In this document: piece after piece, positions 1 through 64,000 of the stretch
How the letters are laid out: every line of letters begins with the position of its first letter
Numbering within the stretch: position 1 is the first letter of the stretch
Virus record (IMG/VR): IMGVR_UViG_642791618_000001
Coordinates: 14,958-78,957 of that record
Reading direction: 5' to 3' (one strand)
Source of the DNA: a virus
Lineage: Duplodnaviria > Caudoviricetes
Length of the DNA: 64,000 nt
Made by a program: the position numbers and the translations under genes
Notes under the pieces: generated by a model
The model's database searches: none
What the model saw: only the letters and a program-made list of their open reading frames with translations
Told to the model about the DNA's origin: nothing

Positions 1-116
1 CTGAGCAGCAGTGCTGCGTCGCGCACGAACTGCGCGCGGCGGGTCCACGCGAAGGCGTTTCGATCCGCTGTCAACGCGGCCACTGCATCATCCAAACTGG
101 GCACGGCCTCGGACAT
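1..116 (-). CDS. 5' part of an unknown CDS translationally coupled to the ATPase (runs off window)
   Basis: ATG at 116-114 overlaps the ATPase TGA. Open to the window edge: MSEAVPSLDDAVAALTADRNAFAWTRRAQFVRDAALLL. Confidence 0.45.
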   Translation of the reverse strand, partial: MSEAVPSLDDAVAALTADRNAFAWTRRAQFVRDAALLL

Positions 117-1993
117 CAGAATTGGTATCGCTTGCCGCGTTTGCGGAATGCTTCCTCCCCGCCTTCGAGCAGTGTGACGATGCTGTCCTTGCACTCATCC
201 ACGGTGCCTTCGCGCGTCTTTCGTCCGTGCTCGCCATCGGACTCCATCACGACGACGCGCTCGGCCTCTCCAAGCACGGGGATGTTTGGATTGTGGGTCA
301 CGAAGATGAGCTGCCGGGTCGCTTTCACCGCTTGGATATTGGCCACAACAGCCTCGAAAATGAAGCTGTTATCGAGGTTGTCCTCCGGCTGATCGATGAG
401 CAGCGGGTTTTCGCTTTCAAGTAGCAGGATTGGCAGAATCGTCGTGCATTTCTGGCCGGTCGAAAGCTGCGTCGAGGGTTTGTAGCCTTCGCCGTCGCGC
501 AATTCGATGGTTGGCTCATCGAGTAACTCCACGGTTTCCAGCTCAGCGAGCGTTGTCGGACGATTGAACGTGACCATCATCTTGGCAGCCTGGTCTGCGT
601 TGAGTTCGCCACGATCCATCAGCAAGCGCGAATCGCCCGCACGCACGAGAGCCGCCAATTGCGTTGGAGGCAGCAGCCGGACGAGCTTTTGCGCGATCAT
701 ACCCCGCTGCACACCGGCGCCTTTGAGCGTGTCTTCGATGAGACGCTGGTAGGTATCCGGGTTGCCATCCTGCGCCACGGTCACGCGGATATTCGGTGCG
801 AGAGCACGGTTCAGCCGGTCGGCGATGCCCTTGCGAAGATTGAAGCGCCGATCGCGTAATTCGGACAGTTGCGTGATCAGCTTCTGATGTGACTCAGAGT
901 GTTTCGCGAGTTGCCGGGCAATTTCGTCCGCTTCGCGTTTGCGCTCACCGAGTTCATTGCGGCGGCGTTCAAGAGTGGCGCGCTCTGCCGACTGTGCTTG
1001 ATGCTGCTTGTGTTTCTCGATCAACTCGCGGAACGCGAGTTCCTGCTGCTCGTGTGCGTTTTGCAGCTCCGTCTTGAGGGCGCTCAGATTCGCGAGAAAA
1101 TCCTCAATTGTGTGGCGCGCCTTGTTGAGGTGGCCGTCGGTCGTGGTCGCGCTCGCGAGCATTTGCGTGTGCAGCCGGGTCAGGATCGCGGCATTAGGGC
1201 CGGTGAGCAGGTCTTTAGGAAGGTGGGTTCCGGTGATCGCCTTGGCATGTCCGATGAGTGACTGGATCTGCTCTACGTATTCGCAAAGTGAAGTGCTCGC
1301 TGTGCGCACAGCCCGAACTTCCCGGTCGCGGTTCCCCTTGAGCCGGTGGGCTTCGTTGATCACGGCTGCGTCGTTGCCTTGCCCACCCGCGAATGCGGCG
1401 AGCTTCGCCTCAATCACGGGCAACTGCTTGGCTTCTTCCTCAGCGGTCGCGCGCTTCGTGGTCAGCGTTTCAACCTCGCGGGCCAGCGCTGTGATGTTCT
1501 GGCAGACCACGCTGATATGCGCATTCAGACCGACAATGTCGTCCGCCGTGAAACTGTCGATGAGGTCGAGTTGATACCGACTCTGATCGGCGATGGATTC
1601 GACTTCGTTTTGGCTGAACACATCGGCGCGGAAGAGCGACTTCACTGCGATGCCTGTCGGCTGACGTTTCAGGTCCAGAACAATGGGGTCCTCGTCGACT
1701 GCCCGGCTGATGATGTAGTGGAGCCCGTCCGCGGTTTCGATCTCGAGTTCAATCCGGCCGCCTTCGAGGTTGCCATCGACGAGCGCCTCAATGCGTTTCC
1801 GAGCCGAAGCGGCCACTTCGCGACGCGGCAGCGCGTCCATCGCGTAGCGGATGAGTTCGAGGATGGTCGTCTTGCCGGTGCCGCGCGCGCCGATGATGCA
1901 ATTGAGGCCGGTGGCGAGGTCGATGCGCACGCCATCGAGGAAGCCGCCAATGATCGAGAGGCTTTTGAGTTGGTGTCTGCGTTTCGTTTTCAT
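116..1993 (-). CDS. TrlF-like / SMC-type ABC ATPase
   Basis: Walker A GARGTGKT, long coiled coil, signature LSTGQK, Walker B LLIDQPEDNLDN, H-loop VTHNPN. Start taken at MKTKRR. Confidence 0.8.
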   Translation of the reverse strand: MKTKRRHQLKSLSIIGGFLDGVRIDLATGLNCIIGARGTGKTTILELIRYAMDALPRREVAASARKRIEALVDGNLEGGRIELEIETADGLHYIISRAVDEDPIVLDLKRQPTGIAVKSLFRADVFSQNEVESIADQSRYQLDLIDSFTADDIVGLNAHISVVCQNITALAREVETLTTKRATAEEEAKQLPVIEAKLAAFAGGQGNDAAVINEAHRLKGNRDREVRAVRTASTSLCEYVEQIQSLIGHAKAITGTHLPKDLLTGPNAAILTRLHTQMLASATTTDGHLNKARHTIEDFLANLSALKTELQNAHEQQELAFRELIEKHKQHQAQSAERATLERRRNELGERKREADEIARQLAKHSESHQKLITQLSELRDRRFNLRKGIADRLNRALAPNIRVTVAQDGNPDTYQRLIEDTLKGAGVQRGMIAQKLVRLLPPTQLAALVRAGDSRLLMDRGELNADQAAKMMVTFNRPTTLAELETVELLDEPTIELRDGEGYKPSTQLSTGQKCTTILPILLLESENPLLIDQPEDNLDNSFIFEAVVANIQAVKATRQLIFVTHNPNIPVLGEAERVVVMESDGEHGRKTREGTVDECKDSIVTLLEGGEEAFRKRGKRYQF

Positions 1994-2017
1994 CGAGACG
2001 ACCAATCTTGCGAAAAG

Positions 2018-2181
2018 CCGGTATCACCAAGCGAAACCCGGCTCGGTATCACAGTCCATATGGCGCGCGTGATACCGGTATCACGGATCGGCTGATACCG
2101 GCATCGTCAGCCGGGCGGCGCCATCCGGCTGACCGTACGGGATTGGTAATTCGGAACCGCACCGGGAGGACACGATACCGG
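2018..2181. repeat. Array of GATACCG/CGGTATC half-sites including the perfect palindrome GTGATACCGGTATCAC (2069-2084); putative operator or iteron region
   Basis: Copies at 2019, 2044, 2071, 2076, 2094 and 2174 in the divergent intergenic region. Confidence 0.6.
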
Positions 2182-2249
2182 CACTCATGGGATTTCTCGG
2201 CCCGTCACGCAAACCGCGGGGCACCGAAAATCAAAACCAAATCGCAACC

Positions 2250-3205
2250 ATGAGTATTCTCGCATCCACCATCCATCGCGGCCCGCTTGTTCGGGCGCAG
2301 AAGACAGTCATTTACGGCCCCGAGGGCATCGGCAAGACCACCCTTGCGGCGCAGTTCCCATCGCCTGTGTTTCTCGACACCGAGGGCGGTACCCATCATC
2401 TCGACGTGGCGCGTTTCCCCGCGCCAAAGACTTGGGATGACGTGACGAAAACTATCGCCGCACTCGCGTCCGAGCCGCACGAGTTCAGGACTCTTGTCGT
2501 CGATACGGCGGACTGGCTTGAAAAGCTCCTCATCGAGGACGTCTGCCGCCGCGCGAACAAAACGAGCATCGAGGAATTCGGCTACGGCAAAGGCTACGTG
2601 GTGCTCGCGGAGGAGGTAACAAAGTTCCTCGCATCGCTCAATGCGCTGCTCGCTCGCGGAATGCACGTCCTGCTGCTCGCGCACTGCCGAATTGCGAAGT
2701 TCGAGCAGCCCGACGCGGCGGGCGCGTATGATCGCTACGAGCTGAAGCTCACCAAGCAGGTCGCGCCGCTGGTGAAGGAGTGGTGCGACATGCTGCTCTT
2801 CGCGAACTACTTCACGAAGATCGCGGAGAATGACAGTGGCAGAAACGCGGTGTCGGCGGACGCGAGCGCAAGCTCTATACGACCCACACGGCCGCGTGGG
2901 ACGCCAAGAACCGGCACGGCTTCGAGGAAAATCTGCCGTTCGAGTTCGCCGCCGTTGCGTCGGCTTTCGGTGCCAGCACAGAAATCAAACCAGTGGCTCC
3001 GGTCGCGAATCCCGTCGAGAGGCTCGCGGAGTTGGTCTCCGGAAAAGAAGACGTGGTGAACGCATTCCTTGTCGCTCGGCAGCAAATCAAGACCGGGCAG
3101 ACGTGGCGTGATGTCGCACCCGACTACGCCCTGCGCGTCATCAGCAAACCGGATGATTTCCTCCGCGCCGTCGAAGCGCAGCTCGCGAACGGAGGTGCGA
3201 AATGA
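2250..3205 (+). CDS. AAA_24 ATPase (Sak4-like recombinase); frameshift near 2840
   Basis: IYGPEGIGKTT, FLDTEGG, LVVDTADWLE, YGKGY. The reading continues in another frame (KRGVGGRERKLYTTHTAAWDAKNRHG...) to TGA 3205. Confidence 0.85.
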
Positions 3206-4220
3206 CCCTTCGCCCCTCGAATCTCCCGAAGCTCGCCATCTGCGCGTGTTTTGAGCCGAATCCGGATGCGGGCTCCGCAGCAGCACGCGGTACCATGCTG
3301 GATGGTGTGTTCCGGCGCCGCGTCCACGGCGACAAGTCCGACGACACGGCCGTCGCGAAGGACGAACTCGACGCGGTGGATTGGGCGATCAACCAGATCG
3401 CCGCGATTGCCGGCACGACGGAAATCGTCACCGCAGAAGCCCGCTGCAAAATCGAGTGCCTTGGCCTCACCGGGACGGCGGATGCCTGGCTGCCGGAGCT
3501 GGGCATGAGCGCGGATCTCAAGACCGGTCAGCTCCGAAACTACCGGGAGCAGATGGCCGCCTACGCACTTGGTTTCATGGAAGCAACCTTTTGCAGCGAA
3601 TGGACGGCGCATTTGCTGTTCTGCGATCAGCGGCAGTTCGTCACGTATCGTTTCAACTATGAGGAAGCGAAAGCGGTTGTGAGTGAAGTGATCGCCCAAT
3701 TCCACGACCCCGCGAAACAGCCGGTGCCGTGTGACTACTGCTCGTGGTGCGCGAAAGCTGAGACGTGTCCAGCCCGGCTTGAACTTGCGGCGGCGGGGCG
3801 CTGACGCCCGCCGGGCCGGCGTTCAACTTCGAGGCCGTCCTCGCGGACGACGAGCAGCTTGGTCAATTCCTCTCCGCCTGTGCGGTGCTCGATGATTTCC
3901 GCGAACGCGCGGAGGAAATCGCGAAGAAGCGCCTCATTGGCGGCGACAAGATTCCGGGCTGGAAGCTGAGCAGCCGGAAGGCGCCGGAGTTCGTCTATCA
4001 CGATGCGGTCGGACGCTACATCGACCGCTTTGGTTTCGGCGCGGTACTCGGCGCTTACGGCAATCTCAGCGGCGCGAAATTCCGCGAGCTGTGGGCCGCG
4101 AAGATGCCGGCTGACACGCCCTTTCCCGAGGAACTCATCCAACGCGGAGCCGGCTCGGTCAGCTTGCGGCGCGTCTCCACCAAACCCACGACCACCAAAC
4201 CCACACTCACTAACGCCTAA
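3202..4220 (+). CDS. DUF2800-like PD-(D/E)XK exonuclease; frameshift near 3795
   Basis: AARGTMLD, GTADAW, DLKTG, QMAAYALG, CDYCSWC. The C-terminus (IPGWKL) is in ORF 3885-4220. Confidence 0.75.
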
Positions 4221-4225
4221 ACGCC

Positions 4226-4663
4226 ATGCCTTCCTACCGCTCATCCGAACCCACCGCCCGCCCAGATTTCGTCGAGCCGGGCGAATACACCGTCGAAGTC
4301 GTCAACGCCGAGGAAACCGTTTCCCAGAAAGGAAGCGACATGATCGAGCTGAAGCTCCGCGTGCATCCCAGCGGCGCGACCATGTTCGACCATCTCGTGT
4401 TCATGGAGTCGGCGTTTTGGAAGATCGACTCCTTCCGCGCCGCGACCGGCGAATCGGTCACGCCGGACGAAGAAGTCGATATCCACGCCGATGACCTCAT
4501 CGGTCGCACCGGCCGCGCGCGGCTCACCATCGAGGAATTCAACGGTCGCAAGCGCAACAAGATCGCCGCCTGGCTGCCGCCGAAACCGGCAGCATCCGCG
4601 CCGGCGGCAGTCGCAGCAACTGCAGGCACCAAGCCCAAGGACGATGACAACATCCCCTTCTAA
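4226..4663 (+). CDS. DUF669-family phage ssDNA-binding protein
   Basis: EPGEYTVEVVNAEE, OB-like core, acidic C-terminus DDDNIPF, position in the recombination module. Confidence 0.8.
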   Translation: MPSYRSSEPTARPDFVEPGEYTVEVVNAEETVSQKGSDMIELKLRVHPSGATMFDHLVFMESAFWKIDSFRAATGESVTPDEEVDIHADDLIGRTGRARLTIEEFNGRKRNKIAAWLPPKPAASAPAAVAATAGTKPKDDDNIPF

Positions 4664-6186
4664 GGTCGCATTGCGCGGCTATCAGGTCGCGGCACACGAA
4701 GCGATCCAGCGCGGCTTCGCGGAGCATCAGCGTCAGTTGCTGGTGCTCCCGACCGGCGGCGGCAAGACCGTCGTGCTCGCACATCTTGCGGCTACGCATC
4801 AACCGCGGCGGACGCTCGTGCTCGCGCACCGCGAGGAACTCATCACGCAGGCCGTGGACAAAATCCGCGCCGTCACCGGACTGATTCCCGAGGTTGAAAT
4901 GGCCGACTTCCGCGCCAGCCTGAACGCTCCGGTCGTCGTGGCCAGTGTGCAAACGCTGGTACGCAGCTCGCGGCGCGAACGCTGGCCCCACGATCATTTC
5001 GGCCTTCTGGTCGTGGACGAAGCCCATCACTCGCTCGCGGACAGCTACCTCAACACGCTCCGCTACTTCGATGAAAACGCTTTCGTGCTCGGCGTCACCG
5101 CGACGCCTGATCGTGGCGACAAGAAGAATTTGGGTCGCTACTACCAGAACATCCCGTACGAGGTGACACTGCTCGATCTCGTGCAGCAGAATTGGCTCTC
5201 TCCCATCCGGGTGAAGACGGTGCCGCTGGAAATCGACCTGGACGACGTGGGCACGACCGCCGGCGACTACAACGCCCAGGATCTCGGCCATGCCATCGAG
5301 CCCTACCTGGAGCGCGTCGCCGACGTGCTCGCGGAGCACGTGCAACGGAAGATTCTCGTCTTCCTCCCGCTGATCTCGCTCAGTCGCGGCTTCGCCGAGC
5401 TCTGCCGCCAACGTGGACTGCGTGCGGAGCACGTCGATGGCACGAGCGACGACCGGGGCGACATCCTCGCACGCTTTCGCCGCGGCGAAACGCGTGTGCT
5501 CACTAACGCCATGTTGCTCACCGAGGGCTATGACGAGCCGAGCATTGATTGCGTTGTCTGCCTGCGGCCGACAAAAATCCGCTCGCTCTACAGCCAGATC
5601 GTCGGGCGAGGCACTCGGCTCTATCCGGGCAAGGATCACCTGCTGTTGCTCGACTTTTTGTGGATGAGCGAGGAGCACGTGCTGATGAAGCCGGCGAACC
5701 TCATCGCCGCCGACGCCGAGGAAGCAAACGCCATCACCGAGGCGCTCGGCTTTGGCGGCGATCTCGAGGAAGCGAAGGGCAAAGCCGACGCCGACCCGTG
5801 CGGCCACGCTGCGCCAGCGCCTCCGCCAGAATGCAAAGCGCAACGCGCGGACATTCGACGCGCTGGAGTTCGCCCTGTCGCTGGGCGACGTGGACCTGGC
5901 CGACTTTGTGCCGACGATGCCCTGGCATGGCGACCCGGCCACGAGCCGACAGCGCGAGATTTTGGGCAAGTTCGGCGTTGATCCCGGCACGCTTACCTGT
6001 AAAGGCCAGGCAGCGGCGCTGCTGGACAAGCTCTTCCTCCGCCGCGACCTCGGCCTCGCCAGCGCCCGCCAGGTGCTCTGGTTGCGGAAGCTCGGCCATC
6101 CGAAACCGGAACTCGCCACCTTTGACGAAGCGAAGCAATTCCTCGATGCGAAGTGGAGCAAACCCGCCGTGCCGGCCCAGCCATGA
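4644..6186 (+). CDS. SF2 DEAD/DEAH-box helicase; frameshift near 5795
   Basis: LRGYQ, LPTGGGKT, VVDEAHH, VTATPDRGD, LTEGYDEP, QIVGRGTR. The C-terminal domain is in ORF 5752-6186. Confidence 0.9.
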
Positions 6187-6386
6187 GCCGCCTACTATTC
6201 AACGAGTTGGAGGCGAGGCTGTCGCGCGTCCACACGATCCTCACGGAGCTTCTATTGAACGAGCAGTGCCTACCCACAGATGCGTCAGACCTTGCCGATG
6301 AAGCCGAGGAACTGACGAACGAGGCAAGGGATATCCTTCATCAAGGGTATGCCTACTTCGACTCACAGCTCGGAGACCGCTTATGA
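6183..6386 (+). CDS. Small hypothetical phage protein
   Basis: ATGA overlaps at both ends; 67 aa, helical and acidic. Confidence 0.55.
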   Translation: MSRLLFNELEARLSRVHTILTELLLNEQCLPTDASDLADEAEELTNEARDILHQGYAYFDSQLGDRL

Positions 6387-8414
6387 GCTTCCGATACCAC
6401 TCGCGCCCGCCCCTACCGCCACGCACGCTCGATTATCTCGCGCGTGGGGCGGCCGAGGGGCAGCGCAACGCCGAGTTGTTCGACGCTGCGTGCCAGTTCC
6501 GCGATGCGGGTTTCCGCGCCGAGGAAGCCGAGCAGCAATTGCTCGCCCGCGCCACGCTCGATGGCTTGAGCGAAGCCGAAGCGCGCTCGGCGATCCGTTC
6601 CGCCTTTACCCACGGTGCCCGCGAGCCGGCGGTGGGTCATGCGGCTGAACCTGGGGCCTTGCCGCCGCCGAAACGCGTGTCCGCGGTACAGCCGCCAAAA
6701 GCGCCACTAGCGCCGGTGTCGCTGCCTTCGCCCATTGAGGGTGGATTCACCAAACTGCTCGACGCTTGCTTTGCCGCCGAGGAGTTCGTCGCCATCGCCC
6801 CGGCGCGCGAAGACGAGGCTGGAGACGTCGTGCCGACGCGCGGCGTGACGATGACACGGGAGGAATGGAAACAGCGCATCGTCGCGCGAGGCGGTATCGA
6901 GAAGTGTTTCAGTACGACGCTCGGATTGTTCGTGCGCATCAATCCGATGGCGAAAAACGGAGCGAAGAACGAGCACGTTACGTCCTTCCGGCACGCGCTC
7001 GTCGAGTTTGACCGCGACGATGGCGGCACGCAGATCCCGAAGGAACAGCAACACGCCGCCATTCTCGCTAGCGGGCTGCCGGTCTCGGCCGTCATCGACT
7101 CCGGCAACAAGTCGCTCCACGCCTGGGTGCGCGTGGACGCGCCCGATGCGGCGGAGTACCGGCGGCGCGTGGACATCATCTGGGATTGGTTTGAAGGACG
7201 CTGCCTCGATCGCCAAAACAAGAATCCATCACGGCTGTCCCGCTGTCCCGAGGGCCGACGCACCGTGGAGGGCGAGGTCCGCATGCAGCAACTCCTCGCC
7301 CTCCATGTCGGCGCGAAATCGTGGTCCGAATGGGAAGCAGCGCATGCGGCCGATGGTCTGCCGAAGATCATTGGCGGCGCGGAGTTCATGGCCGTGCCGA
7401 AGCCGGAACCGCCGCAACTCATTACCGGCGTGCTGCATCAGGGCAGCAAGATGATCCTCGGCGGCGCGAGCAAAAGCCGCAAATCATGGACGTTGATCGA
7501 CATGATGCTCTCCGTGAGCACCGGCGTGACGTGGTGGGGTTTTGCCACGCAACGCGGGCGTGTGCTCTACATAAATTTCGAGCTGCCGGATTTCGCCTTC
7601 CAGCATCGGTTGCAAGCCATCGCCAGGCACAAAGGCATTACCGACTTTACCGGCATCGATCTTTGGAATCTGCGCGGGTTCGCCACCGATTTCTCCGTGC
7701 TCATCCCGAAGATTCTGGCCCGGGTGAAGGATGAGCGATACGCGCTCATCGTCCTCGACCCCGTCTACAAGGGCCTCGGCAAGCGCGACGAGAACAAGGC
7801 CGGCGATATCGCATCGCTCTGCAACGAGATCGAGCAACTCGCCGTTCAATCCGGAGCGGCTGTTGTCTTCGGTGCGCACTACTCCAAGGGCAACCAGGCG
7901 GGCAAAGATGCCATCGACCGTATCGGCGGCAGCGGCGTTTTCGCGCGCGATCCCGACGTGATCCTGACTATGACGCCGCACGAGGATGACAATGCCTACG
8001 TCGTGGATCTGACGCTGCGGGCCTTGCCGCAGGTCCCATCCTTCGTTGTGCGGTGGGCTGGCTGCATCTTCCAACGTGACCAGCACGCGGACGCCACGCG
8101 GGGTGAAGACCATCGCCAAACCTGGCGGCAAAAAGAAACCCGAGCCGCAGGCCCATTACCGGCGCGGCAGCCATGCCGACCGCTATGGCGCCATGTTCGA
8201 GCAAATGCCGCCAATGGCGAACCACGCGGAGATGGAGCACAGCGATGTGCTTCACCATATCCTGCGCACCATCGAGGCCTCCGGCGAGAGCTGCACGCCG
8301 GTCAAAGCCAAGAACGTCTTCGACAGTCTGCGCCACAAGAGCTGCGGCATTATGGTCTTTGAAATGCCGTGCTGGCGGGGTCGCAAATACCGCCCGGAAG
8401 GAGGCGCGCAATGA
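6383..8414 (+). CDS. Primase-helicase (PriCT-like N-terminus, AEP-like core, AAA_25/RepA helicase); frameshift near 8100
   Basis: GQRNAELFDAA, DSGNKSLHAW, GGASKSRKS, VLDPVYK, HYSKG. The C-terminus continues in ORF 8046-8414. Confidence 0.8.
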
Positions 8415-8635
8415 GCGCGTTTTCCGTCGTAAGTCGTTCCAGGGAGCTTTTCCCTGGCATTCCCCAGGGGAAACTTTCCCTGAGTTTCCCTTGGGGAATT
8501 CCCTATTTATTCTCTTACGAGAATAAAGCGCGAAACCGCTTCCACGGTCTTCGCGCGCGCCATCGCGCTCACTTGGAGTTCGCGCGAGCGCAAGTGGTGT
8601 CCGCCAGATCGCCAAACGGAGTCGTCAACCCATGA
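8411..8635 (+). CDS. Small ORF spanning a palindrome cluster
   Basis: ATGA-coupled at both ends (8411 and 8632); may simply keep the frame open through a cis element. Confidence 0.4.
   Translation: MSAFSVVSRSRELFPGIPQGKLSLSFPWGIPYLFSYENKARNRFHGLRARHRAHLEFARAQVVSARSPNGVVNP
8439..8527. repeat. Cluster of inverted repeats (TTCCC/GGGAA motifs plus an AT-rich hairpin); candidate replication origin
   Basis: CCAGGGA-N5-TCCCTGG (8439-8457), TTCCCCAGGGGAA (8460-8472), TTTATTCTC-N4-GAGAATAAA (8506-8527), directly after the primase-helicase. Confidence 0.5.
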
Positions 8636-9201
8636 GCTACCAAGCCGACGACTACTCCAAAAAGCAGACGATCAAGGACGCCTCCTACGCCCGCGACTAC
8701 AAGGCCTGGCTTGCCACGCTCACGCCCGAGGAACGCTGGCGTGTGGCGGAGCTGGGCCTCGACGCCCCGCTGCTGCCCAAGGACGGCGGTGGCTTCCTCG
8801 ACAAGGATGCTGCGGATTCGCCAATGGCCTCCGAGGCACCCGCGCCGATCCCCGAGGACGCGCCGCCGGAAGCCACTGCCGGGATTCTCGGGACCGAGGA
8901 CGTCTGGGACGTTCTCCGCCGACTGGTTGGCCAGTTATTGGCCGAACGCAACGCGCGCCTCAGTCTCGAATGCCTCGCGCTGGTCAGCGGGCTTTCTTTT
9001 CTGGGCGACTCGATGACCGCAGTAGCCCGGCGCCACGGCGTCACCCGCGCGGCGGTCTCAAAACGCTGCGTCGAACTGACCGAACATCTCAATCTCCTGC
9101 CTTCGCGCGCCATGCGCTCTTTGACAGCCCGCCGCGCCTATCGCGCGGCCCAGGTTTCCACCCGCACCCACTATGAACGATTTGGCCATCATCACTCCTA
9201 A
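8632..9201 (+). CDS. Hypothetical protein with a probable C-terminal HTH
   Basis: SMTAVARRHGVTRAAVSKR resembles a helix-turn-helix. Confidence 0.65.
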   Translation: MSYQADDYSKKQTIKDASYARDYKAWLATLTPEERWRVAELGLDAPLLPKDGGGFLDKDAADSPMASEAPAPIPEDAPPEATAGILGTEDVWDVLRRLVGQLLAERNARLSLECLALVSGLSFLGDSMTAVARRHGVTRAAVSKRCVELTEHLNLLPSRAMRSLTARRAYRAAQVSTRTHYERFGHHHS

Positions 9202-9838
9202 AGTCAGGATCACACCGCTGGGCCTCGATGTTCTAGAGGACCTCACGTTCGAGGAATGGAGTGAACTCGCTCCTCACCTCGGCCAGGCCGCCCGCTCCAT
9301 CTCCTTCGTGATCGGCGACTGGCTGATCTATGGCGACCGCTTTGCCGTCCAGTTCCCGCTTCCCGGTTTCACCGAGAAACTGCCCCGGACGGAACCCGAG
9401 CGCTATGAGAAGGCGATGGTCAATACCACCCTGGATCGGGTCACGCTGCGCAACTACGCTTACGTCGCCCGGAATGTTGGAAAGTCGTGCCGAAACGACT
9501 TCCTCTCGTTTGACCACCACCGCGCTCTTGCGTCGCTGGATGAGACCAGTCAGCGGCACTGGATTGCCACCGCTTTGGCCGAGATCGACGCCGGACGGCG
9601 CATGACCGTTCGCCGTTTCCGGCGCTCCATCGAGGCCGGGCGCGTCCTCGGTGTGGAGGAACTCTACACCGATACCGGCGACACGGGTCTAACCAATCAC
9701 ATTCCGTTCGTGAACGGTTTGGTAGGTTGGTGGGCGCGGATGCGCAAGGCCGGATGGCTCCGGACCGCGACCGCCGAAAAGCGCGCTGCACTCAAACGCG
9801 ATCTTCAGCCAGTGGCCGACATCATTTCCGAACTATGA
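9173..9838 (+). CDS. LmbU-like putative DNA-binding protein
   Basis: LTFEEW...SFVIGDWLIYG and YAYVARNV...LSFDHHRALA resemble LmbU-family motifs. Confidence 0.5.
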   Translation: MNDLAIITPKVRITPLGLDVLEDLTFEEWSELAPHLGQAARSISFVIGDWLIYGDRFAVQFPLPGFTEKLPRTEPERYEKAMVNTTLDRVTLRNYAYVARNVGKSCRNDFLSFDHHRALASLDETSQRHWIATALAEIDAGRRMTVRRFRRSIEAGRVLGVEELYTDTGDTGLTNHIPFVNGLVGWWARMRKAGWLRTATAEKRAALKRDLQPVADIISEL

Positions 9839-10083
9839 TCACCGACATCCAAGACCTCGAACAACAGAAAGCCCTCGACCACATCCGCGAACTGATGACC
9901 GCCCACTGGCGCGAAGCGCAGGACGCACAGGACGACGACGGCAAATTCGGTATCGCCTTCAAGGCTACTTTCGACCACGGGGCATCGCCGACAAAGTTGA
10001 AGGTGACCTGCCGCATTGCCAAGACGATCAGCGACGAAATCGAGAGTGAGGTCGAAGATCCACGGCAGCCGAAGCTGTTGTGA
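9835..10083 (+). CDS. Hypothetical protein
   Basis: ATG overlaps the upstream TGA; 82 aa with phage-like codon usage. Confidence 0.6.
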   Translation: MITDIQDLEQQKALDHIRELMTAHWREAQDAQDDDGKFGIAFKATFDHGASPTKLKVTCRIAKTISDEIESEVEDPRQPKLL

Positions 10084-10171
10084 CGAGCAAAACGGCCGTA
10101 CCAAGCGTCAGCAATATGAAAAGTGCTATCCCGGACGGCTTTTGAGACAAAAGCGTTCTCCACCCCAAAGT

Positions 10172-10408
10172 ATGTCTGATTTCGATTCATCGCAGCGACC
10201 GCCACCGTCCCCGCCGATTGCCTCAGAAAAGGTCTCTATCGAGCGAAAAATCTTTTTCCTCGACCTGAAAGAGAATCAAAGAGGGCGCTTCCTCAAAATC
10301 ACTGAGGATGTCGGCGGGCGGCGTGATACGATCATGCTACCAGCGGAAGCTTTTAAGGAATTCGTCGAGGCGTTGGAGCGACTGATCGATTTTGAGGCAA
10401 AGCTTTAG
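10172..10408 (+). CDS. PUR-domain (PurA-like) ssDNA/RNA-binding protein
   Basis: SEKVSIERKIFFLDLKENQRGRFLKITE...RRDTIMLP is a typical single PUR repeat. Confidence 0.8.
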   Translation: MSDFDSSQRPPPSPPIASEKVSIERKIFFLDLKENQRGRFLKITEDVGGRRDTIMLPAEAFKEFVEALERLIDFEAKL

Positions 10409-10467
10409 AAGGCGATCCGGGCGGCTCTCGAAGGTAACTGCCTTTATTTTGACAGCCGCCAGGGAGC

Positions 10468-10827
10468 GTGAAGCTCCTACGTCATCGAGACGCCATTCCG
10501 CCGTCCCGGCTCGAACGGAAGTTCTTCCTCTTCTGGCAATCGCTGGGCGGCCCCGATCTAAAACGCGAGTTCCGATTCCACCAGACGCGCAAATGGCGCG
10601 CGGATTTCGCCCACATCGAGAGCCGCACCCTCATCGAGATCGAGGGCGGCATCTACATCCAGGGCCGACATAACCGTCCGCAGGGCTTCGCTGCGGACGC
10701 CGAGAAGTATCTCGAAGCGGCCCTCGACGGCTGGTGCGTTCTTCGCCTGACCGAGCTTCAGATCACCGCTTCCACCGTTGAGCGGATCATCGCGCTCATC
10801 CAAACGGCAGGTGTAAAGTCGGTGTAA
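10468..10827 (+). CDS. DUF559-like PD-(D/E)XK endonuclease (possible resolvase)
   Basis: REFRFH..RKWRADF, IEIEGG, GRH, D.EKY..A...GW.VLR. Confidence 0.75.
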   Translation: MKLLRHRDAIPPSRLERKFFLFWQSLGGPDLKREFRFHQTRKWRADFAHIESRTLIEIEGGIYIQGRHNRPQGFAADAEKYLEAALDGWCVLRLTELQITASTVERIIALIQTAGVKSV

Positions 10828-10849
10828 AGTCAGAGCCCAACTTTACACC
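10810..10849. repeat. GGTGTAAAGTC tandem pair plus an inverted copy
   Basis: Direct copies at 10810-10820 and 10821-10831; inverted ACTTTACACC at 10840-10849. Confidence 0.6.
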
Positions 10850-11120
10850 TTTTGGAGGCTCGTTTTGGCCACGTTTCCGGCCAGATATATCCGGTATAAA
10901 CGGCTCATCAAAAGCACTTTGTAATCGCGTTTTCAGTGCGTAGCAGGCCGATTTTGCGACGACAAAAAGTGGAAGGTTCAAAAACACTTCCTCATAGGAT
11001 TTGAGTGATGGTCGCCTCACCCAAGTGCCAGAACGAACTCGGGAATAGATTTCCTCCTCACCGCAGTCGTAAACGGAAAATCGCCTCGCCGTCTGCTGAG
11101 TTTCCGCCAAAGTAGGGGAA

Positions 11121-12293
11121 ATGTCACAGGCGGATTCTATTGGAGCCTTAACACTCAACCTGCTGGGACGCAAGTTTCGGCAGGGGCGGCCACTATTTGC
11201 TCCCCCGGCTCAGTCGGTGCGCAGTTATGGGGCCGCGTACGCCGAAATCTGGTTCCCATCTGGGGGATGCCACTTCGACGCGAAGGGCGAATGCACAATG
11301 TGCAATTATGGGCGTTCGAGGAAGGTCAGCGCCGCGACGATGATTGAGGCGGTACGGGCGGGACTCGCCAGTCTGCCAATAATCCCAAAAACTTTATGGG
11401 TGAGTGCGTTCAATGTCTTGGACGATCGCGAAGTCTCCCCGGAAGCGCGCCGCGGTATTTTTGCCGTGCTCGAAACTACGCCGGTGGAGCGTGTGTTGCT
11501 CGAGACGCATCCGTTGAGTGTAACCACAGAGAAGATCCAAGAATTGCAGGCTTTAATTCCTGGAAAATCCCTCGGCATCGAACTTGGGATTGAAACGATG
11601 GCAGATTTCGCGCGCAAGTGGTGTATAAACAAGCAACTTACGAAACAAGAGATTCGGCACGCGATCGCGACCATCCAGGCGGCGGGCGCAATTCCCTATG
11701 TAAATCTTTTAATCGGCACGCCTTTCCTCTCGGCGGCCGAATGCCTCCGCGAGACTCGGGCTTCCATTGAGGCCCTGTTGGCGCTCGGCGTCCGCGACAT
11801 CTGTCTTTTTCCCACCCATGTCAAAGAATTCACAGTCGTCGAGCAACTTGCCCGCCTCAACCTTTACCAACCACTTCCGCTGTGGGCACTGGTAGAGTTG
11901 CTCGTAAGCGTGCCTCCCGAGACCAGATGTAGTCTTTACTACGCTTGGGTGACCGATGTCGACCATCCCGGAAAGCCGGTCTCCATCCCCCCGCGCACAG
12001 GAGCCGAGGTCTACGCCGACGTCGTCTCTTTGCTTTATGCGTACTTGGCGACGCGTGACGACGAGCAGATCGCGAGACTCGCTGCTTTACGAACGCCGTG
12101 CCGTGATGAGTTTTGCACCCGCCTCGCGCAGAAGCCCGCTTCGCCGCTGCCGCAACGCATTCTGGAAGGGGTCGAGGCACTTTGCGGAAGTGCCTTGCCT
12201 GGTCACTTCGAACGCTACAAGCAGGAAATCATTCAGGAAATTACGAATGACTGGGAAATCGCGTGCCAAGAAACGCACCATCAACTATGTTAA
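11121..12293 (+). CDS. Radical SAM protein, RaSEA/TIGR01210-like (copy 1)
   Basis: CX7CX2C motif GGCHFDAKGECTMCNYG, LLETHP, IELGIET, YVNLLIG. Confidence 0.8.
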   Translation: MSQADSIGALTLNLLGRKFRQGRPLFAPPAQSVRSYGAAYAEIWFPSGGCHFDAKGECTMCNYGRSRKVSAATMIEAVRAGLASLPIIPKTLWVSAFNVLDDREVSPEARRGIFAVLETTPVERVLLETHPLSVTTEKIQELQALIPGKSLGIELGIETMADFARKWCINKQLTKQEIRHAIATIQAAGAIPYVNLLIGTPFLSAAECLRETRASIEALLALGVRDICLFPTHVKEFTVVEQLARLNLYQPLPLWALVELLVSVPPETRCSLYYAWVTDVDHPGKPVSIPPRTGAEVYADVVSLLYAYLATRDDEQIARLAALRTPCRDEFCTRLAQKPASPLPQRILEGVEALCGSALPGHFERYKQEIIQEITNDWEIACQETHHQLC

Positions 12294-12733
12294 CAATGCG
12301 CTCAGCCGCCGAACACGAGGTTCCGACACTGCATCGGCTCGGTCTGTCGAGCTTTCAAAATCGGGATCGTTTCGATTGGGGTTGGACTGAGGAGTATTTG
12401 CAGTACCTGCTGAGCACTTCAAGCGGGTTCCTCCACGTGGCGGAGGTTGCCGGAGAACCGCAGATCGTTGGTTTGCATTGCGGTGTCTGGAACTACCCGG
12501 AATGCCGGGAGGACCAGTGCCGCTTTTATTGGCTGTACATCGACAGCCGATTTCGCCGGCGCGGAATCGGAACACAGTTGATTCAGTATTCGCTAGCGCG
12601 CGCCGCAGAAAGAGGCAAGCGGAGCGCCATCGTGGGAATATGGGGTTCGGATGAGCCGGCGAGGCAGGTCGTTGAGCACCTCGGTTTTCAGCAAGTGGAA
12701 ACGTTGAATCTGATGCGTCTCACGCTGGATTAA
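12287..12733 (+). CDS. GNAT N-acetyltransferase
   Basis: LYIDSRFRRRGIGTQL acetyl-CoA motif; C-terminal HLGFQ. Confidence 0.85.
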   Translation: MLTMRSAAEHEVPTLHRLGLSSFQNRDRFDWGWTEEYLQYLLSTSSGFLHVAEVAGEPQIVGLHCGVWNYPECREDQCRFYWLYIDSRFRRRGIGTQLIQYSLARAAERGKRSAIVGIWGSDEPARQVVEHLGFQQVETLNLMRLTLD

Positions 12734-12781
12734 ACGAGTTGGAGACAATAGGCTGCTTGTCTTCCACCAATCTTTTCCCAA

Positions 12782-13738
12782 GTGAGTTCTACATCCGGCC
12801 CATCCCCAATTTTGATCGCGGAAACCCCGCTGCACGCCGCGGAAAATTATCACCCGCCGGGAAACTTGTTTGTGAAGCTCGAGGGCGAGCAGCCTACGGG
12901 CAGCATCAAGCATCGTGCGGCAGTTTTCATGCTAGAAGCAACTCGCCGCGAACTGCAAGATGCCAAACTGGAGCTCATCGAGTCGACCTCTGGCAATCTC
13001 GGTGTTGCGCTCGGCTCGCTTGCACCTCATTACGGATACGAACTTCTCTGCATTGTGGACCAGTTGATTCCGTCCTCGAAACTCGATAGGCTGCAGCGGG
13101 TCGCAAAAATTCAGAGTGTTCCGGCGACCGGTCATTCCGATGCGCGTGCCGCCCGTATTGCTTTGGCGGAGGAGCTAAGCCATCGCCCGGGCTATTTTTG
13201 GGTCAACCAGTATGCCAGCGAATCCAACCGGCGCGCGCATCTCGAATCGACCGGGCCAGAGCTCTCGCGTCAGGTCGGAGCTTCATTGAGGTGGCTCGTC
13301 TGTTCCATCGGCTCGGGCGGCACGGCCTGCGGTTTGGCCGCTTGGTTCGCTCGCCAGAATCCCGCCGTCTCCGTGGTTGCCGTGGAACCTTGGGGGTCCA
13401 CCATTTTCGGAACGCACGCGGCACCTTACCTCTCCGTCGGAGCGGGCTTGCACGAACCGAGCGCCATCGTGAAGCGGTGGGGCAGTCCGCTGGCAGCTCA
13501 TGCGCAGGTACCGGATTCTGCGGCCATCTCCGAGGTTAAGCGTTTCCAGGAACTCGAAGGAATCGCCCTTGGCATTACCTCCGGCGCTTGTCTAGCCATC
13601 GCCCGGCAGCTGGCCGCTTCGCACCCGGGGGACATGGTCGTCGCGCTCTCGGCCGATTACGGAACGGCTTATCGCGATATCATCGACGCCGGCCAAATCA
13701 TCGACCGCTATCCCTTCCCCATAAACTCACTCAAATAG
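12782..13738 (+). CDS. PLP-dependent cysteine synthase family enzyme (SbnA-like)
   Basis: VKLEGEQPTGSIKHR (PLP lysine), ESTSGNLG, NQY, GSGGT, GITSGA. Confidence 0.85.
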   Translation: MSSTSGPSPILIAETPLHAAENYHPPGNLFVKLEGEQPTGSIKHRAAVFMLEATRRELQDAKLELIESTSGNLGVALGSLAPHYGYELLCIVDQLIPSSKLDRLQRVAKIQSVPATGHSDARAARIALAEELSHRPGYFWVNQYASESNRRAHLESTGPELSRQVGASLRWLVCSIGSGGTACGLAAWFARQNPAVSVVAVEPWGSTIFGTHAAPYLSVGAGLHEPSAIVKRWGSPLAAHAQVPDSAAISEVKRFQELEGIALGITSGACLAIARQLAASHPGDMVVALSADYGTAYRDIIDAGQIIDRYPFPINSLK

Positions 13739-16005
13739 TGCGCCCGCCGTCCACCGATCAACTTTCCGTCACGGGGGTACGACTTCACAACCTGAAGAGC
13801 GTTTCTGTCTCGATTCCACATTTTCGGCATACCGTCTGCACCGGTGTCTCGGGTTGCGGCAAGAGTTCCTTAGTTTTCGACTGCATTTACGCCCTGTGCG
13901 AATACGAGTTGCTGCAGTCGCTTTCCACATACGCTCGCGGCGCCATCCCACTGCCTGTCGTGCCGGACGTTGAGCACGCAAGCGGGTTGCTCCCACCGGT
14001 TGTAATCGATCAAGCGGACTTGGGACGAAACCCGCGGTCAACCATCGGTACTTCTACGGAAGCCTACACGTTTCTACGGCTTCTTTTCGCCCGTGCCGCC
14101 GTGCCGGTGCTCGACGCCAGTGCGTTCTCCTTCAATTCTCCCGAAGGAGCGTGTCCGGCTTGCCGTGGGCTCGGCCAGATTTTGACGCCAGATCCGGAAC
14201 GCCTTTTCGATCTCTCCAAATCGCTCGGCGAAGGCGCCATCCGACACCGCGCGTGGAAGGTTGGAGGCCGGTACTGGAACATCATCAAAGCCACAGAGTT
14301 TTTTGAGATGGACGCTCCTCTCGGTCAGTGGCCCAAGGAAAAGCTCGATCACCTTATGCACGCGGCCCCGGCCGAAGTTGCCAACCGTGTGCCCGGATTC
14401 GTTCAACGGTTTACCTTTGAGGGGGTGGTTGAACGCCTCCGCGAGCGGCTCGCCGACGATCGCGGACTCGATTCGGCGGACTACGACGCGCAGTTCTTCA
14501 CAACACAGTGGTGCGCGACCTGCGGGGGAACAAGGCTCCAGCAGAGGGCGCTGGCCTGCCGTCTGAATGGACTCAATATCGCCGATGCAGCGGGGCTTGC
14601 TGTTCCAGAACTGAAGAACTTCGTCCGCAGCCTGGAGATGAGCACCCTCGCCACCGTCGTCGATTCGCTAAGTCGCATCCTGGAAAACCTGGAGATGGTG
14701 GAACTCAGTTACCTCACCTTGGATCGCCCTATTACCACCGTTTCCGGTGGCGAAATGCAGCGGATCAAGATTGCGCGGGAGCTGGGTTCCCGTTTGATGG
14801 GCATACTCTATATTCTCGATGAGCCTTCGAGGGGTCTTCACGCCAAGAACGTCGAGGCGGTGAATTCGATAATCACCAAACTCAAAGAGCGGGGGAATAC
14901 GATCCTGAGTGTCGAGCACAACCGCGCGGTCGTGGAGTTGGCTGATAACATCGTCGAACTCGGTCCTGGCGCCGGCTCGCGGGGTGGCCAAATCACCGAG
15001 ACGGGAACTCCAGCGGATTTCAAAAACAGCAGCGGGCCGACGGGCAGGCTCCTATCTGCGGCGAAGCAGCACATCTCACCGCCCCCGCCGAAAGCGTTTA
15101 CTGAGTGGCACTTTTTTAGCGATTTGCGGCGCAATAACTTGAAGATTGAGAAACTCAAAATTCCGCGCGCGGCACTCACTTGCCTCGTGGGGGTTTCTGG
15201 CGCAGGAAAATCGTCACTCCTGGAGGAGATGCAGTTACGCGATCCCGCTAGCGTGCGCGTGGCTCAGCGGCAGATCGGAGCGTCCGTGCGCTCGAACGTC
15301 TGCACCTATCTCAATTTTTTCGACGAAATTCGCAATCTGTTCGCCAAGAAAGCAAATGCGTCCGCAAGCCTTTTCGCGTTCAACAGTGACGGCGCTTGTC
15401 CCGAGTGCGGCGGACGCGGCAGCATCACTCTCGATCTCCACTTTCTGGGCAGCGCAATGGCACCCTGTCGCACCTGCAATGGAAAACGCTACCGGGCCGA
15501 AGTCCTTGGGTATACTTGGCAGGACCGCAACATCTCCGAAGTCTTGGAACTTCCTGTAGAGGAGGCCGCCACTTTTTTCCGGGAAGGGAAGAAAATCCGC
15601 AGCGCGCTGGAGTTGCTCTTGGGATGTGGCCTGGGCTATATCCGGCTTGGGCAGTCGCTGGACACCTTTTCCGGCGGCGAACTGCAAAGAGTGAAGTTGA
15701 TTTATGGTCTGAACGATCCCACTGCTCTCTATCTGCTTGATGAGCCGTCGCGCGGGTTGCATCCGGACGACATCGAACGCATCGTCTCTTTGCTACGTAC
15801 GCTCACTGCTCGCGGCAAGACCGTGGTTGCCTCGGAACACTCGTTGGATCTGGTTGCTCGCGCAGACTGGGTGGTGGAATTGGGACCCGGGGCAGCCAAT
15901 GCCGGCGGGAAGGTGATCGCTGCTGGCACGGTTCGAGAGATCATAAGAGCGACGACAAGCATCACCGCGCAATATCTTAAGTCCTATGTCAGACCTGGAA
16001 CTTGA
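13738..16005 (+). CDS. Class II UvrA-like protein (DrrC/Ecm16 type, no UvrB-binding domain)
   Basis: Two ABC NBDs (GVSGCGKSS, SGGEMQR, LDEPS; GVSGAGKSS, SGGELQR, LDEPS) and Zn fingers. Only ~10 aa separate LLFARA from FSFNSPEGAC. About 755 aa. Confidence 0.88.
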   Translation: MRPPSTDQLSVTGVRLHNLKSVSVSIPHFRHTVCTGVSGCGKSSLVFDCIYALCEYELLQSLSTYARGAIPLPVVPDVEHASGLLPPVVIDQADLGRNPRSTIGTSTEAYTFLRLLFARAAVPVLDASAFSFNSPEGACPACRGLGQILTPDPERLFDLSKSLGEGAIRHRAWKVGGRYWNIIKATEFFEMDAPLGQWPKEKLDHLMHAAPAEVANRVPGFVQRFTFEGVVERLRERLADDRGLDSADYDAQFFTTQWCATCGGTRLQQRALACRLNGLNIADAAGLAVPELKNFVRSLEMSTLATVVDSLSRILENLEMVELSYLTLDRPITTVSGGEMQRIKIARELGSRLMGILYILDEPSRGLHAKNVEAVNSIITKLKERGNTILSVEHNRAVVELADNIVELGPGAGSRGGQITETGTPADFKNSSGPTGRLLSAAKQHISPPPPKAFTEWHFFSDLRRNNLKIEKLKIPRAALTCLVGVSGAGKSSLLEEMQLRDPASVRVAQRQIGASVRSNVCTYLNFFDEIRNLFAKKANASASLFAFNSDGACPECGGRGSITLDLHFLGSAMAPCRTCNGKRYRAEVLGYTWQDRNISEVLELPVEEAATFFREGKKIRSALELLLGCGLGYIRLGQSLDTFSGGELQRVKLIYGLNDPTALYLLDEPSRGLHPDDIERIVSLLRTLTARGKTVVASEHSLDLVARADWVVELGPGAANAGGKVIAAGTVREIIRATTSITAQYLKSYVRPGT

Positions 16006-16798
16006 GGGCTCGCCGGCAGTGGCTCTGGCCGACTACGATTCGATTGCGCGCGTGTACGATCTCTGGGCCTCTTGCGATCCAGCTTCCAAGCCGTGCTGGG
16101 ATTTCTATCGCAGGGAAGTGACGCGTCATGGTGGAGTTTGCCTCGAAGTCGGCGTGGGAACCGGTGCTGTCATGCTTGGGGCGGGTCCTACCGTCGCTCA
16201 CTATTACGGGATCGATCTTTCCCGCAGCATGCTCGCAGAACTGGAAACAAAACGGGCTAGCCTGCCTCCTCTCCCTTTCTCCTACACACTCATCCATGGC
16301 GACGTTCGACAAATCCGGCTGAGCGGCCCCCCGCCAACGCTAGCGATTGTTCCCTTTCGCACTGTGGGGCATTTTCTGACTGCAGACTCTAGGATAGCTC
16401 TGTTGCGCCACTTACGGGAAATCTGTGCGCCGGGAGCACGCTGCATCCTCGATCACTACAAGTTTAACCTGAAGTGGGCTCAGCAGCACGATCGCGTTAC
16501 CCGATGGATGGGCGAGGGAACCATCAATGGCCAAACTTTCGTACTCTCGGACACGTATGCTTATGATTTCGCGCGCCGCGAGATGGAATGTCTGCTCTGC
16601 GTGGAGGAGATCGCCAGGCATGGGACGGTGGTGAACAAGCGATACAGCGCGTTTCGTTTTTCGTGGCTCGAAGACGACGAAGTCTATCGCTACGCGGAAA
16701 TAGCGGGGTGGCGGGTCGAGCAACGGTGGGGTGACTTTGAGTATTCCGATTTCTCCGGCGACGCGAAAGACCAGGTCTGGCTCTTACGTGCGCCATGA
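15986..16798 (+). CDS. Class I SAM-dependent methyltransferase
   Basis: LEVGVGTG, GIDLSRSML, HGDVR. Confidence 0.88.
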   Translation: MSDLELEGSPAVALADYDSIARVYDLWASCDPASKPCWDFYRREVTRHGGVCLEVGVGTGAVMLGAGPTVAHYYGIDLSRSMLAELETKRASLPPLPFSYTLIHGDVRQIRLSGPPPTLAIVPFRTVGHFLTADSRIALLRHLREICAPGARCILDHYKFNLKWAQQHDRVTRWMGEGTINGQTFVLSDTYAYDFARREMECLLCVEEIARHGTVVNKRYSAFRFSWLEDDEVYRYAEIAGWRVEQRWGDFEYSDFSGDAKDQVWLLRAP

Positions 16799-17706
16799 GG
16801 CCGAACGATTGCTACTCGCTCGCCCGTACATCGGCCCGGAGTTCCACATTCCTGTCCCTGCTAGCGCATGCAACTGGCTTGCCTGGAGCAGCCGTTTGGA
16901 CAGGATACCTGGCTTCGTTGAGTCTCGATCTGGATCTCCCTCGGCGCTGGCTTGCCTCCTGCGTGCCCTATCTCGATCTACTTTTACAGGCCATGGCCTA
17001 CATGCCTTCCGGCGCGTCCGTTGGCGAGGTCGAGTCGGGGCAGATCGATGATTTGGCCCGTGGCTTTTCGACCGGCGAACACCTCATTCTCGGTCCCTTG
17101 GACAGAAGTTCCTTGTGCGGACGACCGGCGCCTTTGCTATGGGAAGGCGCGCCAACTTTTGTGCAAATCATAGGGTGCGAAGAAAATACGGGCGCGATGA
17201 TCCTTCGCCTACCGGGGACGCATTCGCTTTGCAGCTTGTCCGCAGAGGCATTGGTAGCGCCGCCGGGAATGCGGAGCGCGTGGTTTGCTGCCACCCCGCT
17301 TGGCCTACAGGCTTGCGAAGAGCACCTCCGACGCCTTCTGTCCTCCTGCCGTTTGGAGGTAGTTTGCCTTGCGGATCTGGCACGGTGGATGCGTGCGCTG
17401 TGCGAACGAATTGCCGGGTGTCCGCTAACCTCGACGGAAAGGCATTGCCTTCGGGCTGCTCTTCGGGCTCTACAGGAGTGTCTGTGCGATGCTACTCTGT
17501 TTGCGCAGCGGCTCCAAAAGGTGGCGCAGTTTCTGCCGCCTGCCGAGCACGCATTCCTCATCGAACGGGCTGTATCAGCGATGCACCTGCTCGCACGCGC
17601 TCCGTCCGTCCTTGTAGGCTTCGACGTAAATCCAGCGTCCTGGCTGGAGGAGCTTGGGCGCGTGCTGGCGACGACGACGGTGGTGAGACTGGCACCCAAA
17701 CAATAA
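16795..17706 (+). CDS. Hypothetical protein, diverged BtrH/papain-like paralog
   Basis: LILGPLDRSSL aligns with LVGPLDMGLL of 23259-24194. N-terminal NDCY; catalytic His not evident. Confidence 0.4.
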   Translation: MRPNDCYSLARTSARSSTFLSLLAHATGLPGAAVWTGYLASLSLDLDLPRRWLASCVPYLDLLLQAMAYMPSGASVGEVESGQIDDLARGFSTGEHLILGPLDRSSLCGRPAPLLWEGAPTFVQIIGCEENTGAMILRLPGTHSLCSLSAEALVAPPGMRSAWFAATPLGLQACEEHLRRLLSSCRLEVVCLADLARWMRALCERIAGCPLTSTERHCLRAALRALQECLCDATLFAQRLQKVAQFLPPAEHAFLIERAVSAMHLLARAPSVLVGFDVNPASWLEELGRVLATTTVVRLAPKQ

Positions 17707-17707
17707 T

Positions 17708-18325
17708 ATGCCAATTTCCCATGCAAACGTCCTGTTCGGACTGGATTGCGCCAGCGCACCTGTGCGCGGTTCCGTTCCGGCCGAAAACCTGCTGTTGAAG
17801 CTCAATCCTGCGCTGCTTCCGGAAAGCGAACCTGCGGCCATAATTATCGCTGCCGAGGCACCGATACTGTCCGATGCGACAATCTCCTACCAGACACTCG
17901 TGCATCTGCGGCAGCCCCGCGCTTCCTCACTTGTTTTTCTCACGAGCGCCGGTGAAACGCTCGCGATGGCGCTCCTCGCTGCGAGCCTCACACTTGATGG
18001 TGCCGAAGCCGGTGCTTTTGTGCTGGCCTACATTCTTGAAAGCGTCTCCCCCGCTCCTGTCGGCGCGCGGGATTACGAGGCGTTCGCTTTCCTGATCCAT
18101 CGGGTTCCCCCGCCGGACTGCGCCGTGTTGGTGGCGGAACTTAAGGAAGGCACGTCCAAGAGTTTCGCCCGTGAGGTTCTTTCCGCGGCGGCACTGCAGC
18201 GGATTGTCGAGCATGCCCGTGCGGCTCGGCCTCTCAGGCAAACCACGCTGCTAATCGGTCGCGCTCCCGGGTTGGACGGGGAGCAAAAATGTCATTTGCT
18301 GCGCCTACATGAGAAAGAAATGTGA
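17708..18325 (+). CDS. Hypothetical protein, possibly a ketosynthase/chain-length-factor-like fragment
   Basis: SAGETLAMALLAASLTLDG...FVLAYILE weakly resembles the KS N-terminal helix region. Coupled within the operon. Confidence 0.35.
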   Translation: MPISHANVLFGLDCASAPVRGSVPAENLLLKLNPALLPESEPAAIIIAAEAPILSDATISYQTLVHLRQPRASSLVFLTSAGETLAMALLAASLTLDGAEAGAFVLAYILESVSPAPVGARDYEAFAFLIHRVPPPDCAVLVAELKEGTSKSFAREVLSAAALQRIVEHARAARPLRQTTLLIGRAPGLDGEQKCHLLRLHEKEM

Positions 18326-19490
18326 AGCTTTCTGGCAACGATGGGCAGCCGAGCCGGGGAACTTGTCTGCCACGCTCGAAACGCCGAGGTATTTCTATTC
18401 GGGCGAACTGCTCACCCTCGCTTGGCACGCCCTGCACTCGAGTCTGCCCGCGGACGCGCAACTGCTGTACTCGCTGAAGGCCAACCCGCATCCGACGATC
18501 GTACGCTACTTTGCCGAGCACGGTGCGCTTTTCGATGTGGCCAGCCGTGGGGAAATGGAACTGCTCCTGGCGACCCAGGGCTCGCTGCAGCGGGCGGTAT
18601 GGATCAGCCCGTGCAAAAGGGAAGCAGACTATCTCTGGGCGGTGCAACACGGCCTAGGCGCATCCGTGATCGATTCCAGAGAGGAAATAGGCACCGTGCG
18701 CCGGGTTGCGGCGACCCAGCCAGACACCATGCCCAGCTATCTGCTACGCGTTCAGCGACGCGCGGCTTCCGCGGGGACTTCCCTCTGGGCGGACTCGCAG
18801 TTCGGTGTCACTTTGGATGAGGCAATCGAGTTTACGCACACCCTGCGCCGGGACGGGATCCAGATCGCCGGGTTGCACGGCTATTTTGCCTCAAACCTTT
18901 TCGCCGAACAGGAGATTGCCCAAAATACCCAGGACTTGATGGCGCAGGCGCTCACCTGGCAGGCGTCTACTGGCACCTCGATGCGTGTCCTTGACGTCGG
19001 AGGAGGGTTTGGCTGGCCGCTTGGCGTTGAGGACGGCGAGCTTTCGTTACCGAGACTCCGGGACTGCCTAGCCCCCCTGGCCGCGGAGTTTTCCCCAGGC
19101 ACTGCATTGTGGTTCGAATCGGGCCGTTTTCTCACCGCCGGCGCGGGTGTGCTCGTGCTCACCGTGATGAGCGTAAAAGAGCGCCCCGGCACGACCTCCG
19201 TCGTGCTAGACGGCGGAATGAATATCTTCGGCCTTCCCTCGATGCGCCTGGGATTTCGTCCGCTGACGGTGATTCTTCTCGCGCGCGAGTGGGCTGGTCC
19301 CCTGCAGCCGCACACGCTTTTCGGCCCCTTGTGCACCCCGGGGGACAAATTTTGCGAGAAAGTGCTGCTGCCACCGCTTAAGGCCGGTGACCGCTTGGCT
19401 ATTCTGCATGCGGGTGCTTACGGAGCCACGGCGGGGCGCTCTTCATTTCTCTCTTTCCCGGACGCGCACGAAACTGTACTTGCCGGTTGA
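18309..19490 (+). CDS. Fold-type III PLP decarboxylase (LysA/BtrK/SbnH family)
   Basis: YSLKANPH, FDVASRGE, LDVGGGFG, ESGRF, GPLCTPGD, GAYG. Confidence 0.88.
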   Translation: MRKKCEAFWQRWAAEPGNLSATLETPRYFYSGELLTLAWHALHSSLPADAQLLYSLKANPHPTIVRYFAEHGALFDVASRGEMELLLATQGSLQRAVWISPCKREADYLWAVQHGLGASVIDSREEIGTVRRVAATQPDTMPSYLLRVQRRAASAGTSLWADSQFGVTLDEAIEFTHTLRRDGIQIAGLHGYFASNLFAEQEIAQNTQDLMAQALTWQASTGTSMRVLDVGGGFGWPLGVEDGELSLPRLRDCLAPLAAEFSPGTALWFESGRFLTAGAGVLVLTVMSVKERPGTTSVVLDGGMNIFGLPSMRLGFRPLTVILLAREWAGPLQPHTLFGPLCTPGDKFCEKVLLPPLKAGDRLAILHAGAYGATAGRSSFLSFPDAHETVLAG

Positions 19491-19499
19491 CCACATCCC

Positions 19500-19757
19500 A
19501 TGAACGAAGTCACCGAAATCGAAGAGTTGAAGCGGCTGCTTGCGCAACTTGCCCCAGGGAATCAACCCGCGATCCTCTCCCTTGCGCCCGAAGACAAGCT
19601 GCCGTTGGACTCGATGGGAATGGTTAGTTTTGCGGTCGCCTTAGAAGATTATTATGGGCTCAGATTCCGGCCCGATGTCCACGATCTCGTTTCAATTTTT
19701 TCCAACCTGCGGTCGCTTGACGAATTCATCGCTCGCGAACGCCAGGCCGCCACATGA
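19500..19757 (+). CDS. Stand-alone acyl/peptidyl carrier protein
   Basis: 85 aa and acidic; LDSMGMV phosphopantetheine site; ALEDYYGLRF. Confidence 0.85.
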   Translation: MNEVTEIEELKRLLAQLAPGNQPAILSLAPEDKLPLDSMGMVSFAVALEDYYGLRFRPDVHDLVSIFSNLRSLDEFIARERQAAT

Positions 19758-20932
19758 GAGACACCAATCCTTTTCTCTCCGCGGTAATGCGGAAGGTGCG
19801 AAGCGGCCGTCCCCGGCTAGAGACCGCCGAACCTTTCTTCACGCGGGTCGAGCCGGTCCCCCGGGGAAACTACGTCGAGATTTGGTTCCTGACCTCGGGT
19901 TGCACTTGGGATGCCCGCGGCGGATGCACCATGTGCAATTATGGCGCCGGTCCTCAAAACATTGCGCCACTGTTCATGCAGCAAGCCGTGGAGCAGGCGC
20001 TCGCGGTGCTTCCAGTCGCTCCTGCCGAGCTCATGGTATCGCCGTCCGGTGGCATGCTGGATGACCGCGAAGTTCCGCCGAAAGCTCGCCAAGGAATTTA
20101 CGCCGCGATGGCGAAGAGCACTGCCGATCTGCTGCTGATCGAGACGCGCTCGGAGACGGCTACCGAGCGCCATCTCGACGAGTACCGCGCGACCTTTCCA
20201 CACCGATCCCTAGCCATTGAGTTTGGGTTGGAATCGGCCTCTTCGTGGATCTCGACGTTCTGTGTGAATAAGGGCGCCGAGCCGGACCGCTTTGCCGCCG
20301 CCGCCGCCGCCGCACATCGGCGCGAGATCGGCGTCTATGCAAACGTCTGTATCGGCACGGCCTTTCTCTCGGCGCGTGAGTCTGTTGAAGACGCGGTGCA
20401 GACCGCGCGGTGGGCCTTCGCGCACGGAGGCGAGCGGGTGGTCCTTTTCCCTCTGCACATCAAGCGATTCACACTTCTGGAGGTCTTGCACCATGCCGGC
20501 CTATATCCGCGCGTCTCTCTCTGGTCGCTGGTAGAATGCCTGCGCCGCTTGGGTTCGGAAAACAGTCACCGGGTCGAGATCGCGTGGTACAAATCGTACT
20601 ACACGCAAAAATCGAAGATGACCTTCTCCCCTACGACCTGCGACATCTGCCTGCCGACCGTCCTGACGCTCATGGACACCTATCGCCAAACGCAGGATTT
20701 CGCCGTTATCGAGAAGCTCGCAGCCTTTTCCTGCGCTTGCCACGAGGAATGGAGAGCCGCCATCGAAGCGGAGCCTTCGTCGTCGCTGCCGGAACGCGTC
20801 CTGCGCTCGTACGAATTTCTAGACGATCACCTCGGCGTTGGTGCGCGTGATGAACTTGCGAGCGTTTCGCGTCGGCTTTTTGTAGAAGAACCCTTCACCT
20901 ATGCTACTTGGAAGGCCCATGATCTCGCTTGA
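19754..20932 (+). CDS. Radical SAM protein, RaSEA/TIGR01210-like (copy 2)
   Basis: CX7CX2C motif GCTWDARGGCTMCNYG, SPSGGMLDDREVP, LIETRSE, IEFGLES. Confidence 0.82.
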   Translation: MRDTNPFLSAVMRKVRSGRPRLETAEPFFTRVEPVPRGNYVEIWFLTSGCTWDARGGCTMCNYGAGPQNIAPLFMQQAVEQALAVLPVAPAELMVSPSGGMLDDREVPPKARQGIYAAMAKSTADLLLIETRSETATERHLDEYRATFPHRSLAIEFGLESASSWISTFCVNKGAEPDRFAAAAAAAHRREIGVYANVCIGTAFLSARESVEDAVQTARWAFAHGGERVVLFPLHIKRFTLLEVLHHAGLYPRVSLWSLVECLRRLGSENSHRVEIAWYKSYYTQKSKMTFSPTTCDICLPTVLTLMDTYRQTQDFAVIEKLAAFSCACHEEWRAAIEAEPSSSLPERVLRSYEFLDDHLGVGARDELASVSRRLFVEEPFTYATWKAHDLA

Positions 20933-21791
20933 AGTCGCGCAGAATTTTCTCCGCCGGAACGTTCCTTCCGGCAGACCTATGCTTGTCTTCCTTTCCGGCG
21001 GAGTCGACTCCGATGTCGTGGCCCGTCTGGCTGTCGCCACCTTCGGCGCCGCGCGCGTCGTCGGCGCCACCTGCTTGCAAGCCGCGCAAGATCCCGCTCA
21101 TCCAGAGAATGCCGCGCGGCTCGCCCGCACTTTGGGCATCGAATACGCGCAATTGAACTTGGGGCAGATGCCAGCCGAACTCGCCGCCGAGCTGGCGCGG
21201 GCCTCTCCCCGATTCGACGATGGGGAAAACGGCTGGCTGATCGAGGCGAGAGCCAAGTGCGCTTTGCGAACCTCCATCGCCGCACTCTACCACGATCGGG
21301 GCTACTACATCTTAGGGTGTGGCAATCGCACAGAATTGCGCTTGGGGTTCTTCATGCCACTTGGGGACGGAATTTGCCACGCCGCCCCAATCCTGCACTT
21401 GTTCAAAACCGAGGTGTATGTCCTTGCCCAGGCATTGGGCACCGACTCCCAAGTGATCGAGCAACCGCCGTCTGCGGGTTTTTGGCCCGGTCAGTCGGAC
21501 TTGGAGGATATCGCCTACTGGATGCTCCATGGTGGCCCCATCGTCCGGCCCGTGCATTTTTCGGAAGAAGATATCGCGGAGGTCGAACGGATGCGCCGCG
21601 TCCTGAGCTTTGCAGGGCTCGACGCGGCCCTTAAGGAATACGAGCGCGGCTCTGCTCCCGCCTTTGCGGCGTCCGTCTCAGGTCTGGAGCTCAAGATCGT
21701 GGAACGTGTTTACCGCGTCGCCGAGGCAGCGCGGGCGCTCAAGCTAATTCCCATGTGTGCGTCGCTTCTCTCGGAAGCTGCGCCGACATGA
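20919..21791 (+). CDS. Diverged NH3-dependent NAD synthetase-like (AANH/PP-loop) enzyme
   Basis: LSGGVDS, GCGNRTE, GDG, LFKTEV, PPSAGFWPGQSD. Substrate-site motifs are altered relative to NadE. Confidence 0.78.
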   Translation: MISLEVAQNFLRRNVPSGRPMLVFLSGGVDSDVVARLAVATFGAARVVGATCLQAAQDPAHPENAARLARTLGIEYAQLNLGQMPAELAAELARASPRFDDGENGWLIEARAKCALRTSIAALYHDRGYYILGCGNRTELRLGFFMPLGDGICHAAPILHLFKTEVYVLAQALGTDSQVIEQPPSAGFWPGQSDLEDIAYWMLHGGPIVRPVHFSEEDIAEVERMRRVLSFAGLDAALKEYERGSAPAFAASVSGLELKIVERVYRVAEAARALKLIPMCASLLSEAAPT

Positions 21792-23284
21792 AGACGCTGG
21801 CGCTCCTTCTCCGAGCCGCGAGCGCTGACGCCGGATCCGCCGTAGCCCTGCTTTCGGACCGGCATCGGCTCTCTTATGCAGATACGTGGCGGCAAGTGGA
21901 GCAACTCGGTTGCGAGTTGCAGGCTGCGGGACTGACGCCTGGGAAGCGTGTAATCGCGATCACATCCCTGACCGTCGAGACTGTGCTCATGTTGGTCGCC
22001 ATTTCGTGGACTGGCGCCATCATCATTCCGGCCGTCGCCTCGGGGCCTGGAGCCGATCTGAACGGCGTTAGGCAGTTCAGTCCTTGTCATTTGATCGGCA
22101 CAGCCGAGCATCTCGAACCCTTCGATGTAGAGCTTTGTGCAGAATTCAGGGTGGGTGAAAAGCGTTACTTCCTAGGCCGGTGGGAAGACGACCAAGATGG
22201 TGATGCACCGACCCGCGACGAAACCATCTTCCTCACCTCGGGCACCACGGATGGCCCGCTGGGTGTGGTCTGTTCGCAAGCCCAAATCGCTTTCTGCCAA
22301 GCGGCAATCCAACAACGGCTCCGTTACGTTCCACAAGATCGCGTGTTGATCGGCGGCCCACTTTCATTCGATTACCACTACTATCAACTGCTGCTCGCCT
22401 TTGCCGCGCGCGCGACGTTAGTCGTCTGCGATCAGGTGCAAAACCCCCTGGCAATGGCCGACCGAATTCTCCGGATGAAAGTCACCGTCCTGCCGTTGAT
22501 CCCATACAGCTTCCGCCTGCTGCTAAAGTCGCGCATGCTGGAAAGGGGCGACTATTCCTGCGTGCGCCTGCTCTCTGCCACCGGAGAGGTGTGGCCCAAG
22601 CGCGAAATCGAACTCCTTGCGCAAGCGTTTCCCGCTGCCAGCGTATTTCCAATGTATGGGCTCACGGAGTGCAAGCGGGTCAGTATCCTCGATCAGCGGC
22701 TCAATCCGGAGTTACTCGGGGCGGTGGGCTTTCCGCTCACAGGGACACGAGTGCAGATTTTTGACCCCAACCACAGCGCATTGTCCACTGGCGACGTTGG
22801 CGAGATCGCCGTTGAAGGACCTCATTTGGCTGATGGGTACTTTCAGCGTCCCGAGGCCACATGCAGACGTTTTCATCAGCACCCGGATGGGAGACGCTTC
22901 CTGCTCACGGGCGACCAAGGCTACCTGGACGAGCGGGGCGCTCTTTGGTTCGTCGGGCGTGATACCCAACTGATCAAATACCGGGGCATTCGCACCTCCG
23001 CGGCGGCGATTGAAACCGCCTTCCTCCAGTGCCCGAATGTCCAGCGCGCCGTCGCGATGAATGTTCTCACGCGGTCCGGAGAAAAGGTCGCCGTGATGAT
23101 CGAACTGGCCGATCAGAGCGCTGCCGGCGACACGAAGATCGCGGAGACTGTGCGAAGTCTGTGGCCCTTACACGGGCAGCCGGATTACTTTGAATTCGGC
23201 TTCATTCCTCTCCTTGCCAATGGCAAACCAGCCCGCGCCAAGGTTGCCACTTTACTCCATGAACGGTGCACCCGAATCGAATGA
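21788..23284 (+). CDS. AMP-forming adenylation enzyme (ANL superfamily)
   Basis: LTSGTTDGP, YGLTEC, LTGDQG, GRDTQLIKYRG, LANGK. Confidence 0.88.
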   Translation: MKTLALLLRAASADAGSAVALLSDRHRLSYADTWRQVEQLGCELQAAGLTPGKRVIAITSLTVETVLMLVAISWTGAIIIPAVASGPGADLNGVRQFSPCHLIGTAEHLEPFDVELCAEFRVGEKRYFLGRWEDDQDGDAPTRDETIFLTSGTTDGPLGVVCSQAQIAFCQAAIQQRLRYVPQDRVLIGGPLSFDYHYYQLLLAFAARATLVVCDQVQNPLAMADRILRMKVTVLPLIPYSFRLLLKSRMLERGDYSCVRLLSATGEVWPKREIELLAQAFPAASVFPMYGLTECKRVSILDQRLNPELLGAVGFPLTGTRVQIFDPNHSALSTGDVGEIAVEGPHLADGYFQRPEATCRRFHQHPDGRRFLLTGDQGYLDERGALWFVGRDTQLIKYRGIRTSAAAIETAFLQCPNVQRAVAMNVLTRSGEKVAVMIELADQSAAGDTKIAETVRSLWPLHGQPDYFEFGFIPLLANGKPARAKVATLLHERCTRIE

Positions 23285-24194
23285 ACGGAACCCGTGGATC
23301 GAAGGAGCTCTGTCGCTCCGTCAACTCTCGTATGGATGCCACGTTCTGGCAGCCTTTCAGCTCATGCCGGAACTCGAGGAATTGCTGAGCGCTACCGAAC
23401 TAGCCGGTCTTACGGGACTCTGTTTTGGTTTGTCTCACGTCGACAGAGATCGCGCGCGTCAACTCGTTCCTAGTGTTTCTCCTCTTCCGGCATTGTCCAG
23501 CGCCTTGGGTGCCTTGGGAATTGCCTCGTCGCTGAAACACTGGGGCGAACAGGAGGGCGATGCCGCGTACCGCGATCTGGCCGTGCAGACCGAACGCCGT
23601 CCCACGTTGGTCGGTCCGTTGGATATGGGACTGCTTTTCCACAATCCGTCGGCGCTGGTTTACCGTGGTCTTGATCACATGCTCGTCGCGCTCGAGGTGC
23701 ACGAACACGAGATACTCGTAACCGACAGTGAAGGATTTCCCGCCGTCGTCATTCCACGGGAAGAATTCTTGACGGCGTGGCGGGCTATCTCCGTTCCTGA
23801 ATCGCATCGCTCTTTCAATAGTCTATGCGTCGACAGAGTTTCGCCGTTTAGGGATGAGGAGCGTGAACGTGCGCACCTCCGGGAGGCGCTGCTTGCGCAG
23901 CGCCCTGCTTCCAGTGCGCACGTCGCGGCCATAATACAGCGGATCAGCGCCAGCCAATCTGAGGACGAGGGCAGTGGATTGGAACTCAATCTGGCGGCTC
24001 TCTTGGAGAGAGCGTCATGCACGTTGCAGATTACCTATTATTTCTCCGACGGAGATTGGGCTACCATCTCTGAAGCTCTGCTCGAATTGGTCGCGACGCT
24101 CGGCGGCATTCTCGGCCCGCCGCTGGCTCCAGGGCGCCGCATGGCCGCCCTCAAGGGTGTGGCGCGCTATTTCGACCGCCTTTGCGCAGTATAA
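23259..24194 (+). CDS. BtrH/C39-like papain-fold protein (putative carrier-protein transacylase)
   Basis: N-terminal Cys (YGCH), GPLDMG, DHMLVA (His), VTDSEGFP (Asp), EFLTAW. Start codon uncertain. Confidence 0.55.
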   Translation: MNGAPESNERNPWIEGALSLRQLSYGCHVLAAFQLMPELEELLSATELAGLTGLCFGLSHVDRDRARQLVPSVSPLPALSSALGALGIASSLKHWGEQEGDAAYRDLAVQTERRPTLVGPLDMGLLFHNPSALVYRGLDHMLVALEVHEHEILVTDSEGFPAVVIPREEFLTAWRAISVPESHRSFNSLCVDRVSPFRDEERERAHLREALLAQRPASSAHVAAIIQRISASQSEDEGSGLELNLAALLERASCTLQITYYFSDGDWATISEALLELVATLGGILGPPLAPGRRMAALKGVARYFDRLCAV

Positions 24195-24197
24195 CCC

Positions 24198-25133
24198 ATG
24201 CAGATTATTGCGATCACCTACGCCTTGGGTTCAGAGCAAATTCCCGTTGAAAAGCTCGGACTTCAGGCCGCACTTCCTCCGGCGGCGATTGCTCAAATGC
24301 TGGACAATGGTTTGCAGACGGTTCCCGTTTGGCCTGGTGAAAAGCGCCCCCTGGCTTTGCAAAGCTTTATCGCCAGCTTTGGACGCGAACAATGCGAAGC
24401 GCTTCATTCCCTCAAGGCGGTGATCGTGGCCAAAACTCACTTGGGAGCGCACACGTTGCGAGCCGAGGATGCTCGCGATTGGTTTTCCAGCCGGGAGGGC
24501 CATCCGGCGCTCGCAATGGAGGTTACGGGCCAGCCCTGCGCCATCCTGCACAGTGGCGTCGAACTCGCACGAAGGCTTCTTGCGCGATCGAATGGAGAAG
24601 AACCCAGCTGCGTCTTGCTGGTCGGTTGCGACGTTGCGGAAAACGCTGCAGAGCGGTGCTATTTTGGAAGCGCCATGGGGGATGCCTGTGTAGCGATGCT
24701 ATTGAGCATGCGGGCGGGAGGACCAGCCATACTGGGATCCCACGTCGAAACGAACATTGTAGCGCCCCTCGGAGAGCAAAGCGATCCGAACGAGATTGCT
24801 CGATTCCGCCAGCATAATGTATTTTGGATTCGCGAGGCCATTTTCAGAGGGTTGGCGAAAGCGGATCGCTCGCTTGATACCCACTGCATCATACTTCCTC
24901 ACACTCCAAACAGGCACATCGTCGAAGCCATCCGCCAGTCACTGGCTCTGCCGCACGACCGCATCATTTCGGAGTTCATGGCAACGACTGGTCATTGCTG
25001 CTCGAACGACTCATTCATCACCTTTGCCCGCCTCGTGGCCCAAGGTAGACTCCAGAAATACTCCACAGCAGTGCTTGTGAATGGCGGATTTGGTGGTACT
25101 CGTGGCGTGACGGTGATCGAGCCCTCATCATGA
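24198..25133 (+). CDS. KAS III (FabH)-like acyltransferase/condensing enzyme
   Basis: GQPCA (Cys), GDACVAMLL, LPHTPN (His), GHCCSND (His at the usual Asn position), GGFGG. Confidence 0.75.
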   Translation: MQIIAITYALGSEQIPVEKLGLQAALPPAAIAQMLDNGLQTVPVWPGEKRPLALQSFIASFGREQCEALHSLKAVIVAKTHLGAHTLRAEDARDWFSSREGHPALAMEVTGQPCAILHSGVELARRLLARSNGEEPSCVLLVGCDVAENAAERCYFGSAMGDACVAMLLSMRAGGPAILGSHVETNIVAPLGEQSDPNEIARFRQHNVFWIREAIFRGLAKADRSLDTHCIILPHTPNRHIVEAIRQSLALPHDRIISEFMATTGHCCSNDSFITFARLVAQGRLQKYSTAVLVNGGFGGTRGVTVIEPSS

Positions 25134-26071
25134 AGCTTCCGCTCAACATCCACCTCTACATCACCCCGTATTGCCCGGTGCCATGCCGGCACTGCTATTA
25201 TGAGGCGTTGCGGCCCGGGGCACCTTACAGTGGACAGCTTTCGGCAGAGCAAATGGCCAGCGTGATTGTGGCGCTGGATACGGAATACGACATGGACGTT
25301 CATTTGGAGGGAGGGGAAGCATTCCTGAGCGACGACCTGGCCGAGCTTCTGGCACGCGTGCCGACGGACACATGGCAAAAGATCACCATCACAACCAGCG
25401 GCGCCCTAAAGCCGAAATTCGACGTCAAACTCCTGCGCTCGGTCGGAGATTTGCGCGTGTCGGTGGAAGGAATGAACGCCGAGCAGCATTTCACCTTACG
25501 AGGAATGCAGATCGATCGCACCGAGAGCTTCATGCTCGATCTCCAGCGCGATGGCGTTCGCTTTTCCATCCGCTCGACCCTGTTCACGGAGAACGTGCAG
25601 CATTGGATGGGGCTTGCTCAATACGCCCGTCAATTGGGAGCTGCCCAATTGTCCTGGTATGAACTCCAACCGGTGGGCCGCGCGAACCAAACGGCCGAGC
25701 ATGGCTTCCTGACCCCGCAACAGATCGATAGTTTTTTGGCCTCGCTCAGTGCGCAGAGAAGTTCGGACCTTCCGCTCCTGTGTCGCTTTCAGTTTCCTGA
25801 GCGGCGCGTGGAAGCCGTCGGCCAACGAACACGCTCATTGAGCGCCTCGGGTTGGCACGTGCGAAGCCTGCCCGATATCCCTAGCCTCACGATCAACCCC
25901 AATGGAGATATCGGCGTCAGTCCCTGGAAGATTACTGCTCAACATGTAGGCGACCGGTTCGGAAACGTGAGGGACTCGGGATGGTTGGAAAAGGTCCGAA
26001 AAGCTTACGGGGAAGGCAATCTACATGACGCCTCGCCGAGCACCTCTAGGCTTCGCATCAGTTCCGATTAA
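25130..26071 (+). CDS. Radical SAM protein (CX3CX2C)
   Basis: CPVPCRHC, LEGGE, VSVEG. The C-terminal INPNGDI segment is SPASM/twitch-like but lacks the Cys residues. Confidence 0.85.
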   Translation: MKLPLNIHLYITPYCPVPCRHCYYEALRPGAPYSGQLSAEQMASVIVALDTEYDMDVHLEGGEAFLSDDLAELLARVPTDTWQKITITTSGALKPKFDVKLLRSVGDLRVSVEGMNAEQHFTLRGMQIDRTESFMLDLQRDGVRFSIRSTLFTENVQHWMGLAQYARQLGAAQLSWYELQPVGRANQTAEHGFLTPQQIDSFLASLSAQRSSDLPLLCRFQFPERRVEAVGQRTRSLSASGWHVRSLPDIPSLTINPNGDIGVSPWKITAQHVGDRFGNVRDSGWLEKVRKAYGEGNLHDASPSTSRLRISSD

Positions 26072-26093
26072 GACCTGCGCAAACCAAGATGGC

Positions 26094-26582
26094 GTGAGCG
26101 GAAACAGTAAAATAGACATCCCGTTATTGAATCGGGTCACGTCCCCGGGTTCCGTCCGACTCGCCGACAGAGAGGAGGCAGACGTGTGTGTCGAATTCTT
26201 TGCTCGTCACCTCACTGAGGACAATGTTTTCTCTCGGGAATTCCTGTGTCCGATGGGAGTGAGAGCGGCAGTGACCCGCGGGCAAGTCATCGTTTGCAAG
26301 GTCGGTTTGGAAGTAATTGCGGCAGTCCGGTTTTACTGTCGCAAACGAACTGCCTGCGTTTCAATTTACCAATTTGCGGTGAACCCCACCTGGCGCGGCC
26401 ATCGGCTTTCGCTAGAGATGATAAAGGCGGTGCCTCGGGGTTTGCGCATTTCATGTTGCTCGCCATCGTCCTCCTTAAATGAGTATTACGTCAAAACGGG
26501 GTGGACGTTGCGCCGCCGAAGCTGTCAGAAGAACGAGTGGACATTGCCATGCAGCAGCGCAGAGCAATCACCACCCCTTTGA
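26094..26582 (+). CDS. GNAT-like acetyltransferase
   Basis: IYQFAVNPTWRGHRL, NEYYVKTGW. Start uncertain. Confidence 0.6.
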   Translation: MSGNSKIDIPLLNRVTSPGSVRLADREEADVCVEFFARHLTEDNVFSREFLCPMGVRAAVTRGQVIVCKVGLEVIAAVRFYCRKRTACVSIYQFAVNPTWRGHRLSLEMIKAVPRGLRISCCSPSSSLNEYYVKTGWTLRRRSCQKNEWTLPCSSAEQSPPL

Positions 26583-26699
26583 GTGGTTTCCAAAGCGCCG
26601 GGCTCCGCATGCGGGCGGACGAATCCGCGCGACCCTCTTTGGCGCGCAAACCTCGGAGTGACCCGCCGCGCCGAGATCGCGAGTTTCAGCTCGTTACCG

Positions 26700-27332
26700 C
26701 TAAAACAAGTGAATGCCGTGCTGGGTGCGTCCGTTGGTAAATTGCCGTGAATTATCTTTCCGCACCACCGGGCAGTAGACTTTGGTTAAAAACTTTGACT
26801 CATCTAATGCAGGCACCATTGAGCCAGCCCCTCCCCCTGCAATCAAAGAGCCATATATTTCGAGCCAGTCTCCGCCTGAGTAGGCGAACTCAGTGCTCGG
26901 AAGCTGGTCGTGGAGCAACGTCTCTACAGAAGGCCGGATGTTCGCATACGGACCCTCCACTACAAGCTCCGCATATTGTCCTCCCTGCGTATATGTTAGT
27001 GCAAGCGCAGACTCGCGCCCCGCACCATCCTTGTCGAGAATCTCTCGCAGAGCAGAGAACGGGGATGCATTGTTCTGCAAGAACAGACACAACGAAAACG
27101 CGGTCAAGGCTGAGTGATCTCCCCTCCACTCGCCGCGCCATCTTGCGCCGTGTGTGATAAGTTGCCCCGGTGCCAATTCACAACCGAGGAGCGAAGTTCT
27201 TACGCCAGTCCTTTGCTCCCAATTCACAAAGGACGCATGAAGATCTCTCATTTCAGAATCCGGCGACCGCCCGCTCGTAAAGTGGGTTGGGATTGACGCA
27301 ATACGCAACGAGGGCAATTCTAGAATTTGCAT
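26700..27332 (-). CDS. GyrI-like small-molecule-binding protein
   Basis: GGQYAELVVEGPYANI, LEIY, TKVYCPV. Confidence 0.75.
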   Translation of the reverse strand: MQILELPSLRIASIPTHFTSGRSPDSEMRDLHASFVNWEQRTGVRTSLLGCELAPGQLITHGARWRGEWRGDHSALTAFSLCLFLQNNASPFSALREILDKDGAGRESALALTYTQGGQYAELVVEGPYANIRPSVETLLHDQLPSTEFAYSGGDWLEIYGSLIAGGGAGSMVPALDESKFLTKVYCPVVRKDNSRQFTNGRTQHGIHLF

Positions 27333-27767
27333 GGTCTATTCGACAACTTTTAATAAATGGAAGAGAAGCGCAGACGATTTGTGCCTCTGGAGTCAATTGA
27401 CCGTCAACCAAAATTCTTAAAGGTGGACAGACGGGTTTAGGCGGTTGGAACGGAGCATGATGCTCTTGGCTTTCTGCGTAGAGGCACGTTCAAGGCTTTG
27501 GCGCCTGCGTCTTGGAAAGGGCCGAGATTGCGCGTTTAACAGGCGAATTCGGCCTGCGATTTCGGTGAGATGGGCGCTTGTCTCGGACGCACGAAGCACG
27601 AACGGCCTTCTGTTTCCAACACGCCGAACGCCCACCGGCTCGTGGCCGCAGGCGCTTGCGTTCAGCCCGGGCGTCTCAACTCTCGTCCAGGTTGCCAAAC
27701 AGCCGGGCTGGGATGGCTTCAACGCCTTCTGGTCATGCCGGAAGAAATCCGCCTTTCGCTTCCCGTA

Positions 27768-28391
27768 CTACCCCAGAAACCGATGCTTGCACCACCCCCG
27801 GCACTCCTCCATCGCGCTCCGTAGCTGCACCGGGTAGCTCGAACCTGCCTTCTTCATCACCACGCCTTCGAAGAAATCGCAGCCAAGCGCGCGGTTCGCC
27901 TCGCGAAGCCTCGCGTAAAACGTCAGTGCACCGGCTTGATCTTCAACGCGCAGATTCGGCGTTAGGCACACAGCATTGATCGGAACTGAGCGCGTCGTAT
28001 CTCCCGAGAACACCGGATCGCGAGGCAGCAAAGATTCCAGCATCGCCCGCCGCTGCTCGTAGCTCGGCGTTTTGGCTTCTTGAACCACATCCAGCACGAC
28101 GAGCGTGCCACGACCGAGATTGTGGCGGCGTTCCAACGCTTCACAATCAGCCCAAACGAGGCCGCGGCTGGCCAACTTCGCCAGGGAAGCCAGCGCGGGC
28201 CAGAAGCAATCTGCGATTGTGAGCAATGCACCGTGCCGATTCCACATCGTCCCGGTCGGCGTGTGGATGAGTGCGCGCCACCCGTTCAATTTTGGCTCAG
28301 CATACCACAGCCCGCGTTTCGGCGGAGCCAACTCGAGTCGCCCGCCCTGAATCGGCCGTGCGGGATACGTGATCAGCGGAGGCACGTTCAT
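27768..28391 (-). CDS. ATP-dependent ligase-like nucleotidyltransferase (adenylation domain only)
   Basis: EPKLNGWRA (motif I Lys), DCEAL, VLDV, EGVVMK. No OB domain. Confidence 0.7.
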   Translation of the reverse strand: MNVPPLITYPARPIQGGRLELAPPKRGLWYAEPKLNGWRALIHTPTGTMWNRHGALLTIADCFWPALASLAKLASRGLVWADCEALERRHNLGRGTLVVLDVVQEAKTPSYEQRRAMLESLLPRDPVFSGDTTRSVPINAVCLTPNLRVEDQAGALTFYARLREANRALGCDFFEGVVMKKAGSSYPVQLRSAMEECRGWCKHRFLG

Positions 28392-28609
28392 GGCCTTGGA
28401 ACCTCCGTCTCGGAAGGGTCGGATTGCGCATTTATCACACGAATTTGGCCTTCGATTTCCGCGCCAAGTATGGAGGGATTGGCGTTCGTCTCGGAATCAC
28501 GAGCGGCCTTCTGATGGATGGCTTTCGCGGCAGCTTCGAGATCATCGAGCGTGGTGACGCAGCGTTCGCCGTCGAAGATCGTCAGGACAATTGGTTTGCT
28601 AGTCTTCAT
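28388..28609 (-). CDS. Small hypothetical protein
   Basis: Overlap-coupled with its neighbours in the leftward operon. Confidence 0.5.
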   Translation of the reverse strand: MKTSKPIVLTIFDGERCVTTLDDLEAAAKAIHQKAARDSETNANPSILGAEIEGQIRVINAQSDPSETEVPRP

Positions 28610-29342
28610 CTGGGAGCATCACGGTTATCGCAGGCTGCGGATCGTCGAGATCGCTGGGACCACACACTGCCTTCAGGTTCACGAGTGGCGGCGTACGGTC
28701 GCGATTGTCGTTGCGGACATGCAGGCCGAAGAGCATCTGCGGGCCGCTGGTTCGTCGGGCGGCGCAACGCAACATCCACATCACATCCCACAGCCGGCCT
28801 TTCTCATCCTGGCAGCGTACGCCCTCGGGCACTCGCACGTAGTTCTCCCACACCGCCCGGGTGAGATAGACCGGGAATTTCAGCCCGGCCTCGCGGGCCA
28901 TTTCGCTCACGTCGATCTGGACGCCATCGGAGAGCGCGTCCTTCCGGGTGTAGCTGTAAATCACGTCACCGAACAAGCGGTCATCGGGGACAAACTTGTG
29001 CCGGCCGGCGTGCCCGGCGCCAAGCTGGCAGCGACGGCCGCCAAACTTACTTTCGTAAGCGTCGCACTGCATATTCGAGCCGCAGTCGTCGCATTTCAGG
29101 TGATCGGGCGGTTGACCGGAACGGCCGCAGGCTGGGCACGTTGAGCCACTCTCTTTCTCCTGCCACAGCACGATTTCCAACGGGCCATGAACGCGCTCCA
29201 TCGCCTGCCGCAGTTCCGCCGCCGACTCTTCATCGGCGGCGGTGAACACTCCCGCGAGGTTCGGGTTGCTCGTCACGGTTTTCGTCGGCGAACTGACCCA
29301 GTGGCCGTCAGCGAGCCGCAGCGTGAACTTGATCTCATTCAT
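28599..29342 (-). CDS. DUF6573-like protein
   Basis: IYSYTRKDALSDGVQIDV, QDEKGRLWDV, TVMLPDED. Confidence 0.7.
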   Translation of the reverse strand: MNEIKFTLRLADGHWVSSPTKTVTSNPNLAGVFTAADEESAAELRQAMERVHGPLEIVLWQEKESGSTCPACGRSGQPPDHLKCDDCGSNMQCDAYESKFGGRRCQLGAGHAGRHKFVPDDRLFGDVIYSYTRKDALSDGVQIDVSEMAREAGLKFPVYLTRAVWENYVRVPEGVRCQDEKGRLWDVMWMLRCAARRTSGPQMLFGLHVRNDNRDRTPPLVNLKAVCGPSDLDDPQPAITVMLPDED

Positions 29343-30063
29343 CTTCGTTTCCTCCGCGTCCGAGTTTCGTCTTCACGCTCGCGCTGATCGGCACGACCTT
29401 GTCGAGTTCGTGGTTCTCAGCGACCGAGAACAGCGTGTGTCGCGCGGTGTGAAACTCCTTCGTCGGCTTGATGGTCGCCTTCGCCGAGAGCGCCGTGCTG
29501 GCCCCGTGCCGGGCAAACAACTCCTGCAGTTCCGCGAGCAGCGGCTCGACCGCAGCATCCGGAATGAGATCACCTTTGATCTTCAACTCGAAGGACTGCT
29601 TGAAATACCGGGCCGCGTGCCCACCGGCGATTCGCGTGATGGCGGGTTCGTCGCTCGTGCCACGGTAGGAGTTGGAGAACCCCACGCGCACGACCTTGCC
29701 GTCTTCCGACCGCGCCTCGACCGACGAGGCCACGGCGTGCTGGCCGTGGTAGTGCTGGAAGTAGAACGGCTTCGCGATAGCGATCAGCTCGGCTTTCTCC
29801 AGTTCGAGTGCGCCTTCGAGCGCTTCGACCTGGGCGCTCTTGTCGAGGATGCTGGTGACCAACTCGCCGACTTGGCCGTCGGGGTCGGGCAACAGCGGGT
29901 AGGCTTTCGCCGATTTGCTGGCCGGCGTCTGCGTGGCGAACCCTGCGAGGCTGACCTTCTTTAAGGCCGGAGCGGGTGCGGGTGTGGGTGCTTTCGGTTC
30001 TGCGGGTCCGGAGCCGGACTGGCGTTCGGGCGCCGCACTGGTGGTTGCTTTCGTTTTCTTCAT
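29335..30063 (-). CDS. Conserved hypothetical protein
   Basis: 242 aa ORF in the operon with a strong GC3 bias. Confidence 0.7.
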   Translation of the reverse strand: MKKTKATTSAAPERQSGSGPAEPKAPTPAPAPALKKVSLAGFATQTPASKSAKAYPLLPDPDGQVGELVTSILDKSAQVEALEGALELEKAELIAIAKPFYFQHYHGQHAVASSVEARSEDGKVVRVGFSNSYRGTSDEPAITRIAGGHAARYFKQSFELKIKGDLIPDAAVEPLLAELQELFARHGASTALSAKATIKPTKEFHTARHTLFSVAENHELDKVVPISASVKTKLGRGGNEDE

Positions 30064-30102
30064 TGGTTTTTCGGTTTGGTTGTTTCTGGTTCTCGCCGTC
30101 GA

Positions 30103-31035
30103 CTACGCGGACTGCGTAGCTTCACGGCAAAAAGTGGTGCGGTGATCGGCGTGGGCGGACTTCACCTTGGCAACTTCGGCGATCAGGGCCGTGCCGGTGA
30201 CCTTCCACCGCTGCGGGTCGTCCGCCGTGGAGCCCGCGAAGATCGCGTTCAGGCAGACGTTCAAAATGTCGCCGCCAGACAGCCCCTTCGATTCCGTGGC
30301 GAGGATGTTCAGGTCGGCGAACACGCGCTCGCGGTTCGGCAGGTGCAGCTCGAAGAGCCGCCGGCGCATCGCCTTGTCCGGCAGCCGGAACTTGATGTGG
30401 CGTGAAATGCGCCGGAGCAGCGCCGGATCGTAATTGCCGAACAGATTCGTCGTCACAATCACCACGCCGTTGAACCGGTCGAGTTCCTGCATCAGCACAT
30501 TGCGGTTCTGATTGATCGAGGTCGCGCAGCTCTCCCCGATGTTCACACGGCGGGAGAGCAGCGAATCCGCCTCATCGAAGAACAGGACTGCGCCGAGTTC
30601 GCTCGCCCGCTTGAAACACGCGGCGATGTGCTTGGCCGTGTCGCCGAGGTATTTCGAGATCACCGCGCTGTAGTCCACTTGATAGAGCGGCTGGCTGAGC
30701 CACAGCGCTACGCCGAGAGCGGCGCGCGTCTTGCCCGTGCCCGGCGAGCCGTGGAAGTTCAGGATGCAGCGGCCGTCCTGCGGCTGAAGGCGGCTGATGC
30801 TCCACACGGCCTCGAGGTCGGCGCGACGCTGGATGGCGCGCAGGCCGGCGGCGATGTCTTCGCGCACGTCCGCGTGGAGTACTAGGTCATCGAGCGCGTG
30901 GTGCGGCTGCGGGGTGACGAGCACGCCCAGATCGGGCGCTTCGCCATTGGATGCGCCGTTATTGCGGCGGCGCGGGTTACGATGGTCTGCCGCGGTCGCG
31001 GCATCCGGTGGCAGGGTTTCTTCGTGTTCAGGCAT
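30103..31035 (-). CDS. AAA+ ATPase
   Basis: GSPGTGKT, FFDEADSLL, TTN, DPALLRR. Confidence 0.85.
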   Translation of the reverse strand: MPEHEETLPPDAATAADHRNPRRRNNGASNGEAPDLGVLVTPQPHHALDDLVLHADVREDIAAGLRAIQRRADLEAVWSISRLQPQDGRCILNFHGSPGTGKTRAALGVALWLSQPLYQVDYSAVISKYLGDTAKHIAACFKRASELGAVLFFDEADSLLSRRVNIGESCATSINQNRNVLMQELDRFNGVVIVTTNLFGNYDPALLRRISRHIKFRLPDKAMRRRLFELHLPNRERVFADLNILATESKGLSGGDILNVCLNAIFAGSTADDPQRWKVTGTALIAEVAKVKSAHADHRTTFCREATQSA

Positions 31036-31042
31036 AGGTGGT

Positions 31043-31249
31043 TTAAGGTTGCGTCCTTGTCCTCGTTCGCGCCGCTCGCGGAAGTCCATCGCTGATAGGC
31101 TCCAAATTTTTCGCCTTTTGCTTCACGCCCTGGCGCTTGGCGCGAGAAGTGAGTCGCGGGCGTTTTTCGTAGGTCCGCTCGCAACGGGCGCAGACTCCCG
31201 ACCCGTCCTCGCTTGGTCGGCCGCAGTATCGGCATCGGGTCTCTTTCAC
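31043..31249 (-). CDS. Small Zn-ribbon protein
   Basis: CRYC...CARC; GTG start overlaps the upstream stop. Confidence 0.45.
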   Translation of the reverse strand: MKETRCRYCGRPSEDGSGVCARCERTYEKRPRLTSRAKRQGVKQKAKNLEPISDGLPRAARTRTRTQP

Positions 31250-31935
31250 AGCAGCCCGCCTCCTTCCACATCGAGCCACGTCTCCAGATCAGCCATCGCC
31301 GCGCGCACGCAGCCGCCGCTTCCGACGGCAATACGCAGGGCCACATCGCGCGGCACTTTCCAATGCGCCCGCAGGAAATCCGCGATTTCCTCGGTGCCCG
31401 GCGCCGTCAGCTTGATCGACTGGAACCGGGTCTGGAACCGCTCCGTCAGCAGGTCGAGCTGCAGGTTGCTCGTGCCGATCAGCGCTTTCCCGGGCGGCAG
31501 CTTATCGAGATACGTCAGGAGGATGTCCTGCGCGTCCTTTGAGCAGCGGTCCAGCTCGTTGATGATCTTCACCGACCAGTTCGAGAACAGCGACCCGTAA
31601 GGCAGCGTCTCCATCCAACTTCGCACGGCATCGACGGTCACTTCCTTACCGTTGAAGCTCTCAATCCCGAGCGCCGTGCCGGTCAGTTCGCGCGCCACGA
31701 GTTCGGCGACCGTAGTCTTGCCGACGCCGGGCGGGCCGTAGAGCAGGAGCTTGCAGGCCGCATTCCGCACATCACGCACCCGTCGCGCCTTCGAGGCCTG
31801 GGCTGCACACACCGAACGGGCCTGACCGATCAGGTCGTCCGCCGACTGCGGCCGCCAGTTCATCGGTGAAGGCCTGGGCTCTGGCTTCAGTGGCGCAGGC
31901 TTGTGGCCGTTCCTTGAGTTAAGCCGCAACCGCAT
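31246..31935 (-). CDS. RarA/MgsA- or clamp-loader-like AAA+ ATPase domain
   Basis: RPQSADDLIGQ, LLYGPPGVGKTT, INELD, IGTSN. Confidence 0.78.
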   Translation of the reverse strand: MRLRLNSRNGHKPAPLKPEPRPSPMNWRPQSADDLIGQARSVCAAQASKARRVRDVRNAACKLLLYGPPGVGKTTVAELVARELTGTALGIESFNGKEVTVDAVRSWMETLPYGSLFSNWSVKIINELDRCSKDAQDILLTYLDKLPPGKALIGTSNLQLDLLTERFQTRFQSIKLTAPGTEEIADFLRAHWKVPRDVALRIAVGSGGCVRAAMADLETWLDVEGGGLL

Positions 31936-32077
31936 AGCCGCCTCCTTTCAGGCTCACCAATTCGCGCAGCTTCTCGGCCACGGTGGCCGCGCCCCTTTTA
32001 TAGAGCGCGACCACCACCAGTTCGCCGTCGAGCCAAACGGCCCAGTGCCGCGTGCCGTAACGAGTGACTGTGACCAC
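31919..32077 (-). CDS. Small hypothetical protein
   Basis: VVTVTRYGTRHWAVWLDGELVVVALYKRGA; beta-rich and coupled. Confidence 0.5.
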   Translation of the reverse strand: MVTVTRYGTRHWAVWLDGELVVVALYKRGAATVAEKLRELVSLKGGGYAVAA

Positions 32078-32079
32078 GG

Positions 32080-32673
32080 CTACCAGCCCTCCCGGCGCAC
32101 GCGTGCCTTCACGGTGTTGATCGACAGGTCGAAGTGCGCCGCCGTCTGCTTCGGGCTGCGGCAGTGCTTGTAGAACCGCTTCACAGCCCGCCAATCCGTC
32201 ATCGCGGGCAGCGGCGTCTCCGGCTCCGCGCTGCGTCCGTTAGTGGCCGGTGTATCAGCCTCTCGGGAGCGCGTGGAATCGCGTTGGAAGGCGTCGAAGC
32301 GACGGCTGGATGGGGAGTGAGTCCCATTCGTCGAGGCCGCGGTCTGTCGGCCTTCGAGTGCGGCGAGACGCTGCTCGATGGGGCGCAGCCGGTCGGCCAC
32401 GGCGACGTTCGCCGCGTCCCCGACGATCTTGCTCACGTCGATGGACGAGCAGCCGCTCCTGCGGGAGCCGATCACTTCGAGCACCTTGGTGGCGACGATC
32501 TCACGGATCAGTTCCACGGGGATTTCCGTGATCGAATAGACCACGCCGGTGAGCGACTGCAGCCCGAGCAGACTCTTCATCTGCTCGCGTGCCGTCCGCG
32601 GATTCTCGGCCTCGATGCGATCATCGAAGACGACTTTGCCAGCCTTGCTGGCGATCAATTTGAACAACTTCAT
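32080..32673 (-). CDS. Hypothetical protein with a C-terminal HTH
   Basis: PKQTAAHFDLSINTVKARVRREGW. Confidence 0.65.
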   Translation of the reverse strand: MKLFKLIASKAGKVVFDDRIEAENPRTAREQMKSLLGLQSLTGVVYSITEIPVELIREIVATKVLEVIGSRRSGCSSIDVSKIVGDAANVAVADRLRPIEQRLAALEGRQTAASTNGTHSPSSRRFDAFQRDSTRSREADTPATNGRSAEPETPLPAMTDWRAVKRFYKHCRSPKQTAAHFDLSINTVKARVRREGW

Positions 32674-32694
32674 TTTGGTTTCTGTGGATGCGGG

Positions 32695-33354
32695 TCAGCT
32701 TTGGTGATTGCCGAGTGCCAGCGGGAGCTGCCCCATGTTTCCCGTTGGATTCGGTTTGCGACGCGGCTCCGCAGACTGCGGAGTTTGTGCCGAAAAAGAT
32801 GCGCGCCCCGCGCTCGCGGTGAGGTAGGGCAGAAAGCTAGTGTTGCTGACGAGGAAGCGGCGCCACGGCTGCCAGTCGCCATAGAGTTCAATTTCCTTGT
32901 CCGTCATCACCGCCCAACGCCCCGGCAGCTTTTTGAGCAGCTTCGTTCCCTTGTGATGCACGAGCGCGGCCACCGCGCGGCTGTCGCTCATCGGGCCTTC
33001 AAGGTCGCCGATGACTTCCGACGCCGCTTCCCAGTTGCCCCATGTGCCGTTGTGGAAGAGCACCGATTTGCACACACCCTCATAGCCCAGCGCCGCCTCT
33101 GCGGTCACGGGAAACGGATGGCAGAGCAGCGGCTCGACGCCACCAACACTCGCCCACCGAAAATGGATGACCACTTCACCCGGCACCTGCTGAATCAGAT
33201 GGTTCACTTCCCCGGGCGTGAGCGACTTCTCCCAGTGAATGCGGCGCTTCTCGCGCCATGCCACACCCGCTCCGTGCGGATTGGCGGCGTGACACGCGCG
33301 GAGGACAGTCAGGTCAGGGCGTTGCTTGGGCGGGCAGATCAGGACGACACACAT
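32695..33354 (-). CDS. Class II glutamine amidotransferase (Ntn)
   Basis: Cys2 (MCVV), NPHGAG, HFRWAS, HPF, HNG, SDSR. Confidence 0.82.
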   Translation of the reverse strand: MCVVLICPPKQRPDLTVLRACHAANPHGAGVAWREKRRIHWEKSLTPGEVNHLIQQVPGEVVIHFRWASVGGVEPLLCHPFPVTAEAALGYEGVCKSVLFHNGTWGNWEAASEVIGDLEGPMSDSRAVAALVHHKGTKLLKKLPGRWAVMTDKEIELYGDWQPWRRFLVSNTSFLPYLTASAGRASFSAQTPQSAEPRRKPNPTGNMGQLPLALGNHQS

Positions 33355-33391
33355 GGGAAATGGATGGGCTGAGGATTGAGAAAGGCGGGGT

Positions 33392-34411
33392 TCACAGCCG
33401 GGCCTCCGGGTAGCGCTCATCGAACTTGCGGCAGAGGCGTAGCGCCTCCGGGCCGTAGCTGGGGAAATCGCGGTGCAGCCGGCCGAACAGTCCCAGCGCG
33501 CAGGGCCGCGCGCCGCCGGTCCACCCGAGGTAATCCCAGAGAAAATGCATCGCGCTCTCGGCGGTGGCCGTCCGCTTGGCTTGCAGCTTGTTTTTGCGAA
33601 ACGCGCCAAGGCACTGGACTTGGGCGGCCCGGCGGCAGAGCCCAAGCACCGTCGCCAAGTGATGCAGCACCTTCTCGAGGCTCGTGGTGCCAGCGAACAC
33701 GCGGAACTCCACCGCGCCCACATACTCGTCGCCGCGCATCCGAAAGGATTTTTGGAGGTTCAACATTCCGCGCCCGCAGGCCACTGCCGCGGCTTCTTTG
33801 TCCGCGACGCTGCTCGTGTTCACGATCTTCCTCATGTGGCGCTCGACATCGGCAGCAAGCGTGTGGCTGTAGCGGCTCAGGTGGCGTCCGGTGCCCGTCT
33901 GGCCATAGAGCGACATGGCGTGCCACTGGGCGATGTGCGCGAGCTTCCGGACAAACTCGCTCACCTTGCCCGCCTCCTGGCTGCCGATCACCGACTCGAT
34001 GCCCACGGTGATATGTACACCGCACGAGGTATCGACGGGTCGCGCCGATCGCGGTCATCCAATCGATGAAGCTGGCCAGAGCGCCTCAACGCCCTCGGTT
34101 CCGTGGAGGATAGGCGAAACAAACTCGCAGGGCATCTCGCCCGGCTCACAGGTGATGGAACCGTCGCGATCAGCCCGCCACGTCGCACCGTTAAAGGTGG
34201 GCGCGGTGAGAGTCTCTCCGTTGGTCGCACGGGCGCTCCTCACCGGATAACCGGCGTGATAGCCGCCGACGGCGAGCCCGCACGTACGCGGCACTTTGGT
34301 TTCAAGTTCAACGCCGAAGCGGATGTTCATCGCTTCAACGTCCTCGGGTTTCCGCAGACTACGCGGAGTGCGTAGTTTTTGCGCATGGCTTGGGATGGTG
34401 GTTGCAGACAT
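33392..34411 (-). CDS. Amidoligase_2 (COOH-NH2 ligase); frameshifts near 34040-34075
   Basis: FGVELET, DGSI, EFVSPIL, reconstructed DTSCGVHITVG, VEFRVF. Start at 34411 or 34330. Confidence 0.8.
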
Positions 34412-34512
34412 GCCCTTGCCTCGTTCAGACGGCCCGCGAACGGGAAGCCGAAGTGATCGCCATATTTTTCACCATTTTGCGGAGCGGCCTTCGGTTGGCG
34501 CGAAAGATGAAG
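34412..34512 (-). promoter_or_regulatory. Duplicated 101-bp upstream element, copy A
   Basis: Shares CCTTGCCTCGT, TATTTTxCACCAT and the 25-bp CCTTCGGTTGGCGCGAAAGATGAAG with 35802-35902 at identical spacing. Confidence 0.6.
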
Positions 34513-34547
34513 TTCAAAAAGCCTGCTAACGCTCGCGGCCATTTTGT

Positions 34548-35429
34548 TCACAGGTCCCATGCCTCGCGGAACCCGACGAACTTGGGGAAACGCGGCGCTT
34601 CCTTCGCGCCGCTGGGCTGATGCTTGAACTTCACCAGCCGGCCAATCAGCGACTCCCGCTGATGCCACAGCGTCACACGATCAACGCCGCCCAGGACGTG
34701 GTTGTAGCCCAAGCGGAACTCCACGTCCGAATCGACGAGCTTGACGATGAATCCGCCGAGTTCGCCCCGGCCCACCTTGCCCGCCTGCGCCGAGCTGCGC
34801 TTGGTGCGCCCGAAGGCGTCACGCTGCGCCTCGTTCAGGTTGCTCATGCCTTCGTAGGTGTCGAGCACCACGGCTTCCGCATCCTCGAACCGTTTGATCT
34901 TTAGCAACCAGCCCTCGCGCTCGGTCGAGCGTCCGCATTTGTAGGGCGATTCCGGCGTGCGGATCATTACGCCCTCGTAGCCGTCTGCGAGACAGTCTTC
35001 CTCGTAGTGTGCGAGCTGCGCGGCATCGCGAATCTCAACCGGCAAGACTTTCTCGACGTGTGCGAACTGCGGCAGCCGCTTGAGTTCCTGCATCCGGCAG
35101 GCATAGGGCACGTCCACGCCGTCGCTCACGTAATCGAACACGGCGAAGGTGAAGTCCGGCTCCCCGGACTCGCGCCCGATGTGACCGGCGGTTTCACTGA
35201 ACGTGGTCCCGTTGACGACCAGCTCGCCATCGAGGCCGTCGGGTAGGTTCGCTTCAATCCAGCCGCGCGTGAAGCGGTTGGAAACGGGCTTGAACGAGCG
35301 CGTCAGGGCGCGCCCGTTGATCTTCAGGCAACGTATGCCGTCGAGCTTCGGCGTGGCGAGCACGGGGAAGCTCAGGGCATCGGGGCGCTCGCACTTTCCG
35401 GCGAGCATCGGCTTGGTGATGTGGTTCAT
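34548..35429 (-). CDS. ATP-dependent DNA ligase (minimal, phage type)
   Basis: TPKLDGIRC, DGELV, FAVFD, EGVMIR, LLKIK, OB-domain PRFPKF. Confidence 0.9.
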   Translation of the reverse strand: MNHITKPMLAGKCERPDALSFPVLATPKLDGIRCLKINGRALTRSFKPVSNRFTRGWIEANLPDGLDGELVVNGTTFSETAGHIGRESGEPDFTFAVFDYVSDGVDVPYACRMQELKRLPQFAHVEKVLPVEIRDAAQLAHYEEDCLADGYEGVMIRTPESPYKCGRSTEREGWLLKIKRFEDAEAVVLDTYEGMSNLNEAQRDAFGRTKRSSAQAGKVGRGELGGFIVKLVDSDVEFRLGYNHVLGGVDRVTLWHQRESLIGRLVKFKHQPSGAKEAPRFPKFVGFREAWDL

Positions 35430-35558
35430 CGTTTGGTTCCTGGTTTTGGTTTCTGGTCTAGGCTGCGGAGGAACACGCCGAGTTCGGCGAGCGACTCCGC
35501 GAAAATGGCGCGCATCAACCGGCGGAGGATTTTGTACGGCATACGCGGACTGCGTAGT

Positions 35559-35801
35559 TCACGCACAAAAGGAGAGCTGGCCGTCCGTCGTGACCGCGCT
35601 CAGCCGGCCGACGAGCGTGGCGAGGTTGAACTTGCGCAGGCTGCGCTTCTCCACGTCGAAAACGGTGATCAGCCCGCCGCCGCGCAATTTTTCCGGCGAG
35701 GTGACAAAGCGCATCGTGCGCGTAGCGCCCGAGGCTTTAATGAAGGTGCCGACAAATTCAGTGCGCCTGCCGGCTTGGGCGGTGGTGGATTGCATATACA
35801 T
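35559..35801 (-). CDS. Small SH3-barrel/WYL_2-like protein
   Basis: FIKASGATRTM...ITVFDVEKRSLRKF. Confidence 0.55.
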   Translation of the reverse strand: MYMQSTTAQAGRRTEFVGTFIKASGATRTMRFVTSPEKLRGGGLITVFDVEKRSLRKFNLATLVGRLSAVTTDGQLSFCA

Positions 35802-35902
35802 GGCCTTGCCTCGTCCGCCGCCCCTCGCGGAGTCCATCCGTTTGCTTCTCCTTATTTTCCACCATGTTTTCGAGCGCCCTTCGGTTGGCGCGAAAGATGA
35901 AG
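35802..35902 (-). promoter_or_regulatory. Duplicated 101-bp upstream element, copy B
   Basis: See copy A; directly abuts the ATG at 35801. Confidence 0.6.
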
Positions 35903-36059
35903 GCGAGCCGGAATCCTGCTGGCAGCCTACGCCATTTGCGGAAAATGTGCCGGCAAGTTGCCCGCTCGTTTATCACCCGAAATTGCCCTTCGATTTGGAC
36001 AGCGGCAAAAGAGTCAGCGCCCGCGGGTGGTATGGTGATATTGCCCGCAGCCGCACAGA

Positions 36060-36610
36060 TCAGTCGTCGATAATATCGTCGAACAGCCCCGGCTGGAATG
36101 GTTCCAGTGCCGCCTGCTCATCGCGGAAAAACTCGGCCTTGGTCTTGCCCATCTTGCGGCCCTTCTGCGTGTGGCAGTCGAAAGGCATTATTCGGGAATC
36201 TTCTCGCGCCCGCCCTTGAGTAGGTCGCCGGCGAGCTTATCCGCATCGAGGCCGGCCATCTGGTCATAGACGAAGTTCTGCAAATGGTCGGCGTCGCGAT
36301 TCTTCTTCGCCGCGCACAGTAGGATCACGGCCTTGCTGATAAAGATGCGGCCTTTCGGCTGCTTCGCCGGCACATTGGCGTTCACGACCGCGTAGCTGTC
36401 GTGCAGAGCCTTCACCTCTTGGGTCAGGATGCCCCAGCAATCTTCCGCCGAAACCGTGAGTAGTCGCTTCCAGACATAATTGCCGTAACCGCTGGCCCAC
36501 AGTTCCAGTGCCCAATAACCCGCAAGACGAGTATCTCCCCGGCGAATAGCCTTCTGCATCGCCGAGGAAACCTCGCCAAATTCATACCCGCGTTTGGTTA
36601 GGAATCGCAT
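36060..36610 (-). CDS. MgsA/RarA C-terminal-like domain protein; frameshift at ~36188
   Basis: SAMQKAIRRGD, KRLLTVSAED. Removing one A restores PEYAFDCHTQKGR...DDIIDD*. Confidence 0.72.
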
Positions 36611-36766
36611 GTCTTGATTTTCGTTCGCCAAGAACGTGAGGCCAAAAAGAAAGGAGGGTGTTGAGGGGTGCCGCGAGCGGTCGGACGATGGGTTTGAGGA
36701 CATTCCTTCCTCCTCGTCGTCCGGCCCGGGTGGTGTCCATCGCGGAATAGCTCCATTTGCATCGCG

Positions 36767-37600
36767 CTACGCATCGAGGCTGAAGGACTGGCGCCGGTGC
36801 ACGTCAATCGCGGTCTTGTCCTGGCTCTGGTAACTCTCGAACCGGATGTGGGCCTTCCATTTCCGCTTGAGGTACCGTTTCTCAGCCGCAATGCGATCGG
36901 CGGAACGGAAGAGCGAATTGCCGCCGAGGTTTTTGTCCCGCTCCTGCACGAAACAGAAACGGGCCTCGTTGAACACGAGACGATTGATCATCAGTTCTTC
37001 GAGCGTGGCGTCGATGTCACACTTGCACTTGAGCAATTCATCCCATCTTGGCACGCCGCCGCTCGCATCACGCACGACACCAACTGCCCCACCGACCCAA
37101 TGGTGAACACCAAACGGATCATTGCGCTGGAGCAGCCGCGGATCGCTGCGCTGATGCCACCCAAACAATCGCGCCCCGGCGCCGCGCGCACAGTAGACGC
37201 TGTTTTCCAGCATGGCCAGCGTTTCGTCCGTCGAGAGCTTCCGGCAGCGCAGCGACACCATGCAGACACACGCGGTGATGTCGTCGTCGAGCATCACAAT
37301 GGCGCCTTCGGTGAAGTGCGCGAGGATCCAATTCCGCACGGCGCTGACTCCGGTCACTTCGTCGGGAATCGTGACCGTCTCCAGCGTGACGTGCGCGTAA
37401 TCAGCCCGCTCGCTTTCGGGGACGACGAGCGTCGCCGTCGGGAACAGGCGATGGCTGGTGATCGCCCGTGGGCGGCTGCGGGACATGATCACCAGGCGCA
37501 GGCTCAGTGGGGTCAGTTCCGGCCAGTCCTTCGGGGAGAGACGGTTGATTTCCGCTGGCCGCAGCGGCTTTGCGGGCGAGTTCGAGGAGACGTTTTCCAT
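36767..37600 (-). CDS. GREB1/TAGT-family glycosyltransferase
   Basis: MSRSRP, GVSAVRNWI, MLDDD, DIDATL, GGNS, LKRKW. Confidence 0.7.
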   Translation of the reverse strand: MENVSSNSPAKPLRPAEINRLSPKDWPELTPLSLRLVIMSRSRPRAITSHRLFPTATLVVPESERADYAHVTLETVTIPDEVTGVSAVRNWILAHFTEGAIVMLDDDITACVCMVSLRCRKLSTDETLAMLENSVYCARGAGARLFGWHQRSDPRLLQRNDPFGVHHWVGGAVGVVRDASGGVPRWDELLKCKCDIDATLEELMINRLVFNEARFCFVQERDKNLGGNSLFRSADRIAAEKRYLKRKWKAHIRFESYQSQDKTAIDVHRRQSFSLDA

Positions 37601-38207
37601 GGAGCACACGGCCGAGGCCGATCTTTTTGGTTTTGCGGGTGATCGAGAAATCCACTTCGCGGACACCGAGGAGCTGGAGTGCGAGCATCCAGTCGCGGAG
37701 ATCGTGGAAAAAAAATGCGAGATAGTCGTGATGTTCGAACGCCTGGATCTCCATCCGCGGCACCGTTTCCACGTCATCCTCCGGCTTCTCGTCGTAGAGC
37801 CGGGCGATCTCATCTTCCATGAAACCCGTGAGTTCCACGTCGAACGAAGGGTCGCTCGTACGGATGGCTTCGATCACACGCTTGAGATCGTCTTCATCCA
37901 GCTCCGCCAGTTCCGAGAGGCGGTTGTCGGCGAGCAGGTCCGCGAGTTCCTCCGCCTCGCTCGCGTAGTCCTGATAATCCACCGGCACTTTCTCCGCGCC
38001 CATGAGCAGCGCGGCCTCCAGGCGTCCGTGGCCGCGCACGATCATGCCGCTGCGTTTGCTGACAGTGATCGGTCCGCGCCAGCCCTGCTCCTGAATGATG
38101 GAGGCGAGAAGCTGAATCTGATGCGCGCTGTGGCGATTCGGATTGGCCGGGTTCGGCTTGAGGGTCGCTGGATCGACGAGGGCGTTGTGGGCGCAGTGGA
38201 CTTTCAC
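37401..38207 (-). CDS. ParB N-terminal-domain protein
   Basis: LKPNPANPNRH, GWRGPITV, GHGRLEAA, ADNRLSE. Confidence 0.85.
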   Translation of the reverse strand: MKVHCAHNALVDPATLKPNPANPNRHSAHQIQLLASIIQEQGWRGPITVSKRSGMIVRGHGRLEAALLMGAEKVPVDYQDYASEAEELADLLADNRLSELAELDEDDLKRVIEAIRTSDPSFDVELTGFMEDEIARLYDEKPEDDVETVPRMEIQAFEHHDYLAFFFHDLRDWMLALQLLGVREVDFSITRKTKKIGLGRVLHGKRLLELARKAAAASGNQPSLPEGLAGTDPTEPAPGDHVPQPPTGDHQPSPVPDGDARRPRKRAG

Positions 38208-38274
38208 GATGCCCGCCGCGTGTCAAAGCGGCCCGCCTTGACCGAACTACGCTACCTGCGGACATTGGGCGGCG

Positions 38275-38493
38275 ATGAAGCACAAAAAGTTCAAGGAGAC
38301 GCTCGTCGCGTGGCGCAAGGATAACGCCTACACGCAGCAGGAAGCGGCGGACCGGCTGGGTGTTTCGCGGCGGTCGCTGGAGAATTGGGAACAGGAGCGA
38401 GCGATGCCGCAGGGCTTCGGACTCAGCGCCATGCTGAAGATCATTCAGGAGCCGAATGCGAAATCGGCGCGGCGGCACAAGCGCGGAAAGTGA
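38275..38493 (+). CDS. XRE-family HTH regulator
   Basis: TQQEAADRLGVSRRSLENWEQ. TTGACC-N17-GACATT lies upstream. Confidence 0.88.
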   Translation: MKHKKFKETLVAWRKDNAYTQQEAADRLGVSRRSLENWEQERAMPQGFGLSAMLKIIQEPNAKSARRHKRGK

Positions 38494-38517
38494 GATAATC
38501 GTTTCGGCACGATTATC
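38492..38517. repeat. 26-bp hairpin repeat GAGATAATCGTTTCGGCACGATTATC, copy 1
   Basis: Identical copies at 43594-43619 and 62482-62507. Confidence 0.85.
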
Positions 38518-38541
38518 GTGTGTTGACGCACGGCGGGGCGC

Positions 38542-39135
38542 ATGGACGCCATTCCGCCGGACGTAGCCAAGAAACTCCTCAACCGCGACTTCGCCAATCT
38601 CGTCAAACGAGTGCAGGCGGGCGGGAAGATTAGCCGCGCCGAACGCGCGATGTTGCAGTCGCTGGCGGCGGGCGCCGGCGGTGACGGCCCCGCCTACGTG
38701 CGCAATTTCGTCGAGCTGGCCGAGACGCTGAAGGTCACCCGCCAGACGATCAACGGCTGGAAGAAATTCGAGGATGCGCCGAAGCCCGAATCAAACGGCC
38801 TGCATGACGTGGCGAAATGGAAGGAATTCATGCGTCAGCGCGGGCTCAAAGGCGGCGAGGAAACCCCGGACATCCAGCAGGCGCTCAGGGCGCGGAAACT
38901 TCTCGCCGAGGTCGAGGAGCGGGAATTGCGGCTAGCGGTGAAACGCGGCGAGTTCATTTCCGTTGAGCAGGTGCGTGGCGACTGGACGAATCTCGTCGGC
39001 CAGGCGACTGCGTTGCTGCGCCGCAAGTTCGAGAACGAGCTGCCGCCGATCCTTTCGGGCCTCGACGCCACCGGCATCCAGGAGGAGTGCCGCAAAGCCA
39101 TCGACGAAGTGCTGGCAGTGCTGCACGCGGAATGA
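38542..39135 (+). CDS. Terminase small subunit
   Basis: HTH (LAETLKVTRQTINGW), coiled coil, directly before terL. Confidence 0.75.
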   Translation: MDAIPPDVAKKLLNRDFANLVKRVQAGGKISRAERAMLQSLAAGAGGDGPAYVRNFVELAETLKVTRQTINGWKKFEDAPKPESNGLHDVAKWKEFMRQRGLKGGEETPDIQQALRARKLLAEVEERELRLAVKRGEFISVEQVRGDWTNLVGQATALLRRKFENELPPILSGLDATGIQEECRKAIDEVLAVLHAE

Positions 39136-40969
39136 ACGAGAAGCTTGTCGCCATCTGGCGCGAGGCATGGCGGCCTCCGGATCGCCGACCGCCGTGGGCG
39201 TGGGCCGAGGAACACATCGGTTCGATCCCGTACTCGCCGATTCCGGGCCGCTTTCGCTCGGACAACTCCCCGCAGATCCGCGAGCCGCTCGAGGCCATCG
39301 TCGATCCCAAGGTCCGGCTCGTCTTCATCATCGCGGCGATTCAATCGAGCAAGACGAGCGTGGGCGAGATCGGGCTTTGCCACATCATCGCGAATCTCCC
39401 AGGCCCAGCGCTGTGGCTCGACCAGACGGACGACGACGCCAAAGACCAGGCGGAATCGCGTCTGCACAAGCTTTTCGAGGATTGCGCGCCAGTGCGGGCG
39501 CTCTTTCCCGGTGACCGGCACAAGAAGCGGAACACCACGATCCATTTCCGCAATGGCATGACGCTCTGGGTGCTCGGTGCGCACAACAAGACGAATCTTC
39601 AGCGCCGGTCGATTCGCTGGCTTTATCGGGCGATGAAACATGGCGCTGGCTTTCTCGGTCACATGGCCGAGGGCCGAGGGCGCGCGTCACCGCATTCGGG
39701 CTGGCTGGGCAAGTGCATCTTTCATGTCGCAGGGTGGCGAGGAAAACGACGATACGCATCGGAAATTCGAGACGACCGACATGCGGGAGTGGGACGTTCC
39801 AATGCCCGAAATGTGGCACGCGGCAGCCGTGGTCGTGGGAACAAATCGAGTGGTCCAAATCGGCGCGTGATGACCAGGGAGAATGGGACTACGCGGAAGT
39901 ACGGCGGACGGCGGCGATGCGCTGCGCCTCCTGCAACCACTACTTCGACGATAGCGACCGCACGCGCCGTGAACTCAACGCCAACGGTCGCTTCATCCCA
40001 CAGAACCCACGCGCCGCGAAAGAAAGCGTCGGCTTCCACTGGAACAGCATTTCCGCGATGAGCTGGGGCGCTCTGGCGGAGCTGTATCTGCGCGCCAAGG
40101 CCATTGCCCGGCGCGGCGACATCAGCGCGCTCAAGCAATTTTACCAGAAGAGGCTGGCGTTTCCGTGGCGTGAATACGAAGAGGACTACAAGCTGGAGAT
40201 CACGCGAGGCGGTTACCGCAAAGGCGAACTCTGGGAGGACGAAGCCGGCGTAAACGGCCGTGGCCAGCTCGTGGCGGCACCTTTCGAGCCGGGCGACATC
40301 GCCGCTCCGCTGCGCATCCTGACTGTGGACTGCCAGATGGATCATGTGTTCGCCGTGGTGCGCTCGTGGAGCGCCAATGGTTCATCGCGACTGATCTGGA
40401 ATGAACGGCTCCTCACGTTCGACGATGTGGAGGCGCTGCAAATGCGCTTCGGCATTCATCCGAGCCTCGTCTTTCTCGATGCCGGCTACGCGACCTACGA
40501 CGTGTATAGGGAATGCGGCAAACGCGGCTGGGTTGCGCTCATGGGCGACCGCCGGCCAACGTTCGTCCACCGCACCAAAACAGGGAAGTCCGTGCAGCGG
40601 TTCTACTCGCCGAGACGCAAGGTGGTCCTCGGGCACGCCAGCCATTGCTACGTCCATTACTGGAGCAACCTGAACCTTAAGGACACGCTGGCCCGACTGC
40701 GGCGCAACCAGGACCCGGAGCGGGGCGCGACCTGGGAGGTGCCCGACGACATCGACGACGAGTATCTCGCGCAGATGGAAAGCGAACGCCGGGTGAAAAA
40801 GGGCGGCAAATGGATATGGGAACGGGTCGGCAAGCGGCCGAATCATTACTGGGATGCCGAGTGTCTCCAGGCGGTAGCGGCCACGATGCTCAAGCTGATC
40901 GGCCGCGAATCGGTGAGTGCCGAACCCGTGAAGGAAGGAGCCGCAGTTGACGCGGCGGAGTCGGCATGA
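39132..40969 (+). CDS. Terminase large subunit (lambda GpA family); several indels at ~39625-39790
   Basis: AIQSSKT, RSIRW, CPKC/CASC Zn motifs, TVDCQ, DAGY, NHYWDAE. Confidence 0.88.
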
Positions 40970-41196
40970 AACACGACTCTTTCTTTTATCCGCTCAAACT
41001 TACCCTCGGTTTCCTGGCGATTGTCGCGGTGGGACTTCTCGGAGGCTGCGCCGGCAGCGCCCTCGACCGCGAATTTCGCTCGAAGGTCAAATCCGACACT
41101 GTCGACGTCCAGGGCACCTACGACCCGGCCACCGATTCAGTGGGCGGCGAGATTCGCAACACTCTCGAGTTTCGCGACCCCAAAACCGTCCGCTGA
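40966..41196 (+). CDS. Small lipoprotein (possible spanin component)
   Basis: Hydrophobic signal peptide plus lipobox LGGC. Confidence 0.55.
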   Translation: MKHDSFFYPLKLTLGFLAIVAVGLLGGCAGSALDREFRSKVKSDTVDVQGTYDPATDSVGGEIRNTLEFRDPKTVR

Positions 41197-41205
41197 TCGC
41201 GCGCC

Positions 41206-41895
41206 ATGTTCACCGTCCCGCCTGCCTCCGCCGCCACACTTGGCGGCATTGATTTCAGCGTCGCCACGCCCGTGGCCGGCTTTTGCCAATCGCTTTTCGA
41301 TACGTTTGATCGCCAAGACAGCCAAAGCGATCCGAGCCAATGCAAAGCGATCCTCCGCTTCCCGAGCGGCGTGATTTCCTGGAGTTCCAAGCTCGCCATC
41401 GATGCCGACGGTGTTGCCGCCGACCCCGGCCGCCGCTGTGGCACGCAACTCGACCCGCTCGACGGCCAGAACGACACGTCGTTTCATTTTCCGAACGGTT
41501 GCCCGCTCTCCAGCGAGCGGCATCCCTTCATCGTTCTCCCCCTCGGCGTCTTCCGTGCCGCTACGGGCCTCTCGATCGGCGATCTCGCTGTCGTCATCTA
41601 TCGCGACATTCTCACCGCAGCGATCTGCGGCGATCTCGGGCCGAGCCACAAGATCGGGGAAGGCTCGATCCGCGTGCATGAAGCGTTTCATCCACCCGCG
41701 CCCGACCCGTGTGCGGTGCGAAATCCCGACGGCAGTTGCCGCCGCATTCACGATGCGAGCATCGAGCAGGATGTGCTCTTCTTTGTCTTCCCCGGTTCCG
41801 CCATCGGTTCCGCGCTGACTCCGGACAACGCCGAGATGCTCATCAAAGCGCGCGCGTTCGCGCTGTTCGCCCAACTCCACAGCCCATCGGCATAA
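41206..41895 (+). CDS. GH75 chitosanase-like protein (putative endolysin)
   Basis: LAIDADG, QNDTS, PFIVLP, GDLAVVIY, GDLGP, IGEGS. Confidence 0.75.
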   Translation: MFTVPPASAATLGGIDFSVATPVAGFCQSLFDTFDRQDSQSDPSQCKAILRFPSGVISWSSKLAIDADGVAADPGRRCGTQLDPLDGQNDTSFHFPNGCPLSSERHPFIVLPLGVFRAATGLSIGDLAVVIYRDILTAAICGDLGPSHKIGEGSIRVHEAFHPPAPDPCAVRNPDGSCRRIHDASIEQDVLFFVFPGSAIGSALTPDNAEMLIKARAFALFAQLHSPSA

Positions 41896-41897
41896 GC

Positions 41898-42152
41898 ATG
41901 GCCGCTCCCGATTACTCCATCGGCTTCACCCGTGAAGAGGTGGAGGAGATTCTGGCCGCGCAGAAAGCAGAACTGAAGCGCGCGCTTGCGGCCTGGCAGG
42001 AGTCGGGTTCGACCATCACCAAACGCCGGATCGACGAGATCCACGCGATCATCGAGGCCTGCCAGATCGCGCTCAAGAAACTTGCCCCCGAGGTCTATGG
42101 AAAACGGGCGCGCGTCGACACGAGCGCGGTCTTCGGCTTTCTCCCGAAATGA
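41898..42152 (+). CDS. gpW-like head completion protein
   Basis: 84 aa between terminase and portal, coupled to the portal. Confidence 0.55.
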   Translation: MAAPDYSIGFTREEVEEILAAQKAELKRALAAWQESGSTITKRRIDEIHAIIEACQIALKKLAPEVYGKRARVDTSAVFGFLPK

Positions 42153-43591
42153 ACCCGTTGCTCAAATTGGCGCGTGCGATTCTGCCGCGCGCGTGGTTCA
42201 GCCCGTATGAGGGAGCCAATTACTCGCCGCGCCGCGCGCGCGTGCCGGGGTTCTTTCCACGCGACGCGAAGCTCGACCTTTCGTCGGGGCCGCGCCGGGA
42301 ATTGGTCCGCCGCTCGCGCTACCTGCACAAGAATTCCGGGTTCGTGCGCGAACTGGTCGGCAGCATGGCCATCTACGCTACGGGTGACGGCATCAAGCCG
42401 CAGGCGCTTTCTGCGGATGCCAATTGGAACAAAGCCGCCCATGAATACTTTGCACGCTGGGCAGCGCGGTGTGAAATCACCCAGCGATTCTCGTTCGCGG
42501 AATGCCAGTCGCTCGTCTGCCGCGGCATGGACGTGGACGGTGAATACTTCCTCCTCAAGACGCGGGACGCCCTTGGGGCGGCAAAGCTCCAGCTTATCGA
42601 ATCGCACCGGATCGGGGATGCCGAGCAGGGTAATACAGAAGATGGCATCGAGTTCGATGCCTACGGCGCGCCCGCATTCTACCGGATCTTGCTCGATGGC
42701 GGAGGGTTCAAGGACATCCCCGCGCCGTTGATGCTCCACGTCTTCGAACCGGAGAATGTGACCGGCGTCCGCAATGCGCCGACCTTGCAGCATTCGGTCA
42801 ATCATCTCCTGGATGAAATGGAGCTAATCGCCCTGGAGAAACACGCGGTCAAAGACAACGCCGACGTGGCGCGGGTGCTCAAAACCGAGCGCGGCGATCT
42901 CGATGAGGACGGAGACTTCACGATCCGGCAGCCGGGAAACGTCGACCCGGCGGCAACCGAGCCGAGCGCGTTGCAACGGATCGTCGGCGGCAAACTCGTG
43001 GCGCTCAAACCCGGCGAATCCTTGGACAGCTTTCAATCGAACCGGCCAAGCCCGACCTTCACCGGATTCCTCGAATATCTGCGGCGGGATTCCGCGCTTG
43101 GCCACATCCCGTACGAGTTTGCGGCGGATTCGAGCAAGGTCGGCGGCGCGGGTGTGCGACTCGTCGTCGCTAAAGCCGACCGCCGGTTCAGTTATCGGCA
43201 ACTCATCCTCATCGAACGGTTCCTCAAGCCGGTGTGGCTCTTTGTCATCGGCGACGCCATCGCCACGAAGCGTCTGCCCGAGGTCGTGAATTGGACGAAG
43301 GTCGCATTCACTACGCCGCGGCGCATCACCGTCGATGCGGGCCGCGAAGCGCAGCAAAACCGGGCGGACGTGGAAACCGGCTTAAAAACCATCGAGGAAC
43401 ATTTCGCGGAACAGGGCATGGACTTCGCCGAGGAAATGGAGATTCGCGCGCAGAACGCTCGGGCGCTGCTCGATCTGGCCAAGAAATACGACATTCCGCT
43501 GGAGATGCTTTGGAACCCGGATGGCGGCACCGCCGCAACGCCCGCTGTCGGCGAAAGCGACGACCCGCCGCCTTCGGGCGTTGCGCGATAA
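42149..43591 (+). CDS. Portal protein (lambda family)
   Basis: RSRYLHKN, GDGIKPQ, VDGEYF, QLIESHRI, LKPGE, VDAGRE. Confidence 0.9.
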   Translation: MNPLLKLARAILPRAWFSPYEGANYSPRRARVPGFFPRDAKLDLSSGPRRELVRRSRYLHKNSGFVRELVGSMAIYATGDGIKPQALSADANWNKAAHEYFARWAARCEITQRFSFAECQSLVCRGMDVDGEYFLLKTRDALGAAKLQLIESHRIGDAEQGNTEDGIEFDAYGAPAFYRILLDGGGFKDIPAPLMLHVFEPENVTGVRNAPTLQHSVNHLLDEMELIALEKHAVKDNADVARVLKTERGDLDEDGDFTIRQPGNVDPAATEPSALQRIVGGKLVALKPGESLDSFQSNRPSPTFTGFLEYLRRDSALGHIPYEFAADSSKVGGAGVRLVVAKADRRFSYRQLILIERFLKPVWLFVIGDAIATKRLPEVVNWTKVAFTTPRRITVDAGREAQQNRADVETGLKTIEEHFAEQGMDFAEEMEIRAQNARALLDLAKKYDIPLEMLWNPDGGTAATPAVGESDDPPPSGVAR

Positions 43592-43593
43592 GC

Positions 43594-43621
43594 GAGATAA
43601 TCGTTTCGGCACGATTATCTC
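43594..43621. repeat. 26-bp hairpin repeat, copy 2 (followed by a T-tract)
   Basis: 11-bp stem with TTCGGC loop, then CCTGTTTTT. Confidence 0.85.
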
Positions 43622-43647
43622 CCTGTTTTTGACAGACGGCGTGGGAC

Positions 43648-44457
43648 GTGACCCAGCTCTTGCACTCCCTCTACCATCAGCCCTGGCTCATCACGCCCGA
43701 GGCTCACGCTGCAATGCGCCGGGCGGCCCGGGCCTGCGACCTCTTCAGCGATCCGCCGGCTGAGCCGCCGGACTCCGATCTTCTGCAAATCGAGAACGGC
43801 ATCGGCATCATCCCGATCACCGGCGTGCTGATGAAGCGCCCGGATATTTTCTCGCGCGTACTGCTCGGCGCGGCCGACATGGACGAAATCAGCGAGGCTA
43901 TCAACGAGGCTGGCGACCGCGAAGATGTGCAGGCGGTTCTTTTGGACATCGACTCGCCTGGCGGCACCGTCACCGGCACGCCCGAGCTCGCGGCCGCGGT
44001 GGCGGCGCTCTCAAGAGCCAAATACGTCTATGCGTTCTCGGACGGGCAGATGTGCAGCGCGGCCTACTGGATCGCGTCACAGGCCGATGTAATCTTCTCG
44101 ACGCCCAGCGCGCGGGTCGGCTCCATCGGGGTGCTACTCCCGATGCTGGATGAGACCGAGGCGTTCAAGCAGGAGGGGCTGAAGGTCGATCTCTTTGCCG
44201 CCGGCAAATACAAGAGTGTCGGCGTGCCGGGCGTGGCGCTGACCGACGACCAGCGCACCTGGCTCCAGTCCATGATCGACGAGATCAATGGCGAATTTCA
44301 GGCGGCGGTGCTGGCCCGTGGCCGTGCCATCGATCCCGCCGCGATGGAAGGGCAGGATTTCTCGGGGCAGAAAGCGTTTGAGAATTCCCTCACCGCCGGG
44401 GTCATGCTGGATCGCGCCACGGTGCTGACCAAGATGCAGGCGCGGCATGTGAGTTGA
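43648..44457 (+). CDS. S49 family capsid maturation protease
   Basis: DIDSPGG, CSAAYWIAS, GSIGV, GKYKS. Confidence 0.9.
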   Translation: MTQLLHSLYHQPWLITPEAHAAMRRAARACDLFSDPPAEPPDSDLLQIENGIGIIPITGVLMKRPDIFSRVLLGAADMDEISEAINEAGDREDVQAVLLDIDSPGGTVTGTPELAAAVAALSRAKYVYAFSDGQMCSAAYWIASQADVIFSTPSARVGSIGVLLPMLDETEAFKQEGLKVDLFAAGKYKSVGVPGVALTDDQRTWLQSMIDEINGEFQAAVLARGRAIDPAAMEGQDFSGQKAFENSLTAGVMLDRATVLTKMQARHVS

Positions 44458-44476
44458 CAGCGAACGCCGGGAAACA

Positions 44477-44998
44477 ATGAAAACTCTCGACGAGCAACTC
44501 GAAGACGCCCTCGCACGGGTCAAGCAACTCGAAGCCGACGCCCAGGCGAGCAGCACGCTGCTCACCGAGGCGGCCCGGCAATCGGACGAGTTGCGGACGA
44601 AAGTCACGGCGTTCACCAAGGAATCCGACGCACTCACCCTGGCCAATCAGGAACTCTCCGAACAGCGCGACCAACTTTCCCGCGACCTGGTGGCCGCCAA
44701 ACAGTCACTTACCTCCACGGCAAACACGATCGAGGAACTGGCCAAGGCCAAGGAACAAATCACCACGCTGACCAGCGAGATCGAAACGCTCAAGGCCAAC
44801 GCCAAGACCGCTGAGCGTATCGCCGCCGAGCACTACGGCGCCGCCAGTCCGCAGCCCGTGCCCGTCACGCCCCGGGGCGATGCCGAGGCCGAAGCTCTGC
44901 TCACCCGGTTCAAGGCCATCACCGACCCGAAGGAGCAAACCACCTTCTGGCGCTCCCTCACCGCCCAACAGCGCACCCAGATCCTCAACGCCAAGTAA
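44477..44998 (+). CDS. Scaffolding / coiled-coil protein
   Basis: Long heptad repeats between protease and capsid genes. Confidence 0.6.
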   Translation: MKTLDEQLEDALARVKQLEADAQASSTLLTEAARQSDELRTKVTAFTKESDALTLANQELSEQRDQLSRDLVAAKQSLTSTANTIEELAKAKEQITTLTSEIETLKANAKTAERIAAEHYGAASPQPVPVTPRGDAEAEALLTRFKAITDPKEQTTFWRSLTAQQRTQILNAK

Positions 44999-45010
44999 CC
45001 GACCACTCCC

Positions 45011-45904
45011 ATGCCGAACACACTCACCAATGTAAATGACATCAAGGTCGCGCAAACGGCGCTCCAGCCGTGGATGGCTGCGCTCCTGCCGTTGCGCGCC
45101 TTTTCGACCAACTTTTCGCCCGAACCCGCCGATAAGCTCGACACCGTGCGGGTGCCCGTCGTGGGCGCTCCGTCCCAGTCCAGCGATTTCGTCGACAGCT
45201 ACACGGGCAACCCGGATTCCACGGTCACGGTAATCCCGGTGCAGTTGAACCGGCACAAATTCAAGACGATCCACGTCACGGCGCGGGAGGCAAGCGAGAC
45301 GGCGCTCAATGTCCTTGAAACGCTGGTTTCCAGCGCGGTCAAGCAGCTCGCGACCGATGTTCTCCAGGACATCTTCTCGACGATCACCGCAGCCAATTTC
45401 GGCAATCCCGCCATTCCCGCGGTTGCTGCCGCCAATTTCGACTACAAGAAGGTGCTCGCCATCCGCGGTGCGTGCAGCAACGCGAAGATGCCCGTGACGG
45501 ATCGCGGCCTAGTGCTCGATGGCGCCTACTACACCAATCTGCTCGGCGACGATGTGGTGGCGAAGAGCTTCATCCAGCCGGTCGCACAGCCCGGCGTGGT
45601 CGAGGCGCAGATCCGCCGCCTCGCTGGATTCGACATGTATGAGACGGTCATCCTGCCGGACAACGGAGAAAAGCTTGTGGGCTTCGCCTCGCACCCGAGC
45701 GGCATGGCCGTCGCGATGCGCTACCTTCCGCCGGTCGCCGATTACGATGAATCGGGCGCGGTCACCGATCCCGAGACGGGCCTCACCTTCGGCTACCTGC
45801 GCTTCACGGAGATTCAATCCAACCGGATCTTCGTCACAGTGGAATGCCTCTACGGCTTCATGCCTGCCGTCGCGAACGGCATCCAGCGCATCGTTCAGCC
45901 GTAA
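45011..45904 (+). CDS. Major capsid protein
   Basis: Position, size (297 aa), DTVRVP, RLAGFDMYE, strong codon bias. Confidence 0.8.
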   Translation: MPNTLTNVNDIKVAQTALQPWMAALLPLRAFSTNFSPEPADKLDTVRVPVVGAPSQSSDFVDSYTGNPDSTVTVIPVQLNRHKFKTIHVTAREASETALNVLETLVSSAVKQLATDVLQDIFSTITAANFGNPAIPAVAAANFDYKKVLAIRGACSNAKMPVTDRGLVLDGAYYTNLLGDDVVAKSFIQPVAQPGVVEAQIRRLAGFDMYETVILPDNGEKLVGFASHPSGMAVAMRYLPPVADYDESGAVTDPETGLTFGYLRFTEIQSNRIFVTVECLYGFMPAVANGIQRIVQP

Positions 45905-45930
45905 GCGCGGCACGAAACATTTCGGTGGTT

Positions 45931-45972
45931 GCAAAAGCCCCGCTGCTGGAAACGGCAGCGGGGTTATTTCTT
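45931..45972. terminator. Bidirectional intrinsic terminator
   Basis: CCCCGCTGC-N8-GCAGCGGGG with T-rich tails on both strands, between convergent stop codons. Confidence 0.75.
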
Positions 45973-46774
45973 AAACCGCGCCCGCCTCCCGACGAATCGC
46001 ATGTACGCTTCGGTTCCATAGCATGCGCAACGGTTGAAAAGCACCGATCCGCGACCAGAGCATTCTAACTTCCCCGTTGCGATTTAAGAAAGAGCCGGCG
46101 ACTCCAGGGCGGATGGCGTGACGTGAAATAAAGAATTGAAACGCGAATCCGCGAAACGTCAGCAGACAGCCGTTGTGTCCCTCAGTTCTAGTGCTGAAAG
46201 GCTGCGAAAGTAGCTGGCGCACGTCGATTTCCGGCTCAGGCAAAAAGGGCGCTACCAAACATCCGTATTCATCGGGCTCCCCTGGGTCTTCTTTGTCCAA
46301 CATGCGTCGCATGATTTCCTCGTGAGGCCCAAGATCGACACATCGAAAAAATGCACCTTTCGCAACTCCTACGCGCCATAAAAGTGACAACAAAAAGAGC
46401 TTTAGCCGAGGGTAATCTAGACCACGGAGAGTGACAATTCTGTCCTCTGGCTTCTGAGGAAGAGGAAGCACGACGCTCAACACGCTCTCAGACGCATACT
46501 GTTCGTACCTGCTAAAGCGCCTTTCGCAATTTTCGCACAACAGACGCTCCCAAAAGCCAGTCTGATGCGTCGTGTCCGAGATCCGGCCTGATTGAAGATC
46601 ACGAACGACAACCATGCGAGGATGAACCGTAGGATCAAGCACCGCCTTGTAGGCCAAATCGGGCAAGATGTGTGATCGGCATAGCTTTGCGGATCTCCCG
46701 CAAAGCGCGCAAGATTGGGAAGATGGATTCAAGATTGTGGCACTCTTTATAGTGCAGAAGTAAGACGACCGCAA
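45971..46774 (-). CDS. HNH-like nuclease moron
   Basis: CALC...SHILP...LLCENCE; antisense to the structural operon with different codon usage. Confidence 0.6.
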   Translation of the reverse strand: MRSSYFCTIKSATILNPSSQSCALCGRSAKLCRSHILPDLAYKAVLDPTVHPRMVVVRDLQSGRISDTTHQTGFWERLLCENCERRFSRYEQYASESVLSVVLPLPQKPEDRIVTLRGLDYPRLKLFLLSLLWRVGVAKGAFFRCVDLGPHEEIMRRMLDKEDPGEPDEYGCLVAPFLPEPEIDVRQLLSQPFSTRTEGHNGCLLTFRGFAFQFFISRHAIRPGVAGSFLNRNGEVRMLWSRIGAFQPLRMLWNRSVHAIRREAGAV

Positions 46775-46831
46775 AGCCGCGCTCGGACTTCAATTCTGGA
46801 GCGCCGCCGCCTTTGACATCCGCGCGGGAGC

Positions 46832-47140
46832 ATGTCGCTCCAGGATGAAAAAGCCGCCGCCCTCACCGAGATTCTAGCTGTCACCGGCGAACCCGTCGTG
46901 TGGCAAGGTCAGACCTACCAGGCTCTGGTCACCGACAATCCGCTGAGCCTCGAACTCGCGCTTGGTGGCTTCGTGGCCAAAGGCGATTGCACGATGAAGA
47001 TCCCGCGCGCGGCGTTCACGGACGAGAAACCGAAGATCGGCGATCCGATTCAATTCCAGGAAACGGACTACCGCATCACACGCGTCACTGACCATCCGCA
47101 GTATCCAATGCTGGTGCTCGTGGCCGAACCGAAGGAGTAA
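46832..47140 (+). CDS. Head-tail joining protein (gpFII-like)
   Basis: Position, size, PKIGD..YRI beta motif. Confidence 0.6.
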   Translation: MSLQDEKAAALTEILAVTGEPVVWQGQTYQALVTDNPLSLELALGGFVAKGDCTMKIPRAAFTDEKPKIGDPIQFQETDYRITRVTDHPQYPMLVLVAEPKE

Positions 47141-47142
47141 CG

Positions 47143-47550
47143 ATGATCGACCACGCTCTCGACGATACGCTGCTTGCGTATCTCAAACAAATGCCCCAGC
47201 TCACGGCGCTCAACGGTTACACCGGCCAGGAAAACGCAGAACACAAGCTGCCGGCGCTCACGGTCAGCACCACAACGGCCGAGGCGCTTGCCGGCTCCGA
47301 CCTGGCTTTCAAGGGCGAAGTGGACGTGATCATCGAAAGCGAGGCGCACGACACGACTGCCGATGCCCATGCCGAGCGCGTGGAATCGGTGCGCGCAGCC
47401 CTCGCGGATCGCGCCACGGTCATTGCCGCGCTGAACGCGACGGAAAAACTGCACATCTATGGCTATGCCCCAATCGGCACCGAGCCCACCGTGGGCGACG
47501 CCCGTTTCAACACGAAGATCAAGTATCGGTTCGGCTTCGGGCCAGCATGA
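47143..47550 (+). CDS. Tail terminator/completion protein
   Basis: Position, LPALTV, 135 aa. Confidence 0.55.
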   Translation: MIDHALDDTLLAYLKQMPQLTALNGYTGQENAEHKLPALTVSTTTAEALAGSDLAFKGEVDVIIESEAHDTTADAHAERVESVRAALADRATVIAALNATEKLHIYGYAPIGTEPTVGDARFNTKIKYRFGFGPA

Positions 47551-47576
47551 GCGTTGACACCGAAAGCGAGGCAACC

Positions 47577-47756
47577 GTGAACGCCATCCAGGAAACCCTC
47601 ACCAAACATCGGCAGGAAAAGGCCATGATCGAAAAGCGCTCGGCGGGCGATCAGCAACGCCTGCGCGAACTCGACGCCATCATTGCGGCGCTGGAAGCCA
47701 TTCCCCCGGCACCCACCGACGTTCTGGCCGAAGCACTCACCACGAACCAGAACTAA
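47577..47756 (+). CDS. Small hypothetical protein
   Basis: GTG start preceded by the TTGACA motif. Confidence 0.5.
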   Translation: MNAIQETLTKHRQEKAMIEKRSAGDQQRLRELDAIIAALEAIPPAPTDVLAEALTTNQN

Positions 47757-47759
47757 GCC

Positions 47760-48092
47760 ATGCCCGCCAGCGACGTATCATTCGGCATTACGCGCCATGA
47801 AGGCGCGCTCATCGACTCGGTGGAGACCGACGACAGCGTGCAGGTCAAGGAATTGGCGGGCAGCGACGGCGAAATCGCCCGCGTCCGGCCCTATCGCAAA
47901 ATGACCGAGGGCTCGGTGAAGGGACACGGCACACTTTCGGTGGTACCCGGCGTCGGCGACCCCGGCGTGACCGGCGTGGGCAGCACGGGCGTGACCGTGA
48001 TCACGAACGTGAAGCAGAACGAGACCAACGAGGATTTCGACGGCTGGGAATACAGCTTCAAGAATTACCCGAACGCCGAGGCCGTGAGCTAA
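47760..48092 (+). CDS. Putative tail tube protein
   Basis: Beta-rich, 110 aa, followed by chaperone-like genes. Confidence 0.55.
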   Translation: MPASDVSFGITRHEGALIDSVETDDSVQVKELAGSDGEIARVRPYRKMTEGSVKGHGTLSVVPGVGDPGVTGVGSTGVTVITNVKQNETNEDFDGWEYSFKNYPNAEAVS

Positions 48093-48094
48093 CC

Positions 48095-48538
48095 ATGAAA
48101 AAAGGCGATCAACTTTGCATCCTGCGCGCCGATGTGAACACCGAAGCGGACGCACTCAATATCCTGCGCCTGGTCGGGGCGCTCACGGCAGTCGGCGTTC
48201 AACTCGATGACGATTGCCCGTATCTGGAAACGCGCGAGCTGGTCGAAGCCGGCGAACGCCGTTTGGTCACTTGGACCCTCAAGGCCCGGAGCATTTGCGG
48301 CCGGTTTGAAACGCGCAAACTCATCGACGCCTGGCACGATCCGGTCTGGACGACGCAACACCTGGAGCATCCCTTCGCCTACATCAAGACGGCGTTCCAA
48401 AACGCCAGCTTGCTCGGCGCGGAAGTCGCCCGGCTCGCACCGGTCGCACTCATCCGTAAAGGCCGTCGATTCGCGCTCGTGCCCTTCGATGCGACGCCGG
48501 AACGCCGCCAGGAACTTCTCACCGCTCTCGAAAAATGA
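48095..48538 (+). CDS. Hypothetical tail-region protein
   Basis: Coupled ORF, 147 aa. Confidence 0.6.
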   Translation: MKKGDQLCILRADVNTEADALNILRLVGALTAVGVQLDDDCPYLETRELVEAGERRLVTWTLKARSICGRFETRKLIDAWHDPVWTTQHLEHPFAYIKTAFQNASLLGAEVARLAPVALIRKGRRFALVPFDATPERRQELLTALEK

Positions 48539-49199
48539 ACGCTGCCGAAAGAACGCAAGCCAATCTCGACACGTTCGTCGAACCCGCGCCGTGCGCAGGC
48601 GGTATCACGCTGCGCCCGTTCTCCGCTGGAACACTTACGCTCTGCCGTGCGCTCGGGCTCACCATGATCACTGGGGCCGCCAAGGAGGAGCTTGAGGCGA
48701 TGTCGGCCGAGGACAAGCAACGGCAGCTCACGACGTTTCTGTTCATTCAATCCCAGCCGCTGGGCGTGGTGAAAAAGGCCGTGAAGATCGCTCGCGAAAA
48801 TCGGGCGGCATTTGAGGAGGAGTATCTGCTGCCATTTGAGCTGGACCTGCCGGTGGCGGCGATGTTCGAGACTATGAGCCAGCTTGAGCAGAGCCTCGTT
48901 TCCATCGAGGCCGCGCAGGTGGAAGTCCACGCCCGGCCAGGCGGACGACAGAACGAGTCGAAGACTCAGCCAACCCCAAACTGATTGAGCCGGTGTGGAC
49001 GGCGAGTTTCGTCTTCACACTGGCGCGAGAAACCGGGTGGCCCGAGCACTTCATCTTCTGGGAACTGCCGCTCGCGCGACTTCTGCAATACCAGCACTGC
49101 GCGCTGCGGGCCTACGACGTATGGACGGTGCCGATTGGTCCGGCGCCTGACGCGCAATTCGACCGGTTGCTCACCGGATGGAGGCCGCATGAAAGCTGA
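48535..49199 (+). CDS. Tail assembly chaperone G (48535-48984) and GT extension via -1 frameshift
   Basis: C CCA AAC (48975-48981) lies immediately before the TGA; the -1 frame reads PKLIEPVWTASF... to 49199. Confidence 0.65.
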
Positions 49200-49854
49200 T
49201 GTAAAATTCGATCTGCGCCCGATCCAGCGTGCCATTAAGAAGCTCCAGCCGCAGGTCAAGAAATCTCGGCGGGAACTGACTGAGCAGGCCGCCAAGGGGT
49301 TCGTGAAAGAAGTTATCGAAATCACGCCGCCCGGTGGGAGCGGCCGGCGCGGCAACGCCGCGAAAAAGACGGGCGAAGCCGCCATCAAATACGATCTGGC
49401 ACGGGTGATGATCGCCGTGCGGGCGGTCAAGAACGTGATCCTGCAAGACCCGCGCGCGATTCATGACCGTCTGCGCGACATGCGGACCGGGCGCATCAAC
49501 CCGCGTAATCTCAAGCACCCGTATCCGGTCGAGGCCTCGGCGCTGCGAGCGTTGCAGCGCGAACTGCTCGCGCGCGTCGGTAAGCTCGCCGGGGGCTGGA
49601 ATGCGGGCGCGGACAAACTTGGCGCGAAAGTGCCCGCGTGGGTTTCACGCCAGGGCGACGGGCGCGGCGCAATGAGTGTTGTGAACTCGATCCGGCAGTT
49701 TCGCATCACTCTGACCAACTCCGTGAAATACGTGACCAACGTGGCCGACTACGTGCGGCGGGTCGAATCGGCCATTGGGATCCAGGCGGCAAAGATGGAA
49801 CGGAAAGCGGAGTTCCTTTTGACCCGTGCTTTGAGACGAGCGGGTTGGAAGTAG
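49189..49854 (+). CDS. HK97 gp10-like tail/neck protein
   Basis: Basic protein, ITPP motif, RVGKLAGGW, TNSVKY. Confidence 0.55.
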   Translation: MKADVKFDLRPIQRAIKKLQPQVKKSRRELTEQAAKGFVKEVIEITPPGGSGRRGNAAKKTGEAAIKYDLARVMIAVRAVKNVILQDPRAIHDRLRDMRTGRINPRNLKHPYPVEASALRALQRELLARVGKLAGGWNAGADKLGAKVPAWVSRQGDGRGAMSVVNSIRQFRITLTNSVKYVTNVADYVRRVESAIGIQAAKMERKAEFLLTRALRRAGWK

Positions 49855-49866
49855 ATTGCTAACATC

Positions 49867-50829
49867 CTAAGCCGCCCGAATCTTTAGCTTCGGAGCGAGC
49901 AGTCTATATCGGTCGCGACAACGTTCCCACAACCCGGCGCTTTTCAGGGACGCGATTGTTTTGCTAGCAGATACGTCTCTTGCATGAAGCCTGTGAGTGA
50001 GCGCCCAGTTAACGACCGCTTCAGGACCTCGAGCCGAATTCCCCCAAGGAGTTGGACTATCCGTCAGCAACGAGTGATAGGCAGCCATATACAGGAGACC
50101 TTTTTCACCCATGTCGTTGAGCAGAAGTGAGCTAACTTCGGCAGCCAATTTTCTACAAACACCAGAATATAGAATGACGTCGCGCGGACGCAGGATTACT
50201 CGATCGCCCGAAATATTAGGCAGCGGCATCGATGGCGTTCCCCGAGGCGTATTCACTTTCTTCCACTTCTTCGCAAAGTCAGGATCGCTGAGAGATTTGG
50301 CGAGTTCGCCAGTCATACGTCCATTGCGATGCGCGATGCAATTTCTGGCGCGGTGAAAGAACTGATAGACGGCAACAAGCTCTTCGGTGGGTTTCGATTT
50401 CCAGCCGCAAGCATTCCATAGTTTCACTAGTGGAAGTGTAGAATAGTCGTCAGCCGCTTCATTCACCACAGTAGTCGCTTTCCGTTGTTCTTTGCCGTGA
50501 CTGCGATGCGCCACCCAACGACTCATTTCGGCATCAGTCGATACTAAAAAGTCCTCCATGGCGGAATCAACACGGACAATGGCCATCTCGACGAAAAAAA
50601 GCGTGGCATCTGCCAGTTCCTTTTGCGGGTCGTAGTGATTCAGTCCGCCCCACGGTTCGCCTGCGCCCTCGATTAGTGCTGAGAGCAGCTTACTACCCAC
50701 ATGGCCAGTGCCGACCGAACGTTCAGTGAATGCGAGAGATCCCGCGATCGTTTTCACCAGACGATTCAAGGACTCGTGGAACCGATGAAAGGCGTAAAAC
50801 GGCTCAGTGTTCGCTTTGGAAATGTCCAT
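49867..50829 (-). CDS. HEPN-like moron protein
   Basis: RNCIAH (RX4H), upstream SAMEDFL helix; antisense and more AT-rich. Confidence 0.55.
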   Translation of the reverse strand: MDISKANTEPFYAFHRFHESLNRLVKTIAGSLAFTERSVGTGHVGSKLLSALIEGAGEPWGGLNHYDPQKELADATLFFVEMAIVRVDSAMEDFLVSTDAEMSRWVAHRSHGKEQRKATTVVNEAADDYSTLPLVKLWNACGWKSKPTEELVAVYQFFHRARNCIAHRNGRMTGELAKSLSDPDFAKKWKKVNTPRGTPSMPLPNISGDRVILRPRDVILYSGVCRKLAAEVSSLLLNDMGEKGLLYMAAYHSLLTDSPTPWGNSARGPEAVVNWALTHRLHARDVSASKTIASLKSAGLWERCRDRYRLLAPKLKIRAA

Positions 50830-50910
50830 CCAGCTTATGATGTCATTGTTGGCGAGTGCTCGTCACGCCTTGAGAATGCGAGATGTTTGCGTTGACGCGG
50901 CGCGGCAGGC

Positions 50911-52504
50911 ATGCCGAAAGCCACCGCCGTATTCGATGCCGACGACAGCCGCCTGGGAGCGGCGCTCGTGCGCATCAACCAGCGGATGCTCGCCCTCCAA
51001 GAGCGTGTGGCGAAATTCGCCGGGGCTTGGGTGGCCGTTCAGTCCGTATCGCATCTCGTGGCCACCGGATTCGAGCACCTGCGTGGAGCGTTCGAGGTTG
51101 GGGACAAGCTAAGCGAACTCTCGGCCAATACCGGCGTGGGCCGTGGGCGATCTTGTCGTGCTCCAGCAGGAATTCGCCAACGCAGGAAAGTCGGCGGAGG
51201 ACCTCGGGCCTGTCTTCGCCAAGATGGCCAAGTCCGTCCACGGCGATGCCGCCGCGGAAACGATCGAGAAGCTCGGCTTGAACCTCGACGCTCTCAAACA
51301 CAAGACACCCGCGGAGCAGTTCCGGGCGTTGGGTGCGGCCATCAACCAGGTCAAAGACCCATCGCAGCGCGCGGCCATGGCGATGGAGATTTTCGGGCGC
51401 AACGGCGCAGAGATGCTCGCGGTGTTTGCCTCCAACGGGTTTGAGGAAGCCGCCGAGCAGGTCGGTTCCCAGGCGCAGATTCTCGGGCGTGACGCGACAC
51501 TCTTCCATGACGTGAGCGACAAACTCAACGCTACGGGGGTTAAGGTGCGCGGGTTCTGGGTTGGCGTGGCCGATCAGGTCGCCCCGGTGCTCAAACCACT
51601 GCTCGATCAGTTCATGAAGATGGATCTGGCGAGCTGGGGTCAAATGGCGGGCGAAGCCGTGGCTTTCATTGTCCAGGCATTCGCCGATGGAAAGATCGGC
51701 GACATCCTTTTCACCTCGGCGAAGATCGCCTTCGCCAACGCCGTGAACTTTCTCGCGGGGGCCATCATGGCTGTCGCCCAGGCGCTCTGGCAGGCCTTTT
51801 CCGAGTCGATCAAGAACGCCATTGCCCTCTTTGAAATCCTGACCACGGCCGATTTCTGGGTGGGCATGGGCAAGGCGCTGCTCGGCATCGCGCAAGGTTT
51901 CATCGCTTTCCTGCTCGAAGGTGTCGCCAAGCTCCTCGATTACCTGAAGGAAGTGCCGCTCGTCGGCGACAAGGTGGGGGACACCGCGCAATCGATCCGG
52001 CAGACCGCACAATGCTTCCGAGACGCCGGGCAGGACAATCGAGACGCTGGCGCCGACTTGCTCACGCCTGCGGTCGACAAGGCCGCCGAGCGGATGCGCG
52101 ACGCGGTGGCCAATATCGGCAAAGCGCTGGGCGAAGGTTTCGGCAAGGGCAACACCGCCATCGACACGAGCGAGTGGCAGCAACACATGGAGGACGCCAT
52201 CGACGGGGTCATGGCGCGCGTGCAAAGCGTCTCCGAAAAATCGCGCGCGGACGCGAAACCGCGCCCGGAGAATACCGGGGCGTACGACGAGGAACTCGAC
52301 GCCAAGAAGAAGCCGTCCGTGTCCGCCTTGCAGAAAATCGGCGGCGGCGGACGCGCGAGCTACAGCACGGGTGACCCGATGCTGCGTGAGGCACAGCGGC
52401 AGACGCGCGAATTGAGCACGCAGACCGGGCTGCTTCGCGACGTGAAAAAGCTCCTCGATAAACCACCGGTTGCGCCACCGACGCCGATGCCGGTTTTCGG
52501 CTAA
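50911..52504 (+). CDS. Tape measure protein; frameshift near 51139
   Basis: Ala-rich helical protein, AMEIFGRNG motif, LQKIGGGG C-terminus. Confidence 0.8.
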
Positions 52505-52508
52505 GTCC

Positions 52509-53222
52509 ATGTCCTCGACTCCGCTTCAAACCACCGGCATTACGGGCGGCATTTCTGAGACAGGCATCGCGACTATCGAGGTGCCCGTCTTCGTCGACAC
52601 GCTGGCTGAGGCGCTCACGGTGCTGCCCAATCTCGGCATCCTGCTGCCTTACCGGTCGCGCAATTTCAGCCAGGAGGACGATGGCACCTACAAGGTCGTC
52701 TTGCATTTCGAGGGCATCGCCCCGCAGGGTCCCGACGACAACCAGGTCACTTTCGAGCTGGATACATCCATGGCCGAAGACCCCATCCAGACCCATCCGT
52801 TCTTCGACACCCTCAAGACCAAGTATGCCTGGGACGCGGTGAAGGAACAGTTCGCCGAATTGCTGCCCGACACCGGTGGCCAGCAAACGGCGCTGAGCGG
52901 CGGCAGCCAGAAAACGAAAAAGAACCCGCTTTTTGGCGTGGAAAACTGGCTCTCTGTGGGTGCCACCTTTCGCAAGACCTACTCCGCGCTTACCATCCCT
53001 TCGACGATACTGCGCGGCATCGGCACGATCGTGGACCAACCGCCTGGCATCGCTCAGTTCAACATTCCATCGGCGGCCAAGAAACGGAATTGGCTCAAGC
53101 TTGCGCCGAAGATCAAGCGCAAGGGCAACGCGGTCGAGATCACCGAAGAATACATGCTCTCGGGTCCGAACGGCTGGATCGCGGACGTATATGGCCAGGC
53201 GCAACTCGAAGGTGGCCAATGA
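52509..53222 (+). CDS. Tail tip/hub protein
   Basis: Follows the TMP; EDPIQTHPFF motif. Confidence 0.6.
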   Translation: MSSTPLQTTGITGGISETGIATIEVPVFVDTLAEALTVLPNLGILLPYRSRNFSQEDDGTYKVVLHFEGIAPQGPDDNQVTFELDTSMAEDPIQTHPFFDTLKTKYAWDAVKEQFAELLPDTGGQQTALSGGSQKTKKNPLFGVENWLSVGATFRKTYSALTIPSTILRGIGTIVDQPPGIAQFNIPSAAKKRNWLKLAPKIKRKGNAVEITEEYMLSGPNGWIADVYGQAQLEGGQ

Positions 53223-53866
53223 CCGAACTGCCCTTTGTCCGGCGCGGCCAGCCGATCACTGCCGAGCTTTGGAACAAGCTCGTGGCCGCCGTGCGCTCCG
53301 TGCGGCTGCTGCCGGGCGACGGCGCGCGGCTGCGCTCGACTCCGGACGGAACGCTCGTCGGCTTCGATGCCGCGCCATCGCCGTGGCCGCATGCGTTTCA
53401 AGTCACACTTTTCGGACAAACCGCGGCGCAGATCAGCTCAGGACTGGTCAATGGGATCGAACCGAAGATCGGCGATGTCCCGATGAGCGGAACCGACAAA
53501 CAACCTCCGCCCCGGCTGGAATTCGGCAAGCTTAAGCTCGATCCTAACAATCGCGGCTACGTCGCCATCGAGATCACCTGCGACGACAAATGGAAAATCA
53601 CCACCATGGAGATGGTGCAGGTGGCGTACTTCGATTCCGAGAACGGCGAAGACCCACCGACGAGGAGTGGCGGCGTGAGCGCGATTGGCGGCATTCCCGG
53701 CATCTCCGGCCGGCGCGTGCGCTATCCCGTGGCCATGCTGGTCCAGCGCAAATCCGGGCAGCTCGACGTGGTGCAAATCGTCTTCTTCAACCTGGCCCAT
53801 CGCGCCCAGCCGCGGGACAACCAGAGCGATGCAGCGCGGCATTTCTTCTGGCCGGGCGCCGCATGA
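53219..53866 (+). CDS. Hypothetical tail protein
   Basis: Coupled ORF; VRRGQPITAELWN. Confidence 0.6.
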   Translation: MTELPFVRRGQPITAELWNKLVAAVRSVRLLPGDGARLRSTPDGTLVGFDAAPSPWPHAFQVTLFGQTAAQISSGLVNGIEPKIGDVPMSGTDKQPPPRLEFGKLKLDPNNRGYVAIEITCDDKWKITTMEMVQVAYFDSENGEDPPTRSGGVSAIGGIPGISGRRVRYPVAMLVQRKSGQLDVVQIVFFNLAHRAQPRDNQSDAARHFFWPGAA

Positions 53867-54924
53867 AATCTTTGATTTCCGCCGAAGCTTGGAATGGGCA
53901 GGTGCGCGCGGTCCGGCGCGCTCGCGTCACCCCGGGGCAGGGTTGCATCATCGAGCAGACCCCGAACGGCTGCATCCTGAGCGGTGCAGGGAAGATCCGG
54001 TGGCGGCATCCGTGGCAGGTCAGCGCCCAATGGAACGTCGATCCGACGATTCAACCTCTGGGCGGGCAATGGACAGCGACGCTCTGGCCCGGCTTCGTGA
54101 ACGCGCAGGACGTGACCATCGAAGTCGAAGTCGCCTCCAAACCCAACGTGCAGAAGCAACCGGTTCAGGTGCCGCTGACTGAGGAAGACCCGCCGCTATT
54201 GATCCTCTCCGGCTTCCGCGATCCGGCGGCGCCCGGCCTGCCCCAGGCATCGGACGACGGCGACATCATCATCCCACCGGGCGAGGGGTATCCAAAGTTC
54301 TTCGATTCCCTCGGCGTCGTGCCCGCTTCCAACGGCGGCACCGGCCTCGGCGCACTCGACTCGACGCCAGACCCGACCCGCACGCGGCAGATTCGCGGCT
54401 GCGACATCGCGCTCGTTACGCCGCGCCTGGCTACCCACCAGCAGGTCGATGTGCTCGACCCGGGCACCGACGCGCAGAGCGTTTCGATCTCAACGGTGTT
54501 CGACAACACGGCACTCATCAACGCCAAGTCTGCGCACTGGCTGATCGCCACGTCCAAATGGGAGCCGCCGATGGAACCGACCGATCTTGACCGTCTCATG
54601 GGCACGGCCGTCGAACCGCAGACCGATGAAATCAAGATCGCCACGGTCTGGCTGGTCTCGCCGCCCGACGTGGGGAGTGATGCTCAGCCCGATGAGACGT
54701 GGACGGCGTATCCCCAGCACTTCGTATTCTGGAATTTGAATTACGCCAGCCGCGCGCAAATTTCCGCAGCCCCGCCGCAGCCGTTGAAGCTGGTCACTGG
54801 TCTCGCCTTGGGTGTCGCCGACACGCTCATCAATGGGCTGCTCTCGCCGCTCAACGATGCCAACGCTGAAGTTTCCGCCATGCTGAATGCGGCGAATTTC
54901 AGCGGGCGCTATTGGAGTATATAG
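53863..54924 (+). CDS. Hypothetical tail protein
   Basis: Coupled ORF; its N-terminus is paralogous to the previous gene (ISAEAWNG..RAVRRARV). Confidence 0.6.
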   Translation: MKSLISAEAWNGQVRAVRRARVTPGQGCIIEQTPNGCILSGAGKIRWRHPWQVSAQWNVDPTIQPLGGQWTATLWPGFVNAQDVTIEVEVASKPNVQKQPVQVPLTEEDPPLLILSGFRDPAAPGLPQASDDGDIIIPPGEGYPKFFDSLGVVPASNGGTGLGALDSTPDPTRTRQIRGCDIALVTPRLATHQQVDVLDPGTDAQSVSISTVFDNTALINAKSAHWLIATSKWEPPMEPTDLDRLMGTAVEPQTDEIKIATVWLVSPPDVGSDAQPDETWTAYPQHFVFWNLNYASRAQISAAPPQPLKLVTGLALGVADTLINGLLSPLNDANAEVSAMLNAANFSGRYWSI

Positions 54925-54926
54925 CG

Positions 54927-55109
54927 ATGCCTGGACTCGATCCTCACCAGCGTCGCCTCGAACGCGAAGCCCAGGCCGTTCAGCAGAATCTACCGCCACC
55001 GCTCGACCCGCCGTTCCCTTTCCAGCCCACGCCCTTCGATCCGTGGTTCTTCGGGATCGAGAACGATCCGCCAGCGGCGACTGGATCGCCGCCCGCCAGC
55101 ACGGATTGA
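54927..55109 (+). CDS. Small Pro-rich protein
   Basis: Fills the gap in the operon. Confidence 0.45.
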   Translation: MPGLDPHQRRLEREAQAVQQNLPPPLDPPFPFQPTPFDPWFFGIENDPPAATGSPPASTD

Positions 55110-55124
55110 CACGCCCCGCCCGGC

Positions 55125-57500
55125 GTGAGCGACCTCGAACTCTATGCTGATCTTTCGACCCGCACGCTCGTGGCCAGCGACGGCAGCACGTTGACGCTCC
55201 CGACGTTGGTTCTGGGCGACCAGTGCGTTTGCTCGCTGAAAATCCTCGACCGCATCGACGGCGGCGATTTGACCGCACGCGATCTGAACGTGCGCACATT
55301 GCGCGCCTCGATCGGCAACGTGCTCGCACCTCCGACCGATGGCGCGTTCACGCTGCGTTTCGCGGGCGATCCATCGGACGCATTGAATCCGGGCTCCTCA
55401 GCGGCGGAGATGAAGGCCGCGCTTGATACCCTCGATCCGAACGGCACCTATCAATTGCAAGAGGTCACCGCCAGTGTGCCGGGCTGCTGGCTGCTGCGCT
55501 TTGCGAACACAGGCGCGATTCCGCTGGCCGTGGCAGCGAATACTCTCCAGCCAGAATCCTTCGTTCGCATCCGCGCCTTCGAGCAGAGCGGACGGCGCTG
55601 GCACGAAATTCGGCTCATTCAAACACCCGTCGTTTTCACCGGGACGTACGAGCGCGTGCTCCCACCGCCGCCCACCATCACGCGCATCCGCAGCGGAAAC
55701 TCGCAGGGTGACTTTCAGGTCGATGAAATCCAGGCGCTCATCGTGCCATCGAATTTCAACGGCACTTACTACCTGGCGTGGAACTTTCGCACGACCAAGC
55801 TGCTCGGAATCGACGACGGCCCCGATCAAATTGCCGCGGCGCTCAACGCCATGTTCGCCGATGGCGCCACGCGCTTCACGGTGAGCAATCCGGAGCCCAA
55901 CTACGCTTACATCGATTTTGGCGGCGACCTGGCGGGCACACCGCAGCCGCTCATGACCGTAACCGTGCACTCCTTCCAGCCGGGAGTGCTCACGTTCACC
56001 CTTGATCTGGCACGGGCGGAGCTGGCTTCGGCATTACGCAACGTCGCGCAGATCGAACTGCCCTTTGAGGTGGAACTGGAAATGGTCGATAACGATCAGG
56101 ACGCAGCGGATCCCACGGTGCCGGGGCGGCTGATCACGCTCTTCCAGAAACCCATCACCATCGAGCGCGAGTTGATCTGGGATGAACTCGCGGACATTCC
56201 GGCGATTGACTGGATGCGGCCACCACAGCCGCGGGACTACATCCCATTCACGCGGGACCAGATCATCACCGGAGCGCAGCACTACATCTCCGTCATTGGG
56301 GACGGCGCGCGGAGCAGTATCCAGCTTGATCACAACCTTGGCACGTCCGCGCTGCATCTCACCGTGCGGGAAAACCAGGCCGACGGCCGCCGTCTACTCG
56401 ACAACGAGTTTGAACTGCATTTCCCGAGCAACAACGAAGTGGTGCTCGATTTTCCCGCCGGTTCGCCACCGGCACTCGACGGCCTCGTCGTGACGATCTC
56501 GACCGCTGGCCCGGCCTCGGCGTTCCAAAATCACACGCACACCATCGCCCAAATCATCGGGCTACAGGACGCGCTCTTCGCCCTCGGGGCACGGCTGGCG
56601 GCCATTGAGGACCTGCTGCCTACGGTGCAACCCACCCTTCCGGCGGCCAACACGCAACCGCTTCAGATTCAACTTCCAGATAAGACCGAAGTTTTTCCCG
56701 GAAAACTGCCGGCGGGCTTCGATCCGAAATCGCTTTCCAGCAGCACCGCTACTACCACTGCGATGCCACGGGCTGCCGGACTCCTTCCGGCGATTCACAA
56801 TGTCACCGTGCAGCCGATTGCCGTTCCGCTGCCGCCTGCTGCGGCCAGCGCCGGAAAGGTTTTCCAGAACAACACGGCAACGCCGCTGCTCGTGCCGGGC
56901 GGACTTGGGCGGCGTGGTGCTTATCTGGAAGCGGGCGGGTTCGCGGGCAGCGATGGCCGGGTCTGGTACCGCCTCACGCACGTCGCAGCCACGACCTCGT
57001 ATTTCCCGACCGACTTCGAGCGCGAACTGTTCCTCTTCCACGTCAACGAGCAGATGCTGCGCGCCGGACAGGCACTCACGCTCGAGTTTGATCTCGCGTT
57101 GCAACTCCTGCAGGCGACCGGAGCGCCCCACGAAACGCGCGGCCAGTATCTGATCGTGATCGAACTGGGCAGCGCGCCGAGCCAGACCACGCCTGCGCCC
57201 ACTGCCGAGAACCTCCTCGATGTGCAGTGGCAGGACACGCCGTTGCTCTCACAGCGGCTCATCGTCTCTTCCCTCCAGCTTAAGCACCACTTCGGCGCGA
57301 ACATCCGGCGCGACATTAACGGCGCGCTACTCGCCGACCGCCTGCTTTACAATGTCTGGGCCGGGGGCGCTCCCACACCCGCCGGGCCGAACTTCGTCGT
57401 TCGGGCGCGGCTCATTCAGTGGGACACGGAGAACTCCGTACGCGGTGCCAAGGGCAACATTTTCTATGCGTTCACCGGCGCGAAAGCCTCCATCGCCTGA
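55125..57500 (+). CDS. Large tail tip/fibre protein
   Basis: 791 aa, beta-rich, NHTHTIAQIIGL collagen/fibre-adjacent motif. Confidence 0.65.
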   Translation: MSDLELYADLSTRTLVASDGSTLTLPTLVLGDQCVCSLKILDRIDGGDLTARDLNVRTLRASIGNVLAPPTDGAFTLRFAGDPSDALNPGSSAAEMKAALDTLDPNGTYQLQEVTASVPGCWLLRFANTGAIPLAVAANTLQPESFVRIRAFEQSGRRWHEIRLIQTPVVFTGTYERVLPPPPTITRIRSGNSQGDFQVDEIQALIVPSNFNGTYYLAWNFRTTKLLGIDDGPDQIAAALNAMFADGATRFTVSNPEPNYAYIDFGGDLAGTPQPLMTVTVHSFQPGVLTFTLDLARAELASALRNVAQIELPFEVELEMVDNDQDAADPTVPGRLITLFQKPITIERELIWDELADIPAIDWMRPPQPRDYIPFTRDQIITGAQHYISVIGDGARSSIQLDHNLGTSALHLTVRENQADGRRLLDNEFELHFPSNNEVVLDFPAGSPPALDGLVVTISTAGPASAFQNHTHTIAQIIGLQDALFALGARLAAIEDLLPTVQPTLPAANTQPLQIQLPDKTEVFPGKLPAGFDPKSLSSSTATTTAMPRAAGLLPAIHNVTVQPIAVPLPPAAASAGKVFQNNTATPLLVPGGLGRRGAYLEAGGFAGSDGRVWYRLTHVAATTSYFPTDFERELFLFHVNEQMLRAGQALTLEFDLALQLLQATGAPHETRGQYLIVIELGSAPSQTTPAPTAENLLDVQWQDTPLLSQRLIVSSLQLKHHFGANIRRDINGALLADRLLYNVWAGGAPTPAGPNFVVRARLIQWDTENSVRGAKGNIFYAFTGAKASIA

Positions 57501-57502
57501 CC

Positions 57503-58240
57503 ATGGCCATTCCCGTCATCACCACCACCCAAAGCGTGCTCGGCTATCGTCAGTGGCAGACCTGGGCTTTCCAGCCGTGGGCGGATAACACGCCGACCTA
57601 TTGGCTGTGCACGCCACTCCCCTCGGGCCTCAAGTTCGATCCGGCGACGGGTCGCATCCATGGCGCGGCGACCGTGCCCGGCGTCTATGAATTCTCTCTG
57701 CGCGCTGGGAACACCAGTGGTGTCAGCGATCCGATGCTCTTCACGATGGGCATCGAGGCGGCAAGCCAGGCGCAGGACAGCGAAGTGGAACTCTTCATCG
57801 ACGTGACCTCGCGGCTCGTCGGATTCGAAGCAACGTCCCTGGCGGCCAGCACCACTCCATTGCTCTGGCTCAAACGCGGCGACACGATGATCTTTCACGT
57901 CACCTTCGTGAAGAATGGCGCGACGGCTGATCTCGACCTGGCAACGCTCAAGTTCGCCCTCAAGCAGCTCGAACCGGAAAGCGTGCTCGTCGAGGGCACG
58001 AGTTGGCAGCGGCTCGGCACCGGCGATACGGCCGCCTTTCGCGTGAGCATCACTCTGGCCAGCGATCTCCTCGACTCCGCCCTGAGCGACAACGAGGACG
58101 ACGCGGGCACGCAGTTCAACGCGCTCGCGGAGTTCGAGTGGACGGAAAACAACCCCTACGCGGTCGGTCCGCCGCTGCTGCGCTCCAGTTCGCGCACCTT
58201 CCTCGTCGTCATGGCGCGCGACCTGATCCGTGATGCATGA
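57503..58240 (+). CDS. Putative Ig (He_PIG) domain virion protein
   Basis: LPSGLKFDPATGRIHG, PGVYEFSLRAGN. Confidence 0.72.
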   Translation: MAIPVITTTQSVLGYRQWQTWAFQPWADNTPTYWLCTPLPSGLKFDPATGRIHGAATVPGVYEFSLRAGNTSGVSDPMLFTMGIEAASQAQDSEVELFIDVTSRLVGFEATSLAASTTPLLWLKRGDTMIFHVTFVKNGATADLDLATLKFALKQLEPESVLVEGTSWQRLGTGDTAAFRVSITLASDLLDSALSDNEDDAGTQFNALAEFEWTENNPYAVGPPLLRSSSRTFLVVMARDLIRDA

Positions 58241-59010
58241 AGAATCTCAACTGGTTCCAAGCGCGTGACCTCGCGCAGAAGCAGGGCCGAGCGGTGCGTC
58301 GCGATGCCTGGCGCAAGTGGCTCTATTACACGCCATGGTATCTGTGGTTCATCGCCGAGAACGATGCCCACGGCGTGCAACACCGCTGGGTCGTCAAGAA
58401 CGGCGATTTCGGTTCCGCCGAATTCATCGCCTTGGATTGGACAGATGAACCGTGGCCAGACGAGCCCGATCCTGTGAACGGCCCGGTCACGCCCCCGAGC
58501 CCGGGTCCGAGCTGGGGTCCATGGCCGCCGATCAGTTCGAACCTTCCGCACCCGATCCCCCCGATCGTAATCTTCAGTGGAGGCGGCGGCCCGCCGAGCG
58601 GCCCACCCACTGATCCTCCGCCCCATCACAATCCCCCTCAAAACCAGCCGGCGACGGTCAGCGTATCCGTGGACTACATCAACATGGACGGCTACGATGA
58701 GGAAAAGGGATGCATCCAGGACAATGGTGGGGGCAGTCACTCCGGTAGCTTTTCCGTTAGCGTGACCGTGTCCGGCGGGCCACCCGGCGTCGGTACCCTC
58801 GACGTGCGCATGGGCACGCAGAGCCCGCAGCTCGGCACCGCGTGGGATGGTTACAACGGCGATTTTGAATTCGACGATATTCCGTTTTCGCCCGGCGGCT
58901 CGCTCACGGCCACAGCCAATTACTCGATCAACGGACAGACGGCCACCGGCTCCGGCCAATTCCAGGTCCCGGACACCTGCCAACCCGACTACGGCGACGA
59001 CGGCCAGTGA
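58237..59010 (+). CDS. Protein with a DUF2829-like N-terminus, Pro-rich linker and beta-rich C-terminus
   Basis: WFQA..L..QGRAVRR.AW ... IALDW. Confidence 0.5.
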   Translation: MKNLNWFQARDLAQKQGRAVRRDAWRKWLYYTPWYLWFIAENDAHGVQHRWVVKNGDFGSAEFIALDWTDEPWPDEPDPVNGPVTPPSPGPSWGPWPPISSNLPHPIPPIVIFSGGGGPPSGPPTDPPPHHNPPQNQPATVSVSVDYINMDGYDEEKGCIQDNGGGSHSGSFSVSVTVSGGPPGVGTLDVRMGTQSPQLGTAWDGYNGDFEFDDIPFSPGGSLTATANYSINGQTATGSGQFQVPDTCQPDYGDDGQ

Positions 59011-59029
59011 TTGACATGGCGGCGTCGGC

Positions 59030-59851
59030 ATGAAGCCACCCGCCTATCAGTCGCCTAATTCGGCCCAATCGGATCGTCCTGCTGGCGCGCGCGACGCGCA
59101 CGCCATTCTTCCACCTCCACGGGCCCGTTCCCAACCGGTCCGCTATCTCGAAGGCGTCACCACCTGCGTGAACTACGCCGATTTCCTCGACGTGACGCTT
59201 TCCGAGAATCTCCACCACTTCAACGAGTTCGTCGTCGTCACCACTCCAGATGATCTGGCGACACAGAACGTGTGCAGCAAACACGGCGTGATCTGCGTCG
59301 AGACGAACGTCTTCTCGAAGGACGGCACGCACTTCGCCGCGGGCAAGAGCCACGCGATCAATCTCGGCCTCTCCCATCTCAAGCAGACCGGTTGGCTGCT
59401 GCATCTCGACGCCGACATCGCGTTGCCAGATCGCTTCCGCGCCATGCTGGACAAGGCGGCGCTGGATCCGACTTGCCTGCACGGCGCCGACCGACTGGAG
59501 GTGCGCTCCCATGATCGGTGGGCGCAAGTCCAAGGCGACGAGGGTTATGCTCGCCAGTACCGCTACCGCTTCCTGCTCTCGGCGCCGGAGTTGCCGCTGA
59601 GCCCGCGCTTCGTCCACGACGTGCACGGGTTCTGTCCGCTCGGCTATTTCCAGCTCTGGCACTCCAGCCAGCGCCGGCAGTATCCCTACAACCAGGGCGG
59701 GCGCGAGCAGACGGATGTGCTCTTTGCCACTCAATGGGAACCGGAGGACCGGCGCATCCTGCCGACCGTCCTCTGCTATCACCTGCAATCCGAACCGGCG
59801 CCGCTCGGTGCCAACTGGCATGGCCGCCGCACGAAACCCTTCACGCCGTGA
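59030..59851 (+). CDS. GT-A fold glycosyltransferase
   Basis: TCVNYADFL, LHLDADI (DxD), GYFQLW. Confidence 0.75.
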   Translation: MKPPAYQSPNSAQSDRPAGARDAHAILPPPRARSQPVRYLEGVTTCVNYADFLDVTLSENLHHFNEFVVVTTPDDLATQNVCSKHGVICVETNVFSKDGTHFAAGKSHAINLGLSHLKQTGWLLHLDADIALPDRFRAMLDKAALDPTCLHGADRLEVRSHDRWAQVQGDEGYARQYRYRFLLSAPELPLSPRFVHDVHGFCPLGYFQLWHSSQRRQYPYNQGGREQTDVLFATQWEPEDRRILPTVLCYHLQSEPAPLGANWHGRRTKPFTP

Positions 59852-61245
59852 ATATCGTCTTCGGTTTGACTGTTCACGACGAACCTGCCGGCCAGATCGA
59901 CTGGTGTCTGACCTGGTTGCGCCGCGCGTATCCGTCCGCGCCAGTCTTCGTTGTCAGCGACGGGCCGCATCCCTATGAATCGGCGGTGCTGGCCGTCTGC
60001 CGTCAGCATCGAGCGCACTTCGAGCGGGGTAAACGGCTCAAGGTGCTCGAGGCCGGTGCGGCGTGGTGGCAGCGGTTCTTCACGCTTGGCCACGCCTATC
60101 GCCCCGACTGGCTCGTGAAGTTCGATGCGGACACCAGGATTCGCCGGTGTGTGGATTTCTCGAAGGCTGCGTCGACGGCGGATGTGATCGGTCGCGTCAC
60201 GACTCCGGGCCTCCCCCACGAAAATGTGCAGGGTGGGTTCCAGGCGATTCGCGGTTCGGCCGTAGAGCGCATCCTCGACAGCGACGAATGCCTGTCACTC
60301 CTTTGGCGTGACCCGGCAAGCTGGGCACGTGGTGAGTGTGGCCGGCTGATTCGTCGCGGGGAGATTTCGACGGATTTCACCTTGATGGCGATTCTGCGCG
60401 CGCTGCGAATGCACTGGGCGAATCATGACGAGATCGATTCCCACTGGCGGGCACCGCGAACCTGGTGTCCCAGCGCGGCGGTGACTCATCCGCACAAGGG
60501 CATGACGCCGGCCGACGCCGAGCCGCCGGGAATCAGTCTCTGCATGACCTGCTACAACCGGCTCTCGTTTCTCCAGCAGACGCTCCCCCGCAATCTCGCC
60601 TGCCTCGACCCTCGCGATGAAATCGTGCTCCTGGATTACGGCTCGACCGATGGGCTGGGCGATTGGGTGCGCATGGCGCTGCTTGATGCACTGCGCGACG
60701 GGCGGCTGAAATACTTCCGCGCTGAAACGAGTCGCTGGCATGTTTCGCACGCGAAGAATGTGGCGCATCGGCTCGCCACCCGGCGGGTCGTCTGCAATCT
60801 CGATGCCGACAACTTTGCTCCAGCGGGATTTGCCGACTGGCTGCGCGAGGTGTTTCTCGATGGCCCGGCGATCACGCATGGAGATGCGCAGAGCTATGGC
60901 GGCGGCTACGGCCGGATCGCGTTGTTTAAGGAAGACTTCCTGCGGCTCGGCGGTTACGACGAGCGCTTCGTCGGCTGGAGCTATGACGATGAGGATCTGC
61001 GGCGGCGGGCCATGGCCAGCGGTCTGCGCGCTGTGGTCACGCCAGCACCGTTCATTACGTTCTTGCATCACTCCCACGCGATCCGGCAATTCGCACCCGG
61101 AGCGACGACGCAAGAAGAGGACCTCGCCTTCGGCCGCGCAATTTCCCGCGGTTCGCTGGCGCAGGGCCGGTTGCGTGCCAATCAGGGCCAGGTCTGGGGC
61201 CGGGCGCTGGTCCGGTGCTTTGACGGGGAACTCGTCGCCTCATGA
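59848..61245 (+). CDS. Two-domain glycosyltransferase (GT-A plus GT2/GT7C)
   Basis: KFDADT; CMTCYNR, LDYGSTD, NLDADNF, GYDERFVGWSYDDED. Confidence 0.82.
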   Translation: MNIVFGLTVHDEPAGQIDWCLTWLRRAYPSAPVFVVSDGPHPYESAVLAVCRQHRAHFERGKRLKVLEAGAAWWQRFFTLGHAYRPDWLVKFDADTRIRRCVDFSKAASTADVIGRVTTPGLPHENVQGGFQAIRGSAVERILDSDECLSLLWRDPASWARGECGRLIRRGEISTDFTLMAILRALRMHWANHDEIDSHWRAPRTWCPSAAVTHPHKGMTPADAEPPGISLCMTCYNRLSFLQQTLPRNLACLDPRDEIVLLDYGSTDGLGDWVRMALLDALRDGRLKYFRAETSRWHVSHAKNVAHRLATRRVVCNLDADNFAPAGFADWLREVFLDGPAITHGDAQSYGGGYGRIALFKEDFLRLGGYDERFVGWSYDDEDLRRRAMASGLRAVVTPAPFITFLHHSHAIRQFAPGATTQEEDLAFGRAISRGSLAQGRLRANQGQVWGRALVRCFDGELVAS

Positions 61246-62096
61246 AGAAGCTCGTCTGCGTGTCGTCGTATTCCAGCGGGCTGAAGCATCGCTTCGCGCT
61301 CCTCAACCAGGTAAGGAACTTCGGCCACCTGCACGGTTACGATGTGCATTTCCTCTGGGGCGTGAGTAGGGGTGTGGCCTATTGCCACTGGGAGGAACTT
61401 TTCGGGCCGCTTGAGGGAATTCGCGTGACCAACGTCAGCGAGGCGGAGGTGGATCGGATCGGTCGGCTTCAGAAAGCGGCTCCCCTGATTGAGTACGAAG
61501 GCGAGCGGCTTGATGTGGTGAGCGATGGGTGTCCGCTCACTGATCGGATGTTCGCGTTCAACCTTCCCGCGACCGATTATCTCGAAAGGCTCGTGCCGAA
61601 CTCCGCACGCCCGAAAATGCGCCTCCTCGCTCCGCCGAATGACGCGATCCGGGTGAGCGTGGATGCCCTGGCGCGCAAACACCGGCTCGCACAGCGCACC
61701 GGCATTCGCGTCCGCGTGACCGAAGCGGCGCACGATCCGCGCAAGCCGCACCGCAACAAAGCCGAACTCGATCAATGTCTCGTGCCGTTGCTGCGGCTGC
61801 CAGCCGACATGCCCGCGTTCATCGTGACCGATTCTGAATACGTCCAGTGCAGGCTCGCGACGCACTTCGTCGATGCCGTCTGGCTGCCGAAAGAGTTCGA
61901 TCTGACCGAGAATGGCAGCCACTACGTTCACCGGTCCGACAAGGCCGCGATGTTCACGTTCCTCAAGGAAGCGTTCTGCCTCTGCGCCTGCCGGCGCGTC
62001 ATCAACATCGGCGGATTCCTCAACGATCAAGCCGCGTGCGTCTGGCTCCCACCGTATCAAGAAACTCCAGCGCCTTTGACAGCGCTAGCGGTGTAA
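61242..62096 (+). CDS. Fucosyltransferase-like (NodZ/GT11/O-FucT type) glycosyltransferase
   Basis: SGLKHR, GIRVRVTE, FIVTDS. Confidence 0.55.
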   Translation: MKKLVCVSSYSSGLKHRFALLNQVRNFGHLHGYDVHFLWGVSRGVAYCHWEELFGPLEGIRVTNVSEAEVDRIGRLQKAAPLIEYEGERLDVVSDGCPLTDRMFAFNLPATDYLERLVPNSARPKMRLLAPPNDAIRVSVDALARKHRLAQRTGIRVRVTEAAHDPRKPHRNKAELDQCLVPLLRLPADMPAFIVTDSEYVQCRLATHFVDAVWLPKEFDLTENGSHYVHRSDKAAMFTFLKEAFCLCACRRVINIGGFLNDQAACVWLPPYQETPAPLTALAV

Positions 62097-62098
62097 CC

Positions 62099-62389
62099 AT
62101 GGACATCAACGAAGCCATTCAAACCATCGATCACGCCGCCCACCAGGACGACCGCTGGATGTTCGTCGCCCTGCTCTTGATTGGCCTGATCACGATCTAT
62201 TTCCTCGCGCGGTACTTCATGAAGCAGATTGCGGAGCTTCAGCAGGAGATCGCGGCCGTGCGAACCGAGTTTGAGAGCCATCTCAAGACGGCCAACGCTG
62301 ACATGGTGGCTGCGCTCACCAAGAGCACCGAGGTCATCGCGCACAACTCCGCGATTCTGGAGCAGATCCAGAAAAAGCTCGGCGCGTGA
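62099..62389 (+). CDS. Holin-like single-TM protein
   Basis: One TM segment (WMFVALLLIGLITIYFLA) plus a coiled coil; last late gene. Confidence 0.5.
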   Translation: MDINEAIQTIDHAAHQDDRWMFVALLLIGLITIYFLARYFMKQIAELQQEIAAVRTEFESHLKTANADMVAALTKSTEVIAHNSAILEQIQKKLGA

Positions 62390-62480
62390 TTTGAGAACCG
62401 GAGCAGAGGTTGAGGCCAACCTTGACCGCCGCCAGTGGAGCTAATCACGGCGGCGCAAGCAGCCCCGGTTTCATAAAAGG

Positions 62481-62510
62481 GGAGATAATCGTTTCGGCAC
62501 GATTATCTCC
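62481..62510. repeat. 26-bp hairpin repeat, copy 3 (12-6-12)
   Basis: GGAGATAATCGT-TTCGGC-ACGATTATCTCC, next to the xis stop codon. Confidence 0.85.
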
Positions 62511-62511
62511 T

Positions 62512-62715
62512 TCATCCGGCGATGCCCCGAGTCAGGCGCGCGAGGGCGGCGTCGATGGCCGACTTGCGAAACCGCAGCGCGCGCCCGATGCGAATGAACG
62601 GGATGTGTCCCCCGATCCGCCAGTTGTAGAGTTGGCGCGGTTTGATCCGGAGATAATCCGCGGCTTCCTGCTCAGTCATCAGGCGATCTTCGATTGCTGC
62701 TGTTTGCGTGCTCAC
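62512..62715 (-). CDS. xis: Excisionase-like HTH_17 protein
   Basis: LMTEQEAADYLRIKPRQLYNW...IGRALRF. Confidence 0.82.
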   Translation of the reverse strand: MSTQTAAIEDRLMTEQEAADYLRIKPRQLYNWRIGGHIPFIRIGRALRFRKSAIDAALARLTRGIAG

Positions 62716-62761
62716 GCCGGATGGCGGTGTGTCAAACCGCCATCCGGCACCAAGCGCTGGC

Positions 62762-64000
62762 TCACGCCACGGCCGTGATCGGGACGATGTTGGCGGGCGT
62801 CTCCGGCAGCACGCCGAACCACAGGTTGCCCTGGCTCTTGGTCACGACCTTCCGGTAATTGCTGAACACTTTCTGCGGCGAATTGCCGAGTTCCAGCGAC
62901 AGCTTCGAGACGTCTTCCATGACCGCGAGCCGGTAGCTCGCGTAGCTATGGCGCAGCCCGTTCTGCTTCCACTTGAACGGCGGGGCCTCCGGGTCCTGCT
63001 CTCGCCGCACGGCGTCTGCCTTCTTGGCGGCCGTGCCGAATGCCTCGGCAAGGCAAACGGGCAGGCTGTAGTTCAAGACCGGGCCGTGGCGTTTCACGAA
63101 GGGACGAATCCAGGCCGAGAGCGGTTCGAGGATCGGCACGAGTCGGCGCGACGCGGTCTTGGTCTGGTCGCACCCAATGTCGATCACCCCTTCCTCCCAG
63201 TTAAAATTCTCCCAGTTGAGCCGGAGCATTTCCGCCGAGCGGATGCCGGTGAAGGCGCCGATGAGGATCGCGAGTTTCGGTTGTCCCTCGGACACGGTGA
63301 GCAGCTCGCGCAATTCCTGCGGCGTGAAAATCTGGATCGGCTTCGACTTGATCTTCGGTTTCTCCAGCCAGCGCGCTTCCGTCTCCCGATCGCGAGGCAG
63401 GTAGCCGCGGCGGCGGGCGAAATTGAACAGAGTGATGATGAGGCGTCGGAAGTTGTTCCTCGTGGCCAGGCCGATGGAGAGCTTGCGAAGCCATTCCTCG
63501 ATGTCGCGCGTGCAAACGTGCGAAATTGGCGTCTGGAAATCGGTGGCGAAGACCCGCAGCCGCCAGCCACAGTCATCGAGGTAGACCTGGCTCAAGCCGT
63601 CGGCGGTTTTCGTCGCGATGAATTCCTCGACCACTTGCGACACCGTGCGGATCAGGTCCGGGCGCACTGCGTTGTGGAGGAAGAACTCGATGGCCTGGCG
63701 CACCGTGCCGTTGTCCCCGAGCTTCTGCAGGATGTCGGCGTATTCGCCGGCGACGACATGCAGCGGCACGGCCACCGGGCCGAGCCGGCGTTGGGCTTCA
63801 CGGTAGGTTTGGGCGTCCGTGATCGAGATGGCCGGTGCATTCACCTGCCCGGCGGCGAGCTGCTCAGCCTGGGCCTTGGCGAAGTCTTCGGCCTTCTGCG
63901 GATCGGCGAAGAGCTTCCGATACGGCTTTTCACCAACTCTCCAGTAAACAGTGTAAATCGGGCGCTTTTTGAGGGTGCCCGAGTAGATCTTGAGGTGCAC
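62762..64000 (-). CDS. int: Tyrosine integrase (5' end outside the window)
   Basis: GIRSAEM, NGLRHSYASY, LGNS, C-terminal catalytic Tyr (SNY). Confidence 0.92.
   Translation of the reverse strand: MHLKIYSGTLKKRPIYTVYWRVGEKPYRKLFADPQKAEDFAKAQAEQLAAGQVNAPAISITDAQTYREAQRRLGPVAVPLHVVAGEYADILQKLGDNGTVRQAIEFFLHNAVRPDLIRTVSQVVEEFIATKTADGLSQVYLDDCGWRLRVFATDFQTPISHVCTRDIEEWLRKLSIGLATRNNFRRLIITLFNFARRRGYLPRDRETEARWLEKPKIKSKPIQIFTPQELRELLTVSEGQPKLAILIGAFTGIRSAEMLRLNWENFNWEEGVIDIGCDQTKTASRRLVPILEPLSAWIRPFVKRHGPVLNYSLPVCLAEAFGTAAKKADAVRREQDPEAPPFKWKQNGLRHSYASYRLAVMEDVSKLSLELGNSPQKVFSNYRKVVTKSQGNLWFGVLPETPANIVPITAVA

Follow-up and report, generated by a model that had tools for sequence, protein, structure and literature searches.

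A prophage of Chthoniobacter flavus carries a foreign, carrier-protein-dependent operon that probably directs synthesis of a DNA-directed metabolite

Introduction

Why should a temperate phage carry what looks like a full biosynthetic pathway? The question is raised by the window analysed here (the whole stretch of 64,000 nucleotides, from a Caudoviricetes record), in which 16 + strand open reading frames at 11121-26582, overlapping or with gaps of at most 79 nt, are followed by a convergent one at 26700-27332, as the original prediction had described. That prediction held full biosynthetic clusters to be unusual on temperate phages. In one survey, 99.3% of prophage clusters were assigned to bacteriocins (10.1101/2020.10.01.322628). 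Sublancin on Bacillus subtilis SPbeta is likewise a biosynthetic cluster carried as lysogenic-conversion cargo of a temperate phage (10.1101/2020.10.01.322628); unlike sublancin-type prophage clusters, the locus here encodes no precursor peptide and represents a non-ribosomal, carrier-protein pathway of 16 enzymes. The evidence below leads us to regard 11028-27773 as foreign "moron" cargo that occupies a variable slot in a 95-kb temperate phage; this intact operon probably serves an NRPS-independent, carrier-protein-templated route to a DNA-directed metabolite.

Results

A discrete foreign insertion in a genuine prophage

The element around the cluster is a genuine 95-kb prophage, integrated at tRNA-Glu of the soil bacterium Chthoniobacter flavus Ellin428. 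A 21-bp att repeat has just two copies genome-wide (C60:177137 and C60:272097), bracketing C60:177137-272117. The right-hand one coincides with the 3' end of tRNA-Glu, adjoined by a tyrosine integrase gene (62762-64000, - strand, extending past the window end; PF00589 match at C60:271066-271308), and attR with tRNA-Glu lies about 100 bp past the window end. Structural and packaging genes (terminase, portal, protease and capsid, the major head protein) and replication genes (Sak4, helicase and primase) are present, and the primase is carried by 14 IMG/VR contigs and 19 of 150 host-family genomes. These att repeats, the integrase and the structural genes confirmed that the cluster is prophage-borne. 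The same prophage also carries GmrSD, a DNA methylase and a glucosyltransferase-like gene.

Comparison with related prophages defined a 16.7-kb insert holding the whole cluster (11028-27773, unstranded). DNA homology to the prophage of relative G022 ends at 11027 and restarts at 27774, and homology to that of relative G153 ends at 11015 and restarts at 27775; both flanks are kept collinear at 72-80% DNA identity, and between them lie 746 (G022) or 513 (G153) unrelated bases instead of 16.7 kb. The left backbone flank is the last gene of the rightward replication operon (10468-10827, + strand; phrog_503, PHROGs E 4e-30), with 73-75% amino acid identity in the prophages of G022, G010 and G153 and 58-65% in IMG/VR phages. 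The right flank is the first gene of a leftward operon (27768-28391, - strand), 80% identical at the amino acid level in G022 and G153, where its homolog directly follows the phrog_503 gene. PHROGs matches and related prophages thus placed the cluster where the predicted rightward replication operon meets the leftward one. The start region of the 27768-28391 gene is duplicated over 75 nt at 27489-27563 (unstranded; repeat family D2 and a secondary G153 match), likely a recombination scar at the right junction.

Mean GC3, previously only judged by eye to be lower in the cluster, was computed as 0.64 for the cluster versus 0.75 for the phage genes on either side (Mann-Whitney p = 2e-6). A Logan assembly made independently reads across the two junctions with 99.99% identity, which rules out an assembly chimera. 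No homolog of g10, the signature gene of the cluster family, was found in the five genomes with related prophages or in 60 relatives. The region 11028-27773 is a discrete foreign insertion into the prophage.

A rare cluster family found in non-phage settings

One metagenome contig (L010) holds all 16 genes in synteny at 32-67% amino acid identity with unrelated flanks; g06 and g07 reach 32-34%, versus 50-67% for the other genes. An eight-gene core recurs in Nocardia, in Lachnospiraceae/Clostridium and in three further contigs. The core enzymes of the family comprise a VinN-like adenylation enzyme, a BtrK-like decarboxylase, a CtaG/BtrH-like Cys-His-Asp transacylase and a KAS III-like enzyme, together with an ACP, NadE-like, SbnA-like and radical SAM enzymes and class II UvrA. 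Other members neighbour MarR regulators, oxygenases, a copper amine oxidase and a glycosyltransferase, as in biosynthetic clusters, and DNA helicase or RarA-type genes adjoin some of them. Whether homologous clusters lie in prophages had been posed as a check; the relatives lie in non-phage settings, and none was found among 2.9 million viral contigs. The family is rare. As originally supposed, no characterised cluster with this gene set was found, and the cluster is a self-contained unit and an orphan.

Gene content

The three proposed radical SAM enzymes were all confirmed. Two are RaSEA-like, with CX7CX2C motifs and TIGR01210 matches below the curated cut-off: g01 (11121-12293, + strand; E 2.9e-33, motif at residues 50-61), whose L010 ortholog is 59% identical, and g10 (19754-20932, + strand; E 4e-42), which has 158 homologs at E<=1e-10 and family-invariant C50/C58/C61 and C296/C299/C327/C329. 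The third, g15 (25130-26071, + strand; Radical_SAM E 4e-9, NCBIfam AhbD/NirJ-like, CX3CX2C), has four Cys in total and lacks SPASM or auxiliary-cluster cysteines; its ortholog adjoins that of g03 in most related loci. g03 (12812-13738, + strand) is an SbnA/CysK-like fold-II PLP enzyme (PALP E 2e-47; TIGR03945, the SbnA family, E 3e-53, below cut-off) and a core gene found in 8/8 related loci. The g05 product (15986-16798, + strand) is a SAM-dependent methyltransferase (Methyltransf_25 E 2e-8) with orthologs in L010-L013. Of the two GNATs proposed, g02 (12287-12733, + strand; Pfam Acetyltransf_1 E 3e-12) stood, and is found within the family only in the closest subfamily, L010, whereas g16 (26025-26582, + strand) is a weak call as a probable second GNAT (marginal Pfam Acetyltransf_7 match, E 0.03; weak Acetyltransf_1 match in its L010 ortholog). 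g07 (17708-18325, + strand) has no Pfam, NCBIfam, PDB or PADLOC match, and its sole relative is the L010 counterpart (34% identity over 68 aa). The CysK/SbnA-like, class II UvrA, methyltransferase, fold-III decarboxylase, NadE-like, adenylation and KAS III-like assignments were all verified.

That this operon is silent or decaying cargo, without a function today, is very improbable. The rapid evolution of g06 and g07 relative to L010 (32-34% against 50-67%) would fit decay, as would the lack of a promoter-like site upstream in a consensus scan, but that consensus is uncalibrated for Verrucomicrobia, all 17 reading frames are unbroken and closely coupled, and the catalytic motifs (CX7CX2C, CX3CX2C, PLP lysines, PP-loop, catalytic triads) are preserved.

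The carrier-protein module

The ACP g09 (19500-19757, + strand) bears an LDSMG serine motif and matches NCBIfam phosphopantetheine-binding at E 6e-7, being weak in Pfam (E 0.017); the host genome encodes two PPTases that could activate it. Its ortholog lies directly upstream of the g10 ortholog in L004, L005, L010, L011, L012 and L013. The stand-alone adenylation enzyme g12 (21788-23284, + strand; AMP-binding E 8e-45) is of the VinN / beta-aminoacyl-ACP synthetase type, with 3wvn as best PDB match (E 3e-48) followed by the beta-aminoacyl-ACP synthetases 7dq5 and 6m01, and in Nocardia and L013 the homologs of g12 and g13 are fused into one protein. The fold-III PLP decarboxylase g08 (18309-19490, + strand; Orn_Arg_deC_N E 1e-34), of the carrier-protein-dependent BtrK type, matched BtrK 2j66 and 7ru7 (E 7e-31) ahead of DAP decarboxylases. 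BtrK, its best solved relative, is an L-glutamyl-ACP decarboxylase.

No Pfam model matched g06, g13 or g17; the BtrH-like pair and the GyrI-like protein that had been proposed were assigned through the protein atlas and profile-profile comparison. The transacylase g13 (23259-24194, + strand; papain fold, BtrH/CtaG-like) has an atlas feature score of 0.97 and TM 0.67-0.80 to BtrH_N/DUF4872/YobF_C clusters. Its C27, H140 and D156 are invariant, and their spacing of 113 and 16 residues is close to the 117 and 16 of the proven CtaG triad C11/H128/D144 (PMC7183216). The family of g06 (16795-17706, + strand) matched the g13 family by hhalign at 98.5% probability (E 3e-15, 300 columns), but its triad positions hold no conserved Cys or His; g06 is thus a genuine degenerate paralog of g13, predicted from its sequence to be catalytically dead, and a search of 1.8 billion representatives found only three sequences. 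The NadE-like PP-loop ATP pyrophosphatase g11 (20919-21791, + strand; NAD_synthase E 8e-32) has an invariant SGGxDSD and C114 as sole invariant Cys. The KAS III-like g14 (24198-25133, + strand; ACP_syn_III_C E 2e-11) keeps invariant Cys114, His235 and Asn270.

The logic suggested at the outset was that of butirosin and closthioamide. Like closthioamide, an NRPS-independent thiotemplated product of Ruminiclostridium cellulolyticum (CtaC-CtaJ, CtaZ), the cluster has a stand-alone carrier protein, an Orn/DAP/Arg-family decarboxylase acting on a tethered amino acid (here predicted), a papain-fold Cys-His-Asp transacylase with nearly equal triad spacing, a PP-loop (AANH) enzyme and a GyrI-like protein beside it. 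The closthioamide loader, however, is the ATP-grasp CtaD where g12 is an adenylation enzyme; CtaC is of the three-Cys Fe-S TtuA type, whereas g11 has one invariant Cys; and closthioamide uses a chorismate lyase that the prophage cluster lacks, while only the latter has three radical SAM enzymes and SbnA-like, KAS III-like and class II UvrA proteins. In the butirosin AHBA side-chain pathway (BtrI, BtrJ, BtrK, BtrH), too, an ACP-tethered amino acid is decarboxylated and the product is handed on by a BtrH-type transferase, as predicted here, but the ATP-grasp BtrJ, the BtrO/BtrV monooxygenase, BtrG and the aminoglycoside genes are missing. The BtrK-like g08, the CtaG-like triad and the degenerate paralog uphold the shared logic; because g11 lacks the three-Cys motif and the loader is VinN-like rather than ATP-grasp, the cluster belongs to neither pathway. 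The beta-amino-acid starter module of the macrolactam antibiotic vicenistatin (VinN, VinL, VinO) also combines VinN-type adenylation, a stand-alone ACP and a PLP decarboxylase, and VinO works on an ACP-bound substrate; in contrast to it, the prophage cluster has no polyketide synthase, and VinM/VinK/VinJ-type partners were not identified.

From these domains we infer the following route. g12 would load an acidic amino acid (Asp or Glu being likeliest, attached through the side-chain carboxylate) onto g09, and g08 would strip the alpha-carboxylate to give a beta- or gamma-aminoacyl-S-ACP. The tethered unit might then be modified by g10, in every case encoded next to the ACP, before g13 transfers the acyl group from ACP to an amine, possibly with g06 as partner. 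Further condensation or acyl transfer by g14 could follow, g03 and g15 may supply a beta-substituted alanine building block, and g11 would amidate a carboxylate, with methylation by g05 and acetylation by g02 and g16 as presumed last steps.

Class II UvrA and the likely target

The class II UvrA g04 (13738-16005, + strand; PDB UvrA E 9e-158) aligns through residues 7-123 and 127-501 to UvrA 24-140 and 284-677. UvrA 141-283 has no counterpart, so the UvrB-binding region is missing, while both ATPase modules and the zinc and DNA-binding regions are kept. The host has a UvrA of its own, from which this additional copy is distinct; g04 is found in 7/8 related loci, a degree of conservation that equals that of the enzymes. 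DrrC and Ecm16, class II UvrA self-resistance proteins, likewise lack the UvrB-binding domain and are encoded inside biosynthetic clusters, although the g04 cluster specifies no polyketide or NRPS pathway and UvrA is fused to radical SAM domains in some family members. Class II UvrA in characterised clusters guards against DNA-binding drugs (Ecm16, PMC9328131 and PMC10192343; uvrA-guided mining of clusters, PMC10413001). Self-protection of this kind by g04 would imply a DNA-binding or DNA-damaging product.

The GyrI-like gene had been offered as a clue to a gyrase or DNA target. The gene is present as g17 (26700-27332, - strand), a predicted small-molecule-binding protein (atlas score 0.91, TM 0.62-0.64 to GyrI-like/Cass2 clusters), but it lies inside the insert and outside the conserved family: it is missing from every other member, including the fully syntenic L010, where the gene at the same position shows no similarity, and no homolog was found in 150 host-family genomes. 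Its absence from the rest of the family makes it weak evidence for the target, for which the core gene g04 is the stronger clue. The GyrI-like gene of closthioamide differs in this respect, as the one here is not conserved within the family.

A small molecule with a non-DNA target (signalling, metal-binding or cell-envelope), with the UvrA-like ATPase in another role, appears unlikely. It would suit the lineage-specific g17, the resemblance of the adenylation enzyme and decarboxylase to the exosortase-A-associated ligase/decarboxylase pair (TIGR03098 E 7e-54, TIGR03099 E 2e-52) and the occurrence of SbnA-type enzymes (TIGR03945) in siderophore precursor supply. It is opposed by the guard role just cited, by the ATPase modules and zinc and DNA-binding regions retained in g04, and by family-wide conservation of this gene.

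In L004 and L005, an in-frame fusion of 1522 aa joins UvrA to two RaSEA-like radical SAM domains, and in L012 the UvrA gene overlaps a double radical SAM gene, with translational coupling between the two. This arrangement is unusual for a pure resistance gene and counts against our preferred explanation. It would instead favour a system acting on DNA itself, in which UvrA scans and the RaSEA-like enzymes and carrier module write or remove a covalent, amino-acid-derived base modification, for instance for marking the DNA of phage or host or for adduct repair. To our knowledge, RaSEA has been characterised on one substrate only, a modified nucleic-acid base in tRNA. The status of UvrA as a core gene, the helicase or RarA-type genes beside some members, the GmrSD, methylase and glucosyltransferase-like genes and the lack of an exporter also point that way. 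We nevertheless consider it quite improbable, since the fusion is confined to one lineage, a search for longer forms having found no others; no base-exchange, glycosylase or nuclease component was found; and PADLOC gave nothing beyond generic ABC ATPase similarity. Moreover, secondary metabolism is where a combination of adenylation, ACP, decarboxylase, transacylase and KAS III components typically occurs; most family members occupy ordinary chromosomal settings with MarR regulators and tailoring oxidases; no relatives were found among the viral contigs; and related phages lack the cluster.

Discussion

The preferred reading thus remains a carrier-protein-templated metabolite directed at DNA, from which g04 would shield the producer's DNA. 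Against it count the absence of any exporter or regulator from the operon, the base substrate of RaSEA and the lack of conservation of g17. The lysogen would deploy the metabolite against competitors or incoming phages, and prophage carriage of such a complete multi-enzyme pathway is very rare among phages.

A foreign gene cluster in the cargo slot of a prophage

The entire window (G000:C60:207981–271980) lies inside a 95-kb element on contig C60 of the genome of Chthoniobacter flavus Ellin428, a verrucomicrobial isolate from soil. The element is delimited by a 21-bp att repeat with exactly two genome copies (C60:177137 and C60:272097). The right copy forms the 3′ end of a tRNA-Glu gene and adjoins a tyrosine integrase. 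The virion genes of the element include those for terminase, portal, protease and major head protein, and no tail genes were identified in it with PHROGs. Relatives of its primase were found on 14 IMG/VR contigs and in 19 of 150 host-family genomes.

As the original prediction had described, the cluster consists of 16 plus-strand ORFs (g01–g16, 11121–26582), overlapping or separated by no more than 79 nt, followed by one convergent ORF (g17, 26700–27332, minus strand). It is located about 42 kb from attL and about 37 kb from attR, between a rightward replication operon (Sak4, exonuclease, helicase and primase) and a leftward operon (AAA and clamp-loader-like proteins, an ATP-dependent ligase and a glucosyltransferase-like gene). 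Its proposed position at the meeting point of these operons was borne out by two related prophages lacking the cluster, one from the same genus (G022) and one from the same family (G153), in which the genes flanking the cluster are collinear (45–92% amino acid identity). DNA homology to these prophages ends at position 11027 and restarts at 27774. The site holds 746 bases in G022 (L038 12081–12826) and 513 bases in G153 (G153:C10 about 26945–27457), each with one small ORF and unrelated to the insert, so the meeting point of the two convergent operons is a variable cargo slot, here filled by 16.7 kb. Because the sister prophages carry different short cargo, the slot is a hot spot of cargo exchange in this phage lineage. 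Homologs of g10, the signature radical SAM gene of the cluster, were absent from all five genomes with related prophages and from all 60 relatives.

The impression that codon usage in the cluster is less GC3-biased than in the phage genes was substantiated by calculation (mean GC3 0.64 vs 0.75, p = 2e-6). A 75-nt stretch where the right-flank gene starts (about 28387–28459) has a second copy ~900 bp away, at the insert's right edge (27489–27563), and this duplication is probably a recombination footprint of cargo capture; no transposon-like terminal repeats flanking the insert were found. An assembly chimera at the junctions was rejected, since a contig from an independent assembly of run SRR8552821 (Logan SRR8552821_341, 96,254 bp) covers positions 9754–30935 at 99.99% identity and crosses both junctions. 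Coordinate arithmetic places the ends of this contig ~61 bp to the left of attL and ~1.2 kb to the right of attR; its break so near attL might stem from a subpopulation with an excised prophage or empty site, or from a different strain. A search with Rfam revealed no RNA element in positions 9500–28500. We assign the cluster to the prophage, and regard it as foreign in origin, with high confidence.

Other genes of the prophage were also surveyed. The left arm, outside the window (G000:C60:177137–207980; L014, L015), encodes a large serine recombinase, a ParB/RepB-like protein, a GmrSD-HNH restriction enzyme, a Ser/Thr kinase with TPR, a HerA-type ATPase and an N6 DNA methylase, and looks like a defence island; several of its large ORFs (1028, 539, 457 and 449 aa) have no Pfam family match. 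Three minus-strand genes of the leftward operon encode a protein resembling the T4 beta-glucosyl-HMC alpha-glucosyltransferase family (phrog_842, 36767–37813), a full ATP-dependent DNA ligase (34548–35429) and a short ligase-like protein (27768–28391). The occurrence of the glucosyltransferase-like gene and the GmrSD gene on one prophage hints at phage DNA glycosylation.

Protein families encoded by the cluster

Pfam and NCBIfam supported nearly all domain calls of the original prediction, the second of two GNATs being only marginal. The cluster encodes an SbnA/CysK-like PLP enzyme (g03), a methyltransferase, an adenylation enzyme (g12), a KAS III-like protein (g14) that keeps the Cys, His and Asn of KAS III, and an ACP (g09) with an LDSMG serine motif; the host possesses two PPTases. 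Among the three radical SAM proteins, g15 displays a CX3CX2C motif and lacks auxiliary-cluster cysteines, and g01 and g10, each with CX7CX2C, are related to TIGR01210. RaSEA identity was rejected for g01 and g10, which are relatives only, because their scores (115 and 144 bits) fall under the equivalog cut-off of 212 and no ArcS/TGT-like partner gene was detected in the cluster with Pfam.

The putative decarboxylase g08 belongs to the Orn/DAP/Arg family, and its best PDB match is the L-glutamyl-ACP decarboxylase BtrK (E 7e-31), ahead of all DAP decarboxylases. The closest solved structures to g12 are 3wvn, presumably VinN from the vicenistatin pathway, followed by beta-aminoacyl-ACP synthetases. 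The NadE-like enzyme g11 keeps its PP-loop and has a single Cys that is invariant across g11 and eight orthologs, lying within a conserved AR-x-K-C-x-L-R-T stretch of the family alignment (A3). Its N-terminal PP-loop region also matches LarE, a sacrificial sulfur transferase, weakly (E 6e-7).

Four proteins (g06, g07, g13 and g17) fall into no Pfam family. The notion of an active and a degenerate BtrH-like protein held up on inspection of their residues. In g13 (23259–24194), Cys27, His140 and Asp156 are invariant among orthologs; the protein matched atlas clusters with BtrH_N/DUF4872/YobF_C (0.97 by features, TM 0.67–0.80) and gave no Pfam BtrH_N match even at E 10. Its paralog g06 (16795–17706; hhalign 98.5%, E 3e-15, 300 columns) has lost the catalytic Cys and His and may act as a partner to g13. 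PDB sequence searches returned no match for g06, g07, g10, g14 and g17, nor for the g13-family profile, and the single-sequence search with g13 yielded AziU3 and Azi29 at E 0.1 only, too weak to use. AlphaFold2 models of g17 (single sequence, mean pLDDT 33) and g07 (two sequences, 36) were unusable.

A probable carrier-protein pathway distinct from its closest counterparts

Considering that the best solved relatives of g12 and g08 are 3wvn and BtrK and that g13 appears to be of the CtaG/BtrH type, the cluster likely encodes a thiotemplated small-molecule pathway. We infer the following steps from domain identity. An acidic amino acid would be loaded onto the ACP g09 by g12, acting as the adenylating loader, and then decarboxylated in its ACP-tethered form by the BtrK-like g08, after which g13 would pass the acyl unit to an amine. 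The radical SAM protein g10 may act on the tethered intermediate, as suggested by the ACP gene lying directly 5′ of g10 wherever the two genes were both called. Beta-substituted alanine would probably be supplied by g03 and g15, whose orthologs are adjacent in most members of the cluster family, and in the simplest reading g11 amidates NadE-style; LarE-like sulfur transfer from its lone Cys is a speculative alternative.

The original prediction had likened the cluster to the closthioamide and butirosin pathways. The shared logic, which extends to the vicenistatin starter pathway, was upheld, whereas membership in each of the three fails on the features tested. For closthioamide, the proven triad of CtaG (C11/H128/D144; PMC7183216) and C27/H140/D156 of g13 are spaced nearly equally when residue positions are compared. 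In contrast, the AANH thioamide synthetase CtaC has a three-cysteine [4Fe-4S] motif (PMC6772006), so the single invariant Cys indicates that g11 is not a CtaC-type Fe-S enzyme, and thioamide formation as in closthioamide was rejected. The loader is also an AMP-binding enzyme instead of the ATP-grasp protein CtaD, no ATP-grasp domain being present in any of the 17 proteins (Pfam). With butirosin, the cluster shares an ACP and a BtrK-type PLP decarboxylase, the carrier-protein dependence of g08 being presumed, but it lacks the ATP-grasp enzyme BtrJ, BtrO/BtrV, BtrG and the aminoglycoside core genes (Pfam, NCBIfam). Unlike the vicenistatin starter pathway, it is not accompanied by a PKS.

The open-access literature yielded no characterised cluster that combines these genes, in agreement with the first reading of the combination as unfamiliar. 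Prophage-encoded BGCs and NRPS-independent thiotemplated clusters are already known. That clusters of this kind are unusual on temperate phages is supported by a survey of prophage clusters, 99.3% of which were assigned to bacteriocins, with a few small exceptions (10.1101/2020.10.01.322628); a 16-enzyme carrier-protein pathway falls outside this pattern.

Homologous loci lie in non-phage settings

Searching 5.8 billion protein clusters with g10 revealed 158 homologs at E<=1e-10, all of which lack informative names. On a metagenome contig (L010) the complete set of 16 genes recurs with its order preserved (32–67% amino acid identity) between unrelated, non-phage flanks, so g01–g16 travels as one unit; the region upstream of g01 showed no conservation with this contig. 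An eight-gene core (g03, g04, g10, g11, g12, g13, g14 and g15) recurs in two Nocardia genomes, one Lachnospiraceae, one Clostridium and three further contigs, usually joined by an ACP, a decarboxylase and a methyltransferase. The related loci adjoin MarR regulators and contain further tailoring genes of kinds common in secondary metabolism (copper amine oxidase, 2OG oxygenase, SHMT-like enzyme, U32 protein and GT2).

The convergent gene g17 does not belong to this family. Its likeness to GyrI is seen by atlas only (0.91; TM 0.62–0.64), it is missing from all other family loci, with an unrelated gene at the same position in L010, and no homologs were found in 150 host-family genomes. Its candidacy as a core resistance gene was rejected on the grounds of this lack of conservation.

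As to whether homologous clusters reside in prophages, no g10 relative was detected in 2.9 million viral contigs (IMG/VR; single-protein query and profile), and megablast against 50,697 phage records, which may not include the window's own record, gave no DNA match. Membership among phage DNA hypermodification pathways was not supported, as recurrent presence in phages was not observed in these searches: no g10 relative was found in IMG/VR, and related phages lack the cluster.

A class II UvrA as a possible link to DNA

The alignment of g04 (755 aa vs about 960 for UvrA) to UvrA skips residues 141–283, the UvrB-binding region, and this gap identifies g04 by sequence as a class II UvrA, as originally proposed; DrrC, Ecm16 and UvrA2 likewise lack the UvrB-binding domain. 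Since the host has its own full-length UvrA of about 980 aa on contig C62, g04 is an additional, dedicated copy. A further host ORF of 1867 aa (G000:C46:86639–91333, minus strand) is built of two tandem UvrA-like units. Class II UvrA proteins of characterised clusters shield the producer from DNA-binding drugs (PMC9328131, PMC10192343, PMC10413001), on which basis a DNA-directed product is predicted here; by this analogy it is plausible, although unproven, and we lean slightly towards it. The role of g04 would be to guard the DNA of the producer against the product.

Related loci allow a different role for UvrA. In the Lachnospiraceae and Clostridium versions (L004:2180–6748, plus strand, and L005:2904–7472), UvrA and two RaSEA-like radical SAM domains form an in-frame fusion of 1522 aa in low-GC DNA, and at another locus (L012) the genes for a UvrA of 744 aa and a double radical SAM protein of 759 aa overlap. 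Together with the lack of an exporter in the operon, the fusion and the overlap leave room for a DNA-directed radical enzyme system with UvrA as a functional component instead of a resistance protein. We consider this unlikely: among the lineages seen, the fusion is restricted to a single one, the family occurs in chromosomal, BGC-like settings and did not turn up in the phage collections examined, a base-transferase or nuclease component is absent, and PADLOC matched no known defence system, its sole hits being generic ABC ATPases for g04 and weak viperin-like radical SAM proteins for g15. A specific version, prompted by the conserved pairing of UvrA with RaSEA-like radical SAM proteins and its fusion in Clostridia, is a new enzyme machine in which a lesion- or shape-sensing UvrA could bring radical SAM chemistry to DNA, installing a carrier-protein-derived modification or cutting a drug adduct off the base; we rate it slightly more improbable still. 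If it were true, the phage cargo would be a DNA-writing or DNA-repair system, going beyond a toxin with an antidote. For the small-molecule pathway that we prefer, the built-in class II UvrA singles out the family as a starting point for finding a new DNA-directed compound.

The cluster family is rare, uncharacterised and spread over at least four phyla, and it combines an unusual mix of enzymes, with RaSEA-like radical SAM proteins, SbnA-like and NadE-like enzymes and a pair of active and dead transacylases. C. flavus Ellin428 is a type strain available in culture, from a soil phylum that has received little study, so these predictions are directly testable in the host. With insert-free sister prophages for comparison, the cluster represents a clean, datable case in which a temperate phage has acquired an entire multi-enzyme, non-ribosomal biosynthetic pathway and, given that surveyed prophage clusters are nearly all bacteriocins, it widens the known range of genes moved by phages.
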